A stretch of DNA of 64,000 nt, from NCBI RefSeq assembly GCF_964355755.1, contig NC_092678.1:15030371-15094370 (forward strand). The letters are read 5' to 3'. Within the stretch, counting starts at the first letter, position 1. Each line of letters begins with the position of its first letter. Of this stretch, positions 1 to 64,000 are shown piece by piece. The position numbers and the translations under genes were made by a program. The notes beneath the pieces were generated by a model. It had not been told where the DNA came from, did not search any database, and saw nothing but the letters and a program-made list of their open reading frames with translations. This DNA comes from Antedon mediterranea. Its lineage: Eukaryota; Animalia; Echinodermata.

Positions 1-428
1 AAAATACCTTCTCAACCATGTCGAGTTGTAAACAATCCTAATTAGCATATGCATAATGCGTACCCATGGTGTGAAATCTTTGTTTACTTTCGCTCGCGAC
101 GATTTTCCAGATGAAATGTAATCAAACTAATTTACCTGTTATTACGTAAACTTGTTGTTTTTGGCTCGAATTTTCAACTTAAAGTAATAACTTTAATATT
201 ACTTTGATATGGCCACTTTAAATTTAGAATATTTTTACCTTTATTTTTTTGTGTTTCAAGGGACAATACATAAATATGAAATTTAGCATAGTAGACTGTT
301 TATAAATATAGTAATTGAAAAGTAATTTTGACCTATGGTAGTAGTAGTGCAATAAATACATATATTTGCAATTGATAATTATGTTGAGGATCTATTATAG
401 TTTTCAATTAAGCATTGCCCAAATAGGC

Positions 429-833
429 CTACTCCTCGAGTGTTGGGGGTTCGACTTCAAAAAATGATCCAGTTACTGACCCATACAAACAAGTATGACA
501 ATTGGTTAGCAAACCAGCCACAATATAGTATTTTGCCACTGGTTGTAAAAACACCTTAAGGTCTTTCTTGAAGTCCACAAAAGCCCAGTTCTGTAGTATC
601 TTTCCAAATACCCACTCCACACAAACACGTACAGAAGACATGGCAGCATTGAACTCCTGCTGACGCTGATCTAAGTTAGCAGCTCCTTGTCTGAATGGTG
701 AAATCAGCCATGGGCGTATAGGATAAGTTGATGAATTTCTTCTTTCAAATACCTGTCTATCTAAAGCGTACTGTAATAGATCCTCATCATGATTATCAAT
801 TGCAAAATCTACCAAATTTTCGGCCATTTTCAC
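429..833 (-). pseudogene. PIF/Harbinger (HARBI1-like) DDE transposase remnant, internally deleted
   Basis: C-terminal Harbinger-type motifs YPIRPWLISPF...FNAAMSSVRVCVEWVFG...LLTNCHTCLYG are joined directly to a short N-terminus (MAENLVDF...); the first two catalytic Asp regions are missing. Confidence 0.8.
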
Positions 834-1859
834 GTTACTTTAATAGTACTCAAGGACCTGGTGCCAATTAGTTAGGATCGAGTGTACACAGTACTACTGT
901 ACTACTACTATACAGTAGGCCTGTTTGTTTTTGTTTATATCGTATGCTTTGAAGCGTATCAGAACTCTGCTGCCACCTATAGTTTTCATATTATCGGTGA
1001 TCGAGGATACGAAACTACATTTGTTCTTAAAACGAGTACGAGATCGAGAACCGGTAATTAATGCTGGTTCTCGTTCCCGATCGAGATAGCGAAAGCTCTC
1101 TATTACCACGCAATCACGGCGAATACCGCATATTTCATAGTCATTGCGTAAGATTCTGGTTCACACGAAGTGACGAATATGCGTCGAATATCGCTTAGTT
1201 ACGCGATACGCGGTAAATAATCTTCACACGAAGTGACGAATGTATTAATTAAGTGATTACTCTTTAATTAATGAGTATATTTTTTTATGAACACTTTAAA
1301 ATTATTCATTTGATATATTTTTACATAATTACCACAAAAATAATGGACATTCGCTTTTCTTCTTGCGAGAAATGACCGTGCAAAAAGTGCCTTTTTTACA
1401 ATCGCGATTTTCTCGAAATGGACATTTTGCGGATTCGCCGGTTCGTGTGACGAGTGACGATATGATTGAAACTTCATCCTTATTGTTTGTACCTCCTTAT
1501 ATACAATGGCTTACATTCTTTGCAAATAAATTACATAAAACGAACAATTAAAAATCAACCAAAAAAATAACAAAACACAATGTAAGCATAATGTACTTTA
1601 CAATATTTCATATAATACACCTACCGGGAGCTAATGAAATTACCAGCCAGATATCATATCGAAGAGTCGCTTATATTCGGGAAACTTTGATTTTTCAACC
1701 TGGACCGCAAATTCAGTTCACAACGTTACCGGTTCCCATTTCCTTATAAATGATCAAACTATCAAGTTATACAAAAACTTTCAGAATTACTTACTGCATT
1801 TTACCAAGCCTAATAATGGGTTATGGGTATTCATTTTTTCAGTTGTAACCTTATATAGT

Positions 1860-2157
1860 GAGGGCGTGTGGCGCTGTGTGTTGGACGTTCGACTGATCAT
1901 TAGACCGAGGTTCAAATCCAACTCTCGCCGCATTGCTTGTATCCTTAGGCAAGATACTTTACTTACGTTTGCCTCTCTCCACATAGGTGTATAATTGGGA
2001 ACCCGGTTAGATCGAGACACAAGTTTGCGCTGATTAGTATCTGCATCTATGGGAGTATGTTTCCATAGGTGTTTGATCAGGAAATGACTGGGGTAATAAT
2101 GTTTAGCGCATTGATAGCTTGGTTATATGCGCTATATAAGAATGAACTATTATTATA
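1860..2157 (+). mobile_element. tRNA-derived SINE with CORE-like body and L2-like tail
   Basis: A-box-like TGGCGCTGTG, B box GGTTCAAATCC, core-like CCTTAGGCAAG...AGGTGTATAATTGGG, tail GCGCTATATAAG...TATTAT. Confidence 0.7.
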
Positions 2158-2338
2158 TAACAGTATTTTATTTCATTTTTTATTCGTTCAATTTCAATAT
2201 AAATACATACAAAAAAAGGCAAACCAAAGTGAACTTAATCGCTGTAGCGGAGCCGGTTGACACAATCCCAAAGTTATTTATTAAAGTTATAAATATAAGA
2301 CTCATTTTATATTTGTTGTTAATGACTTTTTCACATAG

Positions 2339-2440
2339 AATAGACACACCGATCAATATTTATATGAAGCTTCGTAATATTAAATTAGAGATATGTTCTG
2401 TCTGATAATCAATGGTGTATCCCCCACATTTACAAAAGAG
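2339..2440 (+). pseudogene. Ankyrin pseudo-exon (type A)
   Basis: Homologous to exon 14235-14339; ag/gt retained, but indels give an in-frame TAA. Confidence 0.75.
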
Positions 2441-2723
2441 GTTATTCGACAAAGATTTAAATTGAAATATAGCATACTGGTAATAGTACACTTATGCTTA
2501 AAAATAATCTTTTTTTGCTTTGTTTTTGTTCATCATATTATTACCTTCAAATATAAGAAGGTAATGTACTGTATGTTGTTCAATTATTATTAACATGATG
2601 CAACTGCTCTTGGTATAATTAATACATTTTAGCTCCTTTCGATTAATTTGATTTAGTTAATCAATGTTGTATAATCCATCGAAGAATAATATTTATTAAA
2701 AATATAACATTTTCTACATGTAC

Positions 2724-2819
2724 ATGCTCTACATGTACATCTAAGTGGTAGATATGTTAAACCTTCGTTATAAATAGTTACTTATAAGCTTGGTTGTATC
2801 TCTAACATTACTGAATAAG
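2724..2819 (+). pseudogene. Ankyrin pseudo-exon (type B)
   Basis: Homologous to 14581-14691 including the donor AATAAG|gtaaag; acceptor and 5' part lost; indels and a stop. Confidence 0.75.
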
Positions 2820-3906
2820 GTAAAGTACATAAGAGTGGACCCTATATTTCGGTGATCTAACCTTGTGTAATTATCGGGTGACACTCAAGCGCACCTCATA
2901 TTTCGAGTATTGTGTTCATAACTATAAAGGCCTACTTGCATCACAGTGGTTAAAACAAGAAAACACAGTTGGACACCTCTAACGGTCGTGGTACCGATAT
3001 TTAATCTCTAAATGGGAAATGAATATATTATATATATTTTAATTATCCGCATCGTTTTATTTCTATTGTATAAAATAAATACGTTGTGTGATTTGTAATG
3101 AATTAATTATATATCTTCATAAAGGCGGACATAGCATAAGGTAAAAGGGCTAGAGATAATGTATTGAATAGATTATTAATTTAACTATGTTTTATGTTTT
3201 AGTATCCCTAAAGTCTAAAAAGGGCCAATTTGGGAAAAAATTAGAAACAAGTGTTTCTCAACTGATTTGTGTCATCTGGGGTCTATATATCCACCAAATT
3301 TTGGAATTTTAAAGTGGCGGCCATAAATTACAGGTGCACCCGATTCTGCTACTATCCATAGGTGCTATCTGTAAAACTATAGCAAGTTATACACGTTGCT
3401 GTCTGCTATAAATGCTGTACTTTTAACACACGGTACACTGTCTGTAGCACAGTGTCTGTTGACAATTTACAATGATGTACAACCATAGGCAGGTTTTCGT
3501 ACTGCCATGCAAGAATGGATAGGTGTTTTCCGCCGCTTTTAGGCCTTGATCTTGTCAGTTATTGTTATTAGTATACGAATTACGTAATTAGTTTAGTAGC
3601 TCATCTACCTTTTTAGCAGGGCATAATGAATATTTTAGCTAGGCTAGGCCTACTAGTCTAGCGGGAAATCAACCAATTATTTGGTTGGATACGAGCTTAG
3701 GGTAGGAAGTTAAGTACGAGTTGGCATGGGTACGAGTCGACCAGGGGTGAATCGACCAGGGTACACCCAGCCGCACTACTAGATCATAGGCTAACATGCC
3801 TGCAGGAATGGAAAATCTGTCCTAGCTATAGGCATAGGCCTACATTGGGACGCCAAAAAAAGCCATCCTATGAGCATAAAAAGGCCTCCTAGAACCAGAC
3901 GTTTTA

Positions 3907-4308
3907 TTGTTCTTTAACATCCCTCAATCCAGTGCAAGTGAGGACACAGAGAATGTCCTACGGAAGGTGCTGACCAAAGTAAACACCGCTGCTGACGATA
4001 TCGAGTTTGCAAATGTCCACCGTCTGCCTACCAAGTCTGTAACGACTACTAAGCCCATCATAGCAAAATTTCTAAAAATGAAAGATCGTGAGGCCGTTTT
4101 GAATTACATTTCTCGCGCTAAGCTGAACATCGCTGGGAAACCGGTTGTTGCTGTTCCACATCTGCCTACAGCCATGCAACATGAACGGAAAAGGCTCATT
4201 CCAATTCGAAACAAGCTGTTAGACAGTGGGAAGAACGCCAAAATACGAGTTCAAGGCACCAAGGTAGCTATCTTCGTTGATAAGGTAATATGGAAAGAGA
4301 ATTTGTAA
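3907..4308 (+). pseudogene. LINE ORF1 C-terminal fragment (RRM-type, CR1 group)
   Basis: IEFANVHRL...KPIIAKF...ERKRLIP motifs upstream of an APE-containing ORF2. Confidence 0.75.
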
Positions 4309-4830
4309 ATTGTTTACTATTCTATTTCAACATTAACTCATTTTTTAACTTCGAAATGCCGGACGGTAGTCGTTTTATTTGCCATTTTCAACATTTAATT
4401 TATTTCATGAACTTCCCAACTGTTTAATGAATTTCCGTACTGTTTAGAATGAGAATCGTTTATTTTCCTTTATTTATTGAACTATGCAAATGCCGGCAGT
4501 ACTTTATGGAGTGAGAAACTGTAAATTGTTTGTATTTCCATTCTTACATTAATTAATTATTTCATAAATTTTTAAAATGCAAGTAGTGTGAGATTTCATT
4601 GATCTTTCTATCTGTCCACACGTTAAATTCAAACATCATATGGACCTTTCCCCAGTAACACATTTTTCTTGTCCTCTTCGTTTTTCACTTTCTGCCTAGA
4701 TAAGTATATGTGTTTAAGTGTGTATAATATATGTTATATGTTGGCATGGTACTCTTTTTTTTTACATATATATTTCATTATGCGTTATATTTAATGACCT
4801 ATTACATTTCATTTTATATTATTCAAGTAA

Positions 4831-6660
4831 ATGACTAACTATTGTAATTGCTATTCAAAAGACATTAGAAGTCATCAGTCAACGATTGTTTGTAAAATTT
4901 GTAACTCTTTTTACCATACACATTGTATTTATACCGATGTTAATGCTAATGAAGACTGGTTTTGTTTTCAATGTACTGGAAATGTCTTTCCTTTCAACCA
5001 TTACATTGACGACGATGAATTTAAATTTGCTTTATTCAGTCTTAATAATACCCTTGAATATAATAGAATGTTAAATCTGAAATTTAATCCATTTGTCTTT
5101 AACGATGTGATAAATAACTCTAATAATTTAATTGATTATGACATACCACATTCATGTTCTTATACATTTGATCATAACATCTCAGCTACATGTGAAAAGG
5201 ACTTTTCCATCTTACATATACATCCACGAAGTTTCAATAAAAACGTTCTGATTAGCACGTTCCTCACTAGTTTAAGGCATACCTTTTCGATTCTAGCTTT
5301 ATCAGAAACCTGGTTTAAAGAGGATGGTTCCAATTTAATCCACATAGATAACTATAACTTGGTTAATACACCACGCTGTGGAAGAAGAAGTGGTGGTGTT
5401 GCTATCTATGTTCATAATACAATCTCATTTCGAATTCGAAATGATTTAAAATTAATTGACAAACCATCTGAGCACTTTGATCATTCTAAATCTATCTTTA
5501 TTGAAATAACAGTTCCCGGTAGGAAAAACATTGTCGTTGGCAATATCTATCATGCTCATCGTACCAATATTGAAACATTTTTTTATGATCTTACAAATTG
5601 TCTCACAAAAATTAATACTAAAGAAAAACAATGTTATATATCCGGTGATTTTAATCTTGACCTTCTACATTCTAATGACAATCACATTATTAATGAGTTC
5701 CTCTCTATTTTTTATAACCATAATATGTTTCCTCTTATCGATAGACCCACCAGAATTACCCCTTCAACAGCTTCCCTAATTGATAACATTTTCACTAACG
5801 TTTTTACTCATTATATAAAATCGGGTGTTGTTATTGCCGATGTTTCTGATCATTATCCTGTTTACCAAATCACTAAATCAACTCCAATTAGCAACGCAAA
5901 TACCGCGAATAAAATTTCCACTCGTTTATTTAACCAAACTAGAATTCAACACTTTTTTGAAAATTTAAGCTTGGTTGATTGGAGTTGTATTACTGATCTT
6001 GATTCTTCTGACCATGCATATAATGTTTTCATCGATAAATTCACAAAGGTGTACAATGTACATTTTCCCATCTCTAAACATTCCAACAACAATTCCCGGC
6101 GTCGTTGTATTCCTCAAAAACATTGGATTACTTCGGCGATCCTAAAATCAATAACTCGAAAAGATAAATTATACAAAAAGTATGCAAGTAACCCTACTGA
6201 ATTCAACAAAACGTCTTATGTTAATTATCGTAATAAACTTACTTCTATAATCAGGATTTCTAAACAGCAGTATTATGCTGAAAAGCTTGAGGAAACAAAA
6301 TTTAATTCAAAACAGACTTGGAATGTTCTCAATAACATTATGGGTAGACAAAACAATAAACACATATCATCATTTTTTTAAATAAATGATATACATATAT
6401 CTGATTCTCAAATTATTGCTGATAACTTTAATAATTACTTTGTCAACATTGGTCCTGAATACCTACGTAAAATTCCTCAATCTGATATTACTTTTAATTA
6501 TTTTATAAATAACATAAAATCACCCGTTAGCTCTCTGTTTTTTTTACCAACTGATAAAGATGAAGTACTCACAATATTCAGAAATCTGAAATCTGGTGCT
6601 AGCAGCGGTTTCGATGACATTAAACCAGATATTATTAAATCTGTTGGGGAATTAATAGCA
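4831..6660 (+). pseudogene. CR1-group LINE ORF2, 5' part: PHD finger + APE endonuclease, RT missing
   Basis: PHD-like CxxC..HxxC..WFCxxC; APE motifs SETW, SGGV, GDFN, PTR, IDNIF, SDHYP; in-frame TAA at 6379-6381 with the frame continuing (IADNFNNYFVNIG) until truncation at ~6660. Confidence 0.9.
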
Positions 6661-9600
6661 TCATCACCCAAGCCAACTCATACCTAATTTGGCTAACCCG
6701 TACCCAAATAATTGGTTAAATCGTACCAACTTTGGCTAACCTGTACCCAAATTTTTAATAGCATTAAACATGGGTACTGGTCAAACCATGAAGAGTACGA
6801 GCCAGCCCTTGATGAGTGCGAGTGAGCCAACATTTTGGTTACGAGTTGGAATTTTTACGGGTTGACCTGTATTCTTCTAGCTAATATTACTAGGCCTCGA
6901 GTAGGTCTACGCTAAATTCCGGCTACAATAATGGTCTATTCTGTTTATAGCTTTATTGATACTGGGTTCAAATCTGGGTTGGGACGGCTTTTTCTCATTC
7001 AAAAACAGATTTCCTTATAATAATAAAATAATATCGGCCTATGAATTTAACTTAATATTGTATTGTTTACATAATATTAGTAATTCCCATTGTATTTATT
7101 ATTATTATTATTATATATTTTACGGTTACCCTTTAATTATACCATAGTATAACTTCCTTGTTATATTTTATTTTCTTCATAATTCAGCATTTTTTTTTTC
7201 ACAGCACAAATTATCATACTGAATCATCACACACAAATTCTCATGAAATCTCTACTGTATTTCTGCAAGCTAATGCAGCTACATGGTATTGCCTTGAGGC
7301 TAAACTACACGGTATACTGGCACTACCATCATTCCTGGCCCACACATAAGTACAGTCGTGTACTACTGATTCCATCCTGTGGTCAAGGCTTTATTTGCTC
7401 TTATGCTTATTTCCTCTAACATACAGAGTACGTAGGGCTTCTAATTTGCTTTTATACCTGTTAATTTAAAAATCATTTAGGCCTATTGGTGCATAAAGAT
7501 CAAATTTAGACTGTAAATACTGGAATGATCACCCAAAAATTTATTTCACAGCTAGAAAAAAGAATACAGAGTATAATAATTATTTTTGTGTGAATCTTCT
7601 TGGGGTTGTTTGACAGCCTATTCGCTTCTTCTTTTCTTCAGAAAACATCTAATTTAGGTCTTAAAGTCACAAAAATACACCACACATCGCCAACCTCAAA
7701 CACACCAGATTCTACCAACACACACTTTATCTACTGAACTAACATAGTACAGTATAAGTCAAATTAAATGTTTGACATTTTTTTATTGAAATCAATCTTC
7801 TGCAAAAAATATTATAATAGTAACAATAACAGAATGGTTTATAGGTATTTTAATATTTTTTAAACTTAAAAAGATAAAAAAAACTGTTAAACATACATTA
7901 TAAATGAAATAAAATAACTGCTATTTTAGTAATGCATACACAATTACAGAATATTAGAAATCAATGAATTATGTGTCTAAATATGGCATTATTAGGCTAA
8001 TTTGCTTTGAGAAAAACATTAATGGCATTGGCCTATACAAAAAATCGATGCAATTAGACAAAATAGTTACATAAACAATTAATACTAATATTGGTAGGCA
8101 TAACATAATAGTGTATATAAATTTTCCTTCAATATAACCAGTATAGGGCCTTACCAATATATTTAATACATAATTTATTATATGAACTATATTACACAAA
8201 ATAAATATAAATTAATTTATAAGGACATGATGATTATCAAAAATAGTCAATATAATTTAATATTATGTTCATATTATTATTATATCATAGAGATTTTCAA
8301 AAACATAGTTTGGTATCATTTAGTTTCTGTTTCAGACCTTTAATATTTGGAAATAACCTATAATAATTATAAAACATTTTTTTTTTAATGCCATTATGTA
8401 TGTAGATACAGTACACCTATATTGTGAGAACACAATTTCAATCATTTCTTTGTTTATCAACCTAGAGGTTAAATTTTTAGGAAAACATTGGTTTATTTTT
8501 TATATAAATTATATGTGCAGAAATTCGTTCTTCTAGCCTCAGATTATTCCTGAAGTTAGACATAAATCACCCAAATTATTATTAAGTAATTAAATGGATA
8601 GTAGATGAAGTACAGTACACATACATGTTTCAGGAGGATACTTTATGTTAAAGGTGATAATTTTACCCCGATGAAATGTATTCAATTACCAGGTTGAAGT
8701 ATAGTGGAAACACTACTATAATGGCAACATAAATGTACTCATATAGAACACAGTCAGTTCTACCAAGGTTAGAGGTGTGCCACAATTTGAGATAAGTGGA
8801 CACATGACTTTTTCAATAGTGAATTCATTACCAGCATTATAAATAACATTTTAAAAAGATGAGAATGCAAGTAAAGATCAGATTCATAGTCCTCATTATA
8901 CACAATAATTTTCTACTATCACATATTAAAATATAAAACAATCATATAGCCTTTAATGAATTTACATGGAGGTCTATCCAAATAAATTTAAATAAAAGGG
9001 TCGTAATATGTCTTCGTCTCCAGTTCGTGGAAATTGAAGTTAGGATTCCATCATTTCAACAACAAAAAATATTCAAAATTTTCCTGCCAGTTTGCGTTCA
9101 AGAGTACAACCTGCTTAGTTTTTAATACGAGTACTGCTTTCTATACACATAACTTTGATTTCTGAAAAAAAAAATCTCTGTAATAATGTACTTTAATTTC
9201 TGTAATAATCTAGGCGTAGATTATGTTGACCAGACCAGTGAGAGGACGATCGACTGTACAGTACTAACATAAGTCCTCTAGGTGGATACAACTTATTTCT
9301 TGTCTACAAAGTGTACAGTAGTATGCTAATAGTACTATTATTAGATTAGGTAGTAGGAGTAGTTTGGAGAGATACATCTATTTATAAGATAATACTTTAT
9401 ATTTATAGATATACAGTAATATCAATAGGTGCAATTCAACAGTTATGAATAAAAAAAAACTATGTATGCTTTTTTCTGCCTTTGAAATATAAAATTGTTA
9501 AATGAAAAAGAAAATTTAGGGTGATAATCCCAGTATTTACAGTCTAACTTTGATCTATATGCAACAATAGGCATAAACGATTTTTTAATTAACAGGTATA

Positions 9601-12600
9601 AAAGCAAATTAAATGTCCTACGTACTCTGTAAAACAAAACAAGCATAAGTCCAAATAAATCCTTGACCACAGGATGTAATTCATTATTTGGAATCAGTAG
9701 TACACGACTGTGTGTTGGACCATAATGTGATCCAGGTTGACGGGCCAGGAATGATGGTAGTGCCCAGTATACAGTGTAGTTTAGCCTCAAGGCAATACCA
9801 TGTAGCTGGATTAGCTTTGAGAAATACACTAGAGATTTCCTGAGATTTGTTGTGTGATGATTCAGTTTGATAATTTGTGCTGTGAAAAAAAAAATTGTTG
9901 AATTATGAAGAAAATATTGTAAAATATAATTAAAGGGTAACCGTAAAATATATAATAATAATAAATGCAATGGGAATTATTATTACTACTAATATTATGT
10001 ATACAATACAATATTACAGTTAAATTCATAGGTCGATATTATTTTATTATTACAGTATATGGAAATCTGTTTTAAAATGAGAAAAAACCGTCCCAACCTA
10101 GATTTGAACCCAGCTATAAAGCTATTGGTAGGAGTTGACCAATTATTTGGGTACGAGTTAGCCAAGTTTGGTACGAGTTGACATGGGTACGGCTTGACCA
10201 GCACCCTAGAATACGGATAAAAATCAACCCGTACCCCATGCCAACTCGTTCCCATCCCATGGTAGAATACTACTTACATGTTAGTTTAGCCTAGCTGGGC
10301 TAACCTACCTCAACTCTCACATGCCCTCCTGAAAAAACGCGACCAAAATTACTGGAACCCTACCCTAGCCTACTAGACCTAGACTTAGGCCTAGTAGATA
10401 GTAGTGATCCGTAGTACCATGGGACTAAAATAAATGGTAGACGTATTAGTACTGTGTAGTATTATGCTAACACGTCTGGCTCTACGAGGCCTTTTTATGC
10501 TCATAGGATGGCTTTTTTGGGCGTCCCAATGTAGGTCTATGCCTATAGCTAGGACAGATTTCCCATTCCTGCAGGCCTTTAACCTATGCTCTAGTTGGGC
10601 GGCCGGGTGTACCCTGGTCGATTCACCCCTGGTCGACTCGTAGGCTACCCATGCCAACTCGTACTTAACTTCCTACCCTAAACTCGTATCCAGCCAAAAA
10701 ATTGGTTGATTTCCCGCTAGACTAGTAGGCCTAGCCTAACTACAATATTCATTATGCCCAGCTAAAAAGGTAGATGAGCTACTAAACTAATTACGTAATT
10801 CGTATAACAATAACAATAATTGACTAGAATGCCTAAAAGCGGCGGAAAACACCTATCCATTCTTGCATGACAGTACGAAAACCTTCCTATGGTTGTACAT
10901 CATTGTAAATTGTCAACAGACACTGTGCTACGGACAGTGTACCGTGTATTAAAAGTACAACATTTATAGCAGACAGCAACGTGTATAACTTGCTATAGTT
11001 TTACAGATAGCACCTATGGACAGTAGCAGAATCGGGTGACAGATTTTTGTTCATAACTCAGCTTTTATGGACATGATTTTGGTGGTAAAGTATATGTTTT
11101 TAGGGTCAAGGAATCCAAATACAGCATTTTGAAGTTCACTCAATGGCCTCCATTTTGTTTTTAAAATCGCCGCCATAAAATACAGATTTTCTCATATCTC
11201 AGCTTCTACAAATTTGGATGTGATTTTGGTGGCAAAATGTATGTTTTGAGGGTCAATGAATGCAAAAATAAATTATTTTAAGTTCACTCTATGTTCGCCA
11301 TTTTGTTTTTCGAAATGGCTGCCATAAAATTTAAAGAATTTTATTCATATCTCAGCTTTTATCATCATATATGTTTTTTTTTGTGACGAAGGAGATCCCA
11401 TTTAAAGCAGCGTCTTATGTGGTGAATGGATGGTTACCAAATACACCGGAGACCAGCACTGGTCATCCTAACTGGTCTGAATTTATGCTCAAGTACTGGA
11501 TCAGTGGAGAAGTTGACAATCGAGTTTCTGCCGATCATTCTCAATGACCCAAATGATAATTCGACAGTTTATACTTCATTCTGTAAATATATATATTCAT
11601 ATCTTAGCTCTTCACAAAATCAACCACTGTGGGTTAAAACAATACAGATAGTTAAGAAAAGGCACCTACCGTTGTTGTCAGGCTTGGAGGATTCAATCTT
11701 CTCAAGAGCATCCTCGGTTGTATTGTACATATAACGGCTGGTTCGGGTTTGGACGATGTGCTTAGCTTACTTTATGAACCAAAAACTTACATTTTAAAGG
11801 GAGATGCATATTCAAAAGCTCTCAAAGCCCATTTTTAGCAGATTCAGCTGTTTATCATACAATGATGACACAGGATGAAGATGTTTTGACTCCATATATA
11901 GACACAGTAAATGGAATAACATTTAATGGTGGTGTATACTTGTTTGGGATGGATATCCTAGTAAACCTACAACCAAAGGCAACGAGCATCATCAAAGAAC
12001 ATTCCAGAAAAAAAAAACCAAGCAGTAATGTGAACATTACTCTAGATACCAAGGTTTCATCAAAACGAGAGGAATTACTTCGTAATGGCTGCAACAAAGC
12101 ATCTTTCATAACATTACTTTCTCAGGAAATGGAAAGATGTGGTATTAAAACCATCCAAGCTGATGAAGATGCAGACACGGTAGTGGTTAGAGAGGCTATA
12201 ATATCTCAAACCAATTGTTCTGATACAAATGTGTTTGTATTTACAGAAGATACAGATGTGTTAGTTCTTTTATGCTACCATTATCCAACCAATTCAAAGC
12301 TCATTTTTCAAACAAGTAGCTGAATCTGTAACATATCGTCTATTACTGGTTTAATCGCTGACCGTGATGAATTTCTTTTTAATTATGCAGGGTCTGTGTG
12401 TGACACTGTATCATATATATGTGGATACACTAAACATACTGTTATATGGATTATCACCAAACCGCTATCAAGCATCGAAAACGTTAGTAAATATGGTATT
12501 AAGGTATTATTATTATTGATGATTACATGGTCTGAATTCAGAGATAGATATCTTGTCAAAGGTAAGACATTACAAATTTGTGCGACAGGCAACAACGGGT

Positions 12601-12879
12601 AAATTAAATCAAGACAGACTACCACCAACAAATGGCTCAACTATACAGCACTCTCATCAGCAAGTTATTACATGGAAGGTCTTGGATACAAATGCTATAA
12701 ACCCGATGGAAAAGGCTGGAGGATTCATGACAATCACCTCCAATCATGACAGACAAATGATATTGCACCTCAATCTTTACTGAAACCAATATGCTATAAC
12801 TGCAAAGGAGGAAACCTATGCAGCACTCTCACGATGCAAGGTGCATCAGTAACAGCACCAAATAAGGTAACTTATAAGA

Positions 12880-13390
12880 ACATGGTATTTTTCAAAAAGG
12901 TAATCGAGAAGAACTGAAACGTGTTCAGAAATAGAGCTGAACTTGTTATAAGCTAATACAAACGAAAAATTGAAAATGATTTTGTCAGCAATGACATGAA
13001 AGGGTTTGGACAGGAATGCGGATAATGATTGGTTATAAAGGATCGAATATGAAGAATAGAAACTATAAAACTATAACCATCAATAGGTTATGCAAATGAA
13101 ATAAATTTCTTAATAGATTTGGCAATATTGATTAAAAACAAAAATTATTTACGGTAAGTTAGCTATTAGTTTGCTTGTAAAATTTTGATAGTGAATTTGA
13201 CCTATTCTAATAGGTCAACTTCATAATCAAATATTTCCTGTTCATTAGGTAAAACTAATGAACAAGACGTCTTTGAATTATTCCGAAAGTTAAAACATTC
13301 CAAGGCACCGACCCCTGATAGTATACAATCCAAGGTACTTAAAGCATGTGGTTCTCAAATATCCTGGTGTATTTACAGTCATTGTTAATA
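12880..13390 (+). mobile_element. Degenerate LINE ORF2 fragment (Rex1/Babar-like)
   Basis: Broken frames give KRKIENDFVSNDMK..WTGM and EQDVFELFRKLKHSKAPTPDSIQSKVLKAC. Confidence 0.55.
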
Positions 13391-14234
13391 CAAGAAGATT
13401 TTGTTCTGAATTGTGTTTCTTATGGTATTAGGTAGAAAAATTACCAGATATAATTCAATATCCATTTTTATATTTTAATACGTCTTTGTAAAACAATTAT
13501 TTCATCAGACTTTTTCTGGCTTTTGTAAATATTTTATATATTAGATAAAAAAAATAAATATGATGGAAATAACAGAGATCAATTAAAATATATTGACTTT
13601 ACTTCTTGTTAGATATCATCTTTTTAAAGGACCATCACCTCTTTTAAGCGACCACTACCCCTATATTTAATTTAGTGACCACCACTTTTAAAGAACCACC
13701 GACTCTTGTAAGCGTCCATCACTTTTAAAGGATCACCACACGTAAGAAAGGTGATTGCTTACGATATATGTGTCACATAATAGTTTAAAAGACATTAGAA
13801 ACCATAATCAATTCAAATATACACTTAAACACATCTTCTGCATTGCAACTTATGATTTAATTAGGATTTGCTTGTTAATTAAGATTGTTGATGTATGTTG
13901 TTTTTTTTTTATCGAGAGTCCTTATTGAAACAAGCTCTAGAACTTATAAAGTTATCATCTTGCTCTCATCCTGCCATTTTATTATTATGTATTTGTAATA
14001 CAGTATTGATGAATGAGCAACGAATATAAAACGAACACACGTTCTGCCATTCCTGATAATTGTATAAGTAAAAAGTATGAGTATTCCTGTATCTGAAGTG
14101 TTTTGTAAACACAATGTGTCTTATAATATTCATATTGCATCAGCCACAAAACAACAACAATCAATCATGTTATCAGTTGTGTCTAACAATAAGAATAAGA
14201 ATCCTTATATTTTATGTTTATGATTTATTCACAG

Positions 14235-14339
14235 AATGGATACACACCGATAACTATTTATCTGGAGCATGATGATGTTAAATTAGAGATATTGTACTGT
14301 CTGATAACCAATGGTGAATCACCAACATTACCAAAAGAG
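14235..14339 (+). CDS. Ankyrin exon A1 (35 aa, phase 0-0)
   Basis: cacag|NGYTPITIYLEHDDVKLEILYCLITNGESPTLPKE|gtaatt. Confidence 0.7.
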
Positions 14340-17300
14340 GTAATTTGACAAAAATTTAAATTGCAATAGTATGGCATACTGGTAATAGTACGCTTAATAA
14401 TAATTATTATGTTTTGCTTCGTTTTTTACTTTCAAACGTAAGAAGGTATTGTACTATATGTTAATTATTATAAACATGATGCAACTTCTCTTGGTATAAA
14501 TAATACATTTTAGCGACTTTCAATTAATTTGATTTAAAAATATTTATTTATTAAAAATATAACATTTTTTATTTTTTTAGGAAGGAATCAATGCTCTACA
14601 TATACATCTAAGTGATAGATATGTTAAACCTACGTTAGAAATAGTGACTAATCTCATTAATCTTGGTGTATCTCCAACATTACAGAATAAGGTAAAGTAC
14701 ATAAGAGTGGGCATATATTCCCGTGATCTAACATTGTGTAATTATCGGGTGGGACTCAAACACACATCAGATCACGAGTATGGTGTTGTTCATAACTCTA
14801 TACCTCCATCAGAGTGGTTACAGCAAGCAAATACAGTTGGAACCCACTAACGTTCGTGGTACCGAGATTAAATCTCTAAATGGGGAATTAAAAAATATAT
14901 TTTTTTAATTATCCGCATCCTTTGTTTAATTTAATTTGTTATTGTATAAAATAAGTACGTGTGATTTATAATGAACTTGAGAGAAAAGTGCCTTACGTAC
15001 GTCTTCAATATTATGTAATAATATATCTTCATATCACATAGCATGAGGTAATAGGGATAGAGATAATTTATATACAAGATAAAAAAATAAATAAGATGGA
15101 AATAACACAGATCAATTAAAATATATTGACTTTACTTCTTGTTAGATATCATCTTTTTAAAGGAACATCACCTCTCCTAAGCGAACTTTTAATTAAATTA
15201 GTGACCACCACTTTTAAAGAACCACCGCCTCTTGTAAGCGTCCATCACTTTTAAAGGATCACCACACGTAAGAAAGGTGGTTTCTTACGATGTATGTGTC
15301 ACATAATAGTTTAAAGGACATTGGAAACCATAATCAATTCAAATATACACTTAAACACATCTTCTGCATTGCAACTTATGATTTAACTAAGATATGGTTG
15401 TTCATTAAGATGGTTGGTGTATGTTGTTTTTTTTATGTCGGGAGTCCTTATGGCAACAAGCTCTAGACCTTATAGAGTTATCATCTTGCTCTCATCCTGT
15501 CATTTTATTATATGTATTTGTAATACAGTATTGATGAATGAGCAACAAATATAAAACAAACCAACGTTCTGCCATTCCTTATAATTGTATGAGTAAAAAG
15601 TATGAGTATTCCTATATCTGAAGTGTTTGTGAACACAATATGTCTTATAATATTCATATTGCATCAGCCACAAATAACAACAATCAATCATGTTATCAGT
15701 TGTGTCTAACAATAAGAATAAGAATCCTTATAGTTTATGTTTATGATTTATTCACAGAATGGATACACACCGATAAATATTTATCTGGAGCGTGATGATG
15801 TTAAATTAGAGATATTGTACTGTCTGATAACCAATGGTGAATCACCAACTTTACCAAAGGTAATTTGAAAAAAAATTTAAATTACAATAGAATAGCATAC
15901 TGGTAATTGTATGCTTAATGATAATTATTATTTTCGATTTATTTTTACCTTCAAACGTAAGAAGGTATTGTACTGTTAATTATTATTAACATGATGCAAC
16001 TTCTCTTGGTATAAATAAAACATTTTAGCGACTTTCGATTAATTTGATTTAAAAATATTTATTTATTAAAAATATAACATTTTATATTTTTTTAGGAAGG
16101 AAGCAATGCTCTACATATACATCTAAGTGGTAGATATGTTAAACCTACGTTAAGAATAGTGACTACTCTCATTAAACTTTGTGTATCTCCAACATTACAG
16201 AATAAGGTAAAGTACATAAGAGTGGGCATGTATTCCCGTGATCTAACATTGTGTAATTATCGGGTGGCGCTCAAACACACCTCAGATCACGAGTATGGTG
16301 TTGTTCATAACTCTATACCTACACAAGAGTGGTTACAGCAATCAAATACAGTTGGACACCACTAACGTTCGTGGTACCGAGATTAAATCTCTAAATGGGG
16401 AATTAAAAAATATATTTTTTTAATTATCCGCATCCTTTGTTTAATTTAATTTTTTATTGTATAAAATAAGTACGTATGATTTATAATGAACTTGAGAGAA
16501 AAGTGCCCTACGTAAGTAAAGTAGTAAAGTCGAAACCTAAGCTAATGCTAACGGTCTTGGTGCCCATCTCCATTTCCTTAGAGTTTGGGCCAGGCACCAC
16601 TAAGTGTTTATGTATGCGGGGGTACGCCACTCCTCCCGCACAAACGAGTCTGATTTACCTTCCCAGTACTTTTAACATACCGGTACCCATTTATATCAAC
16701 TGGGTGGGGAGGAACAATGTGGATAAAGAATCTTGCTCAAGGACTCAACACCGCAGTGACCGAGCCTGGCTTGAACCGGCAACATATTGATTGCAAGTAC
16801 AATGCTCAAACCACTGCACCACAGTGCTCCGCTAAGTGCTGTCTTACGTACGTCTTCCTTATTATGTAATATTACATCTTCATATCACATAGCATACGGC
16901 AATAGGGATAGAGATAATATATTGAATGAATTATCAATTTAACTATTTTTTATGTGGACATGTCATTATAAAATGGTTGAATTTAGAATGATGACTGGAA
17001 GCAATGTTCACATTAAGCTGTATGTATAAACTGCACGATTATGATTTCTTTTGTCAGTAAGATTGCAAATTGATATAATTCGGTCTACGTTCAGAGCATA
17101 AGCACCAGTAAAATCTTTTATTTTAATTTATTTGTGTATTATTTATCATTGCATAACTAAAATGATTTTCTGCAATAACCTGTATGTATAATTTCTTTAT
17201 ACACTGTAAAAACGGCGTTTAGATTCTAAACGCATAGCTTGTACCCACTTTTTCCACACGTTTAGCTCGATACATGTTTAGCTTTTCTATGCGTTTAGAT

Positions 17301-20300
17301 TCTAAACGCATAGCTTGTACCCACTTTTTCCATACGTTTAGCTTGATACATGTTTAGTTTTTCTATGCGTTTAGATTATAAATGCATAGCTTGTACCCAC
17401 GTTTCCACATGTTTAGCTTTACACATGTTTAGTTTTTCCACGTATTTTTACATAAAAAAAAACAAAATGCTGTGGATGACAAAACATAAATTCAAACAAA
17501 CCAAACATGTACAGACTTATTATCAATTTTATTTTTCCTTAACATTGAAATACATTTTAATTGTACTTTTAACTATTCACATTACACTATGGCATGATCG
17601 GTGTATGATAAGATTAACTAGATTCTAATTGTTTTTGTTTGGGATAAGACAAGTCCCAAACAGCACATTAATAATAGGACCATCTTAATTATGCTGGCAT
17701 CACTACAATCAATAGCCTCTCTATCGGCCAAAATGAACCCACTATTGTATTTGTCTTCATCATCGAAGCTGACATCACAACCAGGCGAGGTGGCTCAGAT
17801 AGTTTAGAAGTTTTTCGCCTAAAATAATGAATGACCACCAACATTTTTAGACCTTTAATTTTAAACAATATATATGGGTAGGACTTGCAGTACAACCAAA
17901 TTATTTATTTTAGCCAGTCTTTATCTAGCCAAAGAACACAATAATGGAAATTGCGTATACAGTATAAATAACAACATTTAGTACCTACCTCCACTAAACT
18001 TATCACATCTTCATGCTGTTTTGTGCTTTTTAGGTTGACTGCCTTTTGAGGCTGTAGCAAAACCAAACAAACACTTTTGTCACTGTCCTCATTCTATCAA
18101 GACATTTAACATAATTAGTACAAAATTAAATATAGACTACATACAGTTTGCCATCTTATATAGTTGTTATACACGAAAATGCACGACAATTCAATTCAGG
18201 TATCCAGAGGCTTCTTGGGTGGATGCTAGATTGAAATTAGGCTGGGTGCAAGCACTTGAAATAAGCTCTAAGAAATTACATCTCTGCTGTATAGGTAAAA
18301 TACATTCTGATCATTTAAACTAAATTATTAGAAACCAATCCCATTAAATTAGGTATAGTTCTAGATCCATAAAATAATGTGTATGCTTACATTTTCCGGC
18401 TCTGTATTCATCAGAATGTTAATCATCTTTTGCATATTTTCTTAAAGTTTCTCACAGTTAGGTTCAGCCCTCAGCAAGAAGAACTCTTTCATTATCTATA
18501 AAAAATAAGAAAAAAAAGTTAATAGGCGTCATGTAAACTATTTAATTTATTACAATGAACATTTTTATTCCCTGTATTATATTAATTAATATCATTCAAA
18601 TAGGTTTTTATGGTAAAAAACTTTGACATTCTGTGTATGTGTGTTTTTGAAAAACAATGTGATGCGCCCAGGTATAACCATACCAATGTCATCATGACCA
18701 TTATAAAGGCACATGATAATTATTTTTTTTGTCAAATAAAATTTGACAGTCTTGACCTAGCATTTCAAGTTAAGGTAACGTAGTTATACGTATGCCATTT
18801 GATCACGCACAATACAACACAAACAATTAAAAAATGTTCAACATCCTAAAATTAAAATTTGTTTCAGTCACTCATCCATACATTAAGATACTACATAACA
18901 AAATATAGCATTATGAAATTACATTAAAACTCACTGGTTTTAAGGATAGGAAATTCTGTGACAATGGTATGTACATCACCATCCTTCAATAGTCTTAGCC
19001 AGTCTCTTCTCTTGGCAAATGTTTCTCTCTGCAATCTTGTCAGTTTTGGTTTGTCCATATTTACTTCACTGTACTGCTGCTTCATTATACCAATTGCTTC
19101 CTGATATGTTTCTTCAGTATCATCACCTTAGATTAGAACAATTAATAATACTAGATGGTACGCTCGCTTCGCTCGCGTACCATCTAGGTCGTGCCCACAG
19201 ATGGTTCTCGAATACATAATAATTTCAGCGTTAAAAAACTGGCGATTTCAAATGTACGTACCGCAGGACAATAATGTCGTTTACAGGAACGGATAAATAG
19301 ACACTGTGATTTATGTACTCAACTAAAATTAGCACCCTGGGAATTACTTCCGAAAGAGAAACTTGTCACAAAATGAGACCAATTGTTTAAGTCAAATTTA
19401 AACAAACTTAATTTGTGTTTTATATGTAACATTAGGGTTGAGGGATGGAAGAGGAACAATTTTTAAATATATTCTTTATCCATTTAGTAACGAAATATTA
19501 ATTGTTTTCATGTTTTACAAATAATATACCACTAAACCATGGAAGTATTTATACCCCCATGACTAAACACAGTAAAACATTGCGATGTAATACTTTGTTG
19601 AAACTATCACCGTCCTAGTCGATTGAAAAGTACAGTACGTGTAACGATACATCACTACGACGTGTATATGTTTATATAATGTAAAACAATTTGTGAAAAC
19701 CACCTCTATTCGGGGCAAATCATAAATTCGATTTAATCGTCAATAAATATTAAATTATCTAACTCAACTTAATCAGTAGGCCTAATGGTTTTCAATTGTT
19801 TCTTAGAGCTAATTCATACTTAAGTTGGTTCCTACCCTACCCACCAAAGTTGTTCTGCGTTTAGGGCATGTGGTGCACTGTAGGCCTATCCTCTACTGGC
19901 TTTACAACGCTACTCATGCCAGTGAGGGAAGGGTGGTTTAACTGCAATAATAAAGATTTGTACGTAATATACGGCGACTGAAAACGCTAGCTCATTATCC
20001 GTTTAAAAAAAATTTATATCCAACCTCTGCAGCACAGATTGAAAAAAAAAATGGATCGAATTTCTGTTATGAGTATACAGTACTTGAATTTACGACGCCT
20101 GAGGGAATAGAACTTGTGGAACAGAGATTGGAAAGTTCCATTCATCGCAAATCAATACATTTGTATAAACGTATATTAAATCTATCAAAATAATACTTTT
20201 TAAAGAAAATCGGCCTGTCTTCAACATTATGATGCTGTACTCGAGCTGTTCAACCGATTTTCAGCGATCAAAAACAATTATCGTAGGAGGAGATAGGAAA

Positions 20301-23300
20301 ATGCGAAGCATCCTCGCATTATTGTATGCGGGTATTTTTCAAGATGGACATGCATTAGACAGTGTATACCACGATCGGAAAACACCCCTATTTGGAGCAA
20401 ATCGTTGAACCTAAATTCGTTTTAATCGTCAATAACTAATTTTCGAACTCAATTAGTAAACAGGGTTACATCAGGTGGTTAAAATCAGTATCGAAAGTAC
20501 GAACCAACTTTATATACCATCGAGTAAAAATTCTAGAAGTAAGGCGCGATTGACCGAATTTTGCCCTTACGTAAATTTATATATAGATACTGTAGTGTTA
20601 ATATAGTGGAATTGAAAATTAGAATATATAGTTCAATACAACACTTGAGTTAGATGATTATATAATTAGAAAATTGATTGGGCATTTGTCGATGTAGGCC
20701 TATACTAGAATTAGAAACACACTACAAAAACATATTTGGATTAGCGAATCATATGTAGGCCTAGTTGATATTGAGAAAATCACTACTAGTACTACTATCT
20801 ATTAAGAGCCATTGTCTGTAAGAATCAAAGAAATATCAAAAAAAGTGGCAGACTAAAAAAAATGGATTTCTTTCAAATTTTGCACATGGCTATATATGTG
20901 TTGAGAGAAATCAAATATGAAGTATTTTTTATTTCACACGTATATTTCCATGGCAACGGCCAAATTTATGTTTTTGACAAATTTTGTCCTTTTTTAAGGT
21001 TTTTTAAAATGGATATTGGCACTACTTTGATGAACGATATTTTTGTGTTGTTCATTTAATTATAAAAAATAATTAGTGTATGCATAATAACAATGCATTG
21101 TGTACCTGTTTCAAAATTTTTTATTTTTTTTTATTTCATACTTTGGGAGATACCATTTATTTAAAAAGGGGTGTTTTTCACTTTTTTTAAATTGTTCAAT
21201 GCAACTAAACTTTACTTCACCATAACGCCCAAAGTGGTGTATTTTTTTAGCTGATTTATTACAAATAGGTAGTTCTAATGTTTAATAATTGATTTCTAAA
21301 ATAAAATACTGGGGTAAATTTAAAATCTACAAGCAGTGTTGCGAGAAACATAGGCATTTTTATATAAAAAAAAAACATGGTATATTAGTAAAAACATTTT
21401 ATTTTCTTTGATTATTTGATTTGAAACTCATTGGTCAGAAAAATTCTTAATGTTTTATATAGTTCTAGTTGTGTTGTGAGAAAAAAAATTAATTTTTAAT
21501 TATAGATTCTGTAATTCCCAGTTTTAATGTCATTTTATAGGTTATATCCTCTGGAAATTTGAATAAATTATCAGATCGTTGTGAATTTTAATCTTTGCAA
21601 CAGATTACTCCTCTCTTATTTTGAAGCTCCTCTTTCATTTGTTTACTTCTTTTATTTGCTAACCTAAGCAGATCCCACATGCCCATCCACCACCACTTTC
21701 GACTACCACCCCTCCCCACCCCCACCCCGACTATAACCACAAAAAGATAAACTGCAACACTTTGGTCGATCATCCACTATAGAGTGTCAAATGCATGCAT
21801 TCAAGCACCACCCACACTGCCGCTACTATCGCCCCAATGAATAGACGGATTCAAACTCCTCCATCCCACCACCTCCCCCTTTTCTCCAAGCCCCCACCCA
21901 CCCCAAGTTAAAAATTGCAATGCAAAAGATAGGACATAAAGTTAAGTTTTTAGACCCTCGCCTTCAACCACCTAACTATTTAAAAGTCCTGGATCCACCA
22001 CTTTCCCCTCCCCAAAATAGAACCAATCAAAAGTCAATGATATACTCAGGTATGTTAATGCTACATAACAAATATTGAAGCCCTGATTTGAAATTTCATT
22101 TCATTTAAGGTCAGCATGTAAAATATCACACTTTATTATTAAATATTGGTTTTAAATTCTATATTTTTTTTACTGTGATGGTTGGATTCAGTAATAACTA
22201 TTAATTAATAATTATCTGATAATTATTTATTTTCCCTTAGTTATGCATAGCAACAGTTACTATGGTAACTAAAAATGAGATATTCTTTAGATTTTGCATA
22301 TTTATCTCATACAAATTTAAATTTGTAGATTATTAGCAGGCATGCCTTATTTGCATTTTCAAATTACCGTTTCACAAGGTCATATTCGTAAGCACTTTCT
22401 TCTGTGATTATTTTTATTCATGAAAACCCCATATTTTATTTACAGCGGCCACCTCCCTTAACGGACGCACTTTGAAAAGCCTGTTTGTTCTTCCTATCTA
22501 ATTAGTGCATTTGGTGCTTACCGTAAGCAGCTGCGAGCACCTCTTTATACTAAAAATGAGATTTTTTGTAAGAGGCCAATCGAAAAATGTGATACTTATT
22601 GCATGGACCTATGAATTAGAGGTGCATGTTTATTGTATTTCTTTATATATTAGCTTTATTTTGAAGAGGTTTTAAAAACATTACTGTGAAGAGATGAGAA
22701 AACTAGACAGATTTTGACCGACCATTTTTCATATGATAAAAGTTTTTAAAATTTGTCTGAAAATGCTAAAAAATACTAAACCACCTGATTATAAATAATA
22801 ATATGCCTACAATTAGCTGGAAAATTGAGAGGCTCGTTTCTTTAAGAATATCGTATATAGCCATAATAAGTGATTTTGGCCCTTTATCGGCAGAACCTCC
22901 CGTAAGGGGTCACCGCCCGTAAGCGGCCACTTTTCTAGGTCCCGAGGGTGGCCACTTACGGGAGGTTCAACTGTATTTAACAAAACAATTATCCTTAGTT
23001 ACGCATAGAAACAGGTTCTAAGATAACATAAATAATACATTTTGACATAACTTGACCCAAAAAATGACCCTTTCACAAGGTCAGACATTTTCTGGGATTC
23101 AGTAGATAAGTAAATTTGGGAAAAGGTAGTAAAGCTATGTAATCAATTGTTTGTAGTCATGAAACCCCATATTAAAAATATTGTACTTAGTTACGTATAG
23201 AAACAGTTGCTACAATACACTATAGGTAAAATGTTGATGTCATTTGACCTCAATATGTAAAATTTTTTTTTTTCATGAAACTCCATATTTAATTTTTTTT

Positions 23301-26300
23301 TTAATATCATTTGTTACGTAAACAGGTTTAAGATAACACTAAAGGTAATTTTTTTAAACCTTTATTCAGATTCGTCAAGACTTTCTTTCTGAGATTATTA
23401 GGATTCAGTATTTAAAGTAAATTTGGCAAAAAGTAGAAATGTAAAACTATGTAGAAAAAATGTTTTTTATTTATGAAAAACCCCTTATTTTTTTTAAATT
23501 TTCGCATAGAAACAGTTACTATGGTAAAATGTTGACCTCAAAATGAATGAATTTACAAGGTCAAGTTTGTCATTAATGGAATGCAGTAGAAGTAAAATTG
23601 AGAAACATGTACAAATGCAATCAATTCTTTGTATTTATAAAAACGCAATTTTTTACGTTTTTTTTTAAATTACTTTCCTTAGTTACACATAGAAATGGTT
23701 GCTAAGGTAACACTATAGGTAAAATATGAAAATTGTTGAGAATTGTTATGAACTATCTTGTAAATTTTGATCAAATATTAATAGTTGTAGTAAAGTGGGG
23801 ACCTGTCCTATTTTGCATTCTGACCCCTTTTGACCTCAAATGACCTATTTACAAGGTCAGATTTTTTGGGAGGTCTTTCTGTATCTCTTTACACAAAATA
23901 GATTTAAAAATTTATAAAAACTATTGACTCAATTATTTCCAAGTTTAACATTATTTTCCATCAACTAAATATTTCAATGCAAAATACTGTTTTTCTGGCA
24001 ATTAATTGAAATAAACCTGGCAACACATTCTCCTATTTTATCTAAACTATTCGTATGACTCTAGTAGCATTATGACAAGCCATATATACATTTTATTATT
24101 GGATTAGCCATATTTAAATTGTGTTTCATGTGTTTTGTTTGTTGATATTTTGTTATATTTTTTGCATTTTTCGTATTTTCCTGCCAACACAAAACCTATG
24201 TACGAAATTTACCCCAGTGTTTTTTTCGTGATTATTGTTGACAAACCTATTGACTATCAAATTAAAAAACCTCATTGATTTAAAAACACCACTTTGGAAG
24301 TTATAGGTACGTTTATGAGGTATACTTTTATAAAAAAAATATTTTTTAAAAACACCCCTTTTTAAAATAATGGTATCAACCAAACTCCATTTTGTAATTT
24401 TTTTTTTTCTATATTAAATGGAACTCAATACATGTTGTTTACACTGCTATAAACAAAAACTGTATACTGTAAGTATTTTTGGTTAAAATAAGTATACAAG
24501 TTTGTACTTTTTCACTATAGAAAATCTGTGAAAAATGGCAAAAACATCAAAATTTGGATAATTGACCGTTGTCATGGCAACGGAGGCTAAAAATTAAAAT
24601 GAATGTTGTAGATATGCTTTTTATTGAAATGTCTATTCATGGTAAAAATTTGAGAGAAATCCATTTTTTTACATCTGCCACCAAATCTTTGATTTTTACA
24701 GACAATGGCTCTTAAGTTGTGTCTACTAGGCTACTCTACTTGCTTTGATCCTAGCCCATAAGAGTAGGCTACTCTACTACTTACAGGGCTTAAAGATAGT
24801 AGCCTAGGTAGGCCTATATTACAACCCTCTCTCTGTCTACCTAGGCTAGGCCTAATTAGTTTAGGCTAGCCTAGGCCTGACTGAGGAAGGAGCCTACATG
24901 CTTCTAGGCTCCTTGCTAGCCTAGCCCCTACTAAGTACTATACTAGCCTAGCTCGGCCTAGCTAAACCTCTAAAGCTAGGCCAGCTAGAGTAGTAGAGGC
25001 CTGGCTGAGGCTAGGCCTAGTCCTAGGCCTATGCTAATAATATAATAATTATTACAATACAAGACGAACAAATGGGATCCTTACCGTGTACACATCATTT
25101 TCTGTGTGTTTAATTTTAGTAATAATAAACCGATAATGTGGATTTAAATTGTGTAGAAAGAAGAAGACGATATGAGACGTCATGACAGTTGATTTTTTTT
25201 CAAAGAACGGCGCCAGAGAGAAGTCAGCGGATCAACCTTCTTTTATTGGTTTATATCTCAAAGCATGTGATCACATGGGGCACGAGGGCGGACCATGATC
25301 AAATAATGACCTTAATAATAATAGATAGTTTGAATTTGTCTTGTATGTCTTGTATTAGTCTAGCCCGTATTTTTTGTCGAATATACGCCCCGGGGTAGTT
25401 TTGTTGAGGGACTTTTTAGGGGAAGTTTATTTGAGGGAGGTGTTTATTTACTAATTTGATTTTAGTTACTTTTTGTTTTTGTTCAGGCACTTTCAACACA
25501 AGCTTTTGCTTTTTAGAAATTGTGCCTCCTTCATAATATTGTTTTATTCATTTTAAAGATGAGAAAAAAATTGTATTGTTTTAACTATCTTTCTTCTCGT
25601 CATGAATTTTGTATTATATTATTTATTTTGTATATTATGGGCGGAATTTATTCGAAGAAGAAGGATAAATAAACGCCCGGGGCGTTTGATCGAGGGATTT
25701 TTTATTCTAAATTACGTTCCACTGTGGGTGAGAGAGGAGTTTATTCGAGGCCGGGACCAATATAAGAGCGGTAGCGATTTTTCGCATAAATGGTGTGTCG
25801 ATACCAATAATACTTATTGATAGGTATAGAAGGTTAAAATTGAATTCCAGACAAGTCCAAGTTTATATTTATATAAATCATAAGGTTTTTAGTTTTTAAA
25901 GCTCCACATGTTTAGCAACCATAGGATAAATTCAACTCATGGCATATGAGTGCTAAACATGTTTAGCTAGTGACATGTTTATACACGATCTTATAGGCTA
26001 AATACGTAACCAACATGTTTTAAAGCTCCACGTGTTTAGCTGATTATCCAGCAGCTCTACATGTTTAATTGACCCATGCGTGGAGCCTATGCTTGGAGCT
26101 TTAAATTAATACAGACATAATCCTATACAGGCAAGCTAAACGCTTGCTAAACGATTGCTAAACGTGTTTATTCCTAAACATGTGGATAAATTCAACACGT
26201 ATGAGACACGTTGAATGCTAAACACGTGGAGCAATACAACACATCAGTCTACACGTGTTTATATTTTAAACTGCTTGTAGGTTAAACACGTTTAAAAGCT

Positions 26301-29300
26301 CCACGTTGTTTTTAAAGTGTAGGACGGAAACACCCCGCTTCATGAATACTTGCGTTCAAATAAACCTACCTTAGAAATAGTAGACTATCTTAGGAAACAA
26401 GGTGCTTCAATAACAGCACAAAATAAGGTACAGTAATATAGGGTTACAGATAAGTTATTATGATTACACCTTTAACGTACGTATGATCTGCAACGGAACA
26501 ATATCTTATCCACTTATTTTATATCATTACGATTGATTGAAGTTATTTAGAATTACTTGTTGCAATAATTATTTAGTAGAAAGTAAACAAGATCCTACCG
26601 TTATTGTAAGATTGGTATATCGACTATGTTTTATGTGGACATGTCATTATAAAAGAGCTGAAATTAGAATCATGACAGAAAGCAATGTTCACGTTAACCT
26701 GTATGCATAACCTACACGATTATGATTTCCTTTATTATTCTGTAAAATTACAATATAAGAGACAATTGATATAATTCGGTCTACGTTCACAGGATATGCA
26801 TAAGAAAAACGTTTTATTTAATTTTCTTTGTAGGTATTGTTTATCATTATCTAACTATAATTATTTGCTGCAATACACTGTTTGTATAAACTTCATGATT
26901 ATAATTTCTTGAAAGGACGGAAACACCCCGCTGCATGAATACATGCGTTCAAATGAACCTATCTTAGAAGTAGTAGACTATCTCACGAAGCAAGGTGCAT
27001 CCGTAACAGCACTAAATAAGGTAATAATGGGCTAGAGATCATTTCAAAATAAGGGAATGCATAGACAATTGATATACTTCGGTCTACGTTCACAACATAT
27101 GCACCAGCAAACATTTTATTTCAATTTTTGTGTGTATTATTATCATTACCTAACTATAATTATTTCCTTCAATACACTGTTTGTATAAACTTCATGATTA
27201 TAATTTCTCTATAGGACGGAAACACCCCGCTGCATGAATACATGCGTTCAAATGAACCTACCTTAGAAGTAGTAGACTATCTCACGAAGCAAGGGGCATC
27301 CGTAACAGCACTAAATAAGGTAATTATATGGCTACAGATAAGTTATATGATTACACCCAACGTCGGCGAAATTATGTTTATTTATCTATTTTTGATCTCA
27401 TTTAAAAATGTAATGTTTTTGTGTGATGTCACTTACAAGAATGGAATCAAAATAATCAATAAGGATACGAATGAATTATGACTGGAAGAACACGCCGCAG
27501 AATGTTCAAACGTTTCTATTCCAGTACGAATACCACTTTCAATTACAACCTAACTATCTCATATTGCATCTTGCATAACACTCAACATCTCCTTACCACA
27601 ATACTAATTTTCGAATAGATTCCAATATATTCATGGTATGTGCAACTGTTATTTTTTACTTTTAATAATAAACGTTGTCATAATATTTTGTTTTCTCTAT
27701 AGGACGGAAACACCCCGCTGCATGAATACATGCGTTCAAATAAACCTACTTTGGAAGTAGTAAACTATCTCAGGAAACAAGGTGCTTCAATAACAGCACA
27801 AAATAAGGTGATATAAGTCTAGAAATAATTTATATGATTACACCTATAACGTACGTATGGTCTGCGCCGCAAATATATTTTATCCACTTTATTTCATATC
27901 ATAATTATTACAACTAGATGGTACGCTCGCTTCGCTCGCGTACCATCTAGGTCGTGCCCACAGATGGTTCTCGAATACATAATAATTTCAGCGTTAAAAA
28001 ACTGGCGATTTCAAATGTACGTACCGCAGGACAATAATACATGTCGTTTACAGGAACGAATAAATAGACACTGTGATTTATGTACTGAACTAAAATTAGC
28101 ACCCTGGGAATTACTTCCGAAAGAGAAACTTGTCACAAAATGAGACCAATTGTTTAAGTCAAATTTAAACAAACTTAATTTGTGTTTTGTATGTAACATT
28201 AGGGTTGAGGGATGGGAAAGAGGATGGGTGCAAAGAGGAACAATTTTTAAATATATTCTTTATCCATGTAGTAACGAAATATTAATTGTTTTCATGTTTT
28301 ACAAATAATATAACACTAAACACCGTAAAACATTGCGATGTAATACTTTGTTGAAACTATCACCGTCCTAGTCGATTGAAATAGTATAGTACATGTAACG
28401 ATACATCACTACGACGTGTATAATATGTTTATATAATGTAAAACAATTTGTGAAAACCACCCCTATTCGTGGCAAATCATAAATTCGAGTAATAAATATT
28501 AAATTATCTAACTCAACTTAATGATAGGCCTAATGGGTTTCAATTGTTTCTTAGAGCCAATTCATACTTAAGTTGGTTCCTAACCCTACCCACCAAAGTT
28601 GTTTTGCGTTTAGGGCATGTGATGCACCGTAGGCCTATCTTCTACTGGCTTTACAACGCTACTCATGCCAGTGAGGGAAGGGTGATGCTGTCATGTGGGT
28701 GGTTTAACTGCAATAATAAAGATTTGTACATAATATACGGCGACTTAAAACGCTAGCTCATTATCCGTTAACAAATATCTATATCCAACCTCTGCAGCAC
28801 AGATTGAAAAAAAAATGGATCGAATTTCTGTTATGAGTATACAGTACTTGCCTTTACGACGCCTGAGGGAATAGACACTTGTGGAACAGAGATTGGAATG
28901 TTCCATTCATTTCAAATCAATACATTTGCATAAACGTATATTAAATCTATCAAAATATTATTTTTTTAAGAAAATCGGCCTGTCTTCAACATTATGATAC
29001 TGTACTCGAGCTGTTCAACCGGTTTTCAGCTATTAAAAACAATTATCGTAGGAGGAGATAGGAAAATGCGAAGCCTCCTCGCATTTTTGTGGCGGGTATT
29101 TTTCAAGATGGACATCCATTAGACAGTGTATACCACGATCGGAAAACACCCCTATTTGGGGCAAATTGTTTAACCTAAATTCGTTTTAATCGTCAATAAC
29201 TAATTATCTAACTTAATTTAATTAGTAAACAGGGTTACATCAGGCGGTTAAAATTAGTACCGAAAGTACGAACCAACTTTATATACCATCAAGTAAAAAT

Positions 29301-32300
29301 TCTAAAAGTAAGGCGCGATTTACCGAATTTTGCCCTTACGTAAATTTATATATAGATTGATTGAGTTATTTAGAATGACTTGCTGCAATAATTATTGAGT
29401 AGTAATTAAACAAGATCCTACAATTATTGTGAGATTGGTATATTGAGCAATGAAATTATTAATGGTTTAAATAGTTTTATGTGGACATGTCATTATAGAT
29501 TTGTTGAATTTAGAATAATGACAAAAAACAATGTTCACATTAACCTAAACTACACAATTATGATTTATTTTTTCTTTTCTTGGATTTTTCTTTACCTTTC
29601 ATTAACATTTCAAAATTAAGGAATGCACAGAAAATTTATATAATTCAGTCTTCGTCCACAACATAGGCACCAGCAAAACCTTTTATTTCAATATATTTGT
29701 GTATTATTTATCATAATCTAACTATAACTATTTGCTACAATAACCTGTTTGTATAAACTCCATGATCATAATTTCTTTATAGGACTGAAACACCCCACAG
29801 CATGAACAGTCATTTGAATTATAGTTGTTTTGTTTTTTCAAAAACACATAATCCAAATTATAGCAAATTGACTACGTCGCCCATGTGCCATGCATGTACA
29901 CTATATACTAGTACAAAAATGCCTTTCATTAAATGTTACTTTAAACTTAATTGGAAATACTGTTAAAAACAAAATAAATTTGTTAACATTAATTTTAAAT
30001 ACAATAACTTTATTGGGTGAATTAGTTCCCTTTGAAGAGACGTAGTTTATTATTGCCTGAGTTATAACCAGATTGAGGAAGCAGTTATTTTGTATGGAAT
30101 GGATTTTTTACTATTTAAATTAAATAGTATATAGTGTATGGTAATGATAGTTAATTATTATCGGGCTTATCATATCTTTTTTACTTTTTTTAAGTCAAAA
30201 AAGGCGTACAATTAGTTTGGTAAATTATGTGTATTTATCTGTTTTTACCCCATTTAAAAATGTAATGTTTTGGTGTGATGTAACTTACAACAATGGCATC
30301 AAAATATTTAATAATGATACGAATGAATTATGACAGGAAGAACACGCCGCGGAATTTTCAAACGTTTCTATTCCAGTACGAATACTACTTATAACTAGAA
30401 AGTCACTCCAAAAGTGCATACATCCGCCTACTGTAAAATTCTCCTCCTCGTCGTCGTCAAAGCAAACTCTTGATCAGAGCGTGGCTTCTCTAACAGCATT
30501 CTGAAACCGTCTCCTGTCCTCTGTCATCCTACTTGCTTGCTCCATAGAGCCAAACACATCTGTTATATTATTTTCCCATTTGCATCTTGGTCCTCCTCTT
30601 CTTCTCTTCCCTGGAATTTAAGCCTCCAACACTCTCTTCTCCATTCCATCTTGCCGCTTAATGTTGCCAAAATTCTCCTACATAAGATTTCTCCGGGAAA
30701 AAAAATATATTTTTATATTTGTGTGTGTCTTAATGCTGTTTGTGATTTAGGCTAATTTCACTAAAAACATGTGTATGCGCGTTTAGTGTAATGGTTATGT
30801 AACACGCGTTTCAATTAACAATAGCTTCAGTTGACTAACAATAGAACAGCAACGCGAAAATCAAACGAGTGAATTTGAAAACAAATTGGTTTCTTAAACT
30901 ACTGGCATCAACAGGTGTACATTAAATCAAATTATGTTTTAAAATTACAAATCACAAAAAAAACCATTGCGTCTTGTACAAAAATGAAGTTTGTACAATT
31001 TCAGTTTACTTGTTACTTTATTTATATTAAAATTTTGTACTTTCTTTTAACACTAGAAGGTCTGAAAAGTATATTAAAATGTGGTCCAGAATTACGACCA
31101 TGGTCCCAAATGGTTCCAATATAATGGAATGGTCCTTGACCACATATATATCTGTACATTTATTTTGGTAAAGATCTTGTTACTTTTTACTTTTTGAGTA
31201 GTCCTGTTAACAAACAAACGCGATCGATTACATATACCTCCTTGGCGGAGGTAAATTACAACCTAACTATCTCATACTATTGCATCTTGCAAAAAACTCA
31301 ACTTCTCCTTAACACAATACAGTACTAATTTTTGAATAATTTCCAATAATATGGTACTGATGTTTTTTACGTTTAATAATCCTTTTATAATACACTGGCC
31401 TCAAATGTTTATAATTCTATCTTATTTAGAAACAAATGTAAGTAAACTTACCAATTCGATCATTATCAAACAATTTGAAAACATTCGAAAGCACATACAT
31501 TTGTCTTGGCTATACTAAAAGTAGCTTCCCAGATGACTACATCATCATGGGAATCACTCCAGAATCATCAACTTTAACCAGAATTGCGAAAATAACACAT
31601 CTGACGTGTATGATGCATAGAGTGGGCTGAAATTGTTTAGTACGCGAATGACCTACATATTTAATTTACTTTTATGTTTATAGGAAGGAAAAACAGCAGT
31701 ATCTATTTTAGAAGAAAATACGCAAATAGAACAAACGAAACAAATGATGATTTTAGAGTATTTTGACAGTAAGTTAAAAATATTATATTAAATTATTAGA
31801 ACTCGTCACTTTGACGAGTTCGAGTTATCCGTGGACACGCCACATCCACATACGTTAAACAATATAAACGTCGACAAATATTATGCCATCCTATGACATG
31901 AATTATGTTATATGTTTAGAGTGTTGAATGGTACCTATATCATTAAGGTATTATAACACTATTTACAAAATACACTGTATATGTTATATACAGTGTAGCA
32001 TATATGAAAGTTTTAACATGATTGCGTCATCAAACAACATGAAATACGTAGATAGCAATTTTTGAAGGAAATTATCATAGCAAAAGCATAACAACGTGTT
32101 GAAGAAAGTTGGATACGTAGAATATTGAAGCGCACTCTTTTAAATGTCACGAACTATGACGCAAAATATGAAAATACGACTTTTATAATTCAACCATATG
32201 ACCATATGGCCATATGATGACGTCACACTATCCGATGGACATAATTTGTACATGAATTCGTATCTACAATTCAACTGCTTCCAGAAAAACTTTTGATCAT

Positions 32301-35300
32301 GAGGAGTTATAACATATTGCAATTTATTGGAATGTTGAAAATAAATGACCAAAGTTATTCCCGCTTTTGCACATGCTGACGTCATCCCAATTTTTAAAAT
32401 GGTAAAAGATGCGAAAGATAATTGATTGACCTACATAATATACAATTATGGGGGGAAATGGAATACGGATAAGTGGAGATGCGCTCTTTTAAATGTGATG
32501 AGCTATGGCAAAAGTGGGTTGCCCCCACAAAAGAGAGAAAAAAAAGCTATGACGAAAGAGACAAACATTCTATATTTTATATTCGAGTGGCCATACGATG
32601 ACGTCACAATGTCATGTTAGCCATATTGATACATTATTCGATATCTAAAACTTATCAACTTCCAGAATATGTAATTTGTTTAGAATCTAGGGCTGTTTAA
32701 AAAAAAGCATAATTTTGACACATTTTTTAACTTTTTCATCAAAAACGCGCGCAAATTGTCCAATTCGACGTGCTCGTATGACGTGATTTTAAGTCGAATT
32801 TTTTTTTAAGTTGGTAAAATTACTAGAAAAGGCTGGAAAAACATAAATCACACGAAAAAAGATGTTTTTAGGGAACACATTTGGACGCACGTGGAAATTT
32901 TAGACATGCCTAAAATTACATGAAACGCGTAGAAATATGATTAGAAATTGATTTTTTGCATTTCAAATTTGTAAACGCGTGTACGCTCGTAACTTTTTGT
33001 GGAAAATGCCATTTTTAACTAAGTAAACTAAATTAAAGTTGATTAAACTTTAAAGCGAAATGTTCTCGATATTAGCAATACACATTTGAATTTTAAAAAC
33101 AAATGTAATTCATACATTACATTTTACATATAACCATGAATGCGAAAATCGAAATAATACCTGTATGTTATGCGTATTTTTAATTATTTAAAATCAGAAC
33201 TGCTAGTTCCTCCAGAAATATTTGCCATGGGTAAAGAGGCTATTAAGATATATAAAGATGAATTGAAAGATGGTAAAATTGCAGTTGTGAATTCAAGATG
33301 TATGTTTCTTGGGAAGGAAGGCGCTGGTAAGACAAGCTGCGTAAAGTCCATGCTTAGAGAGAGGTAAAAAAAAATACAATTGGTACAAATATGTGTTAAC
33401 ATAAGCTAATATTATTAGGCCTAATCAATTATTTCAACGTAAATGCATACGGGTAATATGTTGACTATTGGTTGCCTCTCTTGGATTTGTATAATCTAAA
33501 TCTTTTTAAAATTGATTTGTATCAGCTAGTTTGATAATTTCACTTTGTTAAACTTAAATGCTGGATGTAATGGATTAAAAATATTTAAGGAATTTTGTTT
33601 CAACTTCAACGTACATGTTTACAATAGATTCAACCCCAAAGAACCATCGACAGATGGTATAGTTACAGCTACCGTGTTTAAAGCAACTGGAGAGAGTAAA
33701 TGGAAGAATATTAAAGTTGAAAACGGTAAAGATAATTTGATTACCAAAACTGTAAATGTTTGTGTTACTTTCTTTATAATCTATATCTATATTACTTTAA
33801 CATTGATAAACTCTGTATCAGGAATAGACACCGCGTTGTGTGAAGGCTTAAATGACTGACATCACATAGTAATAGGCATGATATATGTTAAAATTAACTC
33901 CGTCTTTCTGATAAACTTTAAACAACATCTTTGCATACAATCTTCATTTTTTACCAATTAGTTTATTTGTACAGATTCTGAGCTAACCAAGAAAATGCGT
34001 GAAAATGCATTAGCAAAAAAAGTTGACAAAGAGTTAAAACAGGGTATGTACAGCAACAATAATGGAAGCTTGTTAACATTTGAATGTATTCACCTTTCAT
34101 TTATCAATTATGATAAACGAAACTGTAGATTAATGATTGGATATTAAGGAATAAAACCTAGACGATAGTATAAAAATGGTGAACTTTAACAGTTTTATTT
34201 AGGATTACCAAAAGGTAAAAAAAACCACATGATTAATATCAATTTAAAATCATGACATTAAAAAAACGTGACATTAAAATTAAAAAACAAGACATAAAAA
34301 AAAAATAGAAATGAAAAGTACTGGCAATAGTAAATCATAGGATAGTATTTAAAAAAAACTTGACATAATATAAAGAGGGTAAAATAGATTCACACTGATG
34401 GGTAATGTTTCTCGAAACATGTATGTAGGTGTCTACAACCAAATATGATACCTCCTCCCCCCCCCCCAAACAAAAATGTCTATCTAATTAACATTTAATG
34501 AAAAGAAGCATTCCTGAAAAACTGGACAGCGATCAAATTCTTTTTGTTTACATGTGTTTTTGTTTATCCTGCAGTAGATAGCAATGAAAACCGGAGCCTC
34601 TGGAACAAATTCGAAGATTTTATAAGAAGTAAAATAGGAAGTGATGATTCAGAGAATATTCCAAATGAAATAACTAGCATATGGGACTACGCTGGTCAAT
34701 TGGACTACTACATAACGCATAGGGTGTGCTTATCAATATGTTAATTATTAATATAAGTAGTATTATTAAAGTATGTAAATAGGATGTACATTGCATTTGA
34801 CATTATCCCTAAAATTAATAGGCAGGCGTAATATCGATATTACCGTTACCGTAATTGTATATTCCATACAAACGTATTAAATTGAAAAATTATTTGCGGT
34901 GATGGCTATCTATATTAACATTTTCTGCGGTAACGTAAACATCCCCTTATAGTTTCAGTATGAATAATTCTTCATTATTATATTATATCGTGTGCCAACA
35001 CAAGCTTAATGACAAACACATGTACATTTTATGACATCTTTTTAACTATTTAACAATGCTGTTATAATATTGCGTTACGTAAATCTTGCTGTCCGTATCT
35101 TTCACAACGTACTTGCGTTTTTTGCACTGCAATAAAACGAATATAGCTAGCATTATCTTTTTAACATTACATAAGATAACATTTACCAATCAACCATTTA
35201 TATATTTATCATTAATACATTTGAGGTATATTCTAATTATTATTTTGGCAATTGGAGCATTTTTCATTTAATTGTTGTAAACATAATCGGACCGTCCATA

Positions 35301-38300
35301 GGTGCCAAATAGTTCATAGACCACCATGCACATACCATAAAAAAGATTCTGTTTTAGTAAACATTTCAAATTAAAAGTGAATTTGAAACAACCTACATGT
35401 GTATAGCGTTAGTATTATTACCCACAAGTTGTCCTCCATACAGGTAGAGAATGCTCCAGCCGCCAAAATGATGTTCCAAAAAGTGTTATATACATCAATT
35501 ACAATGTGTTTTGTTTTCAGTTTTTCCTCACAAATACAGCATCGTACTGCATTGCGTTTAGTGCTTTGGATAAATTAGACGAACTAGCTAAAGGACGAGA
35601 TCCAGCATTGGTAAGTTCACCAAGTACTGTACGTAATATTATGCTCATTTTATCAAAATCTAATATTAGAATATTGTTTATAATTGACGTTGACTATATA
35701 AAATAATACAGTATAATTTTATCCTTTTAAAATCTATATTACATTTCATTTTAGGGTCCGTTAGGAATGACTAATTTGGACATAATTCTGTTCTGGGTAA
35801 GGTCAGTATATGAACATACTGTGGTACAACATGCTTCAGGAAACACCATTTCAATTGATGGCAAAGTGATAAAGTCGCCTCCCATCAGTTTGGTTGCTAC
35901 TCATATAGACAAATTGCCAGGGACAAAATCAGAAAAGCTGAAAGAGGTAATAGCCACAATAAATTAATGAAATATAAAGATTTATGAATATATATTGATT
36001 ACTTCGGTCTATTAGTTTATAACAGTGTTTTACTGAAGTATTAGTATGTAAAAACATAATTAATATAATATGAAGAGCAATGGTCATAACGTTGAGTATT
36101 ACAAGATACACAGATAAGATGTAAAATAGAATAAATATTACACTATTATCAAAAATAATATTCCTGGTTTTTTTTTTTTGGGAGAATTACAAATGTTGTA
36201 TACATTTATGAGTTCTTAGAAATCATCAATATAACTGTTATGCGTTTGGATAACGGTTTCCCAAGAAAATGGAAATAATCAGCACACATCTATCACATAG
36301 TGGGTGAGTGGCCGAGCGGTTAAGACAGTGGAACCGTAATCACGTAGCCATAACATCGGCAGAGGTTCGAGGCTTACTCACTCCATGGTTCTGGTGGTAG
36401 AACGAGTCTTCTCGGATAAGGACTATAAACGTAGGTCCAGTGTACACAACTTGCTCGTGTGCACTTTAAAGAACCTAGTACATCTTTCGAGACGAGTAGG
36501 GGGTTACCCCGGTGTATTAGTACATCACAGCCACTGATCACCAACTGGGCCCTCTGGGAGACCAGTCTTTGACTGAAGAGGTAACCCAGTATAAATATAT
36601 ATTTCAATCAATCATCAATAGAAATAATAATATCAGAAGAGTGTAATTAAGTTTTGATCAGTGCCGGAATTAGTGCTTCAACAATCAACAACGTGTATAA
36701 TGATAAAGATAAGATAATTATATGTGTTTAAATGAATGTTTTGTGTTGCATGCTATGCACCAAAATGTCAACAGTTTTTTGACACTAAGATACGTCTGAA
36801 ACAATAATACACATACATCAAATATACATTGCAATCAACATCACATCCGAGAAAAATAGCCCTATAGAATATAAACTATGTAAGAGGGTGTAGGCGGGAG
36901 GGTAGATTGAATGTCTTTCTTACAAAATGTGGATGTCTGAACCTCGTGGCGACCAAATTGAAGAGGTTAAAATTACGCCCTCTCTAGTTTCAAAATAGAA
37001 TTGTGTTCGACTGACACTATTCTTATTTTTATTTGCCGAATTTGCTCTTATGCATCAAAGTGTTCTTAGACTCATCAACTTTATACATTTCAAGTTAAGC
37101 CAACAATGTTTTCTTTAGCTTGATTAGTGTGTGTCCGAAAATATTTCTTTCTCACAAAGTGTTTCAATTCAATCGTAGTAATGAACCAGTAGATGCTTAT
37201 TCAAAATGAATCGTGCACGATACCCCGTAACCGTATTATACTGTATTCGCACACCACAACCAAACGGTTGCATTAAGATAAATTTAGAGTTTATTTTAAT
37301 ATTGATACGACCGTGGTTGTAGGCATAGTGTGTATCAACATAGGACATACCACGTAATATCAGTTATCTAGCTTCGTATCATCTGGACAGCTATGCATAT
37401 ATTGTACATGTACAAACGATTTCCTAATTAAAAATAGTACTCCACTGAAACAACATTAAACATTGAATCTTATAAATTTGATAGACTTTAGCAATAGGCA
37501 TAGTTGGCAACATTAAACACACATTGCAATATATTAAATTAAAATTATTAATTTTTTATAAACGTAAACTGTAACAATATTAATACATGTACTGTCATTT
37601 TTTGAAGGTTCAGAATATGTATAAGACCATTTTTGCTAAAATGGAAAGAATGGAATATGCCGAGCATGTAGATCGTGAAATGTACATGGTCAACAACACG
37701 GTGAAATCACACGAAGGTATTGAGAAACTTAAGAGGAACGTTGTTAGATACATGAATGTAATAGGGGCGAAGGTCATTCCTCTAAAGTGGCTTGATTTTC
37801 AGGAAAGATTGCAAGAAATTGGAAAAACAAGACTATGCATTTCATTTAATGAGGTAAATTTTGATTGTGCTTTCGTAACAGCAGTACCCGTGTCGTGTTC
37901 ATACAATTGTCACGTGTATGTGTGCAAAGTATTTAATAGTAGTTAGGTACGCCTAATCTGAGCTTTACAAAAAAAAGCGATAATAATATCCAAAGATACT
38001 GGAATTGAGTGTCGGTTCTTTTAATCTTCCATTTCCCTCTTGTTGGTGAGTTCATTGTTATGCAAATCACGTGTTCGCGAGTGCTCGAGATAATCCGACT
38101 CAGAGACTGCGTCGCGATATCAAGTTTGTTAGATGGTAGTGTGTGGTAGTGGCTTACTAATACCTTCAGTATTTGAGAGATTCGCATTCCTCTAAAAGAA
38201 ACTGTAGAAAAAACAATGTAGTTTTAGTATGATATTTTTTGTGTGTTCTGATTTACAATTTATTTAAAAAAAGGGATTTTTAACAAGTGATTGTTTACTT

Positions 38301-41300
38301 ATGTTATAGGCTTCCAAATACACTCCTTAAATTGTATCACATTTGAAAACAAAATCTCTACCGCATTAATGATATTGTATCACATATCAAATTAATAGCT
38401 AAATATGTAGGTTTGTGTCTGCATGTATTAATTTTTAATTCAATTCTTTTAATTTGAAAAAAATACACTACGTATTCATTTTATTCAATATTATTATTAT
38501 ATATTTATGCCCAATTTCGTTTCGCTTAAGCTCATTGCCGATGTTGGTCACCGCGTCACCGAGCGTCATTATAACATACAATAATTATATTAACGTAAAA
38601 CATTTACGGCACCATAATAACACAATAAACTATTCATTGTTTTTGCGAAAAAAAGATTAAAATAATATACAAATAATATATCATACACTTACAATGCTGT
38701 TACCATTAAACAGATTATATGTGACAACCGAATATCCACGAATCATCATCATACATCCAAATACAGAAATTGATACAATATGAGCCGTATAAAAAAATAT
38801 AAACTAATTAACTAACTAATGCTTAAATCAATATAATCTAATGATTATGTTAAAATAAGCCTTGTGGGTTATTATTATTATTATTATAATATCACTAATT
38901 GTCTAACTTAATTTAATTAGTAAACAAGGTTACATCAGGTGGTTAAAATCAGTACCGAAAGTACGAACCAACTTTATATACCATCGAGTAAAAATTCTAA
39001 AAGTAAGGCGTGATTTACCGAATAATTTTGCCCTTACGTAAATGTATATATAGATAATGAATACAATTGTAGTTTGTTATCACAATGTTTATATTTACTT
39101 ATTCGTCAATATAATAGTAAAAAATCGTTTTATTAAAATGTACATTTGTATTAGGCTTCTCGAATTTGCACTGAATGTGGAATTGCCGAAGAAGCGATCA
39201 TCGTTGCCATAAGGTATATGAATGACATTGGAAAGATTATGTATTCCAATAAAGACGAGAAATTAAAGAAGACAGTAATAACTAATCTCCACACGATGAT
39301 ACAGATGTTGACAATTGTAATCACAGTATTTCCACCACATATTGAAGATGTAAGTAGACAAATCATAATAATTATCATAGTATTAGAATGAGAAAAAAAA
39401 TACATAAAATGTAATTTCTATTTTGCTGACAACTGGAGTCTTCAATTGTGAAGCAATTTGTAGTAATTATTGTGTATACTTACTTACTTATTTGTAAATA
39501 GAAGAAAATGAAGACGCTATGGAAAAGACTTGACGAAGAAGGTATTCTTGAGGAAAAGTTACTACGTTATTTGTGGACAACTCAAACCCAAGATCACTTC
39601 GAAATCTTCATTGAAGTGATGAGGGTGTTTCGGTTGCTCTATGAGAAGAAGAGTGTAAGTATTATGTGCATCAATTGATAATTATAAGATATTATTCTCT
39701 CTCATCAATATTGTGTAATCACCAATGTTTATAATAACAGGTACAAGAAGGTAACCGTGAATTCTTGGTTCCATGTCAGATGAAAGTTTATACAAATACT
39801 AGTCTAGAAGTGACAAAAGATGACATGCAGATGGTATCCATTTACCTGACTCCGAAAGACTTTCTTCCTGAGGCTGTGTACCACACTTTAGTTGTTGCAT
39901 TTCTTGAATTGATGACGGGTACAGATAGTGATGATTCACAAGTGTTCCGGAATCGTAGTGATTTTGAATTTAAAGATCACAAAGTCAGTTTAGGTGCCGT
40001 ACAAATTAAGCGTGAAAATGAAAAACCACACGCAATTAAGGTAGGACAATAAAAGTTAAATATCTCACTATTTTTGTAGCATATACATAAATACTAGATC
40101 AATAGAATATATGGTCTATTTATTACTTATGGTATCGTATATGATTGCATAACGCATCTTGCACTACGCACCTATACCTACCAACTTAACATATCTATTA
40201 TAGTAATGTTTACAATAACACAAATCAACCAACAAAATTATCAAATGATGTTTACACATCTTTAATAAAAAAAAAGAAAAGATTGATCAACAAACATTTA
40301 CTTTTTTTTATTACTTAATAGCTTCAAATATATCGTAGGAAAGAACAGAGTTATGACACAGAAGTTGGTGGCGCCAAACCAAAGAAACGACAACTGCAAC
40401 CGAGTGTTTGTATGAAGGTAATTATTATTATGCGTGACATAAACACTTCCAAACAAAATGTAGTGTAAATTAAATGATTTAATTTTTAATTATTTAATTA
40501 AATATTTTACACCCCTTCCATGTGTTCAGGTACTAAGTTACTTGAAGGATCAACTACAAACCGTATGCAACATATACGAAGGTAGTGGTTACAAACTACG
40601 TGTGGTATGCGATGCTTGTAATCCAAAGGAACATCACTTAGTTGACCTTGAAAAGTGTTTGAAGAATGATGTAGTTCCATGTGGAACCGATACGTCTATG
40701 AATACAGCTCATATCAAGCGATATTTTTCTAAAGGTAAGTTTTTTCTGTTTATGTTCCTTGTCAATTTAATTACTTCATCTTAATTAAATCTCCATCCTT
40801 TTCATCATCTTTATTCGTCATTACCAATGATATATATCAACAAATAACGTTTGGAACTTAAGAGTCTTAGCAAAAGAGTCTATAGCTATATTGCTATTGA
40901 TTACAACTTCTTCACTTGGGTCCGTGAGAGCTAATCTGTCACTAAACATTTGTAAGCAGTTAGATAATTGAAATAATAATACTAAATTTATTGAAATCCA
41001 ATATACAATACAAAATTACAATTAATTACTATACAATAATTATTCACACATTTTAAATTAATATTGGTAAATTGTCTTAACTAACTCTTAACTATGTAAT
41101 AAAACTAAGCAAAATTCAGCGATTTCTACAAAACAAATGTTGAGTGGACTGTTAGGAATGAACCTCTTATATTTTTAAGAAAATAAAAGACACATTGCTT
41201 CTAATTTTCTTATTTTTGGGTAAAATCACTGATTAACAATAAATCGAGAGATGAAAAAATCCTCTGCCATCCAATCTGGCTCTTGAAAATAGAGTCTGCT

Positions 41301-44105
41301 CCGGTTGATTACTATATAGTCCAGTATTAAACAGCACACGCATTTTACTTGTCTTGCTGCCAATGTAAATGCCATGTTTGTTTCTGAACATGACTTGATA
41401 CGGCGTAATATCATTTTACTACAATAATTCATGTTAATTTTATTATTATTTATTTATTATTATATGTTAATTTATTGAAACATACAGTAATTTATATTAT
41501 TATTTTTTCTCGTTTCTATTACAAATAATACTAACCATGTATCTATAATATTTGTGGGCACATATAATATACTAGCAGTAGTGTAAACTAGCTTGGAAAG
41601 TTTTAATTTCATTATTTTACCAAAATACATTTCTTTTTTCCCAAGCTTTTAACACCTTTTTTAATTTGTTGATCTTCTCACCTCAATTATTTTTGTGGCA
41701 TTTCTTGTTATTGTAATCAAACAAAGTACCAAATAATGTACAGGGTCATCAACTCACTGTATTCTAAATGATTCACAAAACATAATGTTTTGAAGATCCA
41801 CAATCATTTGATTTTCATTTTGGTTGAAAGTATGTATATGTTTCAAGAAATTAAAAACGAGGAATAAAATTAACATGAATTACTGTAGTAAAATGATATT
41901 ACGCCGTATCATGTCATGTTCAGAAACATGAATGGAATTTACATTTGCGACGACCCAGGGCACTTAAAAAGTAACGGAAAAAATGTAATGGAAGGGTAGT
42001 AGTAGACAAGTAAATGCAGGTTCTGTTTATTGTCCCTTGTCATATAGGCCTACTGGACAATATAGTAATCAACAGGAGCAGATACTCTATTAGAAGAGCC
42101 AGATTGCGTTATACAAGCACCAATTTATGTTAATCAGTGATTTTAAGGAACATAAACAAACAAAAAAACCTTACAAAACCAGTCTACTTCATTTAAATAA
42201 GTTTCAATATTTTTTTTTATCTCCAACCGAAAGTATCTTATCGTCAGCTAACTTAGCAATTTAATCTCCTGTAGTTTCTATCCAAATTTAGATTTAACTA
42301 AACATAATAATAGCTTGCCTGCTAGTAATAACAACTGTCTTAGTAAAGGTTTATGAGAGATAATCTGAAACAAACATTTTGTGTTTTTAAAAATTAAAAA
42401 TAATATGTATAATTAATATTATGCTAAGCCAAAAAATAAATCTGAAATATTAGCTATACACGCGTTGATAATAGTAAAGGTGTAGTCGAATGAAAGAAAT
42501 ACAAGTAATTGCTAAATGATGGTATTATTACATAATTTACCGACCCGTTTTATATTCATGAAATTTGCTAATATACCTAAAATCTAGATGTTTGTAATGG
42601 ACCATATGTATATCATATTATCATTTTTGTTTTTTTTTTTCTTTCTACGTTTGTGTTAATTTTACTATTGGAGTTCTATATGTTTTAAAGCATATTTTGG
42701 AAAATGGCGTTAATTTCTAAATTGTTGTGTGTTAATGTTTACGTTTTTCGTGCGTTGATTTTACGAGTTGCGTTGTGGCCCTACATACTCTCACCTTATA
42801 AACATACATATTGTTTTACTAATAGAACTCTACATATTATAAAGCTTATTTTGTTAGAAAACTGTTTTACGAATTGAGTTTTTTTCAATTTTTTTTACTT
42901 TTGCATTGATTTTACGATTTATAAATAAATATTATGTATTGTTTTTCTGATATTGATTTTTGACAATATGAATTGTATTTGTTACAGGTGTTGTTGGAGC
43001 ATCAAGTTCATATCCAGGTATGTTAAGTTCTGTCTACACTATCAAACTTTATGTGACAAAAAAAAAGTGATGTGCCCATATATGGACCATATTTAAGCAT
43101 ATCGCTACCCTCTTTCGGAACATCACACTTTTTTTGTCAAACTAGTTTGATAGTGTAGACAGAGGTTTAGGTTTGTTGGTTGTAGTGGTTTAGATTAGTG
43201 GATATTAATTACAATGCACTACAGTCGAACTCACTGTCGCTCATTGATAGAACAGAGAACTGTAAATATGAGTGAAGTGAATTTTACGTTTAACAATTGA
43301 TAACATTCGGTGCCATGTTTAAAACATTTATATAAAGTAACCTCTCATTTGTATACTTGTTAGGCCATGGAAACGAAATTGATGGTTATGATAATGAAAG
43401 AATGATCTAGAGTCACATAAAAGTATGCACAATAATAAATGTTCACTATAAAGTGTACAGTGTACAAGGATACTGAGTGGTGTTTCATTACTTTATATTA
43501 TAATCACAATCTTATAGCAAATGACAACAGTGATTATAATCATGTTAACCTATTATGCTGAATTGATTACATATTGTAAAATTGCTTTATTTAACCATGT
43601 AGATCTTTCGGAAGATGAGTTTAAACAGTTAATTACAGAATTTGCACAATGGTATGATGAACGTGGACTCCTTAACAGACTGAAAGTTCTGTTCAAAGAA
43701 ATGCTAGGCGACTTTGAAGCGTTGAATAGAGTTACCAGTACATTCGACCTGTTAGCACTGTTAACTGATTCTGGGCTGTTGAGTCGACAAAAAATGTCTG
43801 TACTGTATGATACAATACAGATAACTAAACAAAATGGCTTTGAGGACATGGTTAAAAATAAGCTTCCTTTTTTCCAAAGTTTTAAGACCCAAACTACATT
43901 GTCATTTTCACCACATACCATAAATCTGTTTAATCTGGGAAAAAGTCTCAGTGACTTAGATATGAAAACTCTTGATGGACGTTTCAACTTCCCTGTTCTT
44001 AAGAAGTATGACGACAGGTGGAGTTTGATTTTGGATTTGGAATCACGAGGGTTGCTAAGTGAAGATAAACTTGAATCAGTTGAGAAGGACGTTTTGAAAA
44101 GATGA
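14235..44105 (+). CDS. Gene 1: ankyrin repeat - Roc - COR - tandem DED ROCO protein (spliced, 5' end not seen)
   Basis: GT-AG exons in consistent phase. ANK exons: 14235-14339, 14581-14691, 15758-15859, 16096-16206, 26323-26427, 26916-27020, 27215-27319, 27703-27807. Then 31684-31768, 33198-33363, 33628-33725, 33975-34043, 34575-34723, 35521-35610, 35755-35946, 37608-37853, 39155-39349, 39502-39654, 39741-40040, 40322-40417, 40530-40734, 42988-43017, 43603-44105; these last 15 exons total 2577 nt and stay open to TGA. Confidence 0.85.
14581..14691 (+). CDS. Ankyrin exon B1 (37 aa, phase 0-0)
   Basis: tttttag|EGINALHIHLSDRYVKPTLEIVTNLINLGVSPTLQNK|gtaaag. Confidence 0.75.
15758..15859 (+). CDS. 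Ankyrin exon A2 (34 aa, phase 0-0)
   Basis: cacag|NGYTPINIYLERDDVKLEILYCLITNGESPTLPK|gtaatt. Confidence 0.7.
16096..16206 (+). CDS. Ankyrin exon B2 (37 aa, phase 0-0)
   Basis: tttag|EGSNALHIHLSGRYVKPTLRIVTTLIKLCVSPTLQNK|gtaaag. Confidence 0.7.
16514..16830 (-). mobile_element. tRNA-derived CORE-like SINE
   Basis: Reverse strand reads GGAGCACTGTGGTGCAGTGG...GGTTCAAGCC...CCTTGAGCAAG...ATAAATGGGTACC; absent from the paralogous site at ~14990; imperfect TSD aagtgc..tacgta. Confidence 0.8.
17216..17445. repeat. 76-bp subterminal tandem repeat x3
   Basis: Unit starts at 17216, 17292 and 17368 (cgtttagatt.taaa.gcatagcttgtaccc...). Confidence 0.9.
19151..20587 (-). mobile_element. Non-autonomous Helitron, copy 1
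   Basis: Reverse strand A|TC...hairpin GATGGTACGCGAGCGAAGCGAGCGTACCATC-TAG|T; no TSD; highly similar to copies at 27914 and 58416. Confidence 0.9.
20806..24711. mobile_element. Non-autonomous TIR element with TTAA TSD (Kolobok-like)
   Basis: TTAA|GAGCCATTGTCTGTAA...TTACAGACAATGGCTC|TTAA; imperfect inverted homology extends ~500 bp inward. Confidence 0.8.
22443..22973. mobile_element. pogo/Tigger-like MITE
   Basis: TA|CAG...GGGAGGTTCAACTG|TA with repeated AAGCGGCCAC motifs; left TIR partly deleted. Confidence 0.6.
26323..26427 (+). CDS. Ankyrin exon C1 (acceptor disrupted by transposon)
   Basis: DGNTPLHEYLRSNKPTLEIVDYLRKQGASITAQNK|gtacag; AG intact, but the native pyrimidine tract is displaced 9.1 kb upstream. 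Confidence 0.65.
26916..27020 (+). CDS. Ankyrin exon C2
   Basis: gaaag|DGNTPLHEYMRSNEPILEVVDYLTKQGASVTALNK|gtaata. Confidence 0.8.
27215..27319 (+). CDS. Ankyrin exon C3
   Basis: ctatag|DGNTPLHEYMRSNEPTLEVVDYLTKQGASVTALNK|gtaatt. Confidence 0.85.
27703..27807 (+). CDS. Ankyrin exon C4
   Basis: ctatag|DGNTPLHEYMRSNKPTLEVVNYLRKQGASITAQNK|gtgata. Confidence 0.85.
27914..29356 (-). mobile_element. Non-autonomous Helitron, copy 2
   Basis: TC/CTAG ends, A|T target; the paralogous intron at ~26530 is an empty site. Confidence 0.9.
29783..29806 (+). pseudogene. Truncated ankyrin pseudo-exon C5
   Basis: tttatag|GAC TGA AAC ACC CCA CAG CAT GAA: stop at codon 2, then homology breaks off. Confidence 0.8.
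30395..31253. mobile_element. Helentron-associated (HINE/DINE-like) element with nested RTE-like LINE 3' fragment (~30443-30680, minus)
   Basis: Absent from the paralogous intron at ~27540; terminal palindrome TACCTCCTTGGCGGAGGTA and a related CATACATCCGCC near the other end; nested PGKRRRGGPRCKWENNI...EDRRRF. Confidence 0.6.
31684..31768 (+). CDS. Ankyrin C-cap/linker exon of gene 1
   Basis: ttatag|EGKTAVSILEENTQIEQTKQMMILEYFD|gtaagt, phase 0-1. Confidence 0.8.
33198..37853 (+). CDS. Roc GTPase domain exons of gene 1 (running into the start of COR)
   Basis: PPEI..MG..AI..Y pre-Roc motif; G1 GKEGAGKTS; G2 PSTDGI; G3 WDYAGQ..YYITH; G4 LVATHIDK; then IPLKWL at the COR start. Confidence 0.92.
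36299..36615 (+). mobile_element. tRNA-derived SINE with Deu/Nin-like domain (intronic)
   Basis: A box TGGCCGAGCGG, B box GGTTCGAGGC; TCGGATAAGGACTATAAACGTAGGTCC...TTAAAGAACC...GAGTAGGGGG..CCCCGGTGT. Confidence 0.75.
38904..39054 (-). mobile_element. Helitron 5'-end fragment (same family)
   Basis: Matches 29207-29356 including the A|TC terminus. Confidence 0.85.
39155..40734 (+). CDS. COR and post-COR exons of gene 1
   Basis: AIRYMNDIGKIMY..TVITN, EEGILEEKLLRYLW, FLVPCQM, FLPEAVYHTLVV; ends in Cys/His-rich VCDAC..HHLVDL..C..PCG. Confidence 0.85.
41222..42145. mobile_element. MITE-like element with ~220-bp imperfect inverted repeats
   Basis: 41222-41445 is the inverse of ~41863-42145 (aaaatcactgattaac.../...gttaatcagtgatttt). 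Confidence 0.7.
42988..43017 (+). CDS. 30-nt linker micro-exon (phase 1-1)
   Basis: ttacag|(G)VVGASSSYP|gtatgt. Confidence 0.65.
43026..43166. mobile_element. 141-bp Harbinger/Tourist-type MITE
   Basis: TIR CTGTCTACACTATCAAACT, TTA TSD (43023-25, 43167-69). Confidence 0.8.
43603..44105 (+). CDS. Terminal exon of gene 1: two divergent death-effector-domain (DED)-like units
   Basis: FKQLITEFA...LKVLF...TFDLLALL..SGLLS...VLYDTI, then FSPH..NLFNLGKSLSDLDMKTL...WSLILDLESRGLLSE; DED-like helical pattern. Confidence 0.75.
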
Positions 44106-45889
44106 AATGAAATTAAGCTGACTTGCGGTGGTCTACATTTCACCACTACTGCAATCAATGTACCTATGCATTACTATACTATACAAATAAGATGAATTTA
44201 CAGTACATAGGCCTATCTGTCATAATTGCACCATTGGTTTTTATATTTGTGTTACTCTTGTTCATTATTGTTGTGATGTAATGCGGGAGTGTCATATACC
44301 TATGCAATACCGTGATACAGTTGTATTATTAATATTCAGTAGCATAGTATAATTTAGTAGCTTTATAGGTTTTAAATGTCGGTATGATATTATGAATTGA
44401 TTTTATAATACTGAATTTTAATACAGTTAGTACATTATTGTCTTAAAAGTGGCGATGACACCTAAGCGTAATACTCAGGCACATACGATGGGTAACTCCA
44501 CATCCGTCTGTGTTCTTGGTATTATGCTTTACAGTGCTGGTACCCATTCAGTACAAATAAAAATATCTTCCCAAATCAACATTTCATGCATTTAAGCAAA
44601 CTGGAAAGATCCGGAGTTTATTAGTCGTAACAAAAAACTGGTCCACACATTTATTTACCAAACTAGGCATATGGCCTACCTTTTTTTACATTTAGTAGAT
44701 GTCATTGCTACACTTAGTTTGCTATTCTTTAACTCCTTTAAAAGAGTTACGATTCGTTATTATAGTTTGAACATGGAGAGTACCAACATAACCACTATGT
44801 TTTTAAGGATGTGTGTGTATGCCCGGTTGTTCAATGCTTTGTATTTTTATAATTAATATATGTCTATATTTTTTCGAATTTCGTGAAAATACATAATAAA
44901 AAACAAACAAACTATATTATAGTTCAAGCCCTATTGCAAGACATAGCGAACAAGCTACTTAACAGATTAATTATAAATACTGCAGCAAAACTCACCGGCA
45001 TCAAATTAAACAACCGTAAACAGTTAAAGTTCAAAGAGTTACATTGACCATCGGTAATTTTACGAATTCAAATGTTTTTTTTCTAAAATATAATCGTTGC
45101 TCCAGTGATCGTATGTTCCTAACTTTTATTATGTTTAACATGTTAACGTTTTCATCAATATCATACTGTGTTTTTGTATTTCAAATCTTGTTTTAAATTT
45201 GATTTGTATGTTTTTAACTGTACAGTGCATGCATGCCTACAATATTATTTTGTGTCTAACACATGATGTAAATATAGAAGACAATAAACTACCGGTACTA
45301 GCTATGTTTTGTCATTTTACTGAAACAGGTATGCATGTGAACTTATCGTTTATTTTTTTTTTTAATTTAAGAATACTTCCTACTTTTTTCAAACATCTTT
45401 AATCTGTTTACATTTGAAGAAAATGTGATCTTCACCATCAGTGATGCCACACTGTTTACAATGTTTGTTATCTTTTAATTTCCAGATGTATAGTGTTACG
45501 GGCTCGCTCGTTATGCTGAAACCAACAATAAGAACATAAAAAAACACGTTGTAGTTGTCGTCCATCTTTATTCATCTCCCCTCTTTTCCTCTAGAGGGCT
45601 CACTTCAGTGTGAGAAACCCATCACACACCCCCACTTAAAGAAAGTTTGATATGATTAAACTTATAACGGTTTACTATAACATCTTAAATCTTTTCTTAT
45701 ACAGTAGTTATTTTAACAGGTCGTTGATATGAATTTACTTCAACTGCTTCTTTAAAATTTCACAAGTTATAATTACTTTAAATCCGTGTATGCCATTAAT
45801 GCATCACTCTATCACAACTAACATATTATAATTAAATAAACACTTTTAAAATCAACAAAACTTTTAAAATCATTTCATGCATGTTTTAT

Positions 45890-46903
45890 CTAAACTCTTG
45901 ACAAAGCGTCAGCTACAACATTGTCTTTTCCTCTGATATGATGAATTTCCAGATTCATTTCTTGAACTGCTAAACTCCATCTCAACAAGCGTTGATTCTT
46001 GTCCTTCATTCTTGCCAAGAAAGTTAATGGGTTGTGGTCAGTCCACACTACAATTGGAAACGGAGTAGATCCAAGATACACTTCAAAGTGCTTTAACGCT
46101 GACATCAAAGCTAATGTCTCCTTCTCAACAGTAGAATAACGTTTCTCATGCAGGTTGAATTTTCTGGAGTAGAAACACACAGGCTTGTCAACACCGTTCT
46201 CGTCTGTTTGCGCCAACACAGCACCAGAACCAACATCACTGGCATCAATCATTAACGAGAACTGTTTATCAAATTGTGGAGCCATCAACACCGGTTCGTT
46301 TGATAACATTGCTTTAACTTTAATGAACGCATTATTGCATTCCTCCAACCACACAAAGCTCGCATTCTTTTTCAGCAGATTCGTTAATGGAGCTACAAGC
46401 GTTGAGAAACTTCTGCAAAAACGTCGATAAAACCCAGCCATTCCCAAGAACCGCATTAACTCCTGCTTACTCTTTGAAACTGGGAAATCACAGACTGCCT
46501 TAATCTTAGCACTTAATGGTTTCACTTTTCCGCAACCAACTTTATGACCTAAAAACACAATTTCTGCACAGGAAAACTCGCTTTTCACCAAATTTACTGT
46601 CAACTTTGCAGCTGTCAACCTGTCAAACAATGCCTTAATTCTCTGCACATGTACAACCCATGTATCACTATAAACAACCAAATCGTCTATATAAGCTTCA
46701 CAGCCCTCCAACCCTGAACTTATACCATTAACCAATCTCTGGAACGTGGCTGGTGCATTCTTTAAACCGAAAGGCATGACCTTATACTGATAAAGACCCA
46801 TAGGAGTTACAAAAGCTGACACTTCTTTCGCACGCTCGGTTAAAGGAATTTGCCAGTAACCCTTTAGAAGATCAAATTTACTGACAAACTTAGCACTACC
46901 CAC
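45890..46903 (-). pseudogene. Reverse transcriptase / RNase H part of pol
   Basis: DLLKGYWQ, MPFGLKNAPATFQR, YIDD, FLGH, DASDVG, EKE, TDH, NVVADALSR. Confidence 0.95.
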
Positions 46904-47207
46904 ACGATCAATACAGTCGTCTATCCTCGGTATGGGATATGAATCTGTAGTAGATTTGGCATTAACCTTCCGATAATCAGTACAAAAGCGATACGATTTA
47001 TCTGGCTTCGGAACTAATATACATGGAGAACTCCAAGCACTGCAACTAGGCTCGTGTAATCAATCTCATTTTGTAATATCTTCATCTTGAACGGATTTGC
47101 TCTATATGGATTTTGTTTTATTGGTGAACAATCAGCTGTCTTAACGTCATGCTCCACTAAGTTCGTTCGACCTGGAACATCCGAAAACAACTGCAGATTT
47201 CCAAATA

Positions 47208-49047
47208 TCAAACTAACAATTTCAACCTTACGATCACGAGATAAATGACCAACTTTCTCTTCAATGTTTGCAAGAACATCTGAATTACTGAACTTAACAC
47301 ATGTATCAGGATCACCAAACTCTTCAGAATTGACGTACAGGTATCAATTTTATTTCTCGCTGTGTATGGTTTCAACATGTTTATATGACACAGTCGCTTC
47401 TTCTTACGCCTATCTGGAGTATCTAACACATAGTCAACTTCTCCTACTCTTTCTAATACTTTGTAAGGACCAGCAAATCTTGCAGATAATGGTTGACTGG
47501 GAAGAGGCAACATAACTAACACTTCATCACCTTCTCTTTTCTGATTTCCTAACAAACAATCTCTTCATTTTACCCTGAGCCTTCACAAGATTCTTTCTAG
47601 CCATCTCACGAGCACGATTTAATCGATCACGAAACTCAGACACATAATCTAGTATCGATACAGACTCTTCTGAATTCCCTAACAGCCTTTCTTTGACTAT
47701 TTTAAGAGGGCCTCGGACCGAATGACCATACACCAACTCAAATGGGCTAAACCCTAAGGACTCTTGCACTGTTTCACGAACAGCAAATAACAATAAGGGA
47801 ACTCCCTCATTCCATTCCTTTTCACATTGAAAACAATAGGTTTTAATCATATTCTTAAGTGTTTGATGAAATCTCTCAAGTGCCCCTTGAAACTGTGGAT
47901 GGTAAGCACTTGAACTTATATGGGCAACACCTAACTGCTCTAAGACTTGTTTAAATATCTTTGACATGAAGTTTCATCCTTGATCGGACTGAACAGCTTT
48001 AGGCAATCCTACCCATGTAAAAAATTTGACCAATGCTTTAACAACATTCTTAGCTGTAATACGCCTAAGAGGAATCGCTTCTGGAAACCTACTTGATGCA
48101 CACATTATTGTTAATAGATACTCATTTCCATTTTTAGTACGTGGTAATGGACCCACACAATCAACAATAACCCTTGAAAATGGTTCACCGAATGCAGGAA
48201 TAGGCTTAAGTGGGGCTACTGGAACCTTTTGATTAGGCTTCCCCACTACCTGACACGCATGACAGGATTTACAATAGTTAGACACATCTTTTCTAAGACC
48301 TGACCAAAAGAAATGCCTGAGAATTTTGTCTACCGTTTTATTGACACCTAAATGCCCTGAAAGAGGATCATCATGCGCAATACCAATAATATCCTGACGG
48401 TATCCACTAGGAATAACTATCTGGTGAATCTCATTCCAAACATCACTACTTGGAATATCTGGTGGCCTCCACTTACGCATAAGTATGCCATCCTTTATAT
48501 AATAACAAACAGGAACAATAGACATTTCCTCTACAGAAAGAGCTTGCTGACCAAATGACACCAAATCAGGATCATTACTCTGCTCTTCCACTAACCTAGA
48601 CCAATTGAGAACTGTCGGACCGAAATCACACACTTTTGGGTGCTGTTGTTCAGCCTGGGCAGTGTGTGACTTGGGACCTGAGCAGACAGCCTCTTGGGAA
48701 ACGCGATCTGTAATTTCTCCGTAAAAACTATCACATAAGTCAATACTCTCATCCTCATCTATGGTTTTATTTGCCATAGATCGCGTCACCGCACATGATG
48801 GAAACACATGTGATAATTCTTTCTCTAAACACACCGTGTTTTCGTCTTCAACAGGACTCTTGCACACAACCGGTTCTACTGTCACTCTGTCTCCGGCCAA
48901 ATCATTCCCCAAAAGGAGTGTGACACCCCATACTGGAAGACTCGGAACGACACCGACAACAAAATCTCCGCTAACAATATCTGTTTCAATCCGAATTACA
49001 TGAAGTGGGACTTCCTTATAACCCCCTTCAACACCTTGAATGAGCAC
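47208..49047 (-). pseudogene. Integrase part of pol (frameshifted)
   Basis: H..H..C..C zinc finger, VDCVGPL, SDQG, LERFHQTLK, GPY; split over three ORFs. Confidence 0.92.
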
Positions 49048-49077
49048 ACTTGCTCCAGCAGAAGACTCGTTTGAAAA

Positions 49078-50511
49078 TTACAATGCCGATTCTATTATCA
49101 GGGATTGTGACGCCCCTGTGTCTCTTAAGACACGAACTTTACTCAGATTCACATCGTTGATCAATGCTACAGAACCAGTAGAGAGGAAAGGCTTAAATAG
49201 CTTTCGCACTTTTTCCGGACCTGAAGATTGGATCAACTTCTCACATTCATCAACGTCATGACTCGCTGTCACTTTCAACGGGACTGTATTTACTAACGTG
49301 TTTGGAAGTGATTGGGGTTTCTTATTATCCCCTTTAGATTTGCATTGAAACAGCCAGCAATCTGCCTTTATATGACCCTTTTTCTTGCAGTAAAAACAAG
49401 TTCTGACAAATTTACTACTACTATTAACTGTAGTTTTCTGACTTTGGACCTTAGAATCATCAACAGATTTGGAAACCGATTTGGTATCCACCACCTTGTG
49501 CGTGAGCACATAATTATCGGCAACAGAAGCCGCTTTCCTTAAATCATCAACTTTCTGCTCCTCTAGATGTGTTCGAACTTCAGTAGGGGAACAAGATTTA
49601 AACTCCTCAACTAACATAAGCTCACGAAGCTTTCCAAATTCACCCTTTTCTCGTTCCGAACTACACCATCTATCAAAAAGAATCTGCTTCTTACGTGCAA
49701 ATTCTGTAAACGTTTGATCATAAGGTTTACCTAAGTTCCTAAATTTCTGACGATACGCCTCTGGAACTAACTCATAAGTTGACAAAACAGCAGTTTTAAC
49801 CGCATCATAGCTTTCACATTGATCATCAGCCAATGCAGAAAATACCTCTTGGGCTTTACCCACAAGAGCAGTTTGTAAAAACACAGTCCAGTGTCTAGCA
49901 GGCCACTTTAATCTATTAGCAATTTTCTCAAAAGCTAAAAAATATGTCTCTACCTCGTCCTCATTAAACTTGGGAACCCATTTAATATTCTGAGTAATCT
50001 CTGAATCATTAGGTGTAGAAACCCGTGTGGTGTGACCCATTTGGTTAGCTAATTCTAATTTCTTTAACTCAAATTCATGTTTTTCTTTTTCCATTTCTCT
50101 TTGAGTTTGCATCTCTATTTTTCTTCTTTCAAAAATCAATTTTTCACGTTCCAACTCAATTCTAGCCAACTCGACCTCATTCCCCGCAGTTTTTACGGAT
50201 TCATGAGTAATTAAACCAACATGATTTCCAATCACATTTATCAAGTCATATTTATTCATGGTATCATTTATAGATGCTCCAACCCTAGTACCTAGGAGTC
50301 GCAAACGCTCCTCTGATAGCTGAGCTACCACCTCAATGGACATGCTATCCAAAAATTCCTCGTCAAAATCACTTTCTGACATAGTTTCTATTCGAAACAA
50401 ACAAACAAAAACACAGGTTAAAATAACCAATATGACGATAATTAAGGCACCAGTAATGAAATACCTGCCAAGCCCACACAGTATTAAACCTACCGTGCGC
50501 CGTGGTCTCAA
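49078..50511 (-). pseudogene. gag (SCAN-like capsid region, CCHC knuckle) + aspartic protease start
   Basis: VPEAYRQKFR, LVEEFK, CFYCKKKGHIKADC, RDTGASQS followed by a premature stop. Confidence 0.9.
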
Positions 50512-51900
50512 TAACTAGACCCCTAAAATAAAAGCCAAACCGACTTCTACTATCACAGGCAAGCCTACACAAGCCTAAAACAACAACACAGTGTACTGGC
50601 TCGACGACCACCAAACCTCGTTCGTTATAAAACGCCTCTAAACCTAAAACCAGCTTAGAATAAGTAACTAAAATTACCATCAGTTCGATCTACAACTACA
50701 ATTCCGTACTTTGTTCCCGGATGACCCCCCAATTTGGTACGGGCTCGCTCGTTAGGCTGAAACCAACAATAAGAACATAACAAAACACGTTGTAGTTGTC
50801 GTCCATCTTTATTCATCTCCCCTCTTTTCCTCTAGAGGGCTCACTTCCGTGTGACATCACAATAGCTTTTGCTTTGTAGTGCAAAACATTGTAATTTAGT
50901 TTTGCTAAATGTGTATTTTTCATTTAACATACCCTTGATATTATTTTTTTTCTTTTATTATAAATAACGATTATCTAATTATTTGATTTTGAGCATCTCA
51001 ATTTTGCTTGTAATACAAATACTGTGTCTTGATATGTAATGTAAATAATATGATGTGGCTGCCAAATTTTTTATTTATTCATAATCGTTTCCGATATTAA
51101 ATATATGACATATTCCATTCAGTTTGGAGTTGTGTGCTTTCTTTTTTTCTCTACTTTTTTTGCTGTCTTCCGGTGACATAAATAACAGTTATTTTTAGGC
51201 CAATTTCAGGACGACAAAATGATGTCTATTTAGGACAACGTTTAAAGTTTGATGTGTATGCTGCACTAAACGTCAAATTAAAACAATAGGTATACTGCAT
51301 AGAACTGCATTATACGATCCGATATTATTTATTGGCATGTTTATAAACAAGGTACAAATGAAATGTGGTTGGTTGATTGTATTTATTTAGACAAACGAAT
51401 ACAAAACAATGCGTCGTAACCAGTGATTTTAAATTAAAGAGATCTTACAGATTTGTTATTAAAGACATGGTTGAATAAACGAATGCTTGTCGACAGTCTT
51501 TAGTGTTTTGATTCAGAGTGAATGTTATAGTCTATAGAGAAAGTTTGATTTAATGCTTCTTTCAGATTGACCCTAATTTGTCAGGTACCTCCTTTGTTTT
51601 CAATCCCTTTCTTAGTACATTTCACTAAATTTGAGACAATTACGAATTAAAATAACGCTATACGAGCAGGTAAAAAATGACAAAATGCGCACAATAATTG
51701 CAAAAAGTGCTGAAAAGTAAAAGAGAAAAAGGCAATTTTAAAATGAAAATAATTCTTCAGAATAAACGATGACCCTCACTTTTTTAATTTATTCTGGAAG
51801 TCATTGAGTTGTAGATATGCATTCATGTACACATTTGAGCTACAAAATATTGTGACGTCATCAAATGGCCACGAGTCAATTTAATTTGTTTTTCTCTTTT

Positions 51901-52071
51901 CAAATATTATCACATTCAACAGAACGCATCTTGATTATTTTCGTAAAATACTATCATATTCAACAGAACGCATCTTGATTATTTTCGTCAAATACTATCA
52001 CATTCAACAGAACGCATCTTGATTATTTTCGTCAAATATTATCACATTTAACAGAACGCATCTTGATTATT
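51901..52071. repeat. 44-bp minisatellite, ~3.9 copies
   Basis: Unit caaatattatcacattcaacagaacgcatcttgattattttcgt. Confidence 0.9.
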
Positions 52072-52429
52072 TGTGCCCGATTTTCCCTCAAATTTTGATA
52101 TGTGCTTGTTCAATTAGTTATCTTTCTCATGACTAAACACCTAAATAACGTAGGTCATGTAATGAAAGCTGAAAAATGTACAATTCATACATAAATCAAG
52201 CCAATATTTTGCGATCATATTTTAACATAAGTGAATGTTTTTTTAAATTAACTTTCAGCAAAATTATATAAATGATCACCTATAATTCGTCAAATCGAAG
52301 ACTTAAATTCTAGTTTTATGAATGTTATAATAGGTTCAGTGTTGTTTTAAGTGTTTATTAGAATTATGGTAAAGGAATTATTAGGTAGGTCTAATAAATA
52401 CTACCACTGTTTACCAGCTTGAGTTAAAT

Positions 52430-55400
52430 AAAATAATTTAGTTTGACTGGTATTGACTCTCTCATGCATGCATTTGAATACGTAAACATGCTGATAGTCA
52501 CATTTATAATTATTGTGTGTATATTTTCGTAAAATGGGAACCCTGAACAAACAAGGTAGAAAATGAAAATGTGTGGAATGAAGAAGTGAACCGCTTTTAT
52601 CTAGAGCTTTATAGGTAAAAGTCGTAAAAATGATGATTTCAACTCTAGTTTATAAATAATGTATAATGCTACACAGTATTCAATGCAATGATATGTAATT
52701 GCTAAACATCTATTTTATTAAACTAAAGATTCAATTCCGTCTGCTTGGTAGTCATGCGAAACCTCTTTATTTCCAATGATAACGACCGAGTTCACAAACA
52801 CTATAGTACTACACTTTATTTGTTTAAAGCTACGGTTATTCAAAAGAAAGCATAAATATGTATGGGTTTAGCAAACGTAGCCATTATACAGTTGGAGTGC
52901 CGTGGAATTATATGTAAGTTGTTTAGCTTCTATTGTTTCTACTGGTTAGTTGTACCCTACATTTATGCTAGTATAAATTACATTCTGACTGTAATGCAGT
53001 ATACGTTATTGTTTTTGTTAACTATTTTTTTATATTTCTCGCCTCTTGTTGGTATGTATTTTCTCTGTTTGGTCAAGAGTTTATTTATTATTAGTGTGAC
53101 AATGCCGTAGTCAAGATTATTTATGTTTTGATTTCAATTTCATTAATAAGTTGACTATTTTCAATCAATGTACAGTTTTACAGACCACTACATGTTTTAT
53201 TCATTCAGGGTAAATATTAGGCCTAGAGATATTTTATATGTTGTTTTGAATTTGAATAGAGAGTCTATAATGTTTGTCTTTCGTACACACCACATCTAAA
53301 ATAAAACTAATTCGTCACTTTCACAAATTGTAGGTACTTTTTGAGATATCATATAGTTTTCCTGACACTTCAGTGTTGGTTTAGTTAGTTAAGTGGCTTC
53401 CAGGTACGCGTGCCCTCATTTGGCAACATTTTTGTTTTCAATCATGCTAACAAATAAACTATATAGGGCGTTATCGAGTCAATTGAACATACATGAGGAT
53501 ATCTCTCCTCCAATACTCTTTACGTTTATATGTTATTTGTTAAAATATGTTTTTAACAAATAACAGATAAACGTAAATTTGATAAATACAGTTTTAGAAA
53601 GTGCACAATCATATTAACGTTTACATGCTTTTTTGCATGCAATGTTCCCCAAAAGCCTAATTATTTTCATTGCAAGTGTATTAAGACAAAGTCTACTAAA
53701 GGTGCAATAATTATCGCCACCTTAGTTTTAGCCAAGTTAAGCCTCCCCTAGCTAATGCATGTTCTGCATCAGTATGATATGCCAGACAGGTAATGCCAAG
53801 AAGCTCATGAATAATTAGGACTTCCATAGAAATCCCCTAACCCCTGAAAAAGGGTTGTAAAAATATTCTATATTTTTTAAAAATAAGTTTATATTGGTAA
53901 ATTTTAGTTGAGCATTTATTTTCCCATCATCAATATTAGTTGACATGGTGAACAGTTAGAAATTTAAATATTGGCTAACACCTTTAAGACATGTCAAGAT
54001 GTATTATTTTAGTTTTACTGGTAGGCCTATTCACTCCCTCGTGCATGTATTTAAATATGTACTCTCAAGCTTTTAGTCAACTTTATAATGTTGTATAGTT
54101 TCAGTAAATCGGAAACCGATACAGACCGCACAAACAAAAACATTTGTGGAATGAAGAAGTGAACGGCATTTACATAGTCTAGAGCTTTATTGCTAGTACA
54201 TGATATATAATCAGTCAACATGATGATTTCAACTGTAGTTTGATCAATAATACGTATCATGCTACACTGTAGTCAATACAGTGATAGATATTTACTCAAA
54301 GTATATTATCATTAAACTAAAATATTCATTCATTTTTGTTTGTTTGGTAATCATGCGAAACCTCTTTATTTTAAATTATAACGACCAAGTTCATAATCAC
54401 AATAGTCCTACACTTTATTATATTTGTTTAAACAAAAAGCTACGGATTTACAGAAGAAAGCCTCAAATATGTATGGTTTTATTATACTGTTTGAGTGTCG
54501 TGAAGTTATATGTAAGTTGTTTTAGCTTCTACCGATTAATGTTACCCTATGCTAGTATAAATGTAGTTTGGTAATCGAGTGGTTAGGACACTTGACTGTC
54601 ACCCAGGTGGTTAGGACACTTGACTGTCACACAGAGAGACCTGGGTTCAATTCCCCAACACTCCCAGTCTACTCAGCTGTAAATGAGTACTTGATTGAAA
54701 ATACTAGAGAGAATAAGGCGGCGTGGAAAGAAATTTGCTACCCTACCACATAATGGCGGGGCATGTAGAATTAGCTCATTACCCTATGTTCAGAATTAAA
54801 TACGGGACCTTTACCTTTTTAGTATAAATCACATAAACTGTTTTGAATTTTTTTCATCCATGTTTTTTTTATTTCCTCGCCTCTTGTTGGTATGTATATT
54901 CTCTGTTTTACCATTTGTGTATTTATAATATTGTGACAATTCCGTTTCAATTTCATTAATATGGTTAATATTTTCAATGTGCAGTTTTACAGTTATCGGG
55001 ACCATATTGCGAATAGCGATGTTGTTGTGGCCAAAGTGCATATCGGCCTCACTCCTCCAATCCTCTTTACTTTTATCTGTTATTTGTTAAAATTATAATG
55101 TTTTATTTGTTAAACAGTTTTAGAAAAGTGCAAAATCATATTACGTTTACATGCTAGTGTATGCAATGTTCCTCGAAAACCTATTTATTTTCTTTGCAAA
55201 TGTATGAAGGCGAAGTCTACAAAAACCGCACCAATTATCATCATCTTAGTTTTAGCCAAGTTAAGCCTAGCCTAGCCAATGCATGTTTTGCATCAGCAAT
55301 TAGAGGTATCATTGCCAAACAGGAAATACCAAGAAGCTTATGAATAATAATACCCTAACAACTGAAAAGGGGTTAAACCTTGAAACAAGACAAATTATTT

Positions 55401-56350
55401 TATTTTTTATAAATCAGGTTATAATGGTAAATTTTACGTTAAACCTTTATGTTTCCATCATCAACAGTTCTTGACATGGTGATACAATGTTAGAAATTTA
55501 ATTATTTAAGAACAGATGTATATTTTAGTTTGGCTGGTAGGCCTTTTAATTCCCACATGCATGTATTTGAATATGTACTCATTCTTATAGTTAACTTTAT
55601 AGTGTTGTATAGTTTCAGTAAATTGGAAACCGGAAAGGACAGTACAGAAAATAAACATTTGTGGAATTAATAAGAGAACCGCAATTGTCTAGAGCTTTAT
55701 TGCTAGTAGATGATATATAATCCGTTGACATGATGATTCCAACTCTTGTTTTATAAATATATTTATGATGCTACACAGTAGTCAATACAACTAAAGATGA
55801 ATTCATTTTCGTTTGTTTAGTAGTCATGTGAAACCTCTTTATTTTGAATGAAAACCCCCGAGTTCACAAACACAATAGTCCTACACTTTAGTTGTTTATA
55901 CAAAAAGCTACGGTTATGCAGAAGAAAGCCTTAACTATGTATGGGTTTGTAAACGTAGCCATTATACTGTTGGAGTGTTATGGAATTATATTGACGTTGC
56001 TTTAGCTGCTATCGATTAGTTTTACCTTACTGTTATACTAGTATAAATGACATTCCGAATGTAATGCAGCATACTATGTTATTGTTGAGTTGTTTTTCTA
56101 TTTTGTTCAGACATCTTTTTGTTGGTATGTATTTTCTGTTTTCATTTAAATGTATGAAGGTTCAATAAATGTACAGTTTTCGTGAACCATTAGATGTTTA
56201 ATTTATTCAGGAAAATTATTCCATTTATTTTCAGTGTAATTTTAGCTTGTGTTTTTACTTTTAATAAAGCGTCTACTATGTCAAGTCATTGTTTGATTTT
56301 GTCACTTTCACAAATTATAGGTAATTTTTGTGATAAAAATAACTTTCCTG
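52430..56350. repeat. Diverged ~1.5-kb non-coding tandem duplication (about 2.5-3 copies)
   Basis: tgtggaat..a.aag.gaac.gc anchors at ~52572, ~54145 and ~55660 with collinear downstream blocks. Confidence 0.8.
54560..54820 (+). mobile_element. tRNA-derived SINE with duplicated A-box region
   Basis: GTGGTTAGGACACTTGACTGTCAC x2, B box GGTTCAATTCC, CAGCTGTAAATGAGTAC, tail ACCTTTACCTTTT; absent from the sibling duplication units. Confidence 0.7.
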
Positions 56351-57790
56351 ACATTTAATAAAAAAAATCCCTGCAAACGCAACATGCACGTACGTTAGTA
56401 TGATAGTAAATTGTTGCCATGCTATGATCTGAAGCATAATTTGCTTATAGTGCTGAATTGTGCCTATTATTGTGTTATATAATAATACAGTTAAGAGTAT
56501 GTTGCACATAAAAAGAGTGGCTTTTTTTAATTTTAAGTTGCTACATAACATTTTACCAACTAGGTGTAAGCTAAAATTATGAAATTTGTCAAACAGTAAA
56601 TATTGTAATGAGGAGGTTGAAAATGAAAAACATATGTTATTTACATGCAAAGAAGTAAAACATTGCTGGGTAAAATGTTGCGCTATGCTGAAAACATGTT
56701 TTGCATTTACTCAGGAAGTTACATTGGAGAAAATTGTACTTGGAAAATAAGATGTCAAAATTACTGAAATATTTTCCAATTTAACTTTCTGTGTTTATAA
56801 AAGTAAAGTCAAACATAGACTAGGACTTGTCAAAAAATGTCCATGGTTAATGTTCACTGTGGAGTTAGAAGGTATAATCAATTGTGAGTTTTTAATAAAT
56901 AAAGAAAAGGCAAAAAAAATGTGGTCAGATATGGACCGTAACAATTTAGCAAGGTATAAAATTAACGTTTATAAAATTGATATTTAGGTAAAGTAAAATA
57001 TAACTTTTTTTTTTGATTGCCTGAAAGAGATAAAAAGAATTATAAAATAAAGAATTATGTGGTAAATTATACGTACATTGTTAAGGATTGAAAAACGTGT
57101 AAAGTGTGTATAACATAGAGGAAAATGTTTTTTTTCCTCTTTCCTTATACTATTATATATAAAATGTAATGGTAGGAGTGAGATATCAGATGTAGTGAAA
57201 GTTATTTAATGTCAATTATAGTGTATTGTATCATTACATTACTCTTGTGCAATGCATTGTAAACGAACATTTTATTGATGAAGAAATAAAAGTGGGTTGA
57301 TTCTACATAAGACAAACAAAAAACAACATTTACATTTACAGTTTTTGACGCAATATTCTCCAAAAAACCGTAATTATTAATTTTCGAACTTTTTTTTGTG
57401 AGAAATTAAAAGTCTTCATTTGAAGAAACTTTCTGTGATACTTTTCATAAATCATATTACACAATAGTCTTAATAATCTTTTTGTATAGATCGAGCTTAA
57501 TTTCTTCTTGTTCTGTTTTATTGTGCACGTAGGGTTCTTGTCCTGTATCCAACAGAAAGTCACGTGCTCTTAATGAGCAATGTTTGTATTGTACTTCAAA
57601 TGTTTTTGACAACTGAATATTAATACTAGTGTTCACTAATAGTATTGCTGTATACATATTATATATTAATGTTGTATCAAAACTTGTATTGTAATAATAA
57701 TATTTAATTCGATTAATAATATCATCTTCAGATAATCAAATCAAACTAAACCAGCAAAGAGCTTTATGAAGACTAAGTATAGTACTTAAG

Positions 57791-60700
57791 ATGTCGAGGT
57801 GAGTTGTAAAGTTGAAGAGTTACAATACTATACGAACACGGCTACGAAAAACATAAATGCTATCATTTTTTTTAATTATTGATGTAACTCATTCTATATT
57901 TCATATTTGACCATTACAGATTACAAGATGCTTTTAAGATGAATGACTTGCAACAAATTAAAGAAATATGTCAGAAAAATCCAGATCTTTTGAAAAACAA
58001 AGATGAGGTAAAACAAAAGATAGACTTTCCATATTATTACTAATAAGAAAGTATAGTAATTCATTTAGTTCCAAGAAGATCATACATTTATGTAAATTGT
58101 AAAGTGTAATCATTATACCTATATTCAAATATAATGAATACTGTTTAATATCCTGGATCAATAACATATGCTTTAGTGACGAATGCTGCAAATTAAATAA
58201 ATAAATAAATTTAGTGACATTATTTATCGGTACTTACTGTTAATGTTTGTCTTAAATTATGAGATCGATGTGTACGGTTACTGTAGAGGGTTGGCCGATT
58301 AGTTAGACGGTCAGAATGACAGTTTCAAGTCAAGAGCCATTTTTTTGTATGTGAAATAATTATAATAATTAAGTTCATCCAAATCCAATCTAGTAAAACT
58401 TTTTCGAAATCATTATCTATATATAAATTTACGTAAGGGAAAAATTCGGTAAATCGCGCGTTATTTCTAGAATGTTTACTCGATGGTATATAAAGTTGGT
58501 TCGTACATTCGGTACTGATTTTAACCGCCTGATGTAACCCTGTTTACTAATTAAATTGAGTTCGATAATTAGTTATTGACGATTAAAACGAATTTAGGTT
58601 CAACGATTTGCCCCAAATAGGGGTGTTTTTCGATCGTGGTATACACTGTCTAATGGATGTCCGTCTTGAAAAATACCCGCAGACGATAATACGAGGATGC
58701 TTCGCATTTTCCTATCTTCTCCTACGATAATTGTTTTTAATGGCTGAAAACCGGTTGAACAGCTCGAGTACAGCATCATAATGTTGAAGACAGGCCGATT
58801 TTCTTTAAAAAATACTATTTTGATAGATTTAATATACGTTTATACAAATGTATTGATTTGCGATGAATGGAACATTCCAATCTCTGTTCCACAAGTGTCT
58901 ATTCCCTCAGGCGTCGTAAAGGCAAGTACTGTATACTCATAACAGAAATTCGATCCATTTTTTTTTTCAATCTGTGCTGCAGAGGTTGGATATACATTTT
59001 TTTTAAACGGATAAAGAGCTAGCGTTTTCACTCGCCGTATATTATTTATAAATCTTTATTATTGCAGTTAAACCACCCACATCATCACCCTTCCCTCACT
59101 GGCATGAGTAGCGTTGTAAAACCAGTAAAGGATAGGCCTACGGTACATCACATGCCCTAAACGCAGAACAACTTTGGTGGGTAGGGTAGGAACCAACTTA
59201 AGTATGAATTGGCTCTAAGAAACAATTGAAAACCATTAGGCCTACTAATTAAGTTAAGTTAAATAATTTAATATTTATTGACGATTAAATCGAATTTATG
59301 ATTTTCCCGAATAGAGGTGGTTTTCACAAATTGTTTTACATTATATAAACATATACACGTCGTAGTGATGTATCGTTACATGTAGGGCCCACTGTACTAT
59401 TTCAATCGACTAGGACGGTGATAGTTTCAACAAAGTATTACATCGCAATGTTTTACTGTGTTTAGTGGTATATTATTTGTAAAACATGAAAACAATAATA
59501 ATAATAATAATAATAACTGGTACTTGATATAGCGCATTATGCTGAAAGCCTCAATGCGCTTTACAAAGACAGAACAATTTATAAATTTACAAATTAAAAA
59601 GTGGGTTTTGAGGAGAGATTTGAAGACACTGGTGGAAGTAGCCTGACGGATTTCAATAGGCAACGCATTCCATAGAGAAACGGATGCCAAAGAAAATGAA
59701 CGATTTCCATAAAACTTAGTGGAAGGATGAAATATATGGGCAAGAAGAGACTCGGATCTAGATCTCAGAGACCGCTTAGGAACATAAGGTTGAATAAGTT
59801 CAATTAATATTTCGTTACTAAATGGATAAAGAATAATATTAAAAAATTGTTCCTCTTTGCACCCATCCTCTTCCCCATATCCATCCCTCAACCCTAATGT
59901 TACATACAAAACACAAATTAAGTTTGTTTAAATTTGACTTAAACAATTGGTTTCTCTTTCGGAAGTAATTCACATGGTGCTAATTTTAGTTGAGTACATA
60001 AATCACAGTGTCTATTTATTCGTTCCTGTAGGCTGTAAACGACATGTATTATTGTCCTGCGGTACGTACATATGAAATCGCCAGTTTTTTAACGCTGAAA
60101 TTATTATGTATTCGAGAACCATCTGTGTCTGTGGGCACGACCTAGATGGTACGCGAGCGAAGCGAGCGTACCATCTAGTACAGATAATTCATAATGGTGA
60201 CCAGACTCACATGTCTTTGTCAATCGACAACAGCAACTTTGTATTCACTTTTTTCGCTTATCATTATAGTAATTATAATTATTTTTTACTTCAGGGTTGT
60301 AACATAGCTGTTTGTGAGTATAAATGTAACTGATTTTAGTCATCAAAACAGTATTTAATTTACAACAGTTGTTAATTATTATGTGACATGAATAAAAAAC
60401 ATGTGTGCATTACAGCTGTAATCTATATTTATAAACTACATGATTATGATTTCTTTCTAGCAAGGATACACTCCACTACATGACTATTTACTATGTGCCA
60501 ACTCTACAACAGAAATAGTGGATTATCTCATACGGCACGGCGCATCAGCAACGTCACAAACTATGGTAATGTACACAAAATCATAATGCCCATACGATTA
60601 CAGTAGGTCTTTATGTCGTTATTATTAAAACAGTAGGCCTATCTGTTCCAGCAAACATCTCATTTCATTTATAATTTGTCATTTATATTTAAATTAATTA

Positions 60701-63330
60701 TTTAGAATTATTTATTGCGAATTTTTGAAGCAGTTATGGAATGAAACAATAAACGAAGGCATGCAATAACCGACATTTGTTTATAGAAACAATAATACAT
60801 TGCATAAAGTCAATTATGACATCATTATAATCGATTGTCATTCACACATTTAATTACAATTATAGTAGTACTTCAATGTATCTGTCTAATTTGTTTAAGT
60901 TGGTTTAAATAATATAATAATCAACTCTTGAATACTTTTATTTGGGTTATATTTTATATAAAGGCGTAAATTTTCTTTTTTGATTCAATCAAGTTAGTTC
61001 GATAGTTATGTACGAAATAAAAAAGTACTTACTACGACGTTTTGCAAACCGGTTTTTAAGTAGACTGATTGTTAGTTGCGTTGACGTTGGTCAGTACGGC
61101 GTGTTATATGTGACAAGCCAGATGTGTTGTAAATAAAGTACAAATAAATTTAGGTGGTTTTTATTGTTTTGTACACTCAGAAGATGTTGTCATGACACTG
61201 TAGAATTTACAACCATTATCAATGTGGCATGACCGAAAAATATGATTGCATTACATCTGGAATTGATATTTACTACTACATGTTTATGATTTCTTTCTAG
61301 CTTGGATACACTCCACTACATGTGTATTTAGGATGTTCCAATCCTACAAAAGAAATAGTGGATTTTCTCATACAACACGGCGCACAAGTAACGTCACAAA
61401 ATAAGGTAACATACAATTTTAGGAGGTCTATTATGCAAGTTTTAATAAAACATTATCGGTTCAAGCAAACATCTCTATTTCATTTGTAATATGTAATTTA
61501 TAATTAATATTAATTATTTTGAATTATTTATTGAGAAGCAGTTATTGAATGAAGCAAGAAATTAAGACATGCCATAACCGACATATATTTTTAGAAACAA
61601 TACTACATTGCATAAAGTCAATTAATATTAATTCACACATTGTATTACAATTATAGTAGCACTTTAATTTATCTGTCTAGGTTGTTTAAGTTGGTTTATA
61701 TAATATAATAATCGACTCTTGAAATAATTTTATTTGGGTCCTATTTTATAAAGGCGTAGACAAGTAGACTGTTGCGTTGACGTTGGTCAGTACGGCATGC
61801 TATATGTAACAAGCTATGTGTGGTAAATAATGTACAAATTAATTTAACTGATTTTTATTGTTTTGTACATTCAGAAGATTTTGTCATAACAATGTACAAT
61901 TTACAACCATTATCAATGTGGCATGACCAAAATATACGATTGCATTACAGCTGGAATTGATATTTATAAACTACATGATTATGATTTCTTTCTAGCTTGG
62001 ACACACTCCACTACATGTGAATTTACTATATGGCAATCCTACAACAGAAATAGTGGATTGTCTCATACAACACGGCGCAGATGTATCGTCACAAAATGAG
62101 GTAACATACAATTTTAGGAGGTCTATTATGCCAGTATTAATAAACATTATCGGTTCAAGCAAACATCTCTATTCGATTCATGACGTCTCTTTTATAATTA
62201 TATGAATTACTTAGAAGTATGTATTACAAATTCAAAAACAATTATAAAATAAAAAATTAATTAATTAAAAACTGTATTATGCAGAAATGCCATGATCGAT
62301 ATGTGTTTGTAAAACAATTATAACTAAGTGCGTCTCGCCAATTATGACGTCATATAATCGATTGTCATTCACACATTTGTATTACAATTATAGTAGTTCT
62401 TCAATTTCTCTGTCTATTTTTTTTAAAGTTGGTTAGAATATAATTAATATTCTTGAATTAATTTCATTGGGTCTTAATTTAACATAAACAAAATATGAAT
62501 ACATTGCATGAATATGACTTCTTTCTAGTATGGAGACACTACACTACATAGGTATTTGTGATATTCTAACAGCAATAGTGACTTGTGTCACATAGTATGG
62601 TGCATCAGTAACATCACAACATGTAGTAATGTACATACAATCATAGTGGTATTTATGTCATTATTGTGAAAACAGTATCTGTTCCAGCAAATATCTCTAT
62701 TTCATTTATAATATGTAACTTATAATTAATATTAATTATTTTGAATTATTTATTGCGAATTTTAGAAGCAGTTATTGAATGAAGCAAGAAATGAAGACAT
62801 GCCATAACCGACATGTTTTTTTAGAAACAATATTACATTGCATAAAATCAATTAATATTTAATTCACACATTGTATTACAATTATAGTAGCACTTTAATT
62901 TATCTGTCTAGGTTGTTTAAGTTGGTTTATATTATATAATAATCGACTTTTGAAATAATTTTATTTGGGTCCTATTTTATAAAGGCGTAGACAAGTAGAC
63001 TGTTGCGTTGACGTTGGTCAGTACGGCATGCTATATGTAACAGGCTATGTATGGTAAATAATGTACAAATGAATTTAGCTGGTTTTTATTGTTTTGTACA
63101 CTCAGAAGATTTTGTCATAACAATGTAGAATTTATAACTATTATCAATGTGACATGACCAAAATATACGATTGCATTACAGCTGGAATTAATATTTACTA
63201 CTACATGGTTATGATTTCCTTCTAGTCTGGATATACTCCACTACATTTGTATTTACTATGTGCCAACCATACAACAGAAATAGTGGATTGTCTCATACAA
63301 CACGGCGCAGAAGTAACGTTACGAAATAAG
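57791..63330 (+). CDS. Gene 2 (5' part): ankyrin-repeat protein related to gene 1, continues beyond the window
   Basis: ATGTCGAG|gtgagt 57791-57798; 57920-58007 (RLQDAFKMNDLQQIKEICQKNPDLLKNKDE); 105-nt ANK exons 60461-60565, 61301-61405, 61996-62100, 63226-63330; phases consistent. Confidence 0.85.
58416..60178 (+). mobile_element. Non-autonomous Helitron, copy 3 (with nested L2 fragment)
   Basis: A|TCTATATA...hairpin-CTAG|T. Confidence 0.9.
59495..59801 (-). mobile_element. 5'-truncated L2-type LINE 3' end
   Basis: PYVPKRSLRS...GNRSFS...LWNALP.EIR..TS..VFKSLLKTHF plus a (TTA)n tail; absent from the other Helitron copies. Confidence 0.85.
62529..62625 (+). pseudogene. Ankyrin pseudo-exon (97 nt, TGA at codon 11)
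   Basis: ttctag|YGDTTLHRYL*...|gtaatg; net 8 nt shorter than the 105-nt exons. Confidence 0.8.
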
Positions 63331-63773
63331 GTAACATACAATTTTAGGAGGTCTAATATGCCAGTATTAATTAAAACATTATCGGTTTAAGCAAACATCT
63401 CAATTCCATTTATGACGTCTCTTTTATAATAATATGAATTATTTAGAAGTAGGTATTGCAAATTCAAAAACAGTTATTAAATAAAAAAAATAAATTAATC
63501 AAAAACTATATTTTGCAGACATGCCATGATCGATATGTGTTTGGAAAAACAATTATTCCATAGTATAACTAAGTGCGTCTCGCCAATTATGACGTCATAT
63601 AATCGATTGTAATTCAAACATTTGTATTACAAGTATAGTAGTTCTTAAATTTATCTGTCTATTTTTTTAAGCTGGTTAGAATATAATTATTATTCTTGAA
63701 CTAATTTCATTGGGTCTTAATTTAACATAACAAAAAAATATGAATAAATTACATGAATATGACTTCTTTCTAG

Positions 63774-63870
63774 TATGGAGACACTACACTACATAGGTAT
63801 TTGCGATATTCTAACAGCAATAGTGACTTGTGTCACATAGTATGGCGCATCAGTAACATCACAACATGTA
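63774..63870 (+). pseudogene. Ankyrin pseudo-exon (97 nt, frameshifting)
   Basis: Duplicate of 62529-62625 with CGA instead of TGA; length is not a multiple of 3. Confidence 0.8.
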
Positions 63871-64000
63871 GTAATGTACATACAATCATAGTGGTATTTA
63901 TGTAATTATTATGAAAACAGTATCTGTTCCAGCTAACATCTCTATTTTATTTATAATATGTAATTTATAATTAATATTGATTATTTTGAATTATTTATTG

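What the first reader, a model, noticed from the sequence alone, without database searches (positions are those of the whole stretch)
2339..63870. One-repeat-per-exon ankyrin cassette library in a tandem gene cluster: possible combinatorial receptor diversification
Seen: 12 intact ANK exons (102-111 nt, all phase 0-0, all cut at the same ...NK|xG.TP position) and at least 5 pseudo-exons across two neighbouring genes. Any subset can be skipped, duplicated or swapped without a frameshift. Established: exon-per-repeat shuffling has been described for LRR-ROCO candidate immune genes in the brown alga Ectocarpus, and cassette splicing diversifies Dscam. Inference: an animal ankyrin-based analogue that varies its binding surface by alternative splicing and/or unequal crossover.
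Basis: partly seen in the sequence, partly recalled or inferred. Interest (0 to 1): 0.88.

Follow-up and report, generated by a model that had tools for sequence, protein, structure and literature searches.

The report
Feather-star ankyrin-ROCO-DED gene cluster
In a feather star, two neighbouring genes carry one ankyrin repeat per exon, and these exons have been copied, lost and changed over evolution; the first gene goes on to encode a GTPase switch and a predicted cell-death adaptor, so the family is likely a set of fast-evolving intracellular sensors, but mixing of the exons by splicing or in body cells is not shown here.

Summary
In detail: 12 intact phase-0/0 ankyrin (ANK) exons and 6 dead copies in two + strand genes; none arise in 20 shuffles. 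So it is itself a ROCO gene, from a crinoid family (23 named Antedon models, 1–9 repeats). Germline exon duplication, exon death, transposon damage and a mosaic paralogue are shown. Gene B's exons vary mostly at binding-face positions, with pN/pS above 1 (suggestive, not significant overall). Gene A's type-II exons are identical there and under purifying selection. Evidence for splicing diversity is thin: one annotated single-repeat skip in a paralogue and one exon–exon contig. No Dscam-type selector was seen, there is no somatic evidence, and the same junction occurs in ordinary vertebrate ankyrin-3 models. Best reading: a birth-and-death family of likely cytosolic sensors coupled to DED signalling, an animal ANK counterpart of brown-algal LRR-ROCOs, not found in my literature searches. 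New variant of a known kind; interest 0.5.

The parts
2339..2440 (+). dead type-Ia ANK exon (frameshift and stop), old copy of the 14235 unit
   Evidence: 76% match of 2289-3102 to 14189-14975
2729..2819 (+). dead type-Ib ANK exon (5' part lost, frameshift)
12827..12866 (+). 3' fragment of a type-II ANK exon with its GT donor, 5' part replaced by other sequence
13529..16517 (+). 1.53-kb tandem duplication carrying exons Ia+Ib twice, 93% identical
14235..14339 (+). gene A ANK exon Ia-1, 105 nt, phase 0-0
   Evidence: 28/35 aa to P0134 repeat 1
14581..14691 (+). gene A ANK exon Ib-1, 111 nt, phase 0-0
   Evidence: 34/37 aa to P0134 repeat 2
15758..15859 (+). gene A ANK exon Ia-2, 102 nt, phase 0-0
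16096..16206 (+). gene A ANK exon Ib-2, 111 nt, phase 0-0; 7 nonsynonymous and 0 synonymous differences from Ib-1
17202..26319 (.). 9.1-kb insertion with 12-bp CACT-type terminal inverted repeats and a TA duplication, 3 nt before exon 26323; it separates that exon from its polypyrimidine tract and leaves a second AG 5 nt upstream. CACTA/EnSpm-like label is recalled
26323..26427 (+). gene A type-II ANK exon 1 (acceptor damaged by the insertion)
26916..27020 (+). gene A type-II ANK exon 2; first copy of a 299-bp tandem unit
27215..27319 (+). gene A type-II ANK exon 3; 98% identical to exon 2, 35/35 aa to a P0134 repeat
27703..27807 (+). gene A type-II ANK exon 4
29783..29810 (+). 5' fragment of a dead type-II exon with its acceptor
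31684..31768 (+). C-capping repeat exon, phase 0-1 (not skippable in frame)
   Evidence: homologue follows the last ANK in P0009, P0015, P0018, P0023, P0134
33198..35946 (+). six ROC exons (33198-33363, 33628-33725, 33975-34043, 34575-34723, 35521-35610, 35755-35946) with P-loop GKEGAGKT, switch-II DYAG and G4-like THID
   Evidence: open frame; Pfam Roc on paralogues
37608..40734 (+). six exons for the end of ROC and for COR (37608-37853, 39155-39349, 39502-39654, 39741-40040, 40322-40417, 40530-40734)
   Evidence: COR-A above cut-off in paralogue P0001, 90-100% identical over most of these exons; weak COR-B hit
42988..43017 (+). 30-nt linker exon, phase 1-1
43603..44105 (+). last exon of gene A: predicted tandem death-effector domains and stop
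   Evidence: Pfam DED below cut-off; model pLDDT 87.5; best Foldseek hits caspase-8/cFLIP tandem DED, TM 0.70, E 1e-3
57791..57798 (+). gene B start-codon exon end (ATG, phase-2 donor)
57920..58007 (+). gene B N-capping repeat exon, phase 2-0
   Evidence: tblastn with P0018 N-terminus E 3e-5; only N-cap hit in the window
60461..60565 (+). gene B type-III ANK exon 1
61301..61405 (+). gene B type-III ANK exon 2
   Evidence: exon-end-to-exon-start contig in run X1
61996..62100 (+). gene B type-III ANK exon 3; first copy of a 1.24-kb unit
62529..62625 (+). dead type-III exon, 97 nt between a kept acceptor and a GT donor; would shift the frame if included
63226..63330 (+). gene B type-III ANK exon 4; 14.3% different from exon 3 while flanking introns differ by 6.4%
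63774..63870 (+). dead type-III exon, 2 of 96 nt different from 62529

Best explanation
This is part of a tandem cluster of crinoid (Antedon) ANK-ROC-COR-DED-DED genes whose one-repeat ankyrin exons have been duplicated, lost and killed in the germline, and which likely act as fast-evolving cytosolic sensors coupled to cell-death signalling. Shown: gene A's exon map and open ROC-COR-DED frame; tandem exon-plus-intron duplications; dead exons; transposon insertions; different repeat numbers among paralogues; patchy identity to paralogue P0134. Inferred: misaligned crossing-over between near-identical exon units makes the copy-number changes and mosaics, and phase-0 symmetry lets them persist. 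Inferred: gene B (C-terminus outside the window) is also a ROCO, and selection is diversifying its binding face, while gene A's type-II repeats are kept uniform. Predicted by analogy with ROCOs and DED proteins, untested: the capped ANK stack binds a cytosolic ligand, the ROC-COR GTPase switches or dimerises, and the tandem DED recruits FADD/caspase-8-like partners. Occasional in-frame skipping of a repeat probably occurs but is likely a side effect, not the main source of diversity.
For: Exon map and chance control. 15-exon, 858-aa open frame whose last 320 aa equal XP_071959885.1. P0134 (XP_071961256.1, same scaffold length) has Ia+Ib+7 type-II repeats+cap+ROC-COR+DED, placing groups I and II in one gene. 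23 named A. mediterranea models on five scaffolds, 1-9 repeats in the 11 named models with a repeat hit (some are 5'-truncated). Anneissia japonica has relatives. Duplications of 1.53 kb (93%), 299 bp (90%) and 1.24 kb. P0134 vs gene A by exon: ANK 80-100%, middle ROC/COR-A 43-86%, COR-B exons 84-94%, DED 32%, while P0015/P0001 are 82-100% over most of that middle (P0001 62% at one exon). Gene B pN/pS 1.6 or more in 6 of 6 exon pairs; gene A type II 0.23-0.45 in 6 of 6. In the youngest gene-B unit the live exon differs at 15/105 nt, introns at 50/782 (p 0.008), the dead exon at 2/96 (p 0.002); synonymous sites match the intron rate. Within-gene variation at five binding-face positions 0.63 vs 0.27 elsewhere in gene B (p 0.013), 0.64 vs 0.21 over five non-type-II genes (p 0.0004). 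Tandem DED fold; the same DED type sits on an Anneissia NACHT-LRR protein, P0153.
Against: No functional, expression-pattern or challenge data; no run on record as RNA. Gene B by parsimony: 29 nonsynonymous to 5-6 synonymous changes, not significantly different from neutral (p 0.10-0.17). The six pairs are not independent. The strong exon-versus-intron contrast holds in 1 of 4 gene-B comparisons; in the other three, exons differ by 12-17% and flanks by 10-18%. The binding-face positions are recalled from DARPin design, were cut from seven to five after the first run (0.37 vs 0.20, p 0.007), and are the positions any ankyrin repeat tolerates; fast divergence of paralogous repeats is general (PMC5120217, passages). 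Type-II genes show no binding-face variation (0.06 vs 0.18). Gene A looks damaged: no start or N-cap exon in the window, a 9.1-kb insertion in one acceptor, framework changes in Ib-2, and RefSeq models only its last 320 aa. DED is below the Pfam cut-off and no Foldseek hit passed E 0.001. Gene B's ROC-COR is not in the window.
Confidence: 0.6

Rival explanations
1. Splicing-based combinatorial receptor: each gene would make many isoforms by regulated skipping or choice of ANK cassettes, and this would be the main source of binding diversity.
For: All 12 exons are frame-symmetric. RefSeq isoforms X1/X2 of one paralogue on another scaffold (XP_071957837.1, XP_071957838.1) differ by exactly one 36-aa repeat. 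One contig of run X1 joins the end of a 61301-like exon to the start of a 61301-like exon, an order absent from the window's four exons. Brown-algal ROCOs have up to nine annotated splice forms (PMC11378527, passages).
Against: Only 1 single-repeat skip among the 23 named Antedon models seen, and its RNA support was not visible. Type-II exons are identical at the binding face. No shared docking/selector arm among the longest inverted repeats, which look like A/T-rich chance pairs (no shuffle control). Introns of 194 nt or more give no steric exclusion. The X1 contig is equally explained by ordinary splicing of another allele or copy. The same junction is used in vertebrate ankyrin-3 models.
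Confidence: 0.13
2. Neutral or relaxed expansion: exon units would duplicate because they can, in a transposon-rich cluster, and gene A (perhaps B) is decaying; no immune selection is needed.
For: Six dead exons; insertions in gene A including one in an acceptor; 7 of 7 nonsynonymous changes between Ib copies, some at framework positions; many truncated RefSeq models; gene B not significantly different from neutral by parsimony.
Against: 858 codons over 15 exons stay open with intact GTPase motifs. Type-II exons are under purifying selection (p 0.01-0.02) and more conserved than their introns. In gene B the TPLH motif and most helix-2 framework positions do not vary while the live exon outruns both introns and the dead exon in the youngest duplication.
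Confidence: 0.2
3. Somatic rearrangement of ANK exons in immune cells, as hypothesised for Ectocarpus.
For: Architecture would permit it. DNA contigs show chimeric joints between neighbouring gene-B units.
Against: Those joints sit at about single-copy depth in three runs of one sample, as expected for germline copies or the second haplotype, and the array runs past the window. No inverted exons (0 on the - strand). Somatic recombinants have not been reported even for brown-algal ROCOs (PMC11378527, passage).
Confidence: 0.03
4. The duplicated exons are an assembly artefact.
For: Tandem near-identical units are error-prone. At 27750 and 27753 all contigs laid carried a different letter from the window.
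Against: Copies differ by 2-20% in exons and 5-24% in introns. Contigs of sample S2 match the window with zero differences at several separate places, including across exon 61301; S2 may be the assembly's own source, so this checks the assembly only.
Confidence: 0.03

Closest known systems
Brown-algal LRR-ROC-COR genes with one LRR per exon (Zambounis et al. 2012, PMC3341825; Teng et al. 2024, PMC11378527; passages read)
   Same: ROC-COR core behind a repeat array with one repeat per symmetric exon; dead exons among live ones; tandem clusters with birth and death; repeat number differs between recent paralogues; variation on the binding face; candidate immune receptors without functional proof.
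   Different: Ankyrin exons of 102-111 nt in phase 0 instead of 72-nt phase-2 LRR exons; C-terminal tandem DED; animal; no exons on the opposite strand here; alternative splicing documented there, barely hinted here.
Fungal NLRs with high-internal-conservation (HIC) WD40/ANK/TPR repeats (PMC13449251, passages read)
   Same: Repeats 80-98% identical within an array, gain and loss of repeats, hypervariable positions (gene B, P0009, P0141), exchange between paralogues suspected, cell-death effector domain, association with transposons.
   Different: The switch is a ROC-COR GTPase, not a NACHT/NB-ARC ATPase; the effector is C-terminal; repeats are separated by introns; allelic length polymorphism and balancing selection were not tested.
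DAPK1 (kinase-ANK-ROC-COR-death domain; architecture recalled, named as a cell-death ROCO in PMC11378527)
   Same: ANK repeats, then ROC-COR, then a death-fold domain.
   Different: No kinase in gene B's start or in full-length paralogues P0009 and P0018; tandem DED instead of a death domain; multi-copy with recently duplicated repeats rather than a single conserved gene.
Arthropod Dscam1 cassette arrays (described in PMC11378527 passage; selector/docking mechanism recalled)
   Same: Tandem arrays of related exons made by duplication.
   Different: Here exons appear to be used in series to build one repeat stack (paralogue models include them consecutively); no sign of mutually exclusive choice; 4-9 exons, not dozens; intracellular.
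Vertebrate ankyrin-1/2/3 genes
   Same: Exon junction at the same K|xGxTP point and single-repeat in-frame differences between isoform models (the wider rule is recalled).
   Different: Their repeats are old and fixed in number; no ROC-COR.

Membership tests
ROCO proteins | ROC GTPase domain with G1, switch-II and G4 motifs | tested here: met
   Motifs in open frame of gene A; Pfam Roc above cut-off in P0007, P0009, P0014, P0134; first ROC exon 100% identical to P0015
ROCO proteins | COR domain directly after ROC | tested here: met
   COR-A 59.8 bits (cut-off 35.3) in P0001, which is 90-100% identical to gene A over those exons
ROCO proteins | ROC-COR in gene B | not testable with these tools
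ROCO proteins | GTP binding and hydrolysis | not testable with these tools
   needs biochemistry
Tandem-DED proteins (caspase-8/cFLIP/MC159 type) | two death-effector folds in tandem | tested here: met
   Confident ten-helix model; all 25 listed Foldseek hits are caspase-8, cFLIP, FADD-complex or vFLIP DED chains, best TM 0.70, E 1e-3; Pfam DED only 17-28 bits against cut-off 35.9
Brown-algal exon-shuffling ROCOs | LRR repeats in 72-nt phase-2 exons | tested here: not met
   ANK repeats in 102-111-nt phase-0 exons
Brown-algal exon-shuffling ROCOs | one repeat per symmetric exon, dead exons interspersed, clustered birth and death | tested here: met
Brown-algal exon-shuffling ROCOs | intact repeat exons on the non-coding strand | tested here: not met
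   0 on the - strand
Brown-algal exon-shuffling ROCOs | diversifying selection on the binding face | tested here: inconclusive
   Suggestive in gene B, absent in gene A type II
Brown-algal exon-shuffling ROCOs | multiple splice forms of the repeat exons | tested here: inconclusive
   One annotated skip in a paralogue; one junction contig; no RNA run on record
Fungal HIC NLRs | repeats 80-100% identical within a gene | tested here: met
   type II 89-98%, type III 80-88% at nucleotide level
Fungal HIC NLRs | NACHT or NB-ARC ATPase | tested here: not met
   ROC-COR instead
Fungal HIC NLRs | allelic repeat-number polymorphism | tested here: inconclusive
   Chimeric joints in short contigs cannot be assigned to alleles or to other copies
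DAPK1 | N-terminal Ser/Thr kinase and C-terminal death domain | tested here: not met
   Gene B starts with an N-cap; no kinase Pfam hit in P0009 or P0134; DED fold at the C-terminus; gene A's own start is outside the window
Dscam-type mutually exclusive cassettes | one exon of the cluster per mRNA | tested here: inconclusive
   Paralogue models use 2-9 repeats in series, and the X1 contig joins two ANK exons; both argue against it, but models are predictions
Dscam-type mutually exclusive cassettes | docking-selector RNA pairing | tested here: inconclusive
   No common arm pairing with every exon among the longest inverted repeats listed (25 of 79, 16 of 16, 25 of 27); short or imperfect pairings could be missed

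The most novel reading that the evidence does not exclude
Crinoids have an undescribed cytosolic immune-receptor family, ANK-ROC-COR-DED-DED, in which one-repeat exons with positively selected binding faces are recombined between alleles and paralogues and are also skipped in regulated combinations, giving each animal, and possibly each cell, a variable natural-DARPin repertoire wired through a GTPase switch to caspase-8-type death signalling.
Probability: 0.15. Interest if true: 0.85.

Novelty: new variant of a known kind. Interest (0 to 1): 0.5.

Why it matters
Exon-per-repeat diversification of ROCO genes was described in brown algae and proposed to serve immunity. A convergent version in a deuterostome animal, with ankyrin repeats and a tandem DED output, would argue that ROC-COR can play the sensor-switch-effector role usually given to NLRs. 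It adds a candidate receptor family to echinoderm immunity that the current annotation fragments (gene A is modelled as 320 aa; no model with gene B's repeats turned up). The DED gives a concrete read-out for testing, which the algal genes lack.

Tried and rejected
Run search: no RNA holder listed; this is no evidence on expression. X1 is only guessed to be RNA and its contigs also cover introns. Its summed depth is higher over exon bins, but contig depth cannot rank parts of a gene, so I did not use it. One search's joint table was filled by transposon joints (15 of 800 shown), so exon-exon joints in gene A could not be seen. Summed depth over ROC-COR and gene-B bins is several times that of unique contigs, in line with a multi-copy family, but it is not a copy number. 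Chimeric DNA joints between gene-B units (15 of 19 shown) were not taken as allelic variation. Minus-strand ORFs at 57457-58233 first looked like a gene; rejected once the + strand N-cap exon was found. Search for gene A's N-cap in the window by DNA and by profile: none. Docking/selector search: nothing clear. First per-position analysis had one misaligned repeat; redone (one search failed part-way). Papers giving exact DARPin positions or the ankyrin exon rule were not found, so both rest on recall. Literature searches for this family found no description: (listings; open-access library only, so subscription papers such as the early ROCO surveys are not covered; supplements not read). Look-ups of earlier scan findings by place, words and sequence were empty. 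No complex prediction was run.


Full report
Observation. Twelve are intact, bounded by AG and GT, 102-111 nt long and phase 0-0. A strict count gives 12 on the + strand, 0 on the - strand and 0 in each of 20 shuffles. Eight of 12 pass Pfam's ankyrin cut-off; the four at 14235-16206 have no Pfam hit but match consecutive repeats of a paralogue. Six dead copies or fragments lie among them. The cut is at one position of the repeat, though only 8 of 12 end in NK and 10 of 12 begin xGxTP. The exons fall into types Ia and Ib (94% identical within each pair), II (89-98%) and III (80-88%), with 52-66% between types.

What the genes are. Downstream of the type-II exons, 15 exons (31684-44105) give an 858-aa frame with no internal stop: a capping repeat, a ROC GTPase with intact motifs, COR, a short linker and a 166-aa last domain. 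Its last 320 aa are identical to XP_071959885.1 of Antedon mediterranea, so the window is from this feather star and RefSeq models only the tail of the gene. The last domain scores below Pfam's DED cut-off. It folds confidently (pLDDT 87.5), and its listed structural matches are tandem DEDs of caspase-8, cFLIP and vFLIP (best TM 0.70, E 1e-3; none passed E 0.001). Gene A is therefore ANK-ROC-COR-DED-DED. Paralogue P0134 (XP_071961256.1, same scaffold length) carries Ia, Ib, seven type-II repeats, cap, ROC-COR and DED, which places the window's groups I and II in one gene. Gene B starts at 57791 with a short ATG exon and an N-cap exon like that of full-length family members, followed by four live type-III exons; its end is outside the window, so its ROC-COR is inferred. 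Gene A's start is not in the window.

The family. 23 named A. mediterranea models on five scaffolds were seen; 12 models sit on the window's scaffold, some possibly halves of one gene. In the 11 named models with a hit to the window's repeat profile, repeat number runs from 1 to 9; several models are truncated, so low counts are soft. Of ten unnamed hits looked up, five were Anneissia japonica (four ROC-containing relatives and one DED-NACHT-LRR protein), three A. mediterranea... and the rest as listed: in all six crinoid-or-amphioxus groups, namely six Anneissia, three Antedon and one Branchiostoma. More distant relatives carry death, TIR, HEPN, ZU5 or kinase domains, a pattern of swapped effector domains.

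How the arrays change. Exons were duplicated with their introns: a 1.53-kb Ia+Ib unit (93%), a 299-bp type-II unit (90%) and a 1.24-kb type-III unit that carries one live and one dead exon. An older Ia+Ib copy at 2339-2819 is dead. In a tree of 46 repeats, those of gene B, P0141 and most of P0009 group by gene, while type-II repeats of four neighbouring genes intermix. P0134 is patchy against gene A: 80-100% in ANK exons, 43-86% in middle ROC and COR-A exons, 84-94% in COR-B exons and 32% in the DED, whereas P0015 and P0001 stay at 82-100% over most of the middle. Recombination between paralogues is the simplest reading, with the caveat that P0134 is a predicted model that also begins with a retrotransposon fragment. 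Transposons add damage: a 9.1-kb element with CACT-type ends and a TA duplication sits 3 nt before exon 26323 and removes its polypyrimidine tract.

Selection. Gene A's type-II exons are under purifying selection (pN/pS 0.23-0.45 in 6 of 6 pairs; p 0.01-0.02) and do not vary at binding-face positions. Gene B differs: pN/pS is 1.6 or more in 6 of 6 pairs. In its youngest duplication the live exon differs at 15/105 nt against 50/782 in introns (p 0.008) and 2/96 in the dead exon (p 0.002), with synonymous sites at the intron rate. Variation concentrates at repeat positions 1, 3, 8, 11 and 12 in gene B (p 0.013) and across five non-type-II genes (p 0.0004), not in type-II genes (p 0.89). Against this: the parsimony total for gene B (29 to 5-6) is not significantly above neutral (p 0.10-0.17); three other gene-B comparisons show exons no more divergent than their flanks; the positions are recalled from DARPin design and were narrowed after a first run; and fast divergence among paralogous repeats is general (PMC5120217, passages). 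I call this suggestive.

Splicing. No run is on record as RNA. Two hints exist. RefSeq isoforms X1 and X2 of a paralogue on another scaffold differ by exactly one repeat. One contig of run X1 joins the end of a 61301-like exon to the start of a 61301-like exon with the 2-nt ambiguity expected of a splice junction; it is absent from three DNA runs of another sample. This fits a spliced transcript in which ANK exons are joined in series, and says nothing about alternative choice. No selector-type pairing was seen. The architecture itself is ordinary: tilapia ankyrin-3 isoform models differ by one 33-aa repeat cut at the same point. Nothing here points to somatic rearrangement.

Mechanism. Most likely (0.6) this is a birth-and-death family of cytosolic sensors. 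The germline dynamics are shown. Unequal crossing-over as their cause and selection on gene B are inferred. Ligand binding by the capped ANK stack, switching by ROC-COR and recruitment of caspase-8-type partners by the DEDs are predicted by analogy and untested. Rivals: relaxed expansion and decay (0.2), splicing-based repertoire (0.13), somatic shuffling (0.03), artefact (0.03).

Comparison and novelty. It works like the brown-algal LRR-ROCOs (PMC3341825, passages; PMC11378527, first part of the text and passages) and the fungal HIC-repeat NLRs (PMC13449251, passages), but is a member of neither: the repeats are ANK, the exons phase 0, the switch a GTPase. It is a ROCO (gene A tested and met) and is not DAPK1. 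ROC-COR domains beside TIR or death domains have been noted in Aplysia (PMC9334734, passages), and LRR-AP-GTPase-COR proteins with variable effectors in bacterial conflict systems (PMC8195603, passages). Six searches found no description of a crinoid ANK-ROC-COR-DED family or its exon arrays; the library lacks most subscription papers and I read no supplements. Earlier notes of this scan describe similar ANK exon arrays in other genomes as ordinary repeat-gene evolution (unchecked), which tempers the surprise of the exon layout. Verdict: real, a new variant of a known kind, interest 0.5; the full combinatorial reading has probability about 0.15 and would merit 0.85. Correction to the count in the third paragraph: one search named six Anneissia japonica proteins (P0153, P0145, P0146, P0159, P0139, P0237), three A. 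mediterranea (P0141, P0147, P0160) and one Branchiostoma (P0176); and 11 models, not 12, list the window's scaffold length (P0001-P0006, P0011, P0012, P0015, P0023, P0134).

Noticed in passing
window 17202-26319: 9.1-kb element with CACT-type terminal inverted repeats and subterminal repeats, inserted in a splice acceptor; it seems to hold a decayed spliced gene on the - strand (candidate exons near 25085-25150, 18969-19121, 18373-18488, 17620-17800).
   Followed up: partly
window 45494-50854: Gypsy-type LTR retrotransposon on the - strand with 120-bp LTRs (97% identical), SCAN and zinc-knuckle gag, integrase; pol is broken by stops.
   Followed up: partly
window 19140-20588, 27903-29357, 58411-60180: Three copies of a high-copy 1.45-kb element in introns of both genes; run X3 has a contig joining 27903 to 29356, so an allele or paralogue lacks that copy.
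   Followed up: partly
window 3337-11038: Nested inverted repeats (3337-3906 with 10468-11038, 93%; 6947-7546 with 9507-10125, 80%) around a LINE-type PHD-endonuclease frame at 4831-6381.
   Followed up: no
window 429-839 (-): DDE_Tnp_4 (Harbinger-type, label recalled) transposase fragment.
   Followed up: no
window 52433-56137: Three 72%-identical non-coding units of about 1.5 kb just upstream of gene B's start; possibly a triplicated promoter or 5' region.
   Followed up: no
window 62529-62625 and 63774-63870: The dead type-III exons keep acceptor and donor and would shift the frame if included; one contig at about seven times single-copy depth covers them, whereas live exons sit on separate single-depth contigs. 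Possible poison exons.
   Followed up: partly
window 43029-43163: A 135-bp palindromic, very high-copy miniature element right after the linker exon's donor.
   Followed up: no
protein P0009 residues about 1030-1470; P0018 about 870-1020: Paralogues carry long, recently expanded Pro/Glu/Lys-rich repeats between COR and DED, so the linker also varies by repeat expansion.
   Followed up: no
proteins P0237, P0145 (Anneissia japonica): Their ANK repeats look unlike each other, and in P0237 only the last internal repeat matches the Antedon array profile; the Antedon arrays may have grown from that one exon.
   Followed up: partly

What the first reader, a model, noticed from the sequence alone, without database searches (positions are those of the whole stretch)
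14235..44105. Kinase-less ROCO receptor: modular ankyrin sensor - Roc/COR switch - tandem DED effector
Seen: 15 exons from 31684 to 44105 splice into an uninterrupted 858-codon frame with Roc motifs G1-G4, COR and two DED-like units, preceded by up to 8 intact single-repeat ANK exons. Established: vertebrate ROCOs are LRRK1/2, MFHAS1 and DAPK1 (kinase-ANK-Roc-COR-death domain), and tandem DEDs recruit FADD/caspase-8. Inference: this is an NLR-like tripartite sensor-NTPase-death-fold receptor that uses a dimerising GTPase in place of NACHT/NB-ARC. I do not know of a characterised protein with this ANK-Roc-COR-DED-DED architecture.
Basis: partly seen in the sequence, partly recalled or inferred. 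Interest (0 to 1): 0.9.

Follow-up and report, generated by a model that had tools for sequence, protein, structure and literature searches.

The report
Crinoid ankyrin-ROCO with swappable death tail
This feather-star gene is predicted to join one-repeat-per-exon ankyrin units, an LRRK2-type GTP switch and a caspase-8-like tandem death-effector tail; it belongs to an unstudied multi-copy family that likely acts as an intracellular immune sensor, and its tail appears to have been swapped in from a cassette also carried by NLR receptors and a caspase.

Summary
Fifteen AG/GT exons (31684-44105) give 858 codons with intact Roc motifs, COR and a last exon that folds like the caspase-8/cFLIP tandem DED; eight open single-repeat ankyrin exons lie upstream. 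Two RefSeq proteins of the crinoid Antedon mediterranea match the locus. RefSeq cuts this copy into pieces, but at least three paralogues are annotated whole as ANK-Roc-COR-tandem DED, and Anneissia has relatives. New here: the DED exon is a mobile cassette. This copy's Roc-COR is 81% identical to a sister gene whose tail is only 34% identical (one clade rejected, p-AU about 1e-117). The same cassette family sits on nine NACHT proteins, DED-only proteins and a caspase. Corrections: no start exon lies in the window, no RNA was available, the second DED lacks its last helix, no RxDL motif is present, and this copy's ankyrin exons are conserved rather than hypervariable. Kinase-less repeat-ROCO-death-fold proteins are already listed in surveys and were proposed as immune receptors in brown algae and bacteria; I found no paper on this architecture. 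Verdict: new variant of a known kind, probably an NLR-like sensor family; function and expression untested.

The parts
14235..14339 (+). Ankyrin exon A1 (divergent type, 35 codons, phase 0-0); membership in this transcript unproven
   Evidence: same type is joined to the core in sister model XP_071961256
14581..14691 (+). Ankyrin exon B1 (37 codons)
15758..15859 (+). Ankyrin exon A2 (34 codons); part of a 1.5-kb 93%-identical tandem duplication
16096..16206 (+). Ankyrin exon B2 (37 codons)
26323..26427 (+). Ankyrin exon C1 (35 codons)
26916..27020 (+). Ankyrin exon C2
27215..27319 (+). Ankyrin exon C3
   Evidence: Pfam Ank 25.4 bits, over cut-off
27703..27807 (+). Ankyrin exon C4
29783..29806 (+). 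Broken remnant of a C-type ankyrin exon (acceptor and first bases only)
31684..31768 (+). Core exon 1: capping ankyrin-like unit
33198..33363 (+). Core exon 2: Roc helix alpha0 and P-loop G1
33628..33725 (+). Core exon 3: Roc switch I (G2)
33975..34043 (+). Core exon 4: Roc insert
34575..34723 (+). Core exon 5: Roc switch II (G3); weak GTGTGC donor
35521..35610 (+). Core exon 6: Roc
35755..35946 (+). Core exon 7: Roc G4-type motif
37608..37853 (+). Core exon 8: end of Roc, start of COR-A
39155..39349 (+). Core exon 9: COR-A; tandem donors 4 nt apart, RefSeq uses the out-of-frame one
39502..39654 (+). Core exon 10: COR-A
39741..40040 (+). Core exon 11: COR-B; RefSeq XP_071959885 starts inside it
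40322..40417 (+). Core exon 12: COR-B
40530..40734 (+). Core exon 13: COR-B
42988..43017 (+). Core exon 14: 10-codon linker
43603..44105 (+). Core exon 15: tandem DED cassette (phase 1), complete DED plus DED lacking its last helix, stop codon
2340..2829 (+). Decayed older copies of the A and B ankyrin exons (frameshifts, stops)
12827..12870 (+). 3' half of a C-type ankyrin exon stranded upstream of A1

Best explanation
The locus is one tandem copy of a crinoid-expanded, kinase-less ROCO family whose protein is predicted to read ankyrin repeats - Roc GTPase - COR - tandem DED, and it likely works as an NLR-like intracellular sensor. Inferred mechanism: the ankyrin array binds a foreign or damaged-self protein; this shifts the Roc-COR nucleotide cycle and its monomer-dimer state; dimerisation brings two tandem-DED tails together and seeds a homotypic assembly with other proteins that carry the same crinoid DED cassette (DED-only adaptors, a DED-cassette caspase), giving caspase activation or immune signalling. 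Shown: exons, frame, motifs, fold of the tail, whole paralogues, presence of the cassette on NACHT proteins and a caspase, discordant trees of core and tail. Inferred: transcript, ligand, GTP cycle, partners, output. Both ends are modular: the sensor by single-repeat phase-0 exons, the effector by replacement of one phase-1 last exon.
For: Open 858-codon model with canonical sites (control). Whole annotated Antedon paralogues with Ank+Roc+COR+tail: XP_071961256 (1431 aa, same chromosome-size contig, same A/B/C repeat series), XP_071964198, XP_071964214; single-repeat versions XP_071943867 and XP_071944625; 59-60% identity over about 700 aa for the two on another contig. Anneissia japonica relatives. 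Roc-COR relatives hit Methanosarcina and Chlorobium Roco and LRRK2 structures (query paralogue P0175). Tail: AlphaFold2 pLDDT 90.8 with a 31-row alignment; all 26 Foldseek rows shown are caspase-8/cFLIP/viral FLIP tandem-DED entries, TM up to 0.72. Cassette on 9 NACHT proteins, a caspase (P0121, His and Cys motifs visible), HEPN, ZU5 and DED-only proteins; labels intermixed on the tree of 82 cassettes. Swap: Roc-COR sister P0178 81% identical (100/100) but tail 34%; tail groups with P0004 (63%) whose Roc-COR is 25%; AU test p 8e-118; P0008 and P0178 share the linker and diverge at the first residue of the last exon. Tandem clustering, decayed exons and fragments match a birth-and-death family. 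Across 39 family repeats the positions after TPLHxY are the most variable. Precedents: PMC3341825, PMC11378527, PMC8195603 (passages).
Against: No transcript evidence. No start exon in 1-26322, though the next gene's start exon is found by the same search. RefSeq breaks this copy in two and no identical protein was found for exons 1-6 or the ankyrin exons. This copy departs from 19 of 167 otherwise invariant columns against 11 for its sister, including D to N in the G5-like motif, shared with two near copies. Its four C repeats are under purifying selection (8 silent, 8 replacement, ratio 0.30, p 0.016), not diversifying; the B pair (0 silent, 7 replacement, p 0.15) is not significant. Pfam DED is under cut-off and hits only the first unit; no sequence hit to solved DEDs; no RxDL in 0 of 82, last helix missing. 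The caspase's cassette is only 38% identical and lies in another subclade; its species is unknown. P0178 is an automated model that starts with an unrelated-looking stretch, so it could be chimeric.
Confidence: 0.55

Rival explanations
1. The family is real, but this copy is a young, decaying or untranscribed duplicate: it has lost its start exon and keeps an open frame only because the duplication is recent.
For: No start exon in the window; broken ankyrin exons and transposon insertions around; near copies at 91-97% that RefSeq also annotates only as fragments; more departures at invariant columns than the sister. About half of Ectocarpus ROCO loci are disrupted (PMC3341825 passage).
Against: All 15 exons, 28 splice sites and G motifs intact; C repeats show purifying selection and are better kept than their flanks; the start exon may lie upstream of base 1.
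Confidence: 0.2
2. The protein is made but acts as a cFLIP-like brake or a non-immune scaffold (for example DAPK1-like control of cell death in development or regeneration): the truncated, RxDL-less tail would cap DED assemblies rather than seed them.
For: Second DED lacks its last helix in the whole subclade; no RxDL; many subclade members are DED-only proteins; cFLIP and viral FLIPs are among the fold hits; this copy's repeats are homogeneous.
Against: Rapid copy turnover, exon-level modularity and sharing of the cassette with NACHT proteins fit immune receptors better; the absence of RxDL is family-wide, caspase included.
Confidence: 0.15
3. The RefSeq split is right: separate short products (ANK-half Roc, Roc/COR piece, COR-B-DED adaptor) are made, not one receptor.
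For: XP_071959884 ends through the donor 4 nt downstream of exon 9; XP_071959885 starts in exon 11; sibling XP_071960530 reads through the exon 5 donor.
Against: The in-frame donor is a consensus GTAAGT and gives the same 18-residue span as 5 of 7 paralogues; the breaks cut through folded domains; paralogues are whole.
Confidence: 0.1

Closest known systems
Uncharacterised Antedon mediterranea RefSeq proteins XP_071961256.1, XP_071964198.1, XP_071964214.1, XP_071943867.1; Anneissia japonica XP_033098335.1, XP_033124957.1
   Same: ANK-Roc-COR core, 53-82% identical by region; tandem DED tail; no kinase.
   Different: They carry another subclade of the DED cassette (30-37% identical to this one); named 'uncharacterized', no study found.
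Brown algal LRR-ROCO candidate immune receptors (Zambounis 2012 PMC3341825; Teng 2024 PMC11378527; abstracts and passages read)
   Same: One repeat per exon in front of Roc-COR; clusters; birth and death; proposed as immune receptors.
   Different: LRR not ankyrin; no death-fold effector in the passages seen; diversifying selection shown there, not in this copy.
Bacterial LRR-AP-GTPase-COR-variable effector systems and the shared-adaptor (EAD) principle (Kaur 2021 PMC8195603, Kaur 2020 PMC7159879; passages read)
   Same: Repeat sensor, Roc-COR switch, exchangeable C-terminal effector; one adaptor domain shared by NTPase and effector proteins.
   Different: Prokaryotic; effectors TIR, caspase, GT4 and others; no metazoan ANK-Roc-COR-DED mentioned in the passages seen.
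Invertebrate ROCOs with death folds: Trichoplax (at least 17 genes with CARD, death, TPR, LRR; PMC4104024), Aplysia and anemone Roc-COR-TIR/Death (PMC9334734, PMC5094078); amphioxus ANK-Roc-COR-Death XP_078689064
   Same: Roc-COR plus repeats plus death-fold adaptor, often without kinase.
   Different: CARD, death or TIR, not tandem DED; no effector-exon swap described in the passages seen.
DAPK1 (kinase-ANK-Roc-COR-death domain; architecture recalled)
   Same: Order ANK-Roc-COR-death fold.
   Different: No kinase found here or in whole paralogues; tandem DED in place of one death domain; multi-copy.
Caspase-8 / cFLIP / MC159 tandem DED (PDB 8YM4, 4ZBW, 5L08, 2F1S)
   Same: Fold of the last exon, TM 0.5-0.7.
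   Different: 13-20% identity, C-terminal position, no RxDL, second DED one helix short.

Membership tests
ROCO (Roc-COR GTPases) | Roc G1-G4 motifs | tested here: met
   GKEGAGKTS, STDG, WDYAG, THID; conserved in paralogues; Pfam Roc over cut-off in near copies P0168, P0178
ROCO (Roc-COR GTPases) | COR directly after Roc | tested here: met
   COR-A 41.1 bits over cut-off 35.3 in the locus's own RefSeq piece; COR-B weak, E 0.015; paralogue hits solved Roco proteins
ROCO (Roc-COR GTPases) | GTP binding, hydrolysis and nucleotide-linked dimerisation | not testable with these tools
   needs purified protein; G5-like motif has D to N
Tandem DED (caspase-8/cFLIP type) | Two packed DED folds | tested here: met
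   pLDDT 90.8; Foldseek top hits caspase-8/cFLIP tandem DEDs
Tandem DED (caspase-8/cFLIP type) | Pfam DED over curated cut-off | tested here: inconclusive
   21.1 bits against 35.9, first unit only
Tandem DED (caspase-8/cFLIP type) | RxDL motif and complete last helix in both units (motif recalled) | tested here: not met
   0 of 82 cassettes with RxDL; this subclade ends 11-14 residues before other C-terminal cassettes
Tandem DED (caspase-8/cFLIP type) | Homotypic binding or filament formation | not testable with these tools
   needs experiment
NLR (STAND receptors) | NACHT or NB-ARC domain | tested here: not met
   central domain is Roc-COR
NLR (STAND receptors) | Repeat sensor + NTPase + death-fold effector in one chain | tested here: met
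   in reverse order; predicted here, annotated in paralogues; cassette family shared with NACHT proteins
NLR (STAND receptors) | Ligand-triggered oligomer that signals | not testable with these tools
   no ligand known
DAPK1 | N-terminal kinase and C-terminal death domain | tested here: not met
   no kinase Pfam hit in whole paralogues that begin with the family's start helix; tail is tandem DED; this copy's 5' end is not in hand
Brown-algal-type exon-shuffling ROCO receptors | One repeat per same-phase exon, clusters, decayed copies | tested here: met
Brown-algal-type exon-shuffling ROCO receptors | Diversifying selection on repeats | tested here: inconclusive
   C exons ratio 0.30 (purifying, p 0.016); B pair 0/7 (p 0.15); next gene's D exons 5/29, ratio 1.8 (p 0.14)
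Brown-algal-type exon-shuffling ROCO receptors | Alternative splicing of repeat exons | not testable with these tools
   no RNA run served

The most novel reading that the evidence does not exclude
Crinoids run a second, GTPase-based class of intracellular immune receptors alongside NLRs: ROCO and NACHT sensors plug into one caspase network through a shared, mobile tandem-DED cassette, and receptors are rewired by exon exchange at both ends (ankyrin exons change what is sensed, the last exon changes which pathway fires).
Probability: 0.35. Interest if true: 0.78.

Novelty: new variant of a known kind. Interest (0 to 1): 0.52.

Why it matters
It would give a kinase-free animal ROCO with a direct death-fold output, a simple system in which to ask what the Roc-COR monomer-dimer cycle of LRRK2-type proteins actually switches. 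It would also show an animal immune-receptor class built on a GTPase instead of a STAND ATPase, wired to the same adaptor cassette as NLRs, with a documented exchange of effector between sister genes.

Tried and rejected
Expression: no RNA holder listed; four runs laid on 26000-45000 cover introns like DNA and showed no splice joints among the rows printed; no evidence either way. Whole genome: none held, so no tBLASTn paralogue count; paralogues come from three word-limited protein searches (10 hits of 1548 candidates, 10 of 22, 14 of 205) and are a lower bound. Single-sequence fold of the tail was poor (pLDDT 48.5). Sequence searches of PDB with tail alignments found no DED (one search was dominated by LRR columns). 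Two-copy complex of the tail: no answer, score 0.00. VIA structural alignment and the protein atlas were busy and never answered. No second tail exon and no longer linker exon found in the window. Start-exon search with four paralogue N-termini found only 57906-58007, which belongs to the next gene. No tRNA. PMC6321704 (placozoan immunity) has no Roc/COR mention. Rejected: chance frame; DAPK1 orthologue; true NLR; hypervariable sensor in this copy.
Full report
Observation. The window is AT-rich animal DNA (32% GC). I placed the exons by eye, fixed the borders and spliced them in a script: 15 exons, 31684-44105, all AG/GT, 2577 nt, 858 codons and a stop. None of 20000 random chains of equal exon sizes was open. 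The G1-G4 motifs are present and match paralogues. A scan for open phase-0 ankyrin exons gave 8 upstream (14235-27807) and 4 downstream (60461-63330).

Source and annotation. Exon 15 and exon 8 match RefSeq proteins of the crinoid Antedon mediterranea at 100%, so I infer the window is from that species. RefSeq has two pieces here: XP_071959885 (320 aa, from inside exon 11 to the stop) and XP_071959884 (218 aa, exons 7-9, ended by a donor 4 nt downstream). The in-frame donor is GTAAGT and yields the same 18-residue span as 5 of 7 paralogues, so I prefer one gene. The 100% hit to exon 2, XP_071960530, is a sibling (91% over 193 aa) in which RefSeq joins C-type ankyrin repeats to Roc.

Family. 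Whole annotated ANK-Roc-COR-tail proteins: XP_071961256, XP_071964198, XP_071964214, with single-repeat versions XP_071943867 and XP_071944625, on three contigs. XP_071961256 carries the same A, B and C repeat types in the same order as this window, which supports joining all eight exons, with the caveat that it is an automated model. Anneissia japonica has partial relatives and amphioxus has a kinase-less ANK-Roc-COR-Death protein. A phmmer search with paralogue P0004 found 2847 representatives at E 0.001 and listed 150. I scanned 72 of the 150 with Pfam, chosen by length or presence of the tail, not at random. Roc-COR occurs with Death, CARD, TIR, HEPN, kinase, ZU5, LRR, ankyrin, Macro, TAZ/KIX and others.

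The tail. Pfam DED hits only the first unit, under cut-off. With a 31-row alignment AlphaFold2 gives pLDDT 90.8, and every Foldseek row shown is a caspase-8, cFLIP or viral FLIP tandem DED entry (best E 9.7e-4, TM up to 0.72). The fold claim stands. But none of 82 cassettes has RxDL (motif recalled), and this subclade stops 11-14 residues earlier than other C-terminal cassettes, losing the last helix of the second DED. Binding to canonical FADD or caspase-8 cannot be assumed.

A mobile cassette. A profile of the tail found 96 cassettes in 66 proteins; 82 went into the tree after dropping 13 under 60 bits and the locus's own duplicate. They sit on Roc-COR proteins (either end), on 9 NACHT proteins (two named as Antedon), on a caspase with two cassettes (P0121, species unknown), and on HEPN, ZU5, NHL and DED-only proteins; the labels are intermixed (22 changes, minimum 6). 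The nearest NACHT-borne cassette is 52% identical, the caspase's 38%. In 21 proteins with both parts, this copy's Roc-COR is sister to P0178 (81%, 100/100) while its tail groups with P0004 (63%, 100/99), whose Roc-COR is 25% identical; P0178's tail (34%) stays with the other ANK-ROCOs. Holding the two tails together is rejected (p-AU 8e-118, 18 rows, group named after seeing the first tree). P0008 and P0178 share a linker and part at the first residue of the phase-1 last exon. The simplest reading is replacement of the effector exon in this lineage.

The sensor. The ankyrin array is unstable: a 1.5-kb tandem duplication, decayed copies at 2340-2829, a half exon at 12827-12870 and a remnant at 29783. 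Across 39 family repeats the residues after TPLHxY vary most, though indels blur later columns; that this is the binding face is recalled knowledge. In this copy the four C repeats are conserved (8 silent, 8 replacement; ratio 0.30, p 0.016); the B pair (0 and 7) and the next gene's repeats (5 and 29) lean the other way without significance.

Doubts about this copy. No start exon lies in 1-26322, while the same search finds the next gene's at 57906-58007; it may lie before base 1. The copy differs at 19 of 167 otherwise invariant columns, its sister at 11; other paralogues differ at 3-7 of about 150 columns, a set not directly comparable. No RNA was available.

Mechanism. I commit to an NLR-like sensor (0.55): ankyrin binding shifts the Roc-COR cycle, dimerisation clusters the tails, and cassette-bearing adaptors and caspase are recruited. 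The review passages read describe GTP-bound monomers and GDP-bound dimers for Roco proteins (PMC6337361), so the dimer is more likely the post-hydrolysis state than the GTP state. Rivals: decaying copy (0.2), brake or non-immune scaffold (0.15), true split products (0.1).

What is known. Passages read: PMC3341825 and PMC11378527 (LRR-ROCO, one repeat per exon, candidate immune receptors); PMC8195603 and PMC7159879 (bacterial LRR-AP-GTPase-COR with at least 24 effector types; shared adaptors); PMC4104024 (Trichoplax, at least 17 ROCOs with CARD, death, TPR, LRR); PMC9334734 and PMC5094078 (Roc-COR with TIR or Death in Aplysia and anemones); PMC6321704 (no mention). No supplements were read; source-data files of PMC8195603 could list such architectures. 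Eight searches listed no paper on ANK-Roc-COR-DED or crinoid ROCOs; the library lacks most subscription journals. Earlier notes of this scan report similar ROCO-death-fold genes in other invertebrates (unchecked leads).

Verdict. Real gene structure, real uncharacterised family, new variant of a known kind. The added value is the shared, exchangeable tandem-DED cassette. Interest 0.52.

Noticed in passing
window 57791-64000 (+): Start of the next family member: ATG micro-exon 57791-57798 and start-helix exon 57920-58007 (read), four open ankyrin exons (60461, 61301, 61996, 63226) and two broken ones (about 62530, 63775). Its repeats show 29 replacement against 5 silent changes (ratio 1.8, p 0.14).
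   Followed up: partly
P0121: Caspase with two DED cassettes of this family; the second groups with NACHT-borne cassettes (support 99). Candidate downstream effector; species unknown.
   Followed up: partly
P0044 (XP_071945975.1), P0059, P0126: Roc-COR proteins fused to CBP-type TAZ, KIX or Creb-binding domains, one with a DED cassette; reminiscent of integrated decoy domains in plant NLRs (recalled analogy).
   Followed up: no
P0016 (XP_071947615.1): ANK-Roc-COR-Roc-COR with a hydrophobic C-terminus: two different Roc-COR subfamilies in one model.
   Followed up: no
window 45494-50854 (-): Interrupted LTR retrotransposon with 97% terminal repeats; SCAN/zinc-knuckle gag, then integrase before RT-RNase H, the order recalled for Gmr1-type elements.
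   Followed up: no
window 24720-25200: TAGGCCTA-rich stretch with a possible minus-strand splice donor near 25082, between the two ankyrin clusters; could mark another transcription unit.
   Followed up: no
window 432-839 (-), 3880-6684 (+): DDE transposase fragment and a LINE fragment with PHD and endonuclease domains inside the ankyrin array region.
   Followed up: no
window 52433-56137: Three diverged 500-1100 bp repeats upstream of the next gene's start exon.
   Followed up: no

Follow-up and report, generated by a model that had tools for sequence, protein, structure and literature searches.

Probable positive selection on the ankyrin binding face of a crinoid gene in tandem with a Roco GTPase gene

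At the end of a 64-kb stretch of Antedon mediterranea DNA (64,000 nucleotides, here called the window), a gene with one exon per ankyrin repeat (gene 2) raises two questions: whether selection explains the differences among its repeats, and what kind of protein carries them. To our knowledge, neither ligand nor function has been established for most Roco proteins, and few descriptions exist of immunity in crinoids. Judging from the sequence, we consider it likely that the gene 2 binding-face codons changed faster than neutral under positive selection, and that what the gene encodes here is the sensing part of a Roco receptor with the ankyrin-ROC-COR-DED layout of its neighbor (gene 1). As amino-acid changes in the exons outpace the introns and lie mostly on the predicted binding face, the product of gene 2 is likely a sensor that diversifies rapidly; it is probably of the Roco GTPase type and may have an immune role.

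Gene 2 is on the + strand. Its first coding piece is 8 nt long (57791..57798), with a putative ATG start and a phase-2 donor (GTGAGT) at 57799, and is in frame with the exon for an N-terminal capping repeat (57920..58007), which ends in phase 0. The following intron contains an interspersed repeat on the - strand (58411..60180), with more copies at 19140-20592 and 27903-29362 (84-93% identity by self-BLAST). Four live ankyrin exons, A (60461..60565), B (61301..61405), C (61996..62100) and E (63226..63330), are located where a preliminary description of the locus had placed them. Each is 105 nt with AG/GT borders, phase 0 and an open frame, encodes one ankyrin repeat, and passes the Pfam Ank PF00023 cut-off (25-33 bits vs 21.1). 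None has a stop or indel, 17 of the 35 codons are identical at the nucleotide level, and G.TPLH, EIVD.LI and HGA, reported earlier as constant in the protein, are invariant in nucleotides too. To this picture we add two frameshifted pseudo-exons of 97 nt within the array, both on the + strand: D (62529..62625), with an 8-nt deletion and an in-frame TGA but AG/GT kept, and F (63774..63870), which has the same deletion and differs from D at 2/97 positions. Splicing would have to skip both. No inverted ankyrin exon copies were found in the window; all are on the same strand. The window ends inside the gene 2 repeat array, and any gene 2 ROC would be located past that point.

The array has grown by duplication. 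A unit of about 1.23 kb comprising an intron, exon C, an intron and pseudo-exon D (61461..62755, + strand) has a second copy at 62684-64000, with 63 differences in 1187 non-coding positions. The sister exons are C and E (61996/63226), not the pairs 61301/61996 and 60461/63226 compared in the preliminary description. Exon A is chimeric: the flank before it and the larger part of the exon itself are C-type, and the intron after it is mostly D-type. The intron after B begins as the type found after C and, inside a block common to both types, turns into the one found after D. The junction, at 61462..61480, was placed from diagnostic columns and pairwise alignments. This junction points to unequal crossing-over. 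Such exchange between homologous intron blocks may gain, lose and recombine repeats while keeping the frame. Phase 0 is found in all four live gene 2 exons and in all eight ankyrin exons found in gene 1.

The preliminary description had proposed diversifying selection on a recognition surface from codon counts, and those counts are exact. Exons 61301 and 61996 differ at 10 codons, all 10 amino-acid-changing (13 nt, Sd 0), and 60461 and 63226 differ at 12, of which 11 change the amino acid. As evidence the raw counts do not suffice. They are weak because non-synonymous sites make up about three quarters of the total, and the best pair (13 N / 0 S, p = 0.023-0.030) is one of six. pN exceeds pS in every pair (pN 0.15-0.22, pS 0-0.15). 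The preliminary description had named the flanking introns for comparison, with relaxed selection as its caveat. Sisters C and E differ at 15/105 exon positions (13 non-synonymous) and at 63/1187 in their co-duplicated flanks (Fisher p 9e-4). By site class against the flanks, the non-synonymous sites are raised (p 6e-4) and the synonymous ones are not (2/25, p 0.39). The exon also outpaces the dead D/F pair (2/97), which is of similar base composition (p 0.002). GC/CpG composition accounts for part of the excess only, as a composition-aware expectation gives 7.7 differences vs the 15 observed (p 0.013); one non-exon 105-nt window reaches 12. A joint intron and codon model of C vs E gives an omega of 3.4 (p 7e-4), or 2.5 (p 0.012) when restricted to the nearest flanks, which are more diverged. 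Overall, omega is 2.4-3.4. For B vs E alone omega is 1.8 and not significant (p 0.12).

These comparisons bear on the reading that selection is relaxed or absent, with gene 2 decaying, or with the scaffold alone constrained and the rest drifting. The two dead exons in the array, the weakness of raw counts, a family-defined scaffold omega that is mostly not significantly below 1, and the lack of a protein matching gene 2 in our searches (best exon identity 65-68%) would all fit it. However, drift cannot outrun the intron rate as the exon does, and the intact frames and shared codons of the live exons contrast with D and F, in which the scaffold has changed. No simulation under neutral or scaffold-constrained nulls matched the observed value (0/301). 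Relaxed selection is thus largely refuted already, and we regard it as very unlikely.

A second reading accepts the divergence and attributes it, with no role for positive selection, to exon swapping or gene conversion: C/E introns were homogenised, or exons were overwritten by distant copies, inflating exon-versus-flank divergence. The chimeric flanks and the crossover junction show that exchange has occurred, and the view of donors is limited to the window. The divergence of D/F from A is 25% in the exon and 11.5% in the downstream intron, and a few C/E states recur, by eye, in A, B or D/F. Yet C/E synonymous divergence from the exon tree is in line with that of the flanks (0.058 vs 0.056), both sister lineages changed (C 7, E 8), and by eye about 12 of the 15 differences are states that, of the six copies, only C or only E has. 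A test using synonymous sites only and ignoring introns agrees with the intron-based result. We consider conversion alone unlikely.

The amino-acid excess is concentrated at six face positions. We fitted codon models with our own code rather than PAML to the four live exons (35 codons, about 3 synonymous changes), taking the six binding-face positions (face6) from an ankyrin-library paper. Face6 omega is well above 1 in every model tried (2.7-13), which supports the proposed diversifying selection; the surface may serve recognition. With synonymous sites as the sole clock, M0 omega is 3.1 (p 0.03), M1a vs M2a gives p 0.009, and face6 omega is 11 vs 2.4 for the rest (p 4e-4). With branches fixed from introns face6 omega is 4.6-7.0, and with the chimeric exon A left out it is 4.5-8.4. 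The observed statistic was reached in 0/150 all-neutral and 0/151 scaffold-constrained simulations. Allowing tandem double mutations lowers face6 omega to 2.7-6.0 (p <= 0.019) and leaves the signal in place; the flanks have no excess of such doubles (8/160 events). When long branches are assumed, whole-exon omega drops to 0.8-1.2 and is not significant. A scaffold set picked after seeing the data is significantly purifying (omega 0.17-0.26), a set defined from the family gives 0.37-0.82, and the 14 other codons give 1.6-2.5.

The preliminary description had set codons 22 and 29-35 outside the binding face. This holds for 22 and 29. Codons 33 and 35 belong to the face, as library-randomised positions 33 and 2, because the exon boundary cuts the beta-turn. 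These two off-face codons also score as selected (NEB 0.88-1.0). On the concave face, made up of the beta-turn, helix 1 and the loop after it, point changes may have been fixed by selection, and new binding specificities would then arise on a constant scaffold. The gene 1 repeat cluster is purifying (omega 0.32), with no positive class, and the selection regime is therefore gene-specific.

What protein carries this face? Gene 1 adjoins gene 2 in tandem on the same strand. Its ankyrin exons at 14235, 14581, 15758, 16096, 26323, 26916, 27215 and 27703 (14235..27807, + strand) served as a paralogous cassette and internal control. They are followed by C-cap, ROC GTPase, COR and DED-like exons (31684..44105, + strand), and 16 exons, starting with the one at 27703, join in frame up to a stop at 44105. 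This chain is colinear with P0393 (XP_071961256.1; Ank, Roc, COR-A, COR-B, DED), which passes Pfam Roc and COR-A, and gene 1 is intact as an ankyrin-ROC-COR-DED (Roco) gene. For a 24-nt intron-end motif there are 11 matches, all on the + strand and all in the ankyrin regions of genes 1 and 2 (shuffles give 0-2 each). Gene 2 shares this motif, the N-cap and the 35-aa repeat with the Antedon ANK-Roco family. In a blastp of the N-cap against 278 proteins the best four matches are family members P0123, P0125, P0155 and P0187 (E 2e-5 to 2e-4), with P0267 fifth (E 0.001). The ANK-ROC-COR-DED proteins P0393, P0125 and P0128 resemble gene 2 in N-cap, in variable positions and in a 35-37-residue repeat with an insertion between helices; none is gene 2 itself, and their database models are titled 'uncharacterized protein'. 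When the four gene 2 exons were used in a word-based search for homologs, generic ankyrins were all that came back. The gene 1 ROC exon retrieved the family, all 13 matches being from Antedon mediterranea.

DAPK1 and LRRK1/2 are animal Roco proteins with ankyrin repeats and ROC-COR, DAPK1 having a death-fold domain as well, and are conserved low-copy kinases. Unlike them, the Antedon family has no kinase domain in the five of five proteins scanned. Those five also lack a NACHT or NB-ARC ATPase, the mark of an NLR (the gene 2 C-terminus is outside the window). A ROC-COR and DED for gene 2 may be encoded downstream of the window; ligand binding might then switch the GTPase, and the DED might recruit a caspase or adaptor. 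It is also conceivable, if somewhat unlikely, that positive selection is real and the protein is neither Roco nor an immune sensor, for example ankyrin-only or ankyrin-DED in another arms race (gamete recognition, a transposon or viral antagonist, a self protein). The window stops before any C-terminal domain, and the family member P0293 bears gene 2-type repeats without a Roc match. Against this, the tandem same-strand neighbor is a full Roco gene with the intron-end motif in common, and two of the four best N-cap matches have ROC-COR, the other two being short fragments.

The Roco sensor reading has parallels elsewhere. As excerpted, two papers on Ectocarpus LRR-ROCO genes describe repeats that each occupy an exon of their own upstream of ROC-COR, introns with dead repeat exons, repeat-domain recombination and diversifying selection on the concave face, and propose immune receptors (PMC3341825, PMC11378527). 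Gene 2 likewise has one in-phase exon per repeat, dead copies in introns, recombination and face diversification, in a small sample. It is an analogue of these exon-shuffled receptors and not a member, since its repeats are ankyrins (35 aa) rather than LRRs (24 aa) and come from an animal whose family has a C-terminal DED-like domain. An animal Roco case would be convergent with brown algae. In Podospora, PNP_UDP/NACHT/ANK fungal NLRs, in the excerpted text, have near-identical ankyrin repeats, variation in repeat number and a positively selected face formed by the inner helix and beta-hairpin (PMC4986451), all of which recall gene 2; that text does not mention one exon for each repeat. They differ from the Antedon family in having a NACHT/NB-ARC switch and C-terminal repeats, where Antedon has N-terminal repeats and a Roco GTPase. 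The placozoan paper PMC6321704 does not mention Roco, and in the literature searched we found no report of an exon-per-repeat diversifying ankyrin array of this kind in animals.

A Roco family of this kind, expanded in one lineage and joining a positively selected, exon-modular ankyrin sensor to a death-effector tail, would make it possible to test in an animal whether a Roco GTPase acts as an NLR-like switch. We suggest tentatively, as possible rather than probable, that crinoids independently evolved a modular repertoire of natural DARPins: a multi-chromosome ankyrin-ROC-COR-DED family whose phase-0 exons are interchangeable and owe their diversity to positive selection together with unequal crossing-over and exon skipping, and in which recognition of pathogens or non-self leads to a death-effector output. 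The ligands might be fast-evolving pathogen or non-self proteins. If so, the repertoire would be an animal counterpart of the brown-algal ROCO arrays, with a GTPase replacing the NLR ATPase.

Designed ankyrin libraries (DARPins), as excerpted, keep a constant scaffold and vary positions 2, 3, 5, 10, 13 and 33 (PMC4308713, PMC9611651). All six vary in gene 2. The Antedon repeats are natural and differ in that helix 1 is followed by a variable loop of 2 or more residues (3-21 in the family as a whole); evolution here varies the positions that engineers randomise, plus a length-variable loop. A regex search of 17 other Antedon proteins, which misses variant-motif repeats, gave 49 repeats (none from P0133) and, after pairs with >12 differences were dropped, 29 within-protein repeat pairs. 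Face6 changed in 47/174 cells vs 85/752 elsewhere, the hottest positions were 1, 8, 11 and 12, and loop length differed in 13 of the 29. The predicted fold of the paralog P0155, which is not gene 2's own spliced product, has a pLDDT of 87 and a TM of about 0.8 to DARPins.

The window is animal DNA, rich in A and T, and has spliceosomal introns. In gene 2, the ankyrin gene whose repeat array lies at the end of the window, four live exons of 105 nt and phase 0 each encode one ankyrin repeat (A at 60461, B at 61301, C at 61996 and E at 63226). Two dead copies are also present: D (62529-62625), with an 8-nt deletion and an in-frame TGA, and F (63774-63870), with an 8-nt deletion. An N-cap exon and a short ATG exon are found 5' of the array. 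The codon differences counted in the preliminary description were exact on recount, and the feature is real. pN exceeds pS in all six pairs of live exons; the best pair gives p 0.023-0.030 but is one among six, and the pairwise excess alone is weak evidence.

C and E are sister exons, and the introns and dead exon co-duplicated with them serve as a control. Of the 105 nt in each exon, 15 differ between the two; 13 of these differences are non-synonymous and 2 synonymous. The co-duplicated flanks have 63 differences in 1187 nt, and D and F have 2 in 97. Comparison with flanking introns had been proposed earlier; on C and E, non-synonymous sites diverged above the flank rate (p 6e-4) and synonymous sites showed no excess (p 0.39). 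With base composition considered, 7.7 differences are expected versus the 15 observed (p 0.013). Omega (dN/dS) is 3.4 in a joint intron and codon model, 2.5 using the nearest flanks only, and 2.4-3.3 with distances fixed. Polarised by B as outgroup, seven changes fall on C and eight on E. As counter-evidence, one non-exon segment of 105 nt has 12 differences. The test on B and E taken alone was not significant.

To locate the changes we used the AlphaFold model of the paralog P0155 (pLDDT 87), in which helix 1 spans codons 5-12, the loop 13-16 and helix 2 17-25, and which matches DARPin structures at a TM of about 0.8. An ankyrin library, as outlined in its description, randomises positions 2, 3, 5, 10, 13 and 33, said to make up the binding surface (PMC4308713); through the model these correspond to codons 35, 1, 3, 8, 11 and 33. 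All six of these face codons vary in gene 2, compared to 11 of the remaining 29, the set being externally defined but picked once the data had been seen. Off-face codons 22 and 29 score high too. Codon 12 corresponds to position 14 in the classic DARPin library. Codons 1, 3, 8 and 11 lie on the binding face as first described, while 33 and 35, previously placed outside it, also belong to it. Among 29 within-protein repeat pairs from other family proteins, most change is at codons 1, 8, 11 and 12, which supports the location of the variation but does not by itself demonstrate selection. Loop length across these proteins ranges from 3 to 21 residues; the longest, in P0293, resembles an antibody-type loop.

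All codon models were custom-coded and cover 35 codons. When the synonymous sites within all four exons set the clock, M1a versus M2a gives p 0.009, and omega is 11 for the six face codons versus 2.4 elsewhere. Face omega is 4.6-7.0 with fixed intron-derived branch lengths, 4.5-8.4 without the chimeric A, and 2.7-6.0 with tandem double mutations permitted; in the flanks 8 of 160 events are multi-nucleotide, in line with chance adjacency. Whole-exon omega under long branches did not reach significance. Relaxed selection had been raised as an alternative; none of 150 all-neutral simulations attained the observed statistic, nor did any of 151 in which the scaffold was constrained. Positive selection on the gene 2 binding face is well supported given the small sample, and we consider it quite probable. 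The diversifying selection initially suggested agrees with a face omega of 2.7-13 across models, and the surface may serve in recognition.

The unit of about 1.23 kb with C and D occurs again as E and F. The intron 3' of B opens like the one 3' of C and changes, at about 61462-61480 within a common block, to the type following D. Exon A has C-type sequence upstream and a mostly D-type intron downstream. These junctions are traces expected from unequal crossing-over between homologous intron blocks, which probably produced them. As the repeat exons are all in phase 0, exon gain or loss leaves the reading frame intact. Repeats are probably gained, lost and recombined through unequal crossing-over, with positive selection on the concave face yielding new specificities on an unchanged scaffold. 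Repeat gain, loss and recombination with concave-face selection are reported for brown-algal LRR-ROCO genes (PMC3341825, PMC11378527), which, as far as those accounts go, resemble gene 2 in the process proposed but carry LRR repeats. The corresponding logic is outlined for ankyrins in fungal NLRs (PMC4986451), similar to gene 2 in both repeat type and proposed process. Our search of mainly open-access main texts found no paper on crinoid Roco and ankyrin and, among the papers listed, none on an animal ankyrin-Roco exon array; an earlier published account may exist.

The best matches of the gene 2 N-cap are to the Antedon ANK-Roco family. Eleven copies of a 24-nt intron-end motif lie in the window, all of them within the ankyrin regions of gene 2 and its same-strand neighbor, gene 1. 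Gene 2 is therefore assigned as a paralog of this family. Its Roco identity is likely, with ROC-COR predicted 3' of the window; P0293 has the same repeats and no ROC, so the repeats can exist without it. In another family protein, P0123, ROC-COR is present twice and the C-terminus includes a hydrophobic stretch. By architecture and analogy, gene 2 may encode a putative pathogen or non-self sensor with output via ROC-COR and DED; a role in immunity is plausible, with the balance about even. At 17023, 26704 and 29542 the motif has no ankyrin exon following, possibly scars of exon loss.

Gene 1 (14235-44105, + strand) is an ankyrin-ROC-COR-DED Roco gene. Its ROC exon (33200-33361) matches 13 proteins, all uncharacterized and from A. 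mediterranea. A 16-exon in-frame chain (27703 to 44105) is colinear with P0393 (XP_071961256.1), in which Ank, Roc and COR-A exceed the cut-off and COR-B and DED matches are weaker. Gene 1 is identical to neither P0393 nor P0121 and may therefore be another paralog or haplotype. Repeat number differs from P0393, the closest database model (four versus seven main-type repeats), and a two-exon unit is doubled in gene 1. The ROC exons are nearer P0121 than P0393, which suggests mosaic paralogs or haplotypes. Purifying selection acts on the main four-exon repeat cluster of gene 1 (26323-27807), where omega is 0.32 and no positive class emerges; gene 2, about 33 kb away, shows the opposite. Duplicate 111-nt exons (14581-14691 and 16096-16206) differ by seven non-synonymous and no synonymous changes; against flanks, omega is 1.5 and not significant. 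Decayed or partial copies of gene 1 ankyrin exons lie at 2289-3102, 12827-12876 and 29783-29810, the half-exon at 12827 coming after a transposon-like stretch with an open frame (11778-12323) lacking a Pfam match.

Between the two genes, 45494-50854 (- strand) is by its motifs what we take to be a gypsy-type LTR retrotransposon; its gag-pol frames are broken, and a pair of 120-nt direct repeats (97%) lies at 45494 and 50735. One interspersed element occurs three times (19140-20592, 27903-29362 and 58411-60180; 84-93% alike), always intronic in ankyrin regions. Upstream of gene 2, an old non-coding unit of about 1.5 kb is repeated three times in tandem (52433-56356, about 72% identity). A DDE_Tnp_4 transposase fragment lies at 429-839 (- strand), and 4831-6687 (+ strand) is presumably a LINE-like endonuclease/RT fragment.

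Follow-up and report, generated by a model that had tools for sequence, protein, structure and literature searches.

The window, i.e., the whole 64,000-nt stretch of Antedon mediterranea DNA that was analyzed, carries an upstream gene (gene 1) and the head of a second one (gene 2). The window stops within the ankyrin array of gene 2, which runs past the window end, and the expected ROC-COR part of this gene lies outside it. The genes and the exons considered here are as follows.

26323 to 44105, plus strand: gene 1, an upstream paralog with 19 GT-AG exons and a 998-aa open frame.
57732 to 57798, plus strand: likely first coding exon of gene 2, with a putative ATG at 57791, the donor GAG/gtgagt, and an in-frame splice to the next exon.
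57920 to 58007, plus strand: 88-nt exon of gene 2 with an N-cap-like segment, assigned by protein alignment of the spliced gene 2 head.
60461 to 60565, plus strand: intact ankyrin exon Ea, 105 nt, phase 0, with a 3′ flank that matches the broken-exon type.
61301 to 61405, plus strand: intact ankyrin exon Eb, 105 nt, phase 0, with a flank type shared with Ec and Ee.
61996 to 62100, plus strand: intact ankyrin exon Ec, 105 nt, phase 0, Pfam Ank 29.6 bits.
62529 to 62625, plus strand: broken exon Ed, 97 nt, with an 8-nt deletion, TGA at codon 11, an old-frame TAG, and A at donor position −1.
63226 to 63330, plus strand: intact ankyrin exon Ee, 105 nt, phase 0, Pfam Ank 32.8 bits, with 12 residues unlike Ec.
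63774 to 63870, plus strand: broken exon Ef, 97 nt, with the deletion and donor as in Ed and CGA at the place of Ed's TGA.

The open frame of gene 1 runs from four ankyrin exons through ROC and COR to a tandem DED-like end; within the window, the first coding exons of this gene were not found. The 998-aa frame contains the ROC motifs GKEGAGKT (P-loop) and WDYAGQ, and its ROC-COR part is 61% identical to the Antedon protein XP_071964198, which itself scores above the Pfam Roc and COR-A cut-offs. The assignment of gene 1 as a ROC-COR tandem and predicted GTPase is indirect; single exons scanned alone gave weak Pfam matches. The last exon (43603-44105) is 100% identical to an Antedon mediterranea protein and reached 21.1 bits (E 4e-4) against Pfam DED, below the cut-off of 35.9. 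RefSeq XP_071959885 covers just the final 320 of the 998 aa, and the RefSeq models across this gene cluster are fragments. XP_071964198 carries eight TPLH-type ankyrin repeats, Roc, COR-A, and a weak DED; this protein and XP_033098335 (P0252) from Anneissia, two examples of the family, are both annotated as uncharacterized. Among 18 relatives scanned, COR-A was present in 15 and ankyrin repeats in 2, and the 10 relatives looked up came from Antedon (8) and Anneissia (2). Like gene 2, the crinoid ANK-ROC-COR-DED proteins have an N-terminal cap and ankyrin repeats of the TPLH-x-YL type, while the repeats of XP_071964198 are 37-39 residues long compared to 35-37 residues at this locus. Relatives P0004-P0010, P0140, P0243, and P0272 carry the same tandem DED-like or ROC-COR modules joined to ZU5 or HEPN_DZIP3 domains, which suggests domain shuffling within a large, predicted crinoid family. 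A literature search with thin coverage of subscription journals returned no description of crinoid ankyrin-ROCO genes, papers on repeat-exon arrays were of a general kind, and the accessible part of PMC8195603 does not describe an ANK-ROC-COR-DED family, which seems to be undescribed.

Six ankyrin-type exons (Ea, Eb, Ec, Ed, Ee, and Ef) follow the cap exon of gene 2. The reading frames of Ea, Eb, Ec, and Ee are all open and their donors all carry G at position −1. Each phase-0 exon encodes one ankyrin repeat, and the 12 open ankyrin exons of the window all measure 102-111 nt. A Pfam Ank (PF00023) scan that took in Ea, Ec, and Ee, leaving out Eb, passed the cut-off of 21.1 bits in all three cases, at 25.2 bits for Ea and at the values given above for Ec and Ee. 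The spliced gene 2 head aligned to XP_071964198 (P0137) from residue 5, with 46% identity (E 7e-32), in a blast that covered 156 of 276 stored proteins, 120 generic ankyrin hits being excluded. A protein search with the gene 2 ankyrin exons yielded no Antedon-named match among 120 of 214 hits listed; with the cap exon, none of eight candidates scored and no protein model with gene 2 exons was found, both results being weak evidence. Based on the head match to XP_071964198 and on the ROC-COR make-up of its relatives, gene 2 is likely an ANK-ROC-COR-DED gene, and gene 1 likely indicates what gene 2 encodes past the window end.

Other elements are scattered over the window. A Gypsy-type LTR retrotransposon lies on the minus strand between genes 1 and 2 (45494-50854), with LTRs 97% identical over 120 nt and a frameshifted pol. 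Three copies of a high-copy, non-coding element (about 1.45 kb) occur at 58408-60180, 19140-20588, and 27903-29357, each in or beside an ankyrin-exon region, with a nested insertion in the 59.5-59.8 kb copy. Upstream of gene 2 are three diverged (72-73%) copies of a non-coding unit of about 1.5 kb (52433-56137), and positions 51856-52116 form a 44-bp tandem array. By their motifs, 4831-6687 is a LINE-like endonuclease/reverse-transcriptase fragment and 429-839 a transposase-like fragment.

The 3′ part of the visible array is organized in repeat units, delimited as follows.

61471 to 61479, no strand assigned: recombination scar at which the intron flips from Ec-type to Ed-type flank.
61481 to 62702, plus strand: repeat unit 1, made of long intron, intact exon, short intron, broken exon, and the start of a long intron.
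62703 to 63947, plus strand: repeat unit 2, with 76 differences from unit 1 over 1,272 aligned columns.

A preliminary description of this DNA had proposed a duplicated unit of about 1.23-1.245 kb, and this size was borne out by two colinear units of 1,230-1,245 bp, each with one intact 105-nt and one broken 97-nt ankyrin exon and with periods of 1,230 bp (61996 to 63226) and 1,245 bp (62529 to 63774). The duplication of two exons together also stood, but not its start at 61996: homology begins at about 61480, in the intron after Eb, and runs on to the window end, where the window stops inside the next long intron, so that the visible array amounts to two units. At the scar, 22 of 23 diagnostic sites up to 61470 fit the Ec flank and nearly all sites from 61480 fit the Ed flank. 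From its Ec-like start and Ed-like end, we infer that the intron after Eb is probably the product of an unequal crossover between two related intron starts. The unit following Eb carries no 97-nt broken exon, and the scar looks like either the trace of a deleted broken exon or the beginning of a unit.

We then compared divergence rates over the 1,272 aligned columns of units 1 and 2, split by region. The copies differed at 15 of 105 positions in the live exon, 2 of 97 in the dead exon, and 59 of 1,070 in the introns. The preliminary description had reported a gap of about 2 nt between the broken copies, which is exact, and about 10 changed codons between the intact partners, where the divergence is real but the count falls short of the actual 13 codons (12 residues, 15 nt). 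It had also implied a special conservation of the broken exon, which the data do not bear out, since its divergence is indistinguishable from that of the introns (P = 0.23). Indeed, 97% of shuffles hold some 97-nt window with two or fewer differences, and intron windows from about 61475 and at 61575-61725 are as conserved as the dead exon. Both differences between Ed and Ef are CpG-to-TpG transitions in Ed, one of which creates the TGA. For the live exon, the comparison with introns gave P = 0.002 naively, 0.06 after scan correction, and 0.17 with the breakpoint bin included; on alignment of the units the introns were not as diverged as the intact exon, in keeping with the earlier claim that the live exon diverged faster. 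Because the dead exon evolves at the intron rate and the non-synonymous divergence (pN) of the live exon is above it, the asymmetry between the two exons stems from a fast live exon rather than a slow dead one. What had appeared as a paradox reduces to ordinary parts, i.e., intron-like drift of the dead exon and probable diversifying selection on the live exon, and the dead exon and introns provide a built-in neutral clock for the live exon.

Sequencing-read contigs were compared to the window for six runs (X1, X5, X6, X9, X10, and X11) of 14, none of the 14 being on record as RNA. These six runs cover introns like DNA, show no exon-exon joints among the rows listed, and are silent on expression. 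Across 61950-62680, the live exon accounted for 20 of the 40 variant rows listed (93 in total), the 428-nt intron for 17, and the dead exon for 3, and at the latter three sites most or all contigs differ from Ed. Compared to the Ed stretch, the dead exon differed at 4 of 162 letters in X1, 7 of 203 in X6, and 5 of 142 in X11, mostly at the same sites, and it was found mainly in one contig, at a depth of 1040 in X1 and 1345 in X6, against a unique-stretch depth of about 150 and about 70-160, respectively, depth not being a copy number. For the live exon, X1 held 15-20 contigs per position, of which the seven longest had depths of 135-279 and were all clearly diverged from Ec, in a set that includes older paralogs and from which Logan contigs drop rare variants. 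These observations hint at near-identical dead copies and diverse live copies beyond those visible. Live exons are not always unique, however, since one live-type contig of X6 reaches a depth of 691. Two X6 contigs match Ed over its first 29 nt and from there, by eye, run into undeleted ankyrin-like sequence, which suggests that a live parent of the dead exon survives. For the dead exon, cross-species conservation based on X9 and X11 was considered and set aside (depth 2-8, short contigs); the X11 label says nothing on other species, given its depth of 2-5.

Ec and Ee are separated by 13 non-synonymous and 2 synonymous changes. Their pN of 0.166 (13/78.5 non-synonymous sites) was above the intron rate (P = 0.0007), while the synonymous divergence (pS) of 0.075 (2/26.5) equaled it (P = 0.66). 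The pN value was also above that of the nearest 200 nt of intron taken together with synonymous sites (P = 0.018), while the contrast of pN with pS inside the exon was not significant (P = 0.35). A pN about three times the intron rate makes it likely that the intact exon is under selection, as a signal that comes from one exon pair and 15 changes and is of moderate significance. The 12 changed residues (codons 1, 3, 8, 9, 12, 13, 15, 29, 31, 32, 33, and 35) fall on the ankyrin hairpin, helix 1, and the turn, in a register taken from alignment to DARPins, and none falls on helix 2 (codons 16-28; longest-run P = 0.01), although codons 21-22 of helix 2 are variable across the family in read contigs. 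Using what we take to be the DARPin variable-position numbering, five of the six positions randomised in the DARPin library were changed between Ec and Ee (P = 0.012). According to the part of PMC8683736 consulted, the randomised surface positions of DARPins form the paratope. On this alignment and numbering, the residues changed between Ec and Ee are likely to represent a predicted binding face.

A second duplication in the window served as an internal control.

13529 to 16517, plus strand: second two-exon duplication of about 1.5 kb, with ankyrin exons of 105/102 and 111/111 nt, both copies in frame.

In this duplication, the exons differed at 10 of 213 positions (4.7%) and the introns at 68 of 1,213 (5.6%), i.e., without acceleration, and nine of the 10 scored changes were non-synonymous. 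It lies about 10 kb and a mobile element away from the next ankyrin exons. When the five ankyrin exon pairs of the window were pooled, pN (0.066) equaled pS (0.062).

Part of the live-exon excess may reflect a mosaic of older ancestry, because the introns flanking the live exon are also more diverged: 31 of 399 positions (7.8%) differ within 200 nt, compared to 28 of 671 (4.2%) in the distal introns (P = 0.018), a contrast that was not significant at 100, 150, or 250 nt. In its full form, this explanation dispenses with positive selection: the live exon and about 200 nt of flank would have been swapped in from an older paralogous exon by conversion or crossover, with framework residues under purifying selection. 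A three-column tract (61967-61969) in which Ec sides with Ea and Ee sides with Eb is consistent with such a swap, as is the scar at 61471-61479, and the related live-exon contigs of X1 represent possible donors. However, synonymous divergence (7.5%) matches the flanks and pN is twice that; of the 15 changes, 7 occur in Ec alone, 7 in Ee alone, and in the remaining one each copy agrees with another visible exon; and no long tract from Ea or Eb was seen, a comparison limited to donors in the window. We consider a swap without selection unlikely. Selection, possibly with conversion, is the best reading because of the non-synonymous excess of the live exon, so that, of the two processes initially proposed, selection is supported and conversion may act alongside it. 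The two are not mutually exclusive, since a divergence peak at a selected exon under gene conversion has been described for exon 5 of the human red/green opsins (PMC3924837, as far as the available text goes). As in that case, the selected exon is highly diverged and the rest of the tandem duplicate little; in contrast, the crinoid duplicates are exons inside one gene and probably young, and conversion is putative here.

The broken exons share the 8-nt deletion and a TAG in the former ankyrin frame, and differ at 26-31 of 97 positions from each live exon of gene 2. The lesions common to Ed and Ef (deletion, old-frame stop, and lost −1G) are older than the duplication. Changes by codon position (9/5/4, P = 0.31) fit neutral decay in what is a weak test. 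Their splice sites had been described as retained, which holds for the ttctttctag acceptor, the GT, and the gtaatg, but not for the exon side of the donor, where −1G is lost, with T at +5 (GTA/gtaatg, compared to ATG/gtaatg in Ea). Among the 28 presumed-used donors of the window, 25 have −1G and the remaining three are perfect GTAAGT, and none lacks both −1G and +5G as Ed and Ef do. With four of nine U1 consensus matches, the Ed/Ef donor is in the lowest class, to which one of the 28 used donors belongs. Animal and plant donors fall into two classes with either a strong exon side or a strong intron side (bioRxiv 10.1101/2022.12.07.519539, in the part available), and by its letters the Ed/Ef donor would belong to neither. 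Translation would end at codon 11 of Ed if that exon were included, and Ef, if included, would shift the frame, while the frame survives skipping because the neighboring exons are all phase 0. Frame rescue by a cryptic donor 5 nt downstream, giving a 102-nt exon, was rejected: the exon would be open in Ef only, the ankyrin frame would be lost, and the cryptic donor (AAT/gtacat) is again without −1G and +5G. A role of the dead exon as a source of conversion tracts in live exons was likewise rejected, as no common tract was found. Six other ankyrin-exon remnants (at about 2339, 2725, 12826, 17018, 26700, and 29746) each carry a different lesion, and exon death is thus common at the locus; these degenerate or truncated remnants span 2339-2828, 12826-12874, 17018-17051, 26700-26731, and 29746-29808.

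Poison exons are known from SR-protein and similar genes, and the 97-nt exons resemble them as frame-breaking exons with AG and GT within a coding gene. The preliminary description held that they must be skipped or act as poison exons. Skipping is favored because the donor is crippled; the poison or truncated-product idea fares poorly, with the kept acceptor and the low contig variation in its favor. As regulated poison exons, they would be included at a low level and lead to NMD or to ankyrin-only products, consistent with an acceptor and GT kept in both copies, a stop or frameshift upon inclusion, and a near-invariant sequence in the X1, X6, and X11 contigs, with high depth. Unlike poison exons, however, they show no conservation above that of introns and originate from a decayed repeat exon; moreover, a donor without −1G and +5G has no counterpart among the presumed-used donors in this sequence test, an exon of this kind is missing from the unit after Eb, the lesions of the other dead exons are unrelated, and the low contig variation is weakened since rare variants are dropped from Logan contigs. 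Regulated poisoning is therefore very improbable, and the 97-nt exon is best read, from its sequence, as a pseudoexon that is skipped and was duplicated as a passenger. It is just as improbable that the whole of gene 2 is decaying and that the contrast between live and dead exons arose by chance, as the scan-corrected P of 0.06, the lack of an annotated protein with gene 2 exons, and the fragmentary RefSeq models of the cluster could suggest, given that the four live exons all have open frames and −1G donors, that their changes avoid helix 2, and that the intact neighbor gene 1 is likewise annotated as a fragment only.

Taken together, we consider it probable (roughly 0.68) that the 97-nt exon is a broken, likely skipped passenger of a 1.2-kb two-exon duplication in a likely ANK-ROC-COR-DED receptor gene, and that the adjacent intact exon likely diversifies a binding face under selection. 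Unequal crossover between homologous introns, as the scar suggests, would add or remove units, and the spliceosome would join phase-0 intact exons across the dead exon, keeping the frame. Conversion may homogenize introns and the dead exon between units, with selection maintaining the differences among live exons, which would leave a divergence peak at the live exon. The ankyrin stack could act as a ligand sensor linked to a ROC-COR GTPase and a DED-like effector, probably in immunity or cell death.

The closest precedent is provided by the LRR-ROCO genes of brown algae, and the crinoid locus works like that system without being a member of it. In Ectocarpus, according to the available part of PMC3341825, ROCO genes encode one LRR per exon, inactivated or inverted LRR exons often keep their splice sites, and positive selection acts on the concave face of these proposed immune receptors; a later study, also consulted in part, reports alternative splicing of LRR exons (PMC11378527). 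As far as these accounts go, both systems consist of tandem paralogs with N-terminal repeats, one per symmetric exon, on a ROC-COR protein, and both contain inactivated repeat exons in the repeat domain, represented here by Ed, Ef, and the six remnants. As to selection on the binding face, the algal trait, the Ec/Ee pN lies above the intron rate, but pN equals pS in the pooled pairs of the window. Inverted repeat exons were searched for on the minus strand of the window, and all nhmmer matches had an E of 0.45 or worse. Unlike in the algae, the crinoid repeat is an ankyrin of 35-37 residues, the host is an animal, and the C terminus is DED-like. ROCO domains joined to immune domains have been noted in Aplysia (PMC9334734, in the part seen).

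A broader proposal, which we advance tentatively and regard as doubtful, is that feather stars independently evolved an exon-cassette variable receptor, i.e., an expanded ANK-ROC-COR-DED family whose binding face would be remodeled one exon at a time by unequal crossover, conversion, and positive selection. This natural DARPin library would be convergent on brown-algal LRR-ROCO, and its dead cassettes would be amplified, possibly as spacers, conversion templates, or NMD switches. If true, the crinoid ankyrin-ROCO-DED family would represent an animal counterpart to the ROCO receptors of brown algae, as well as a candidate immune-recognition family in the least-studied echinoderm class, which would matter more than a single exon pair.
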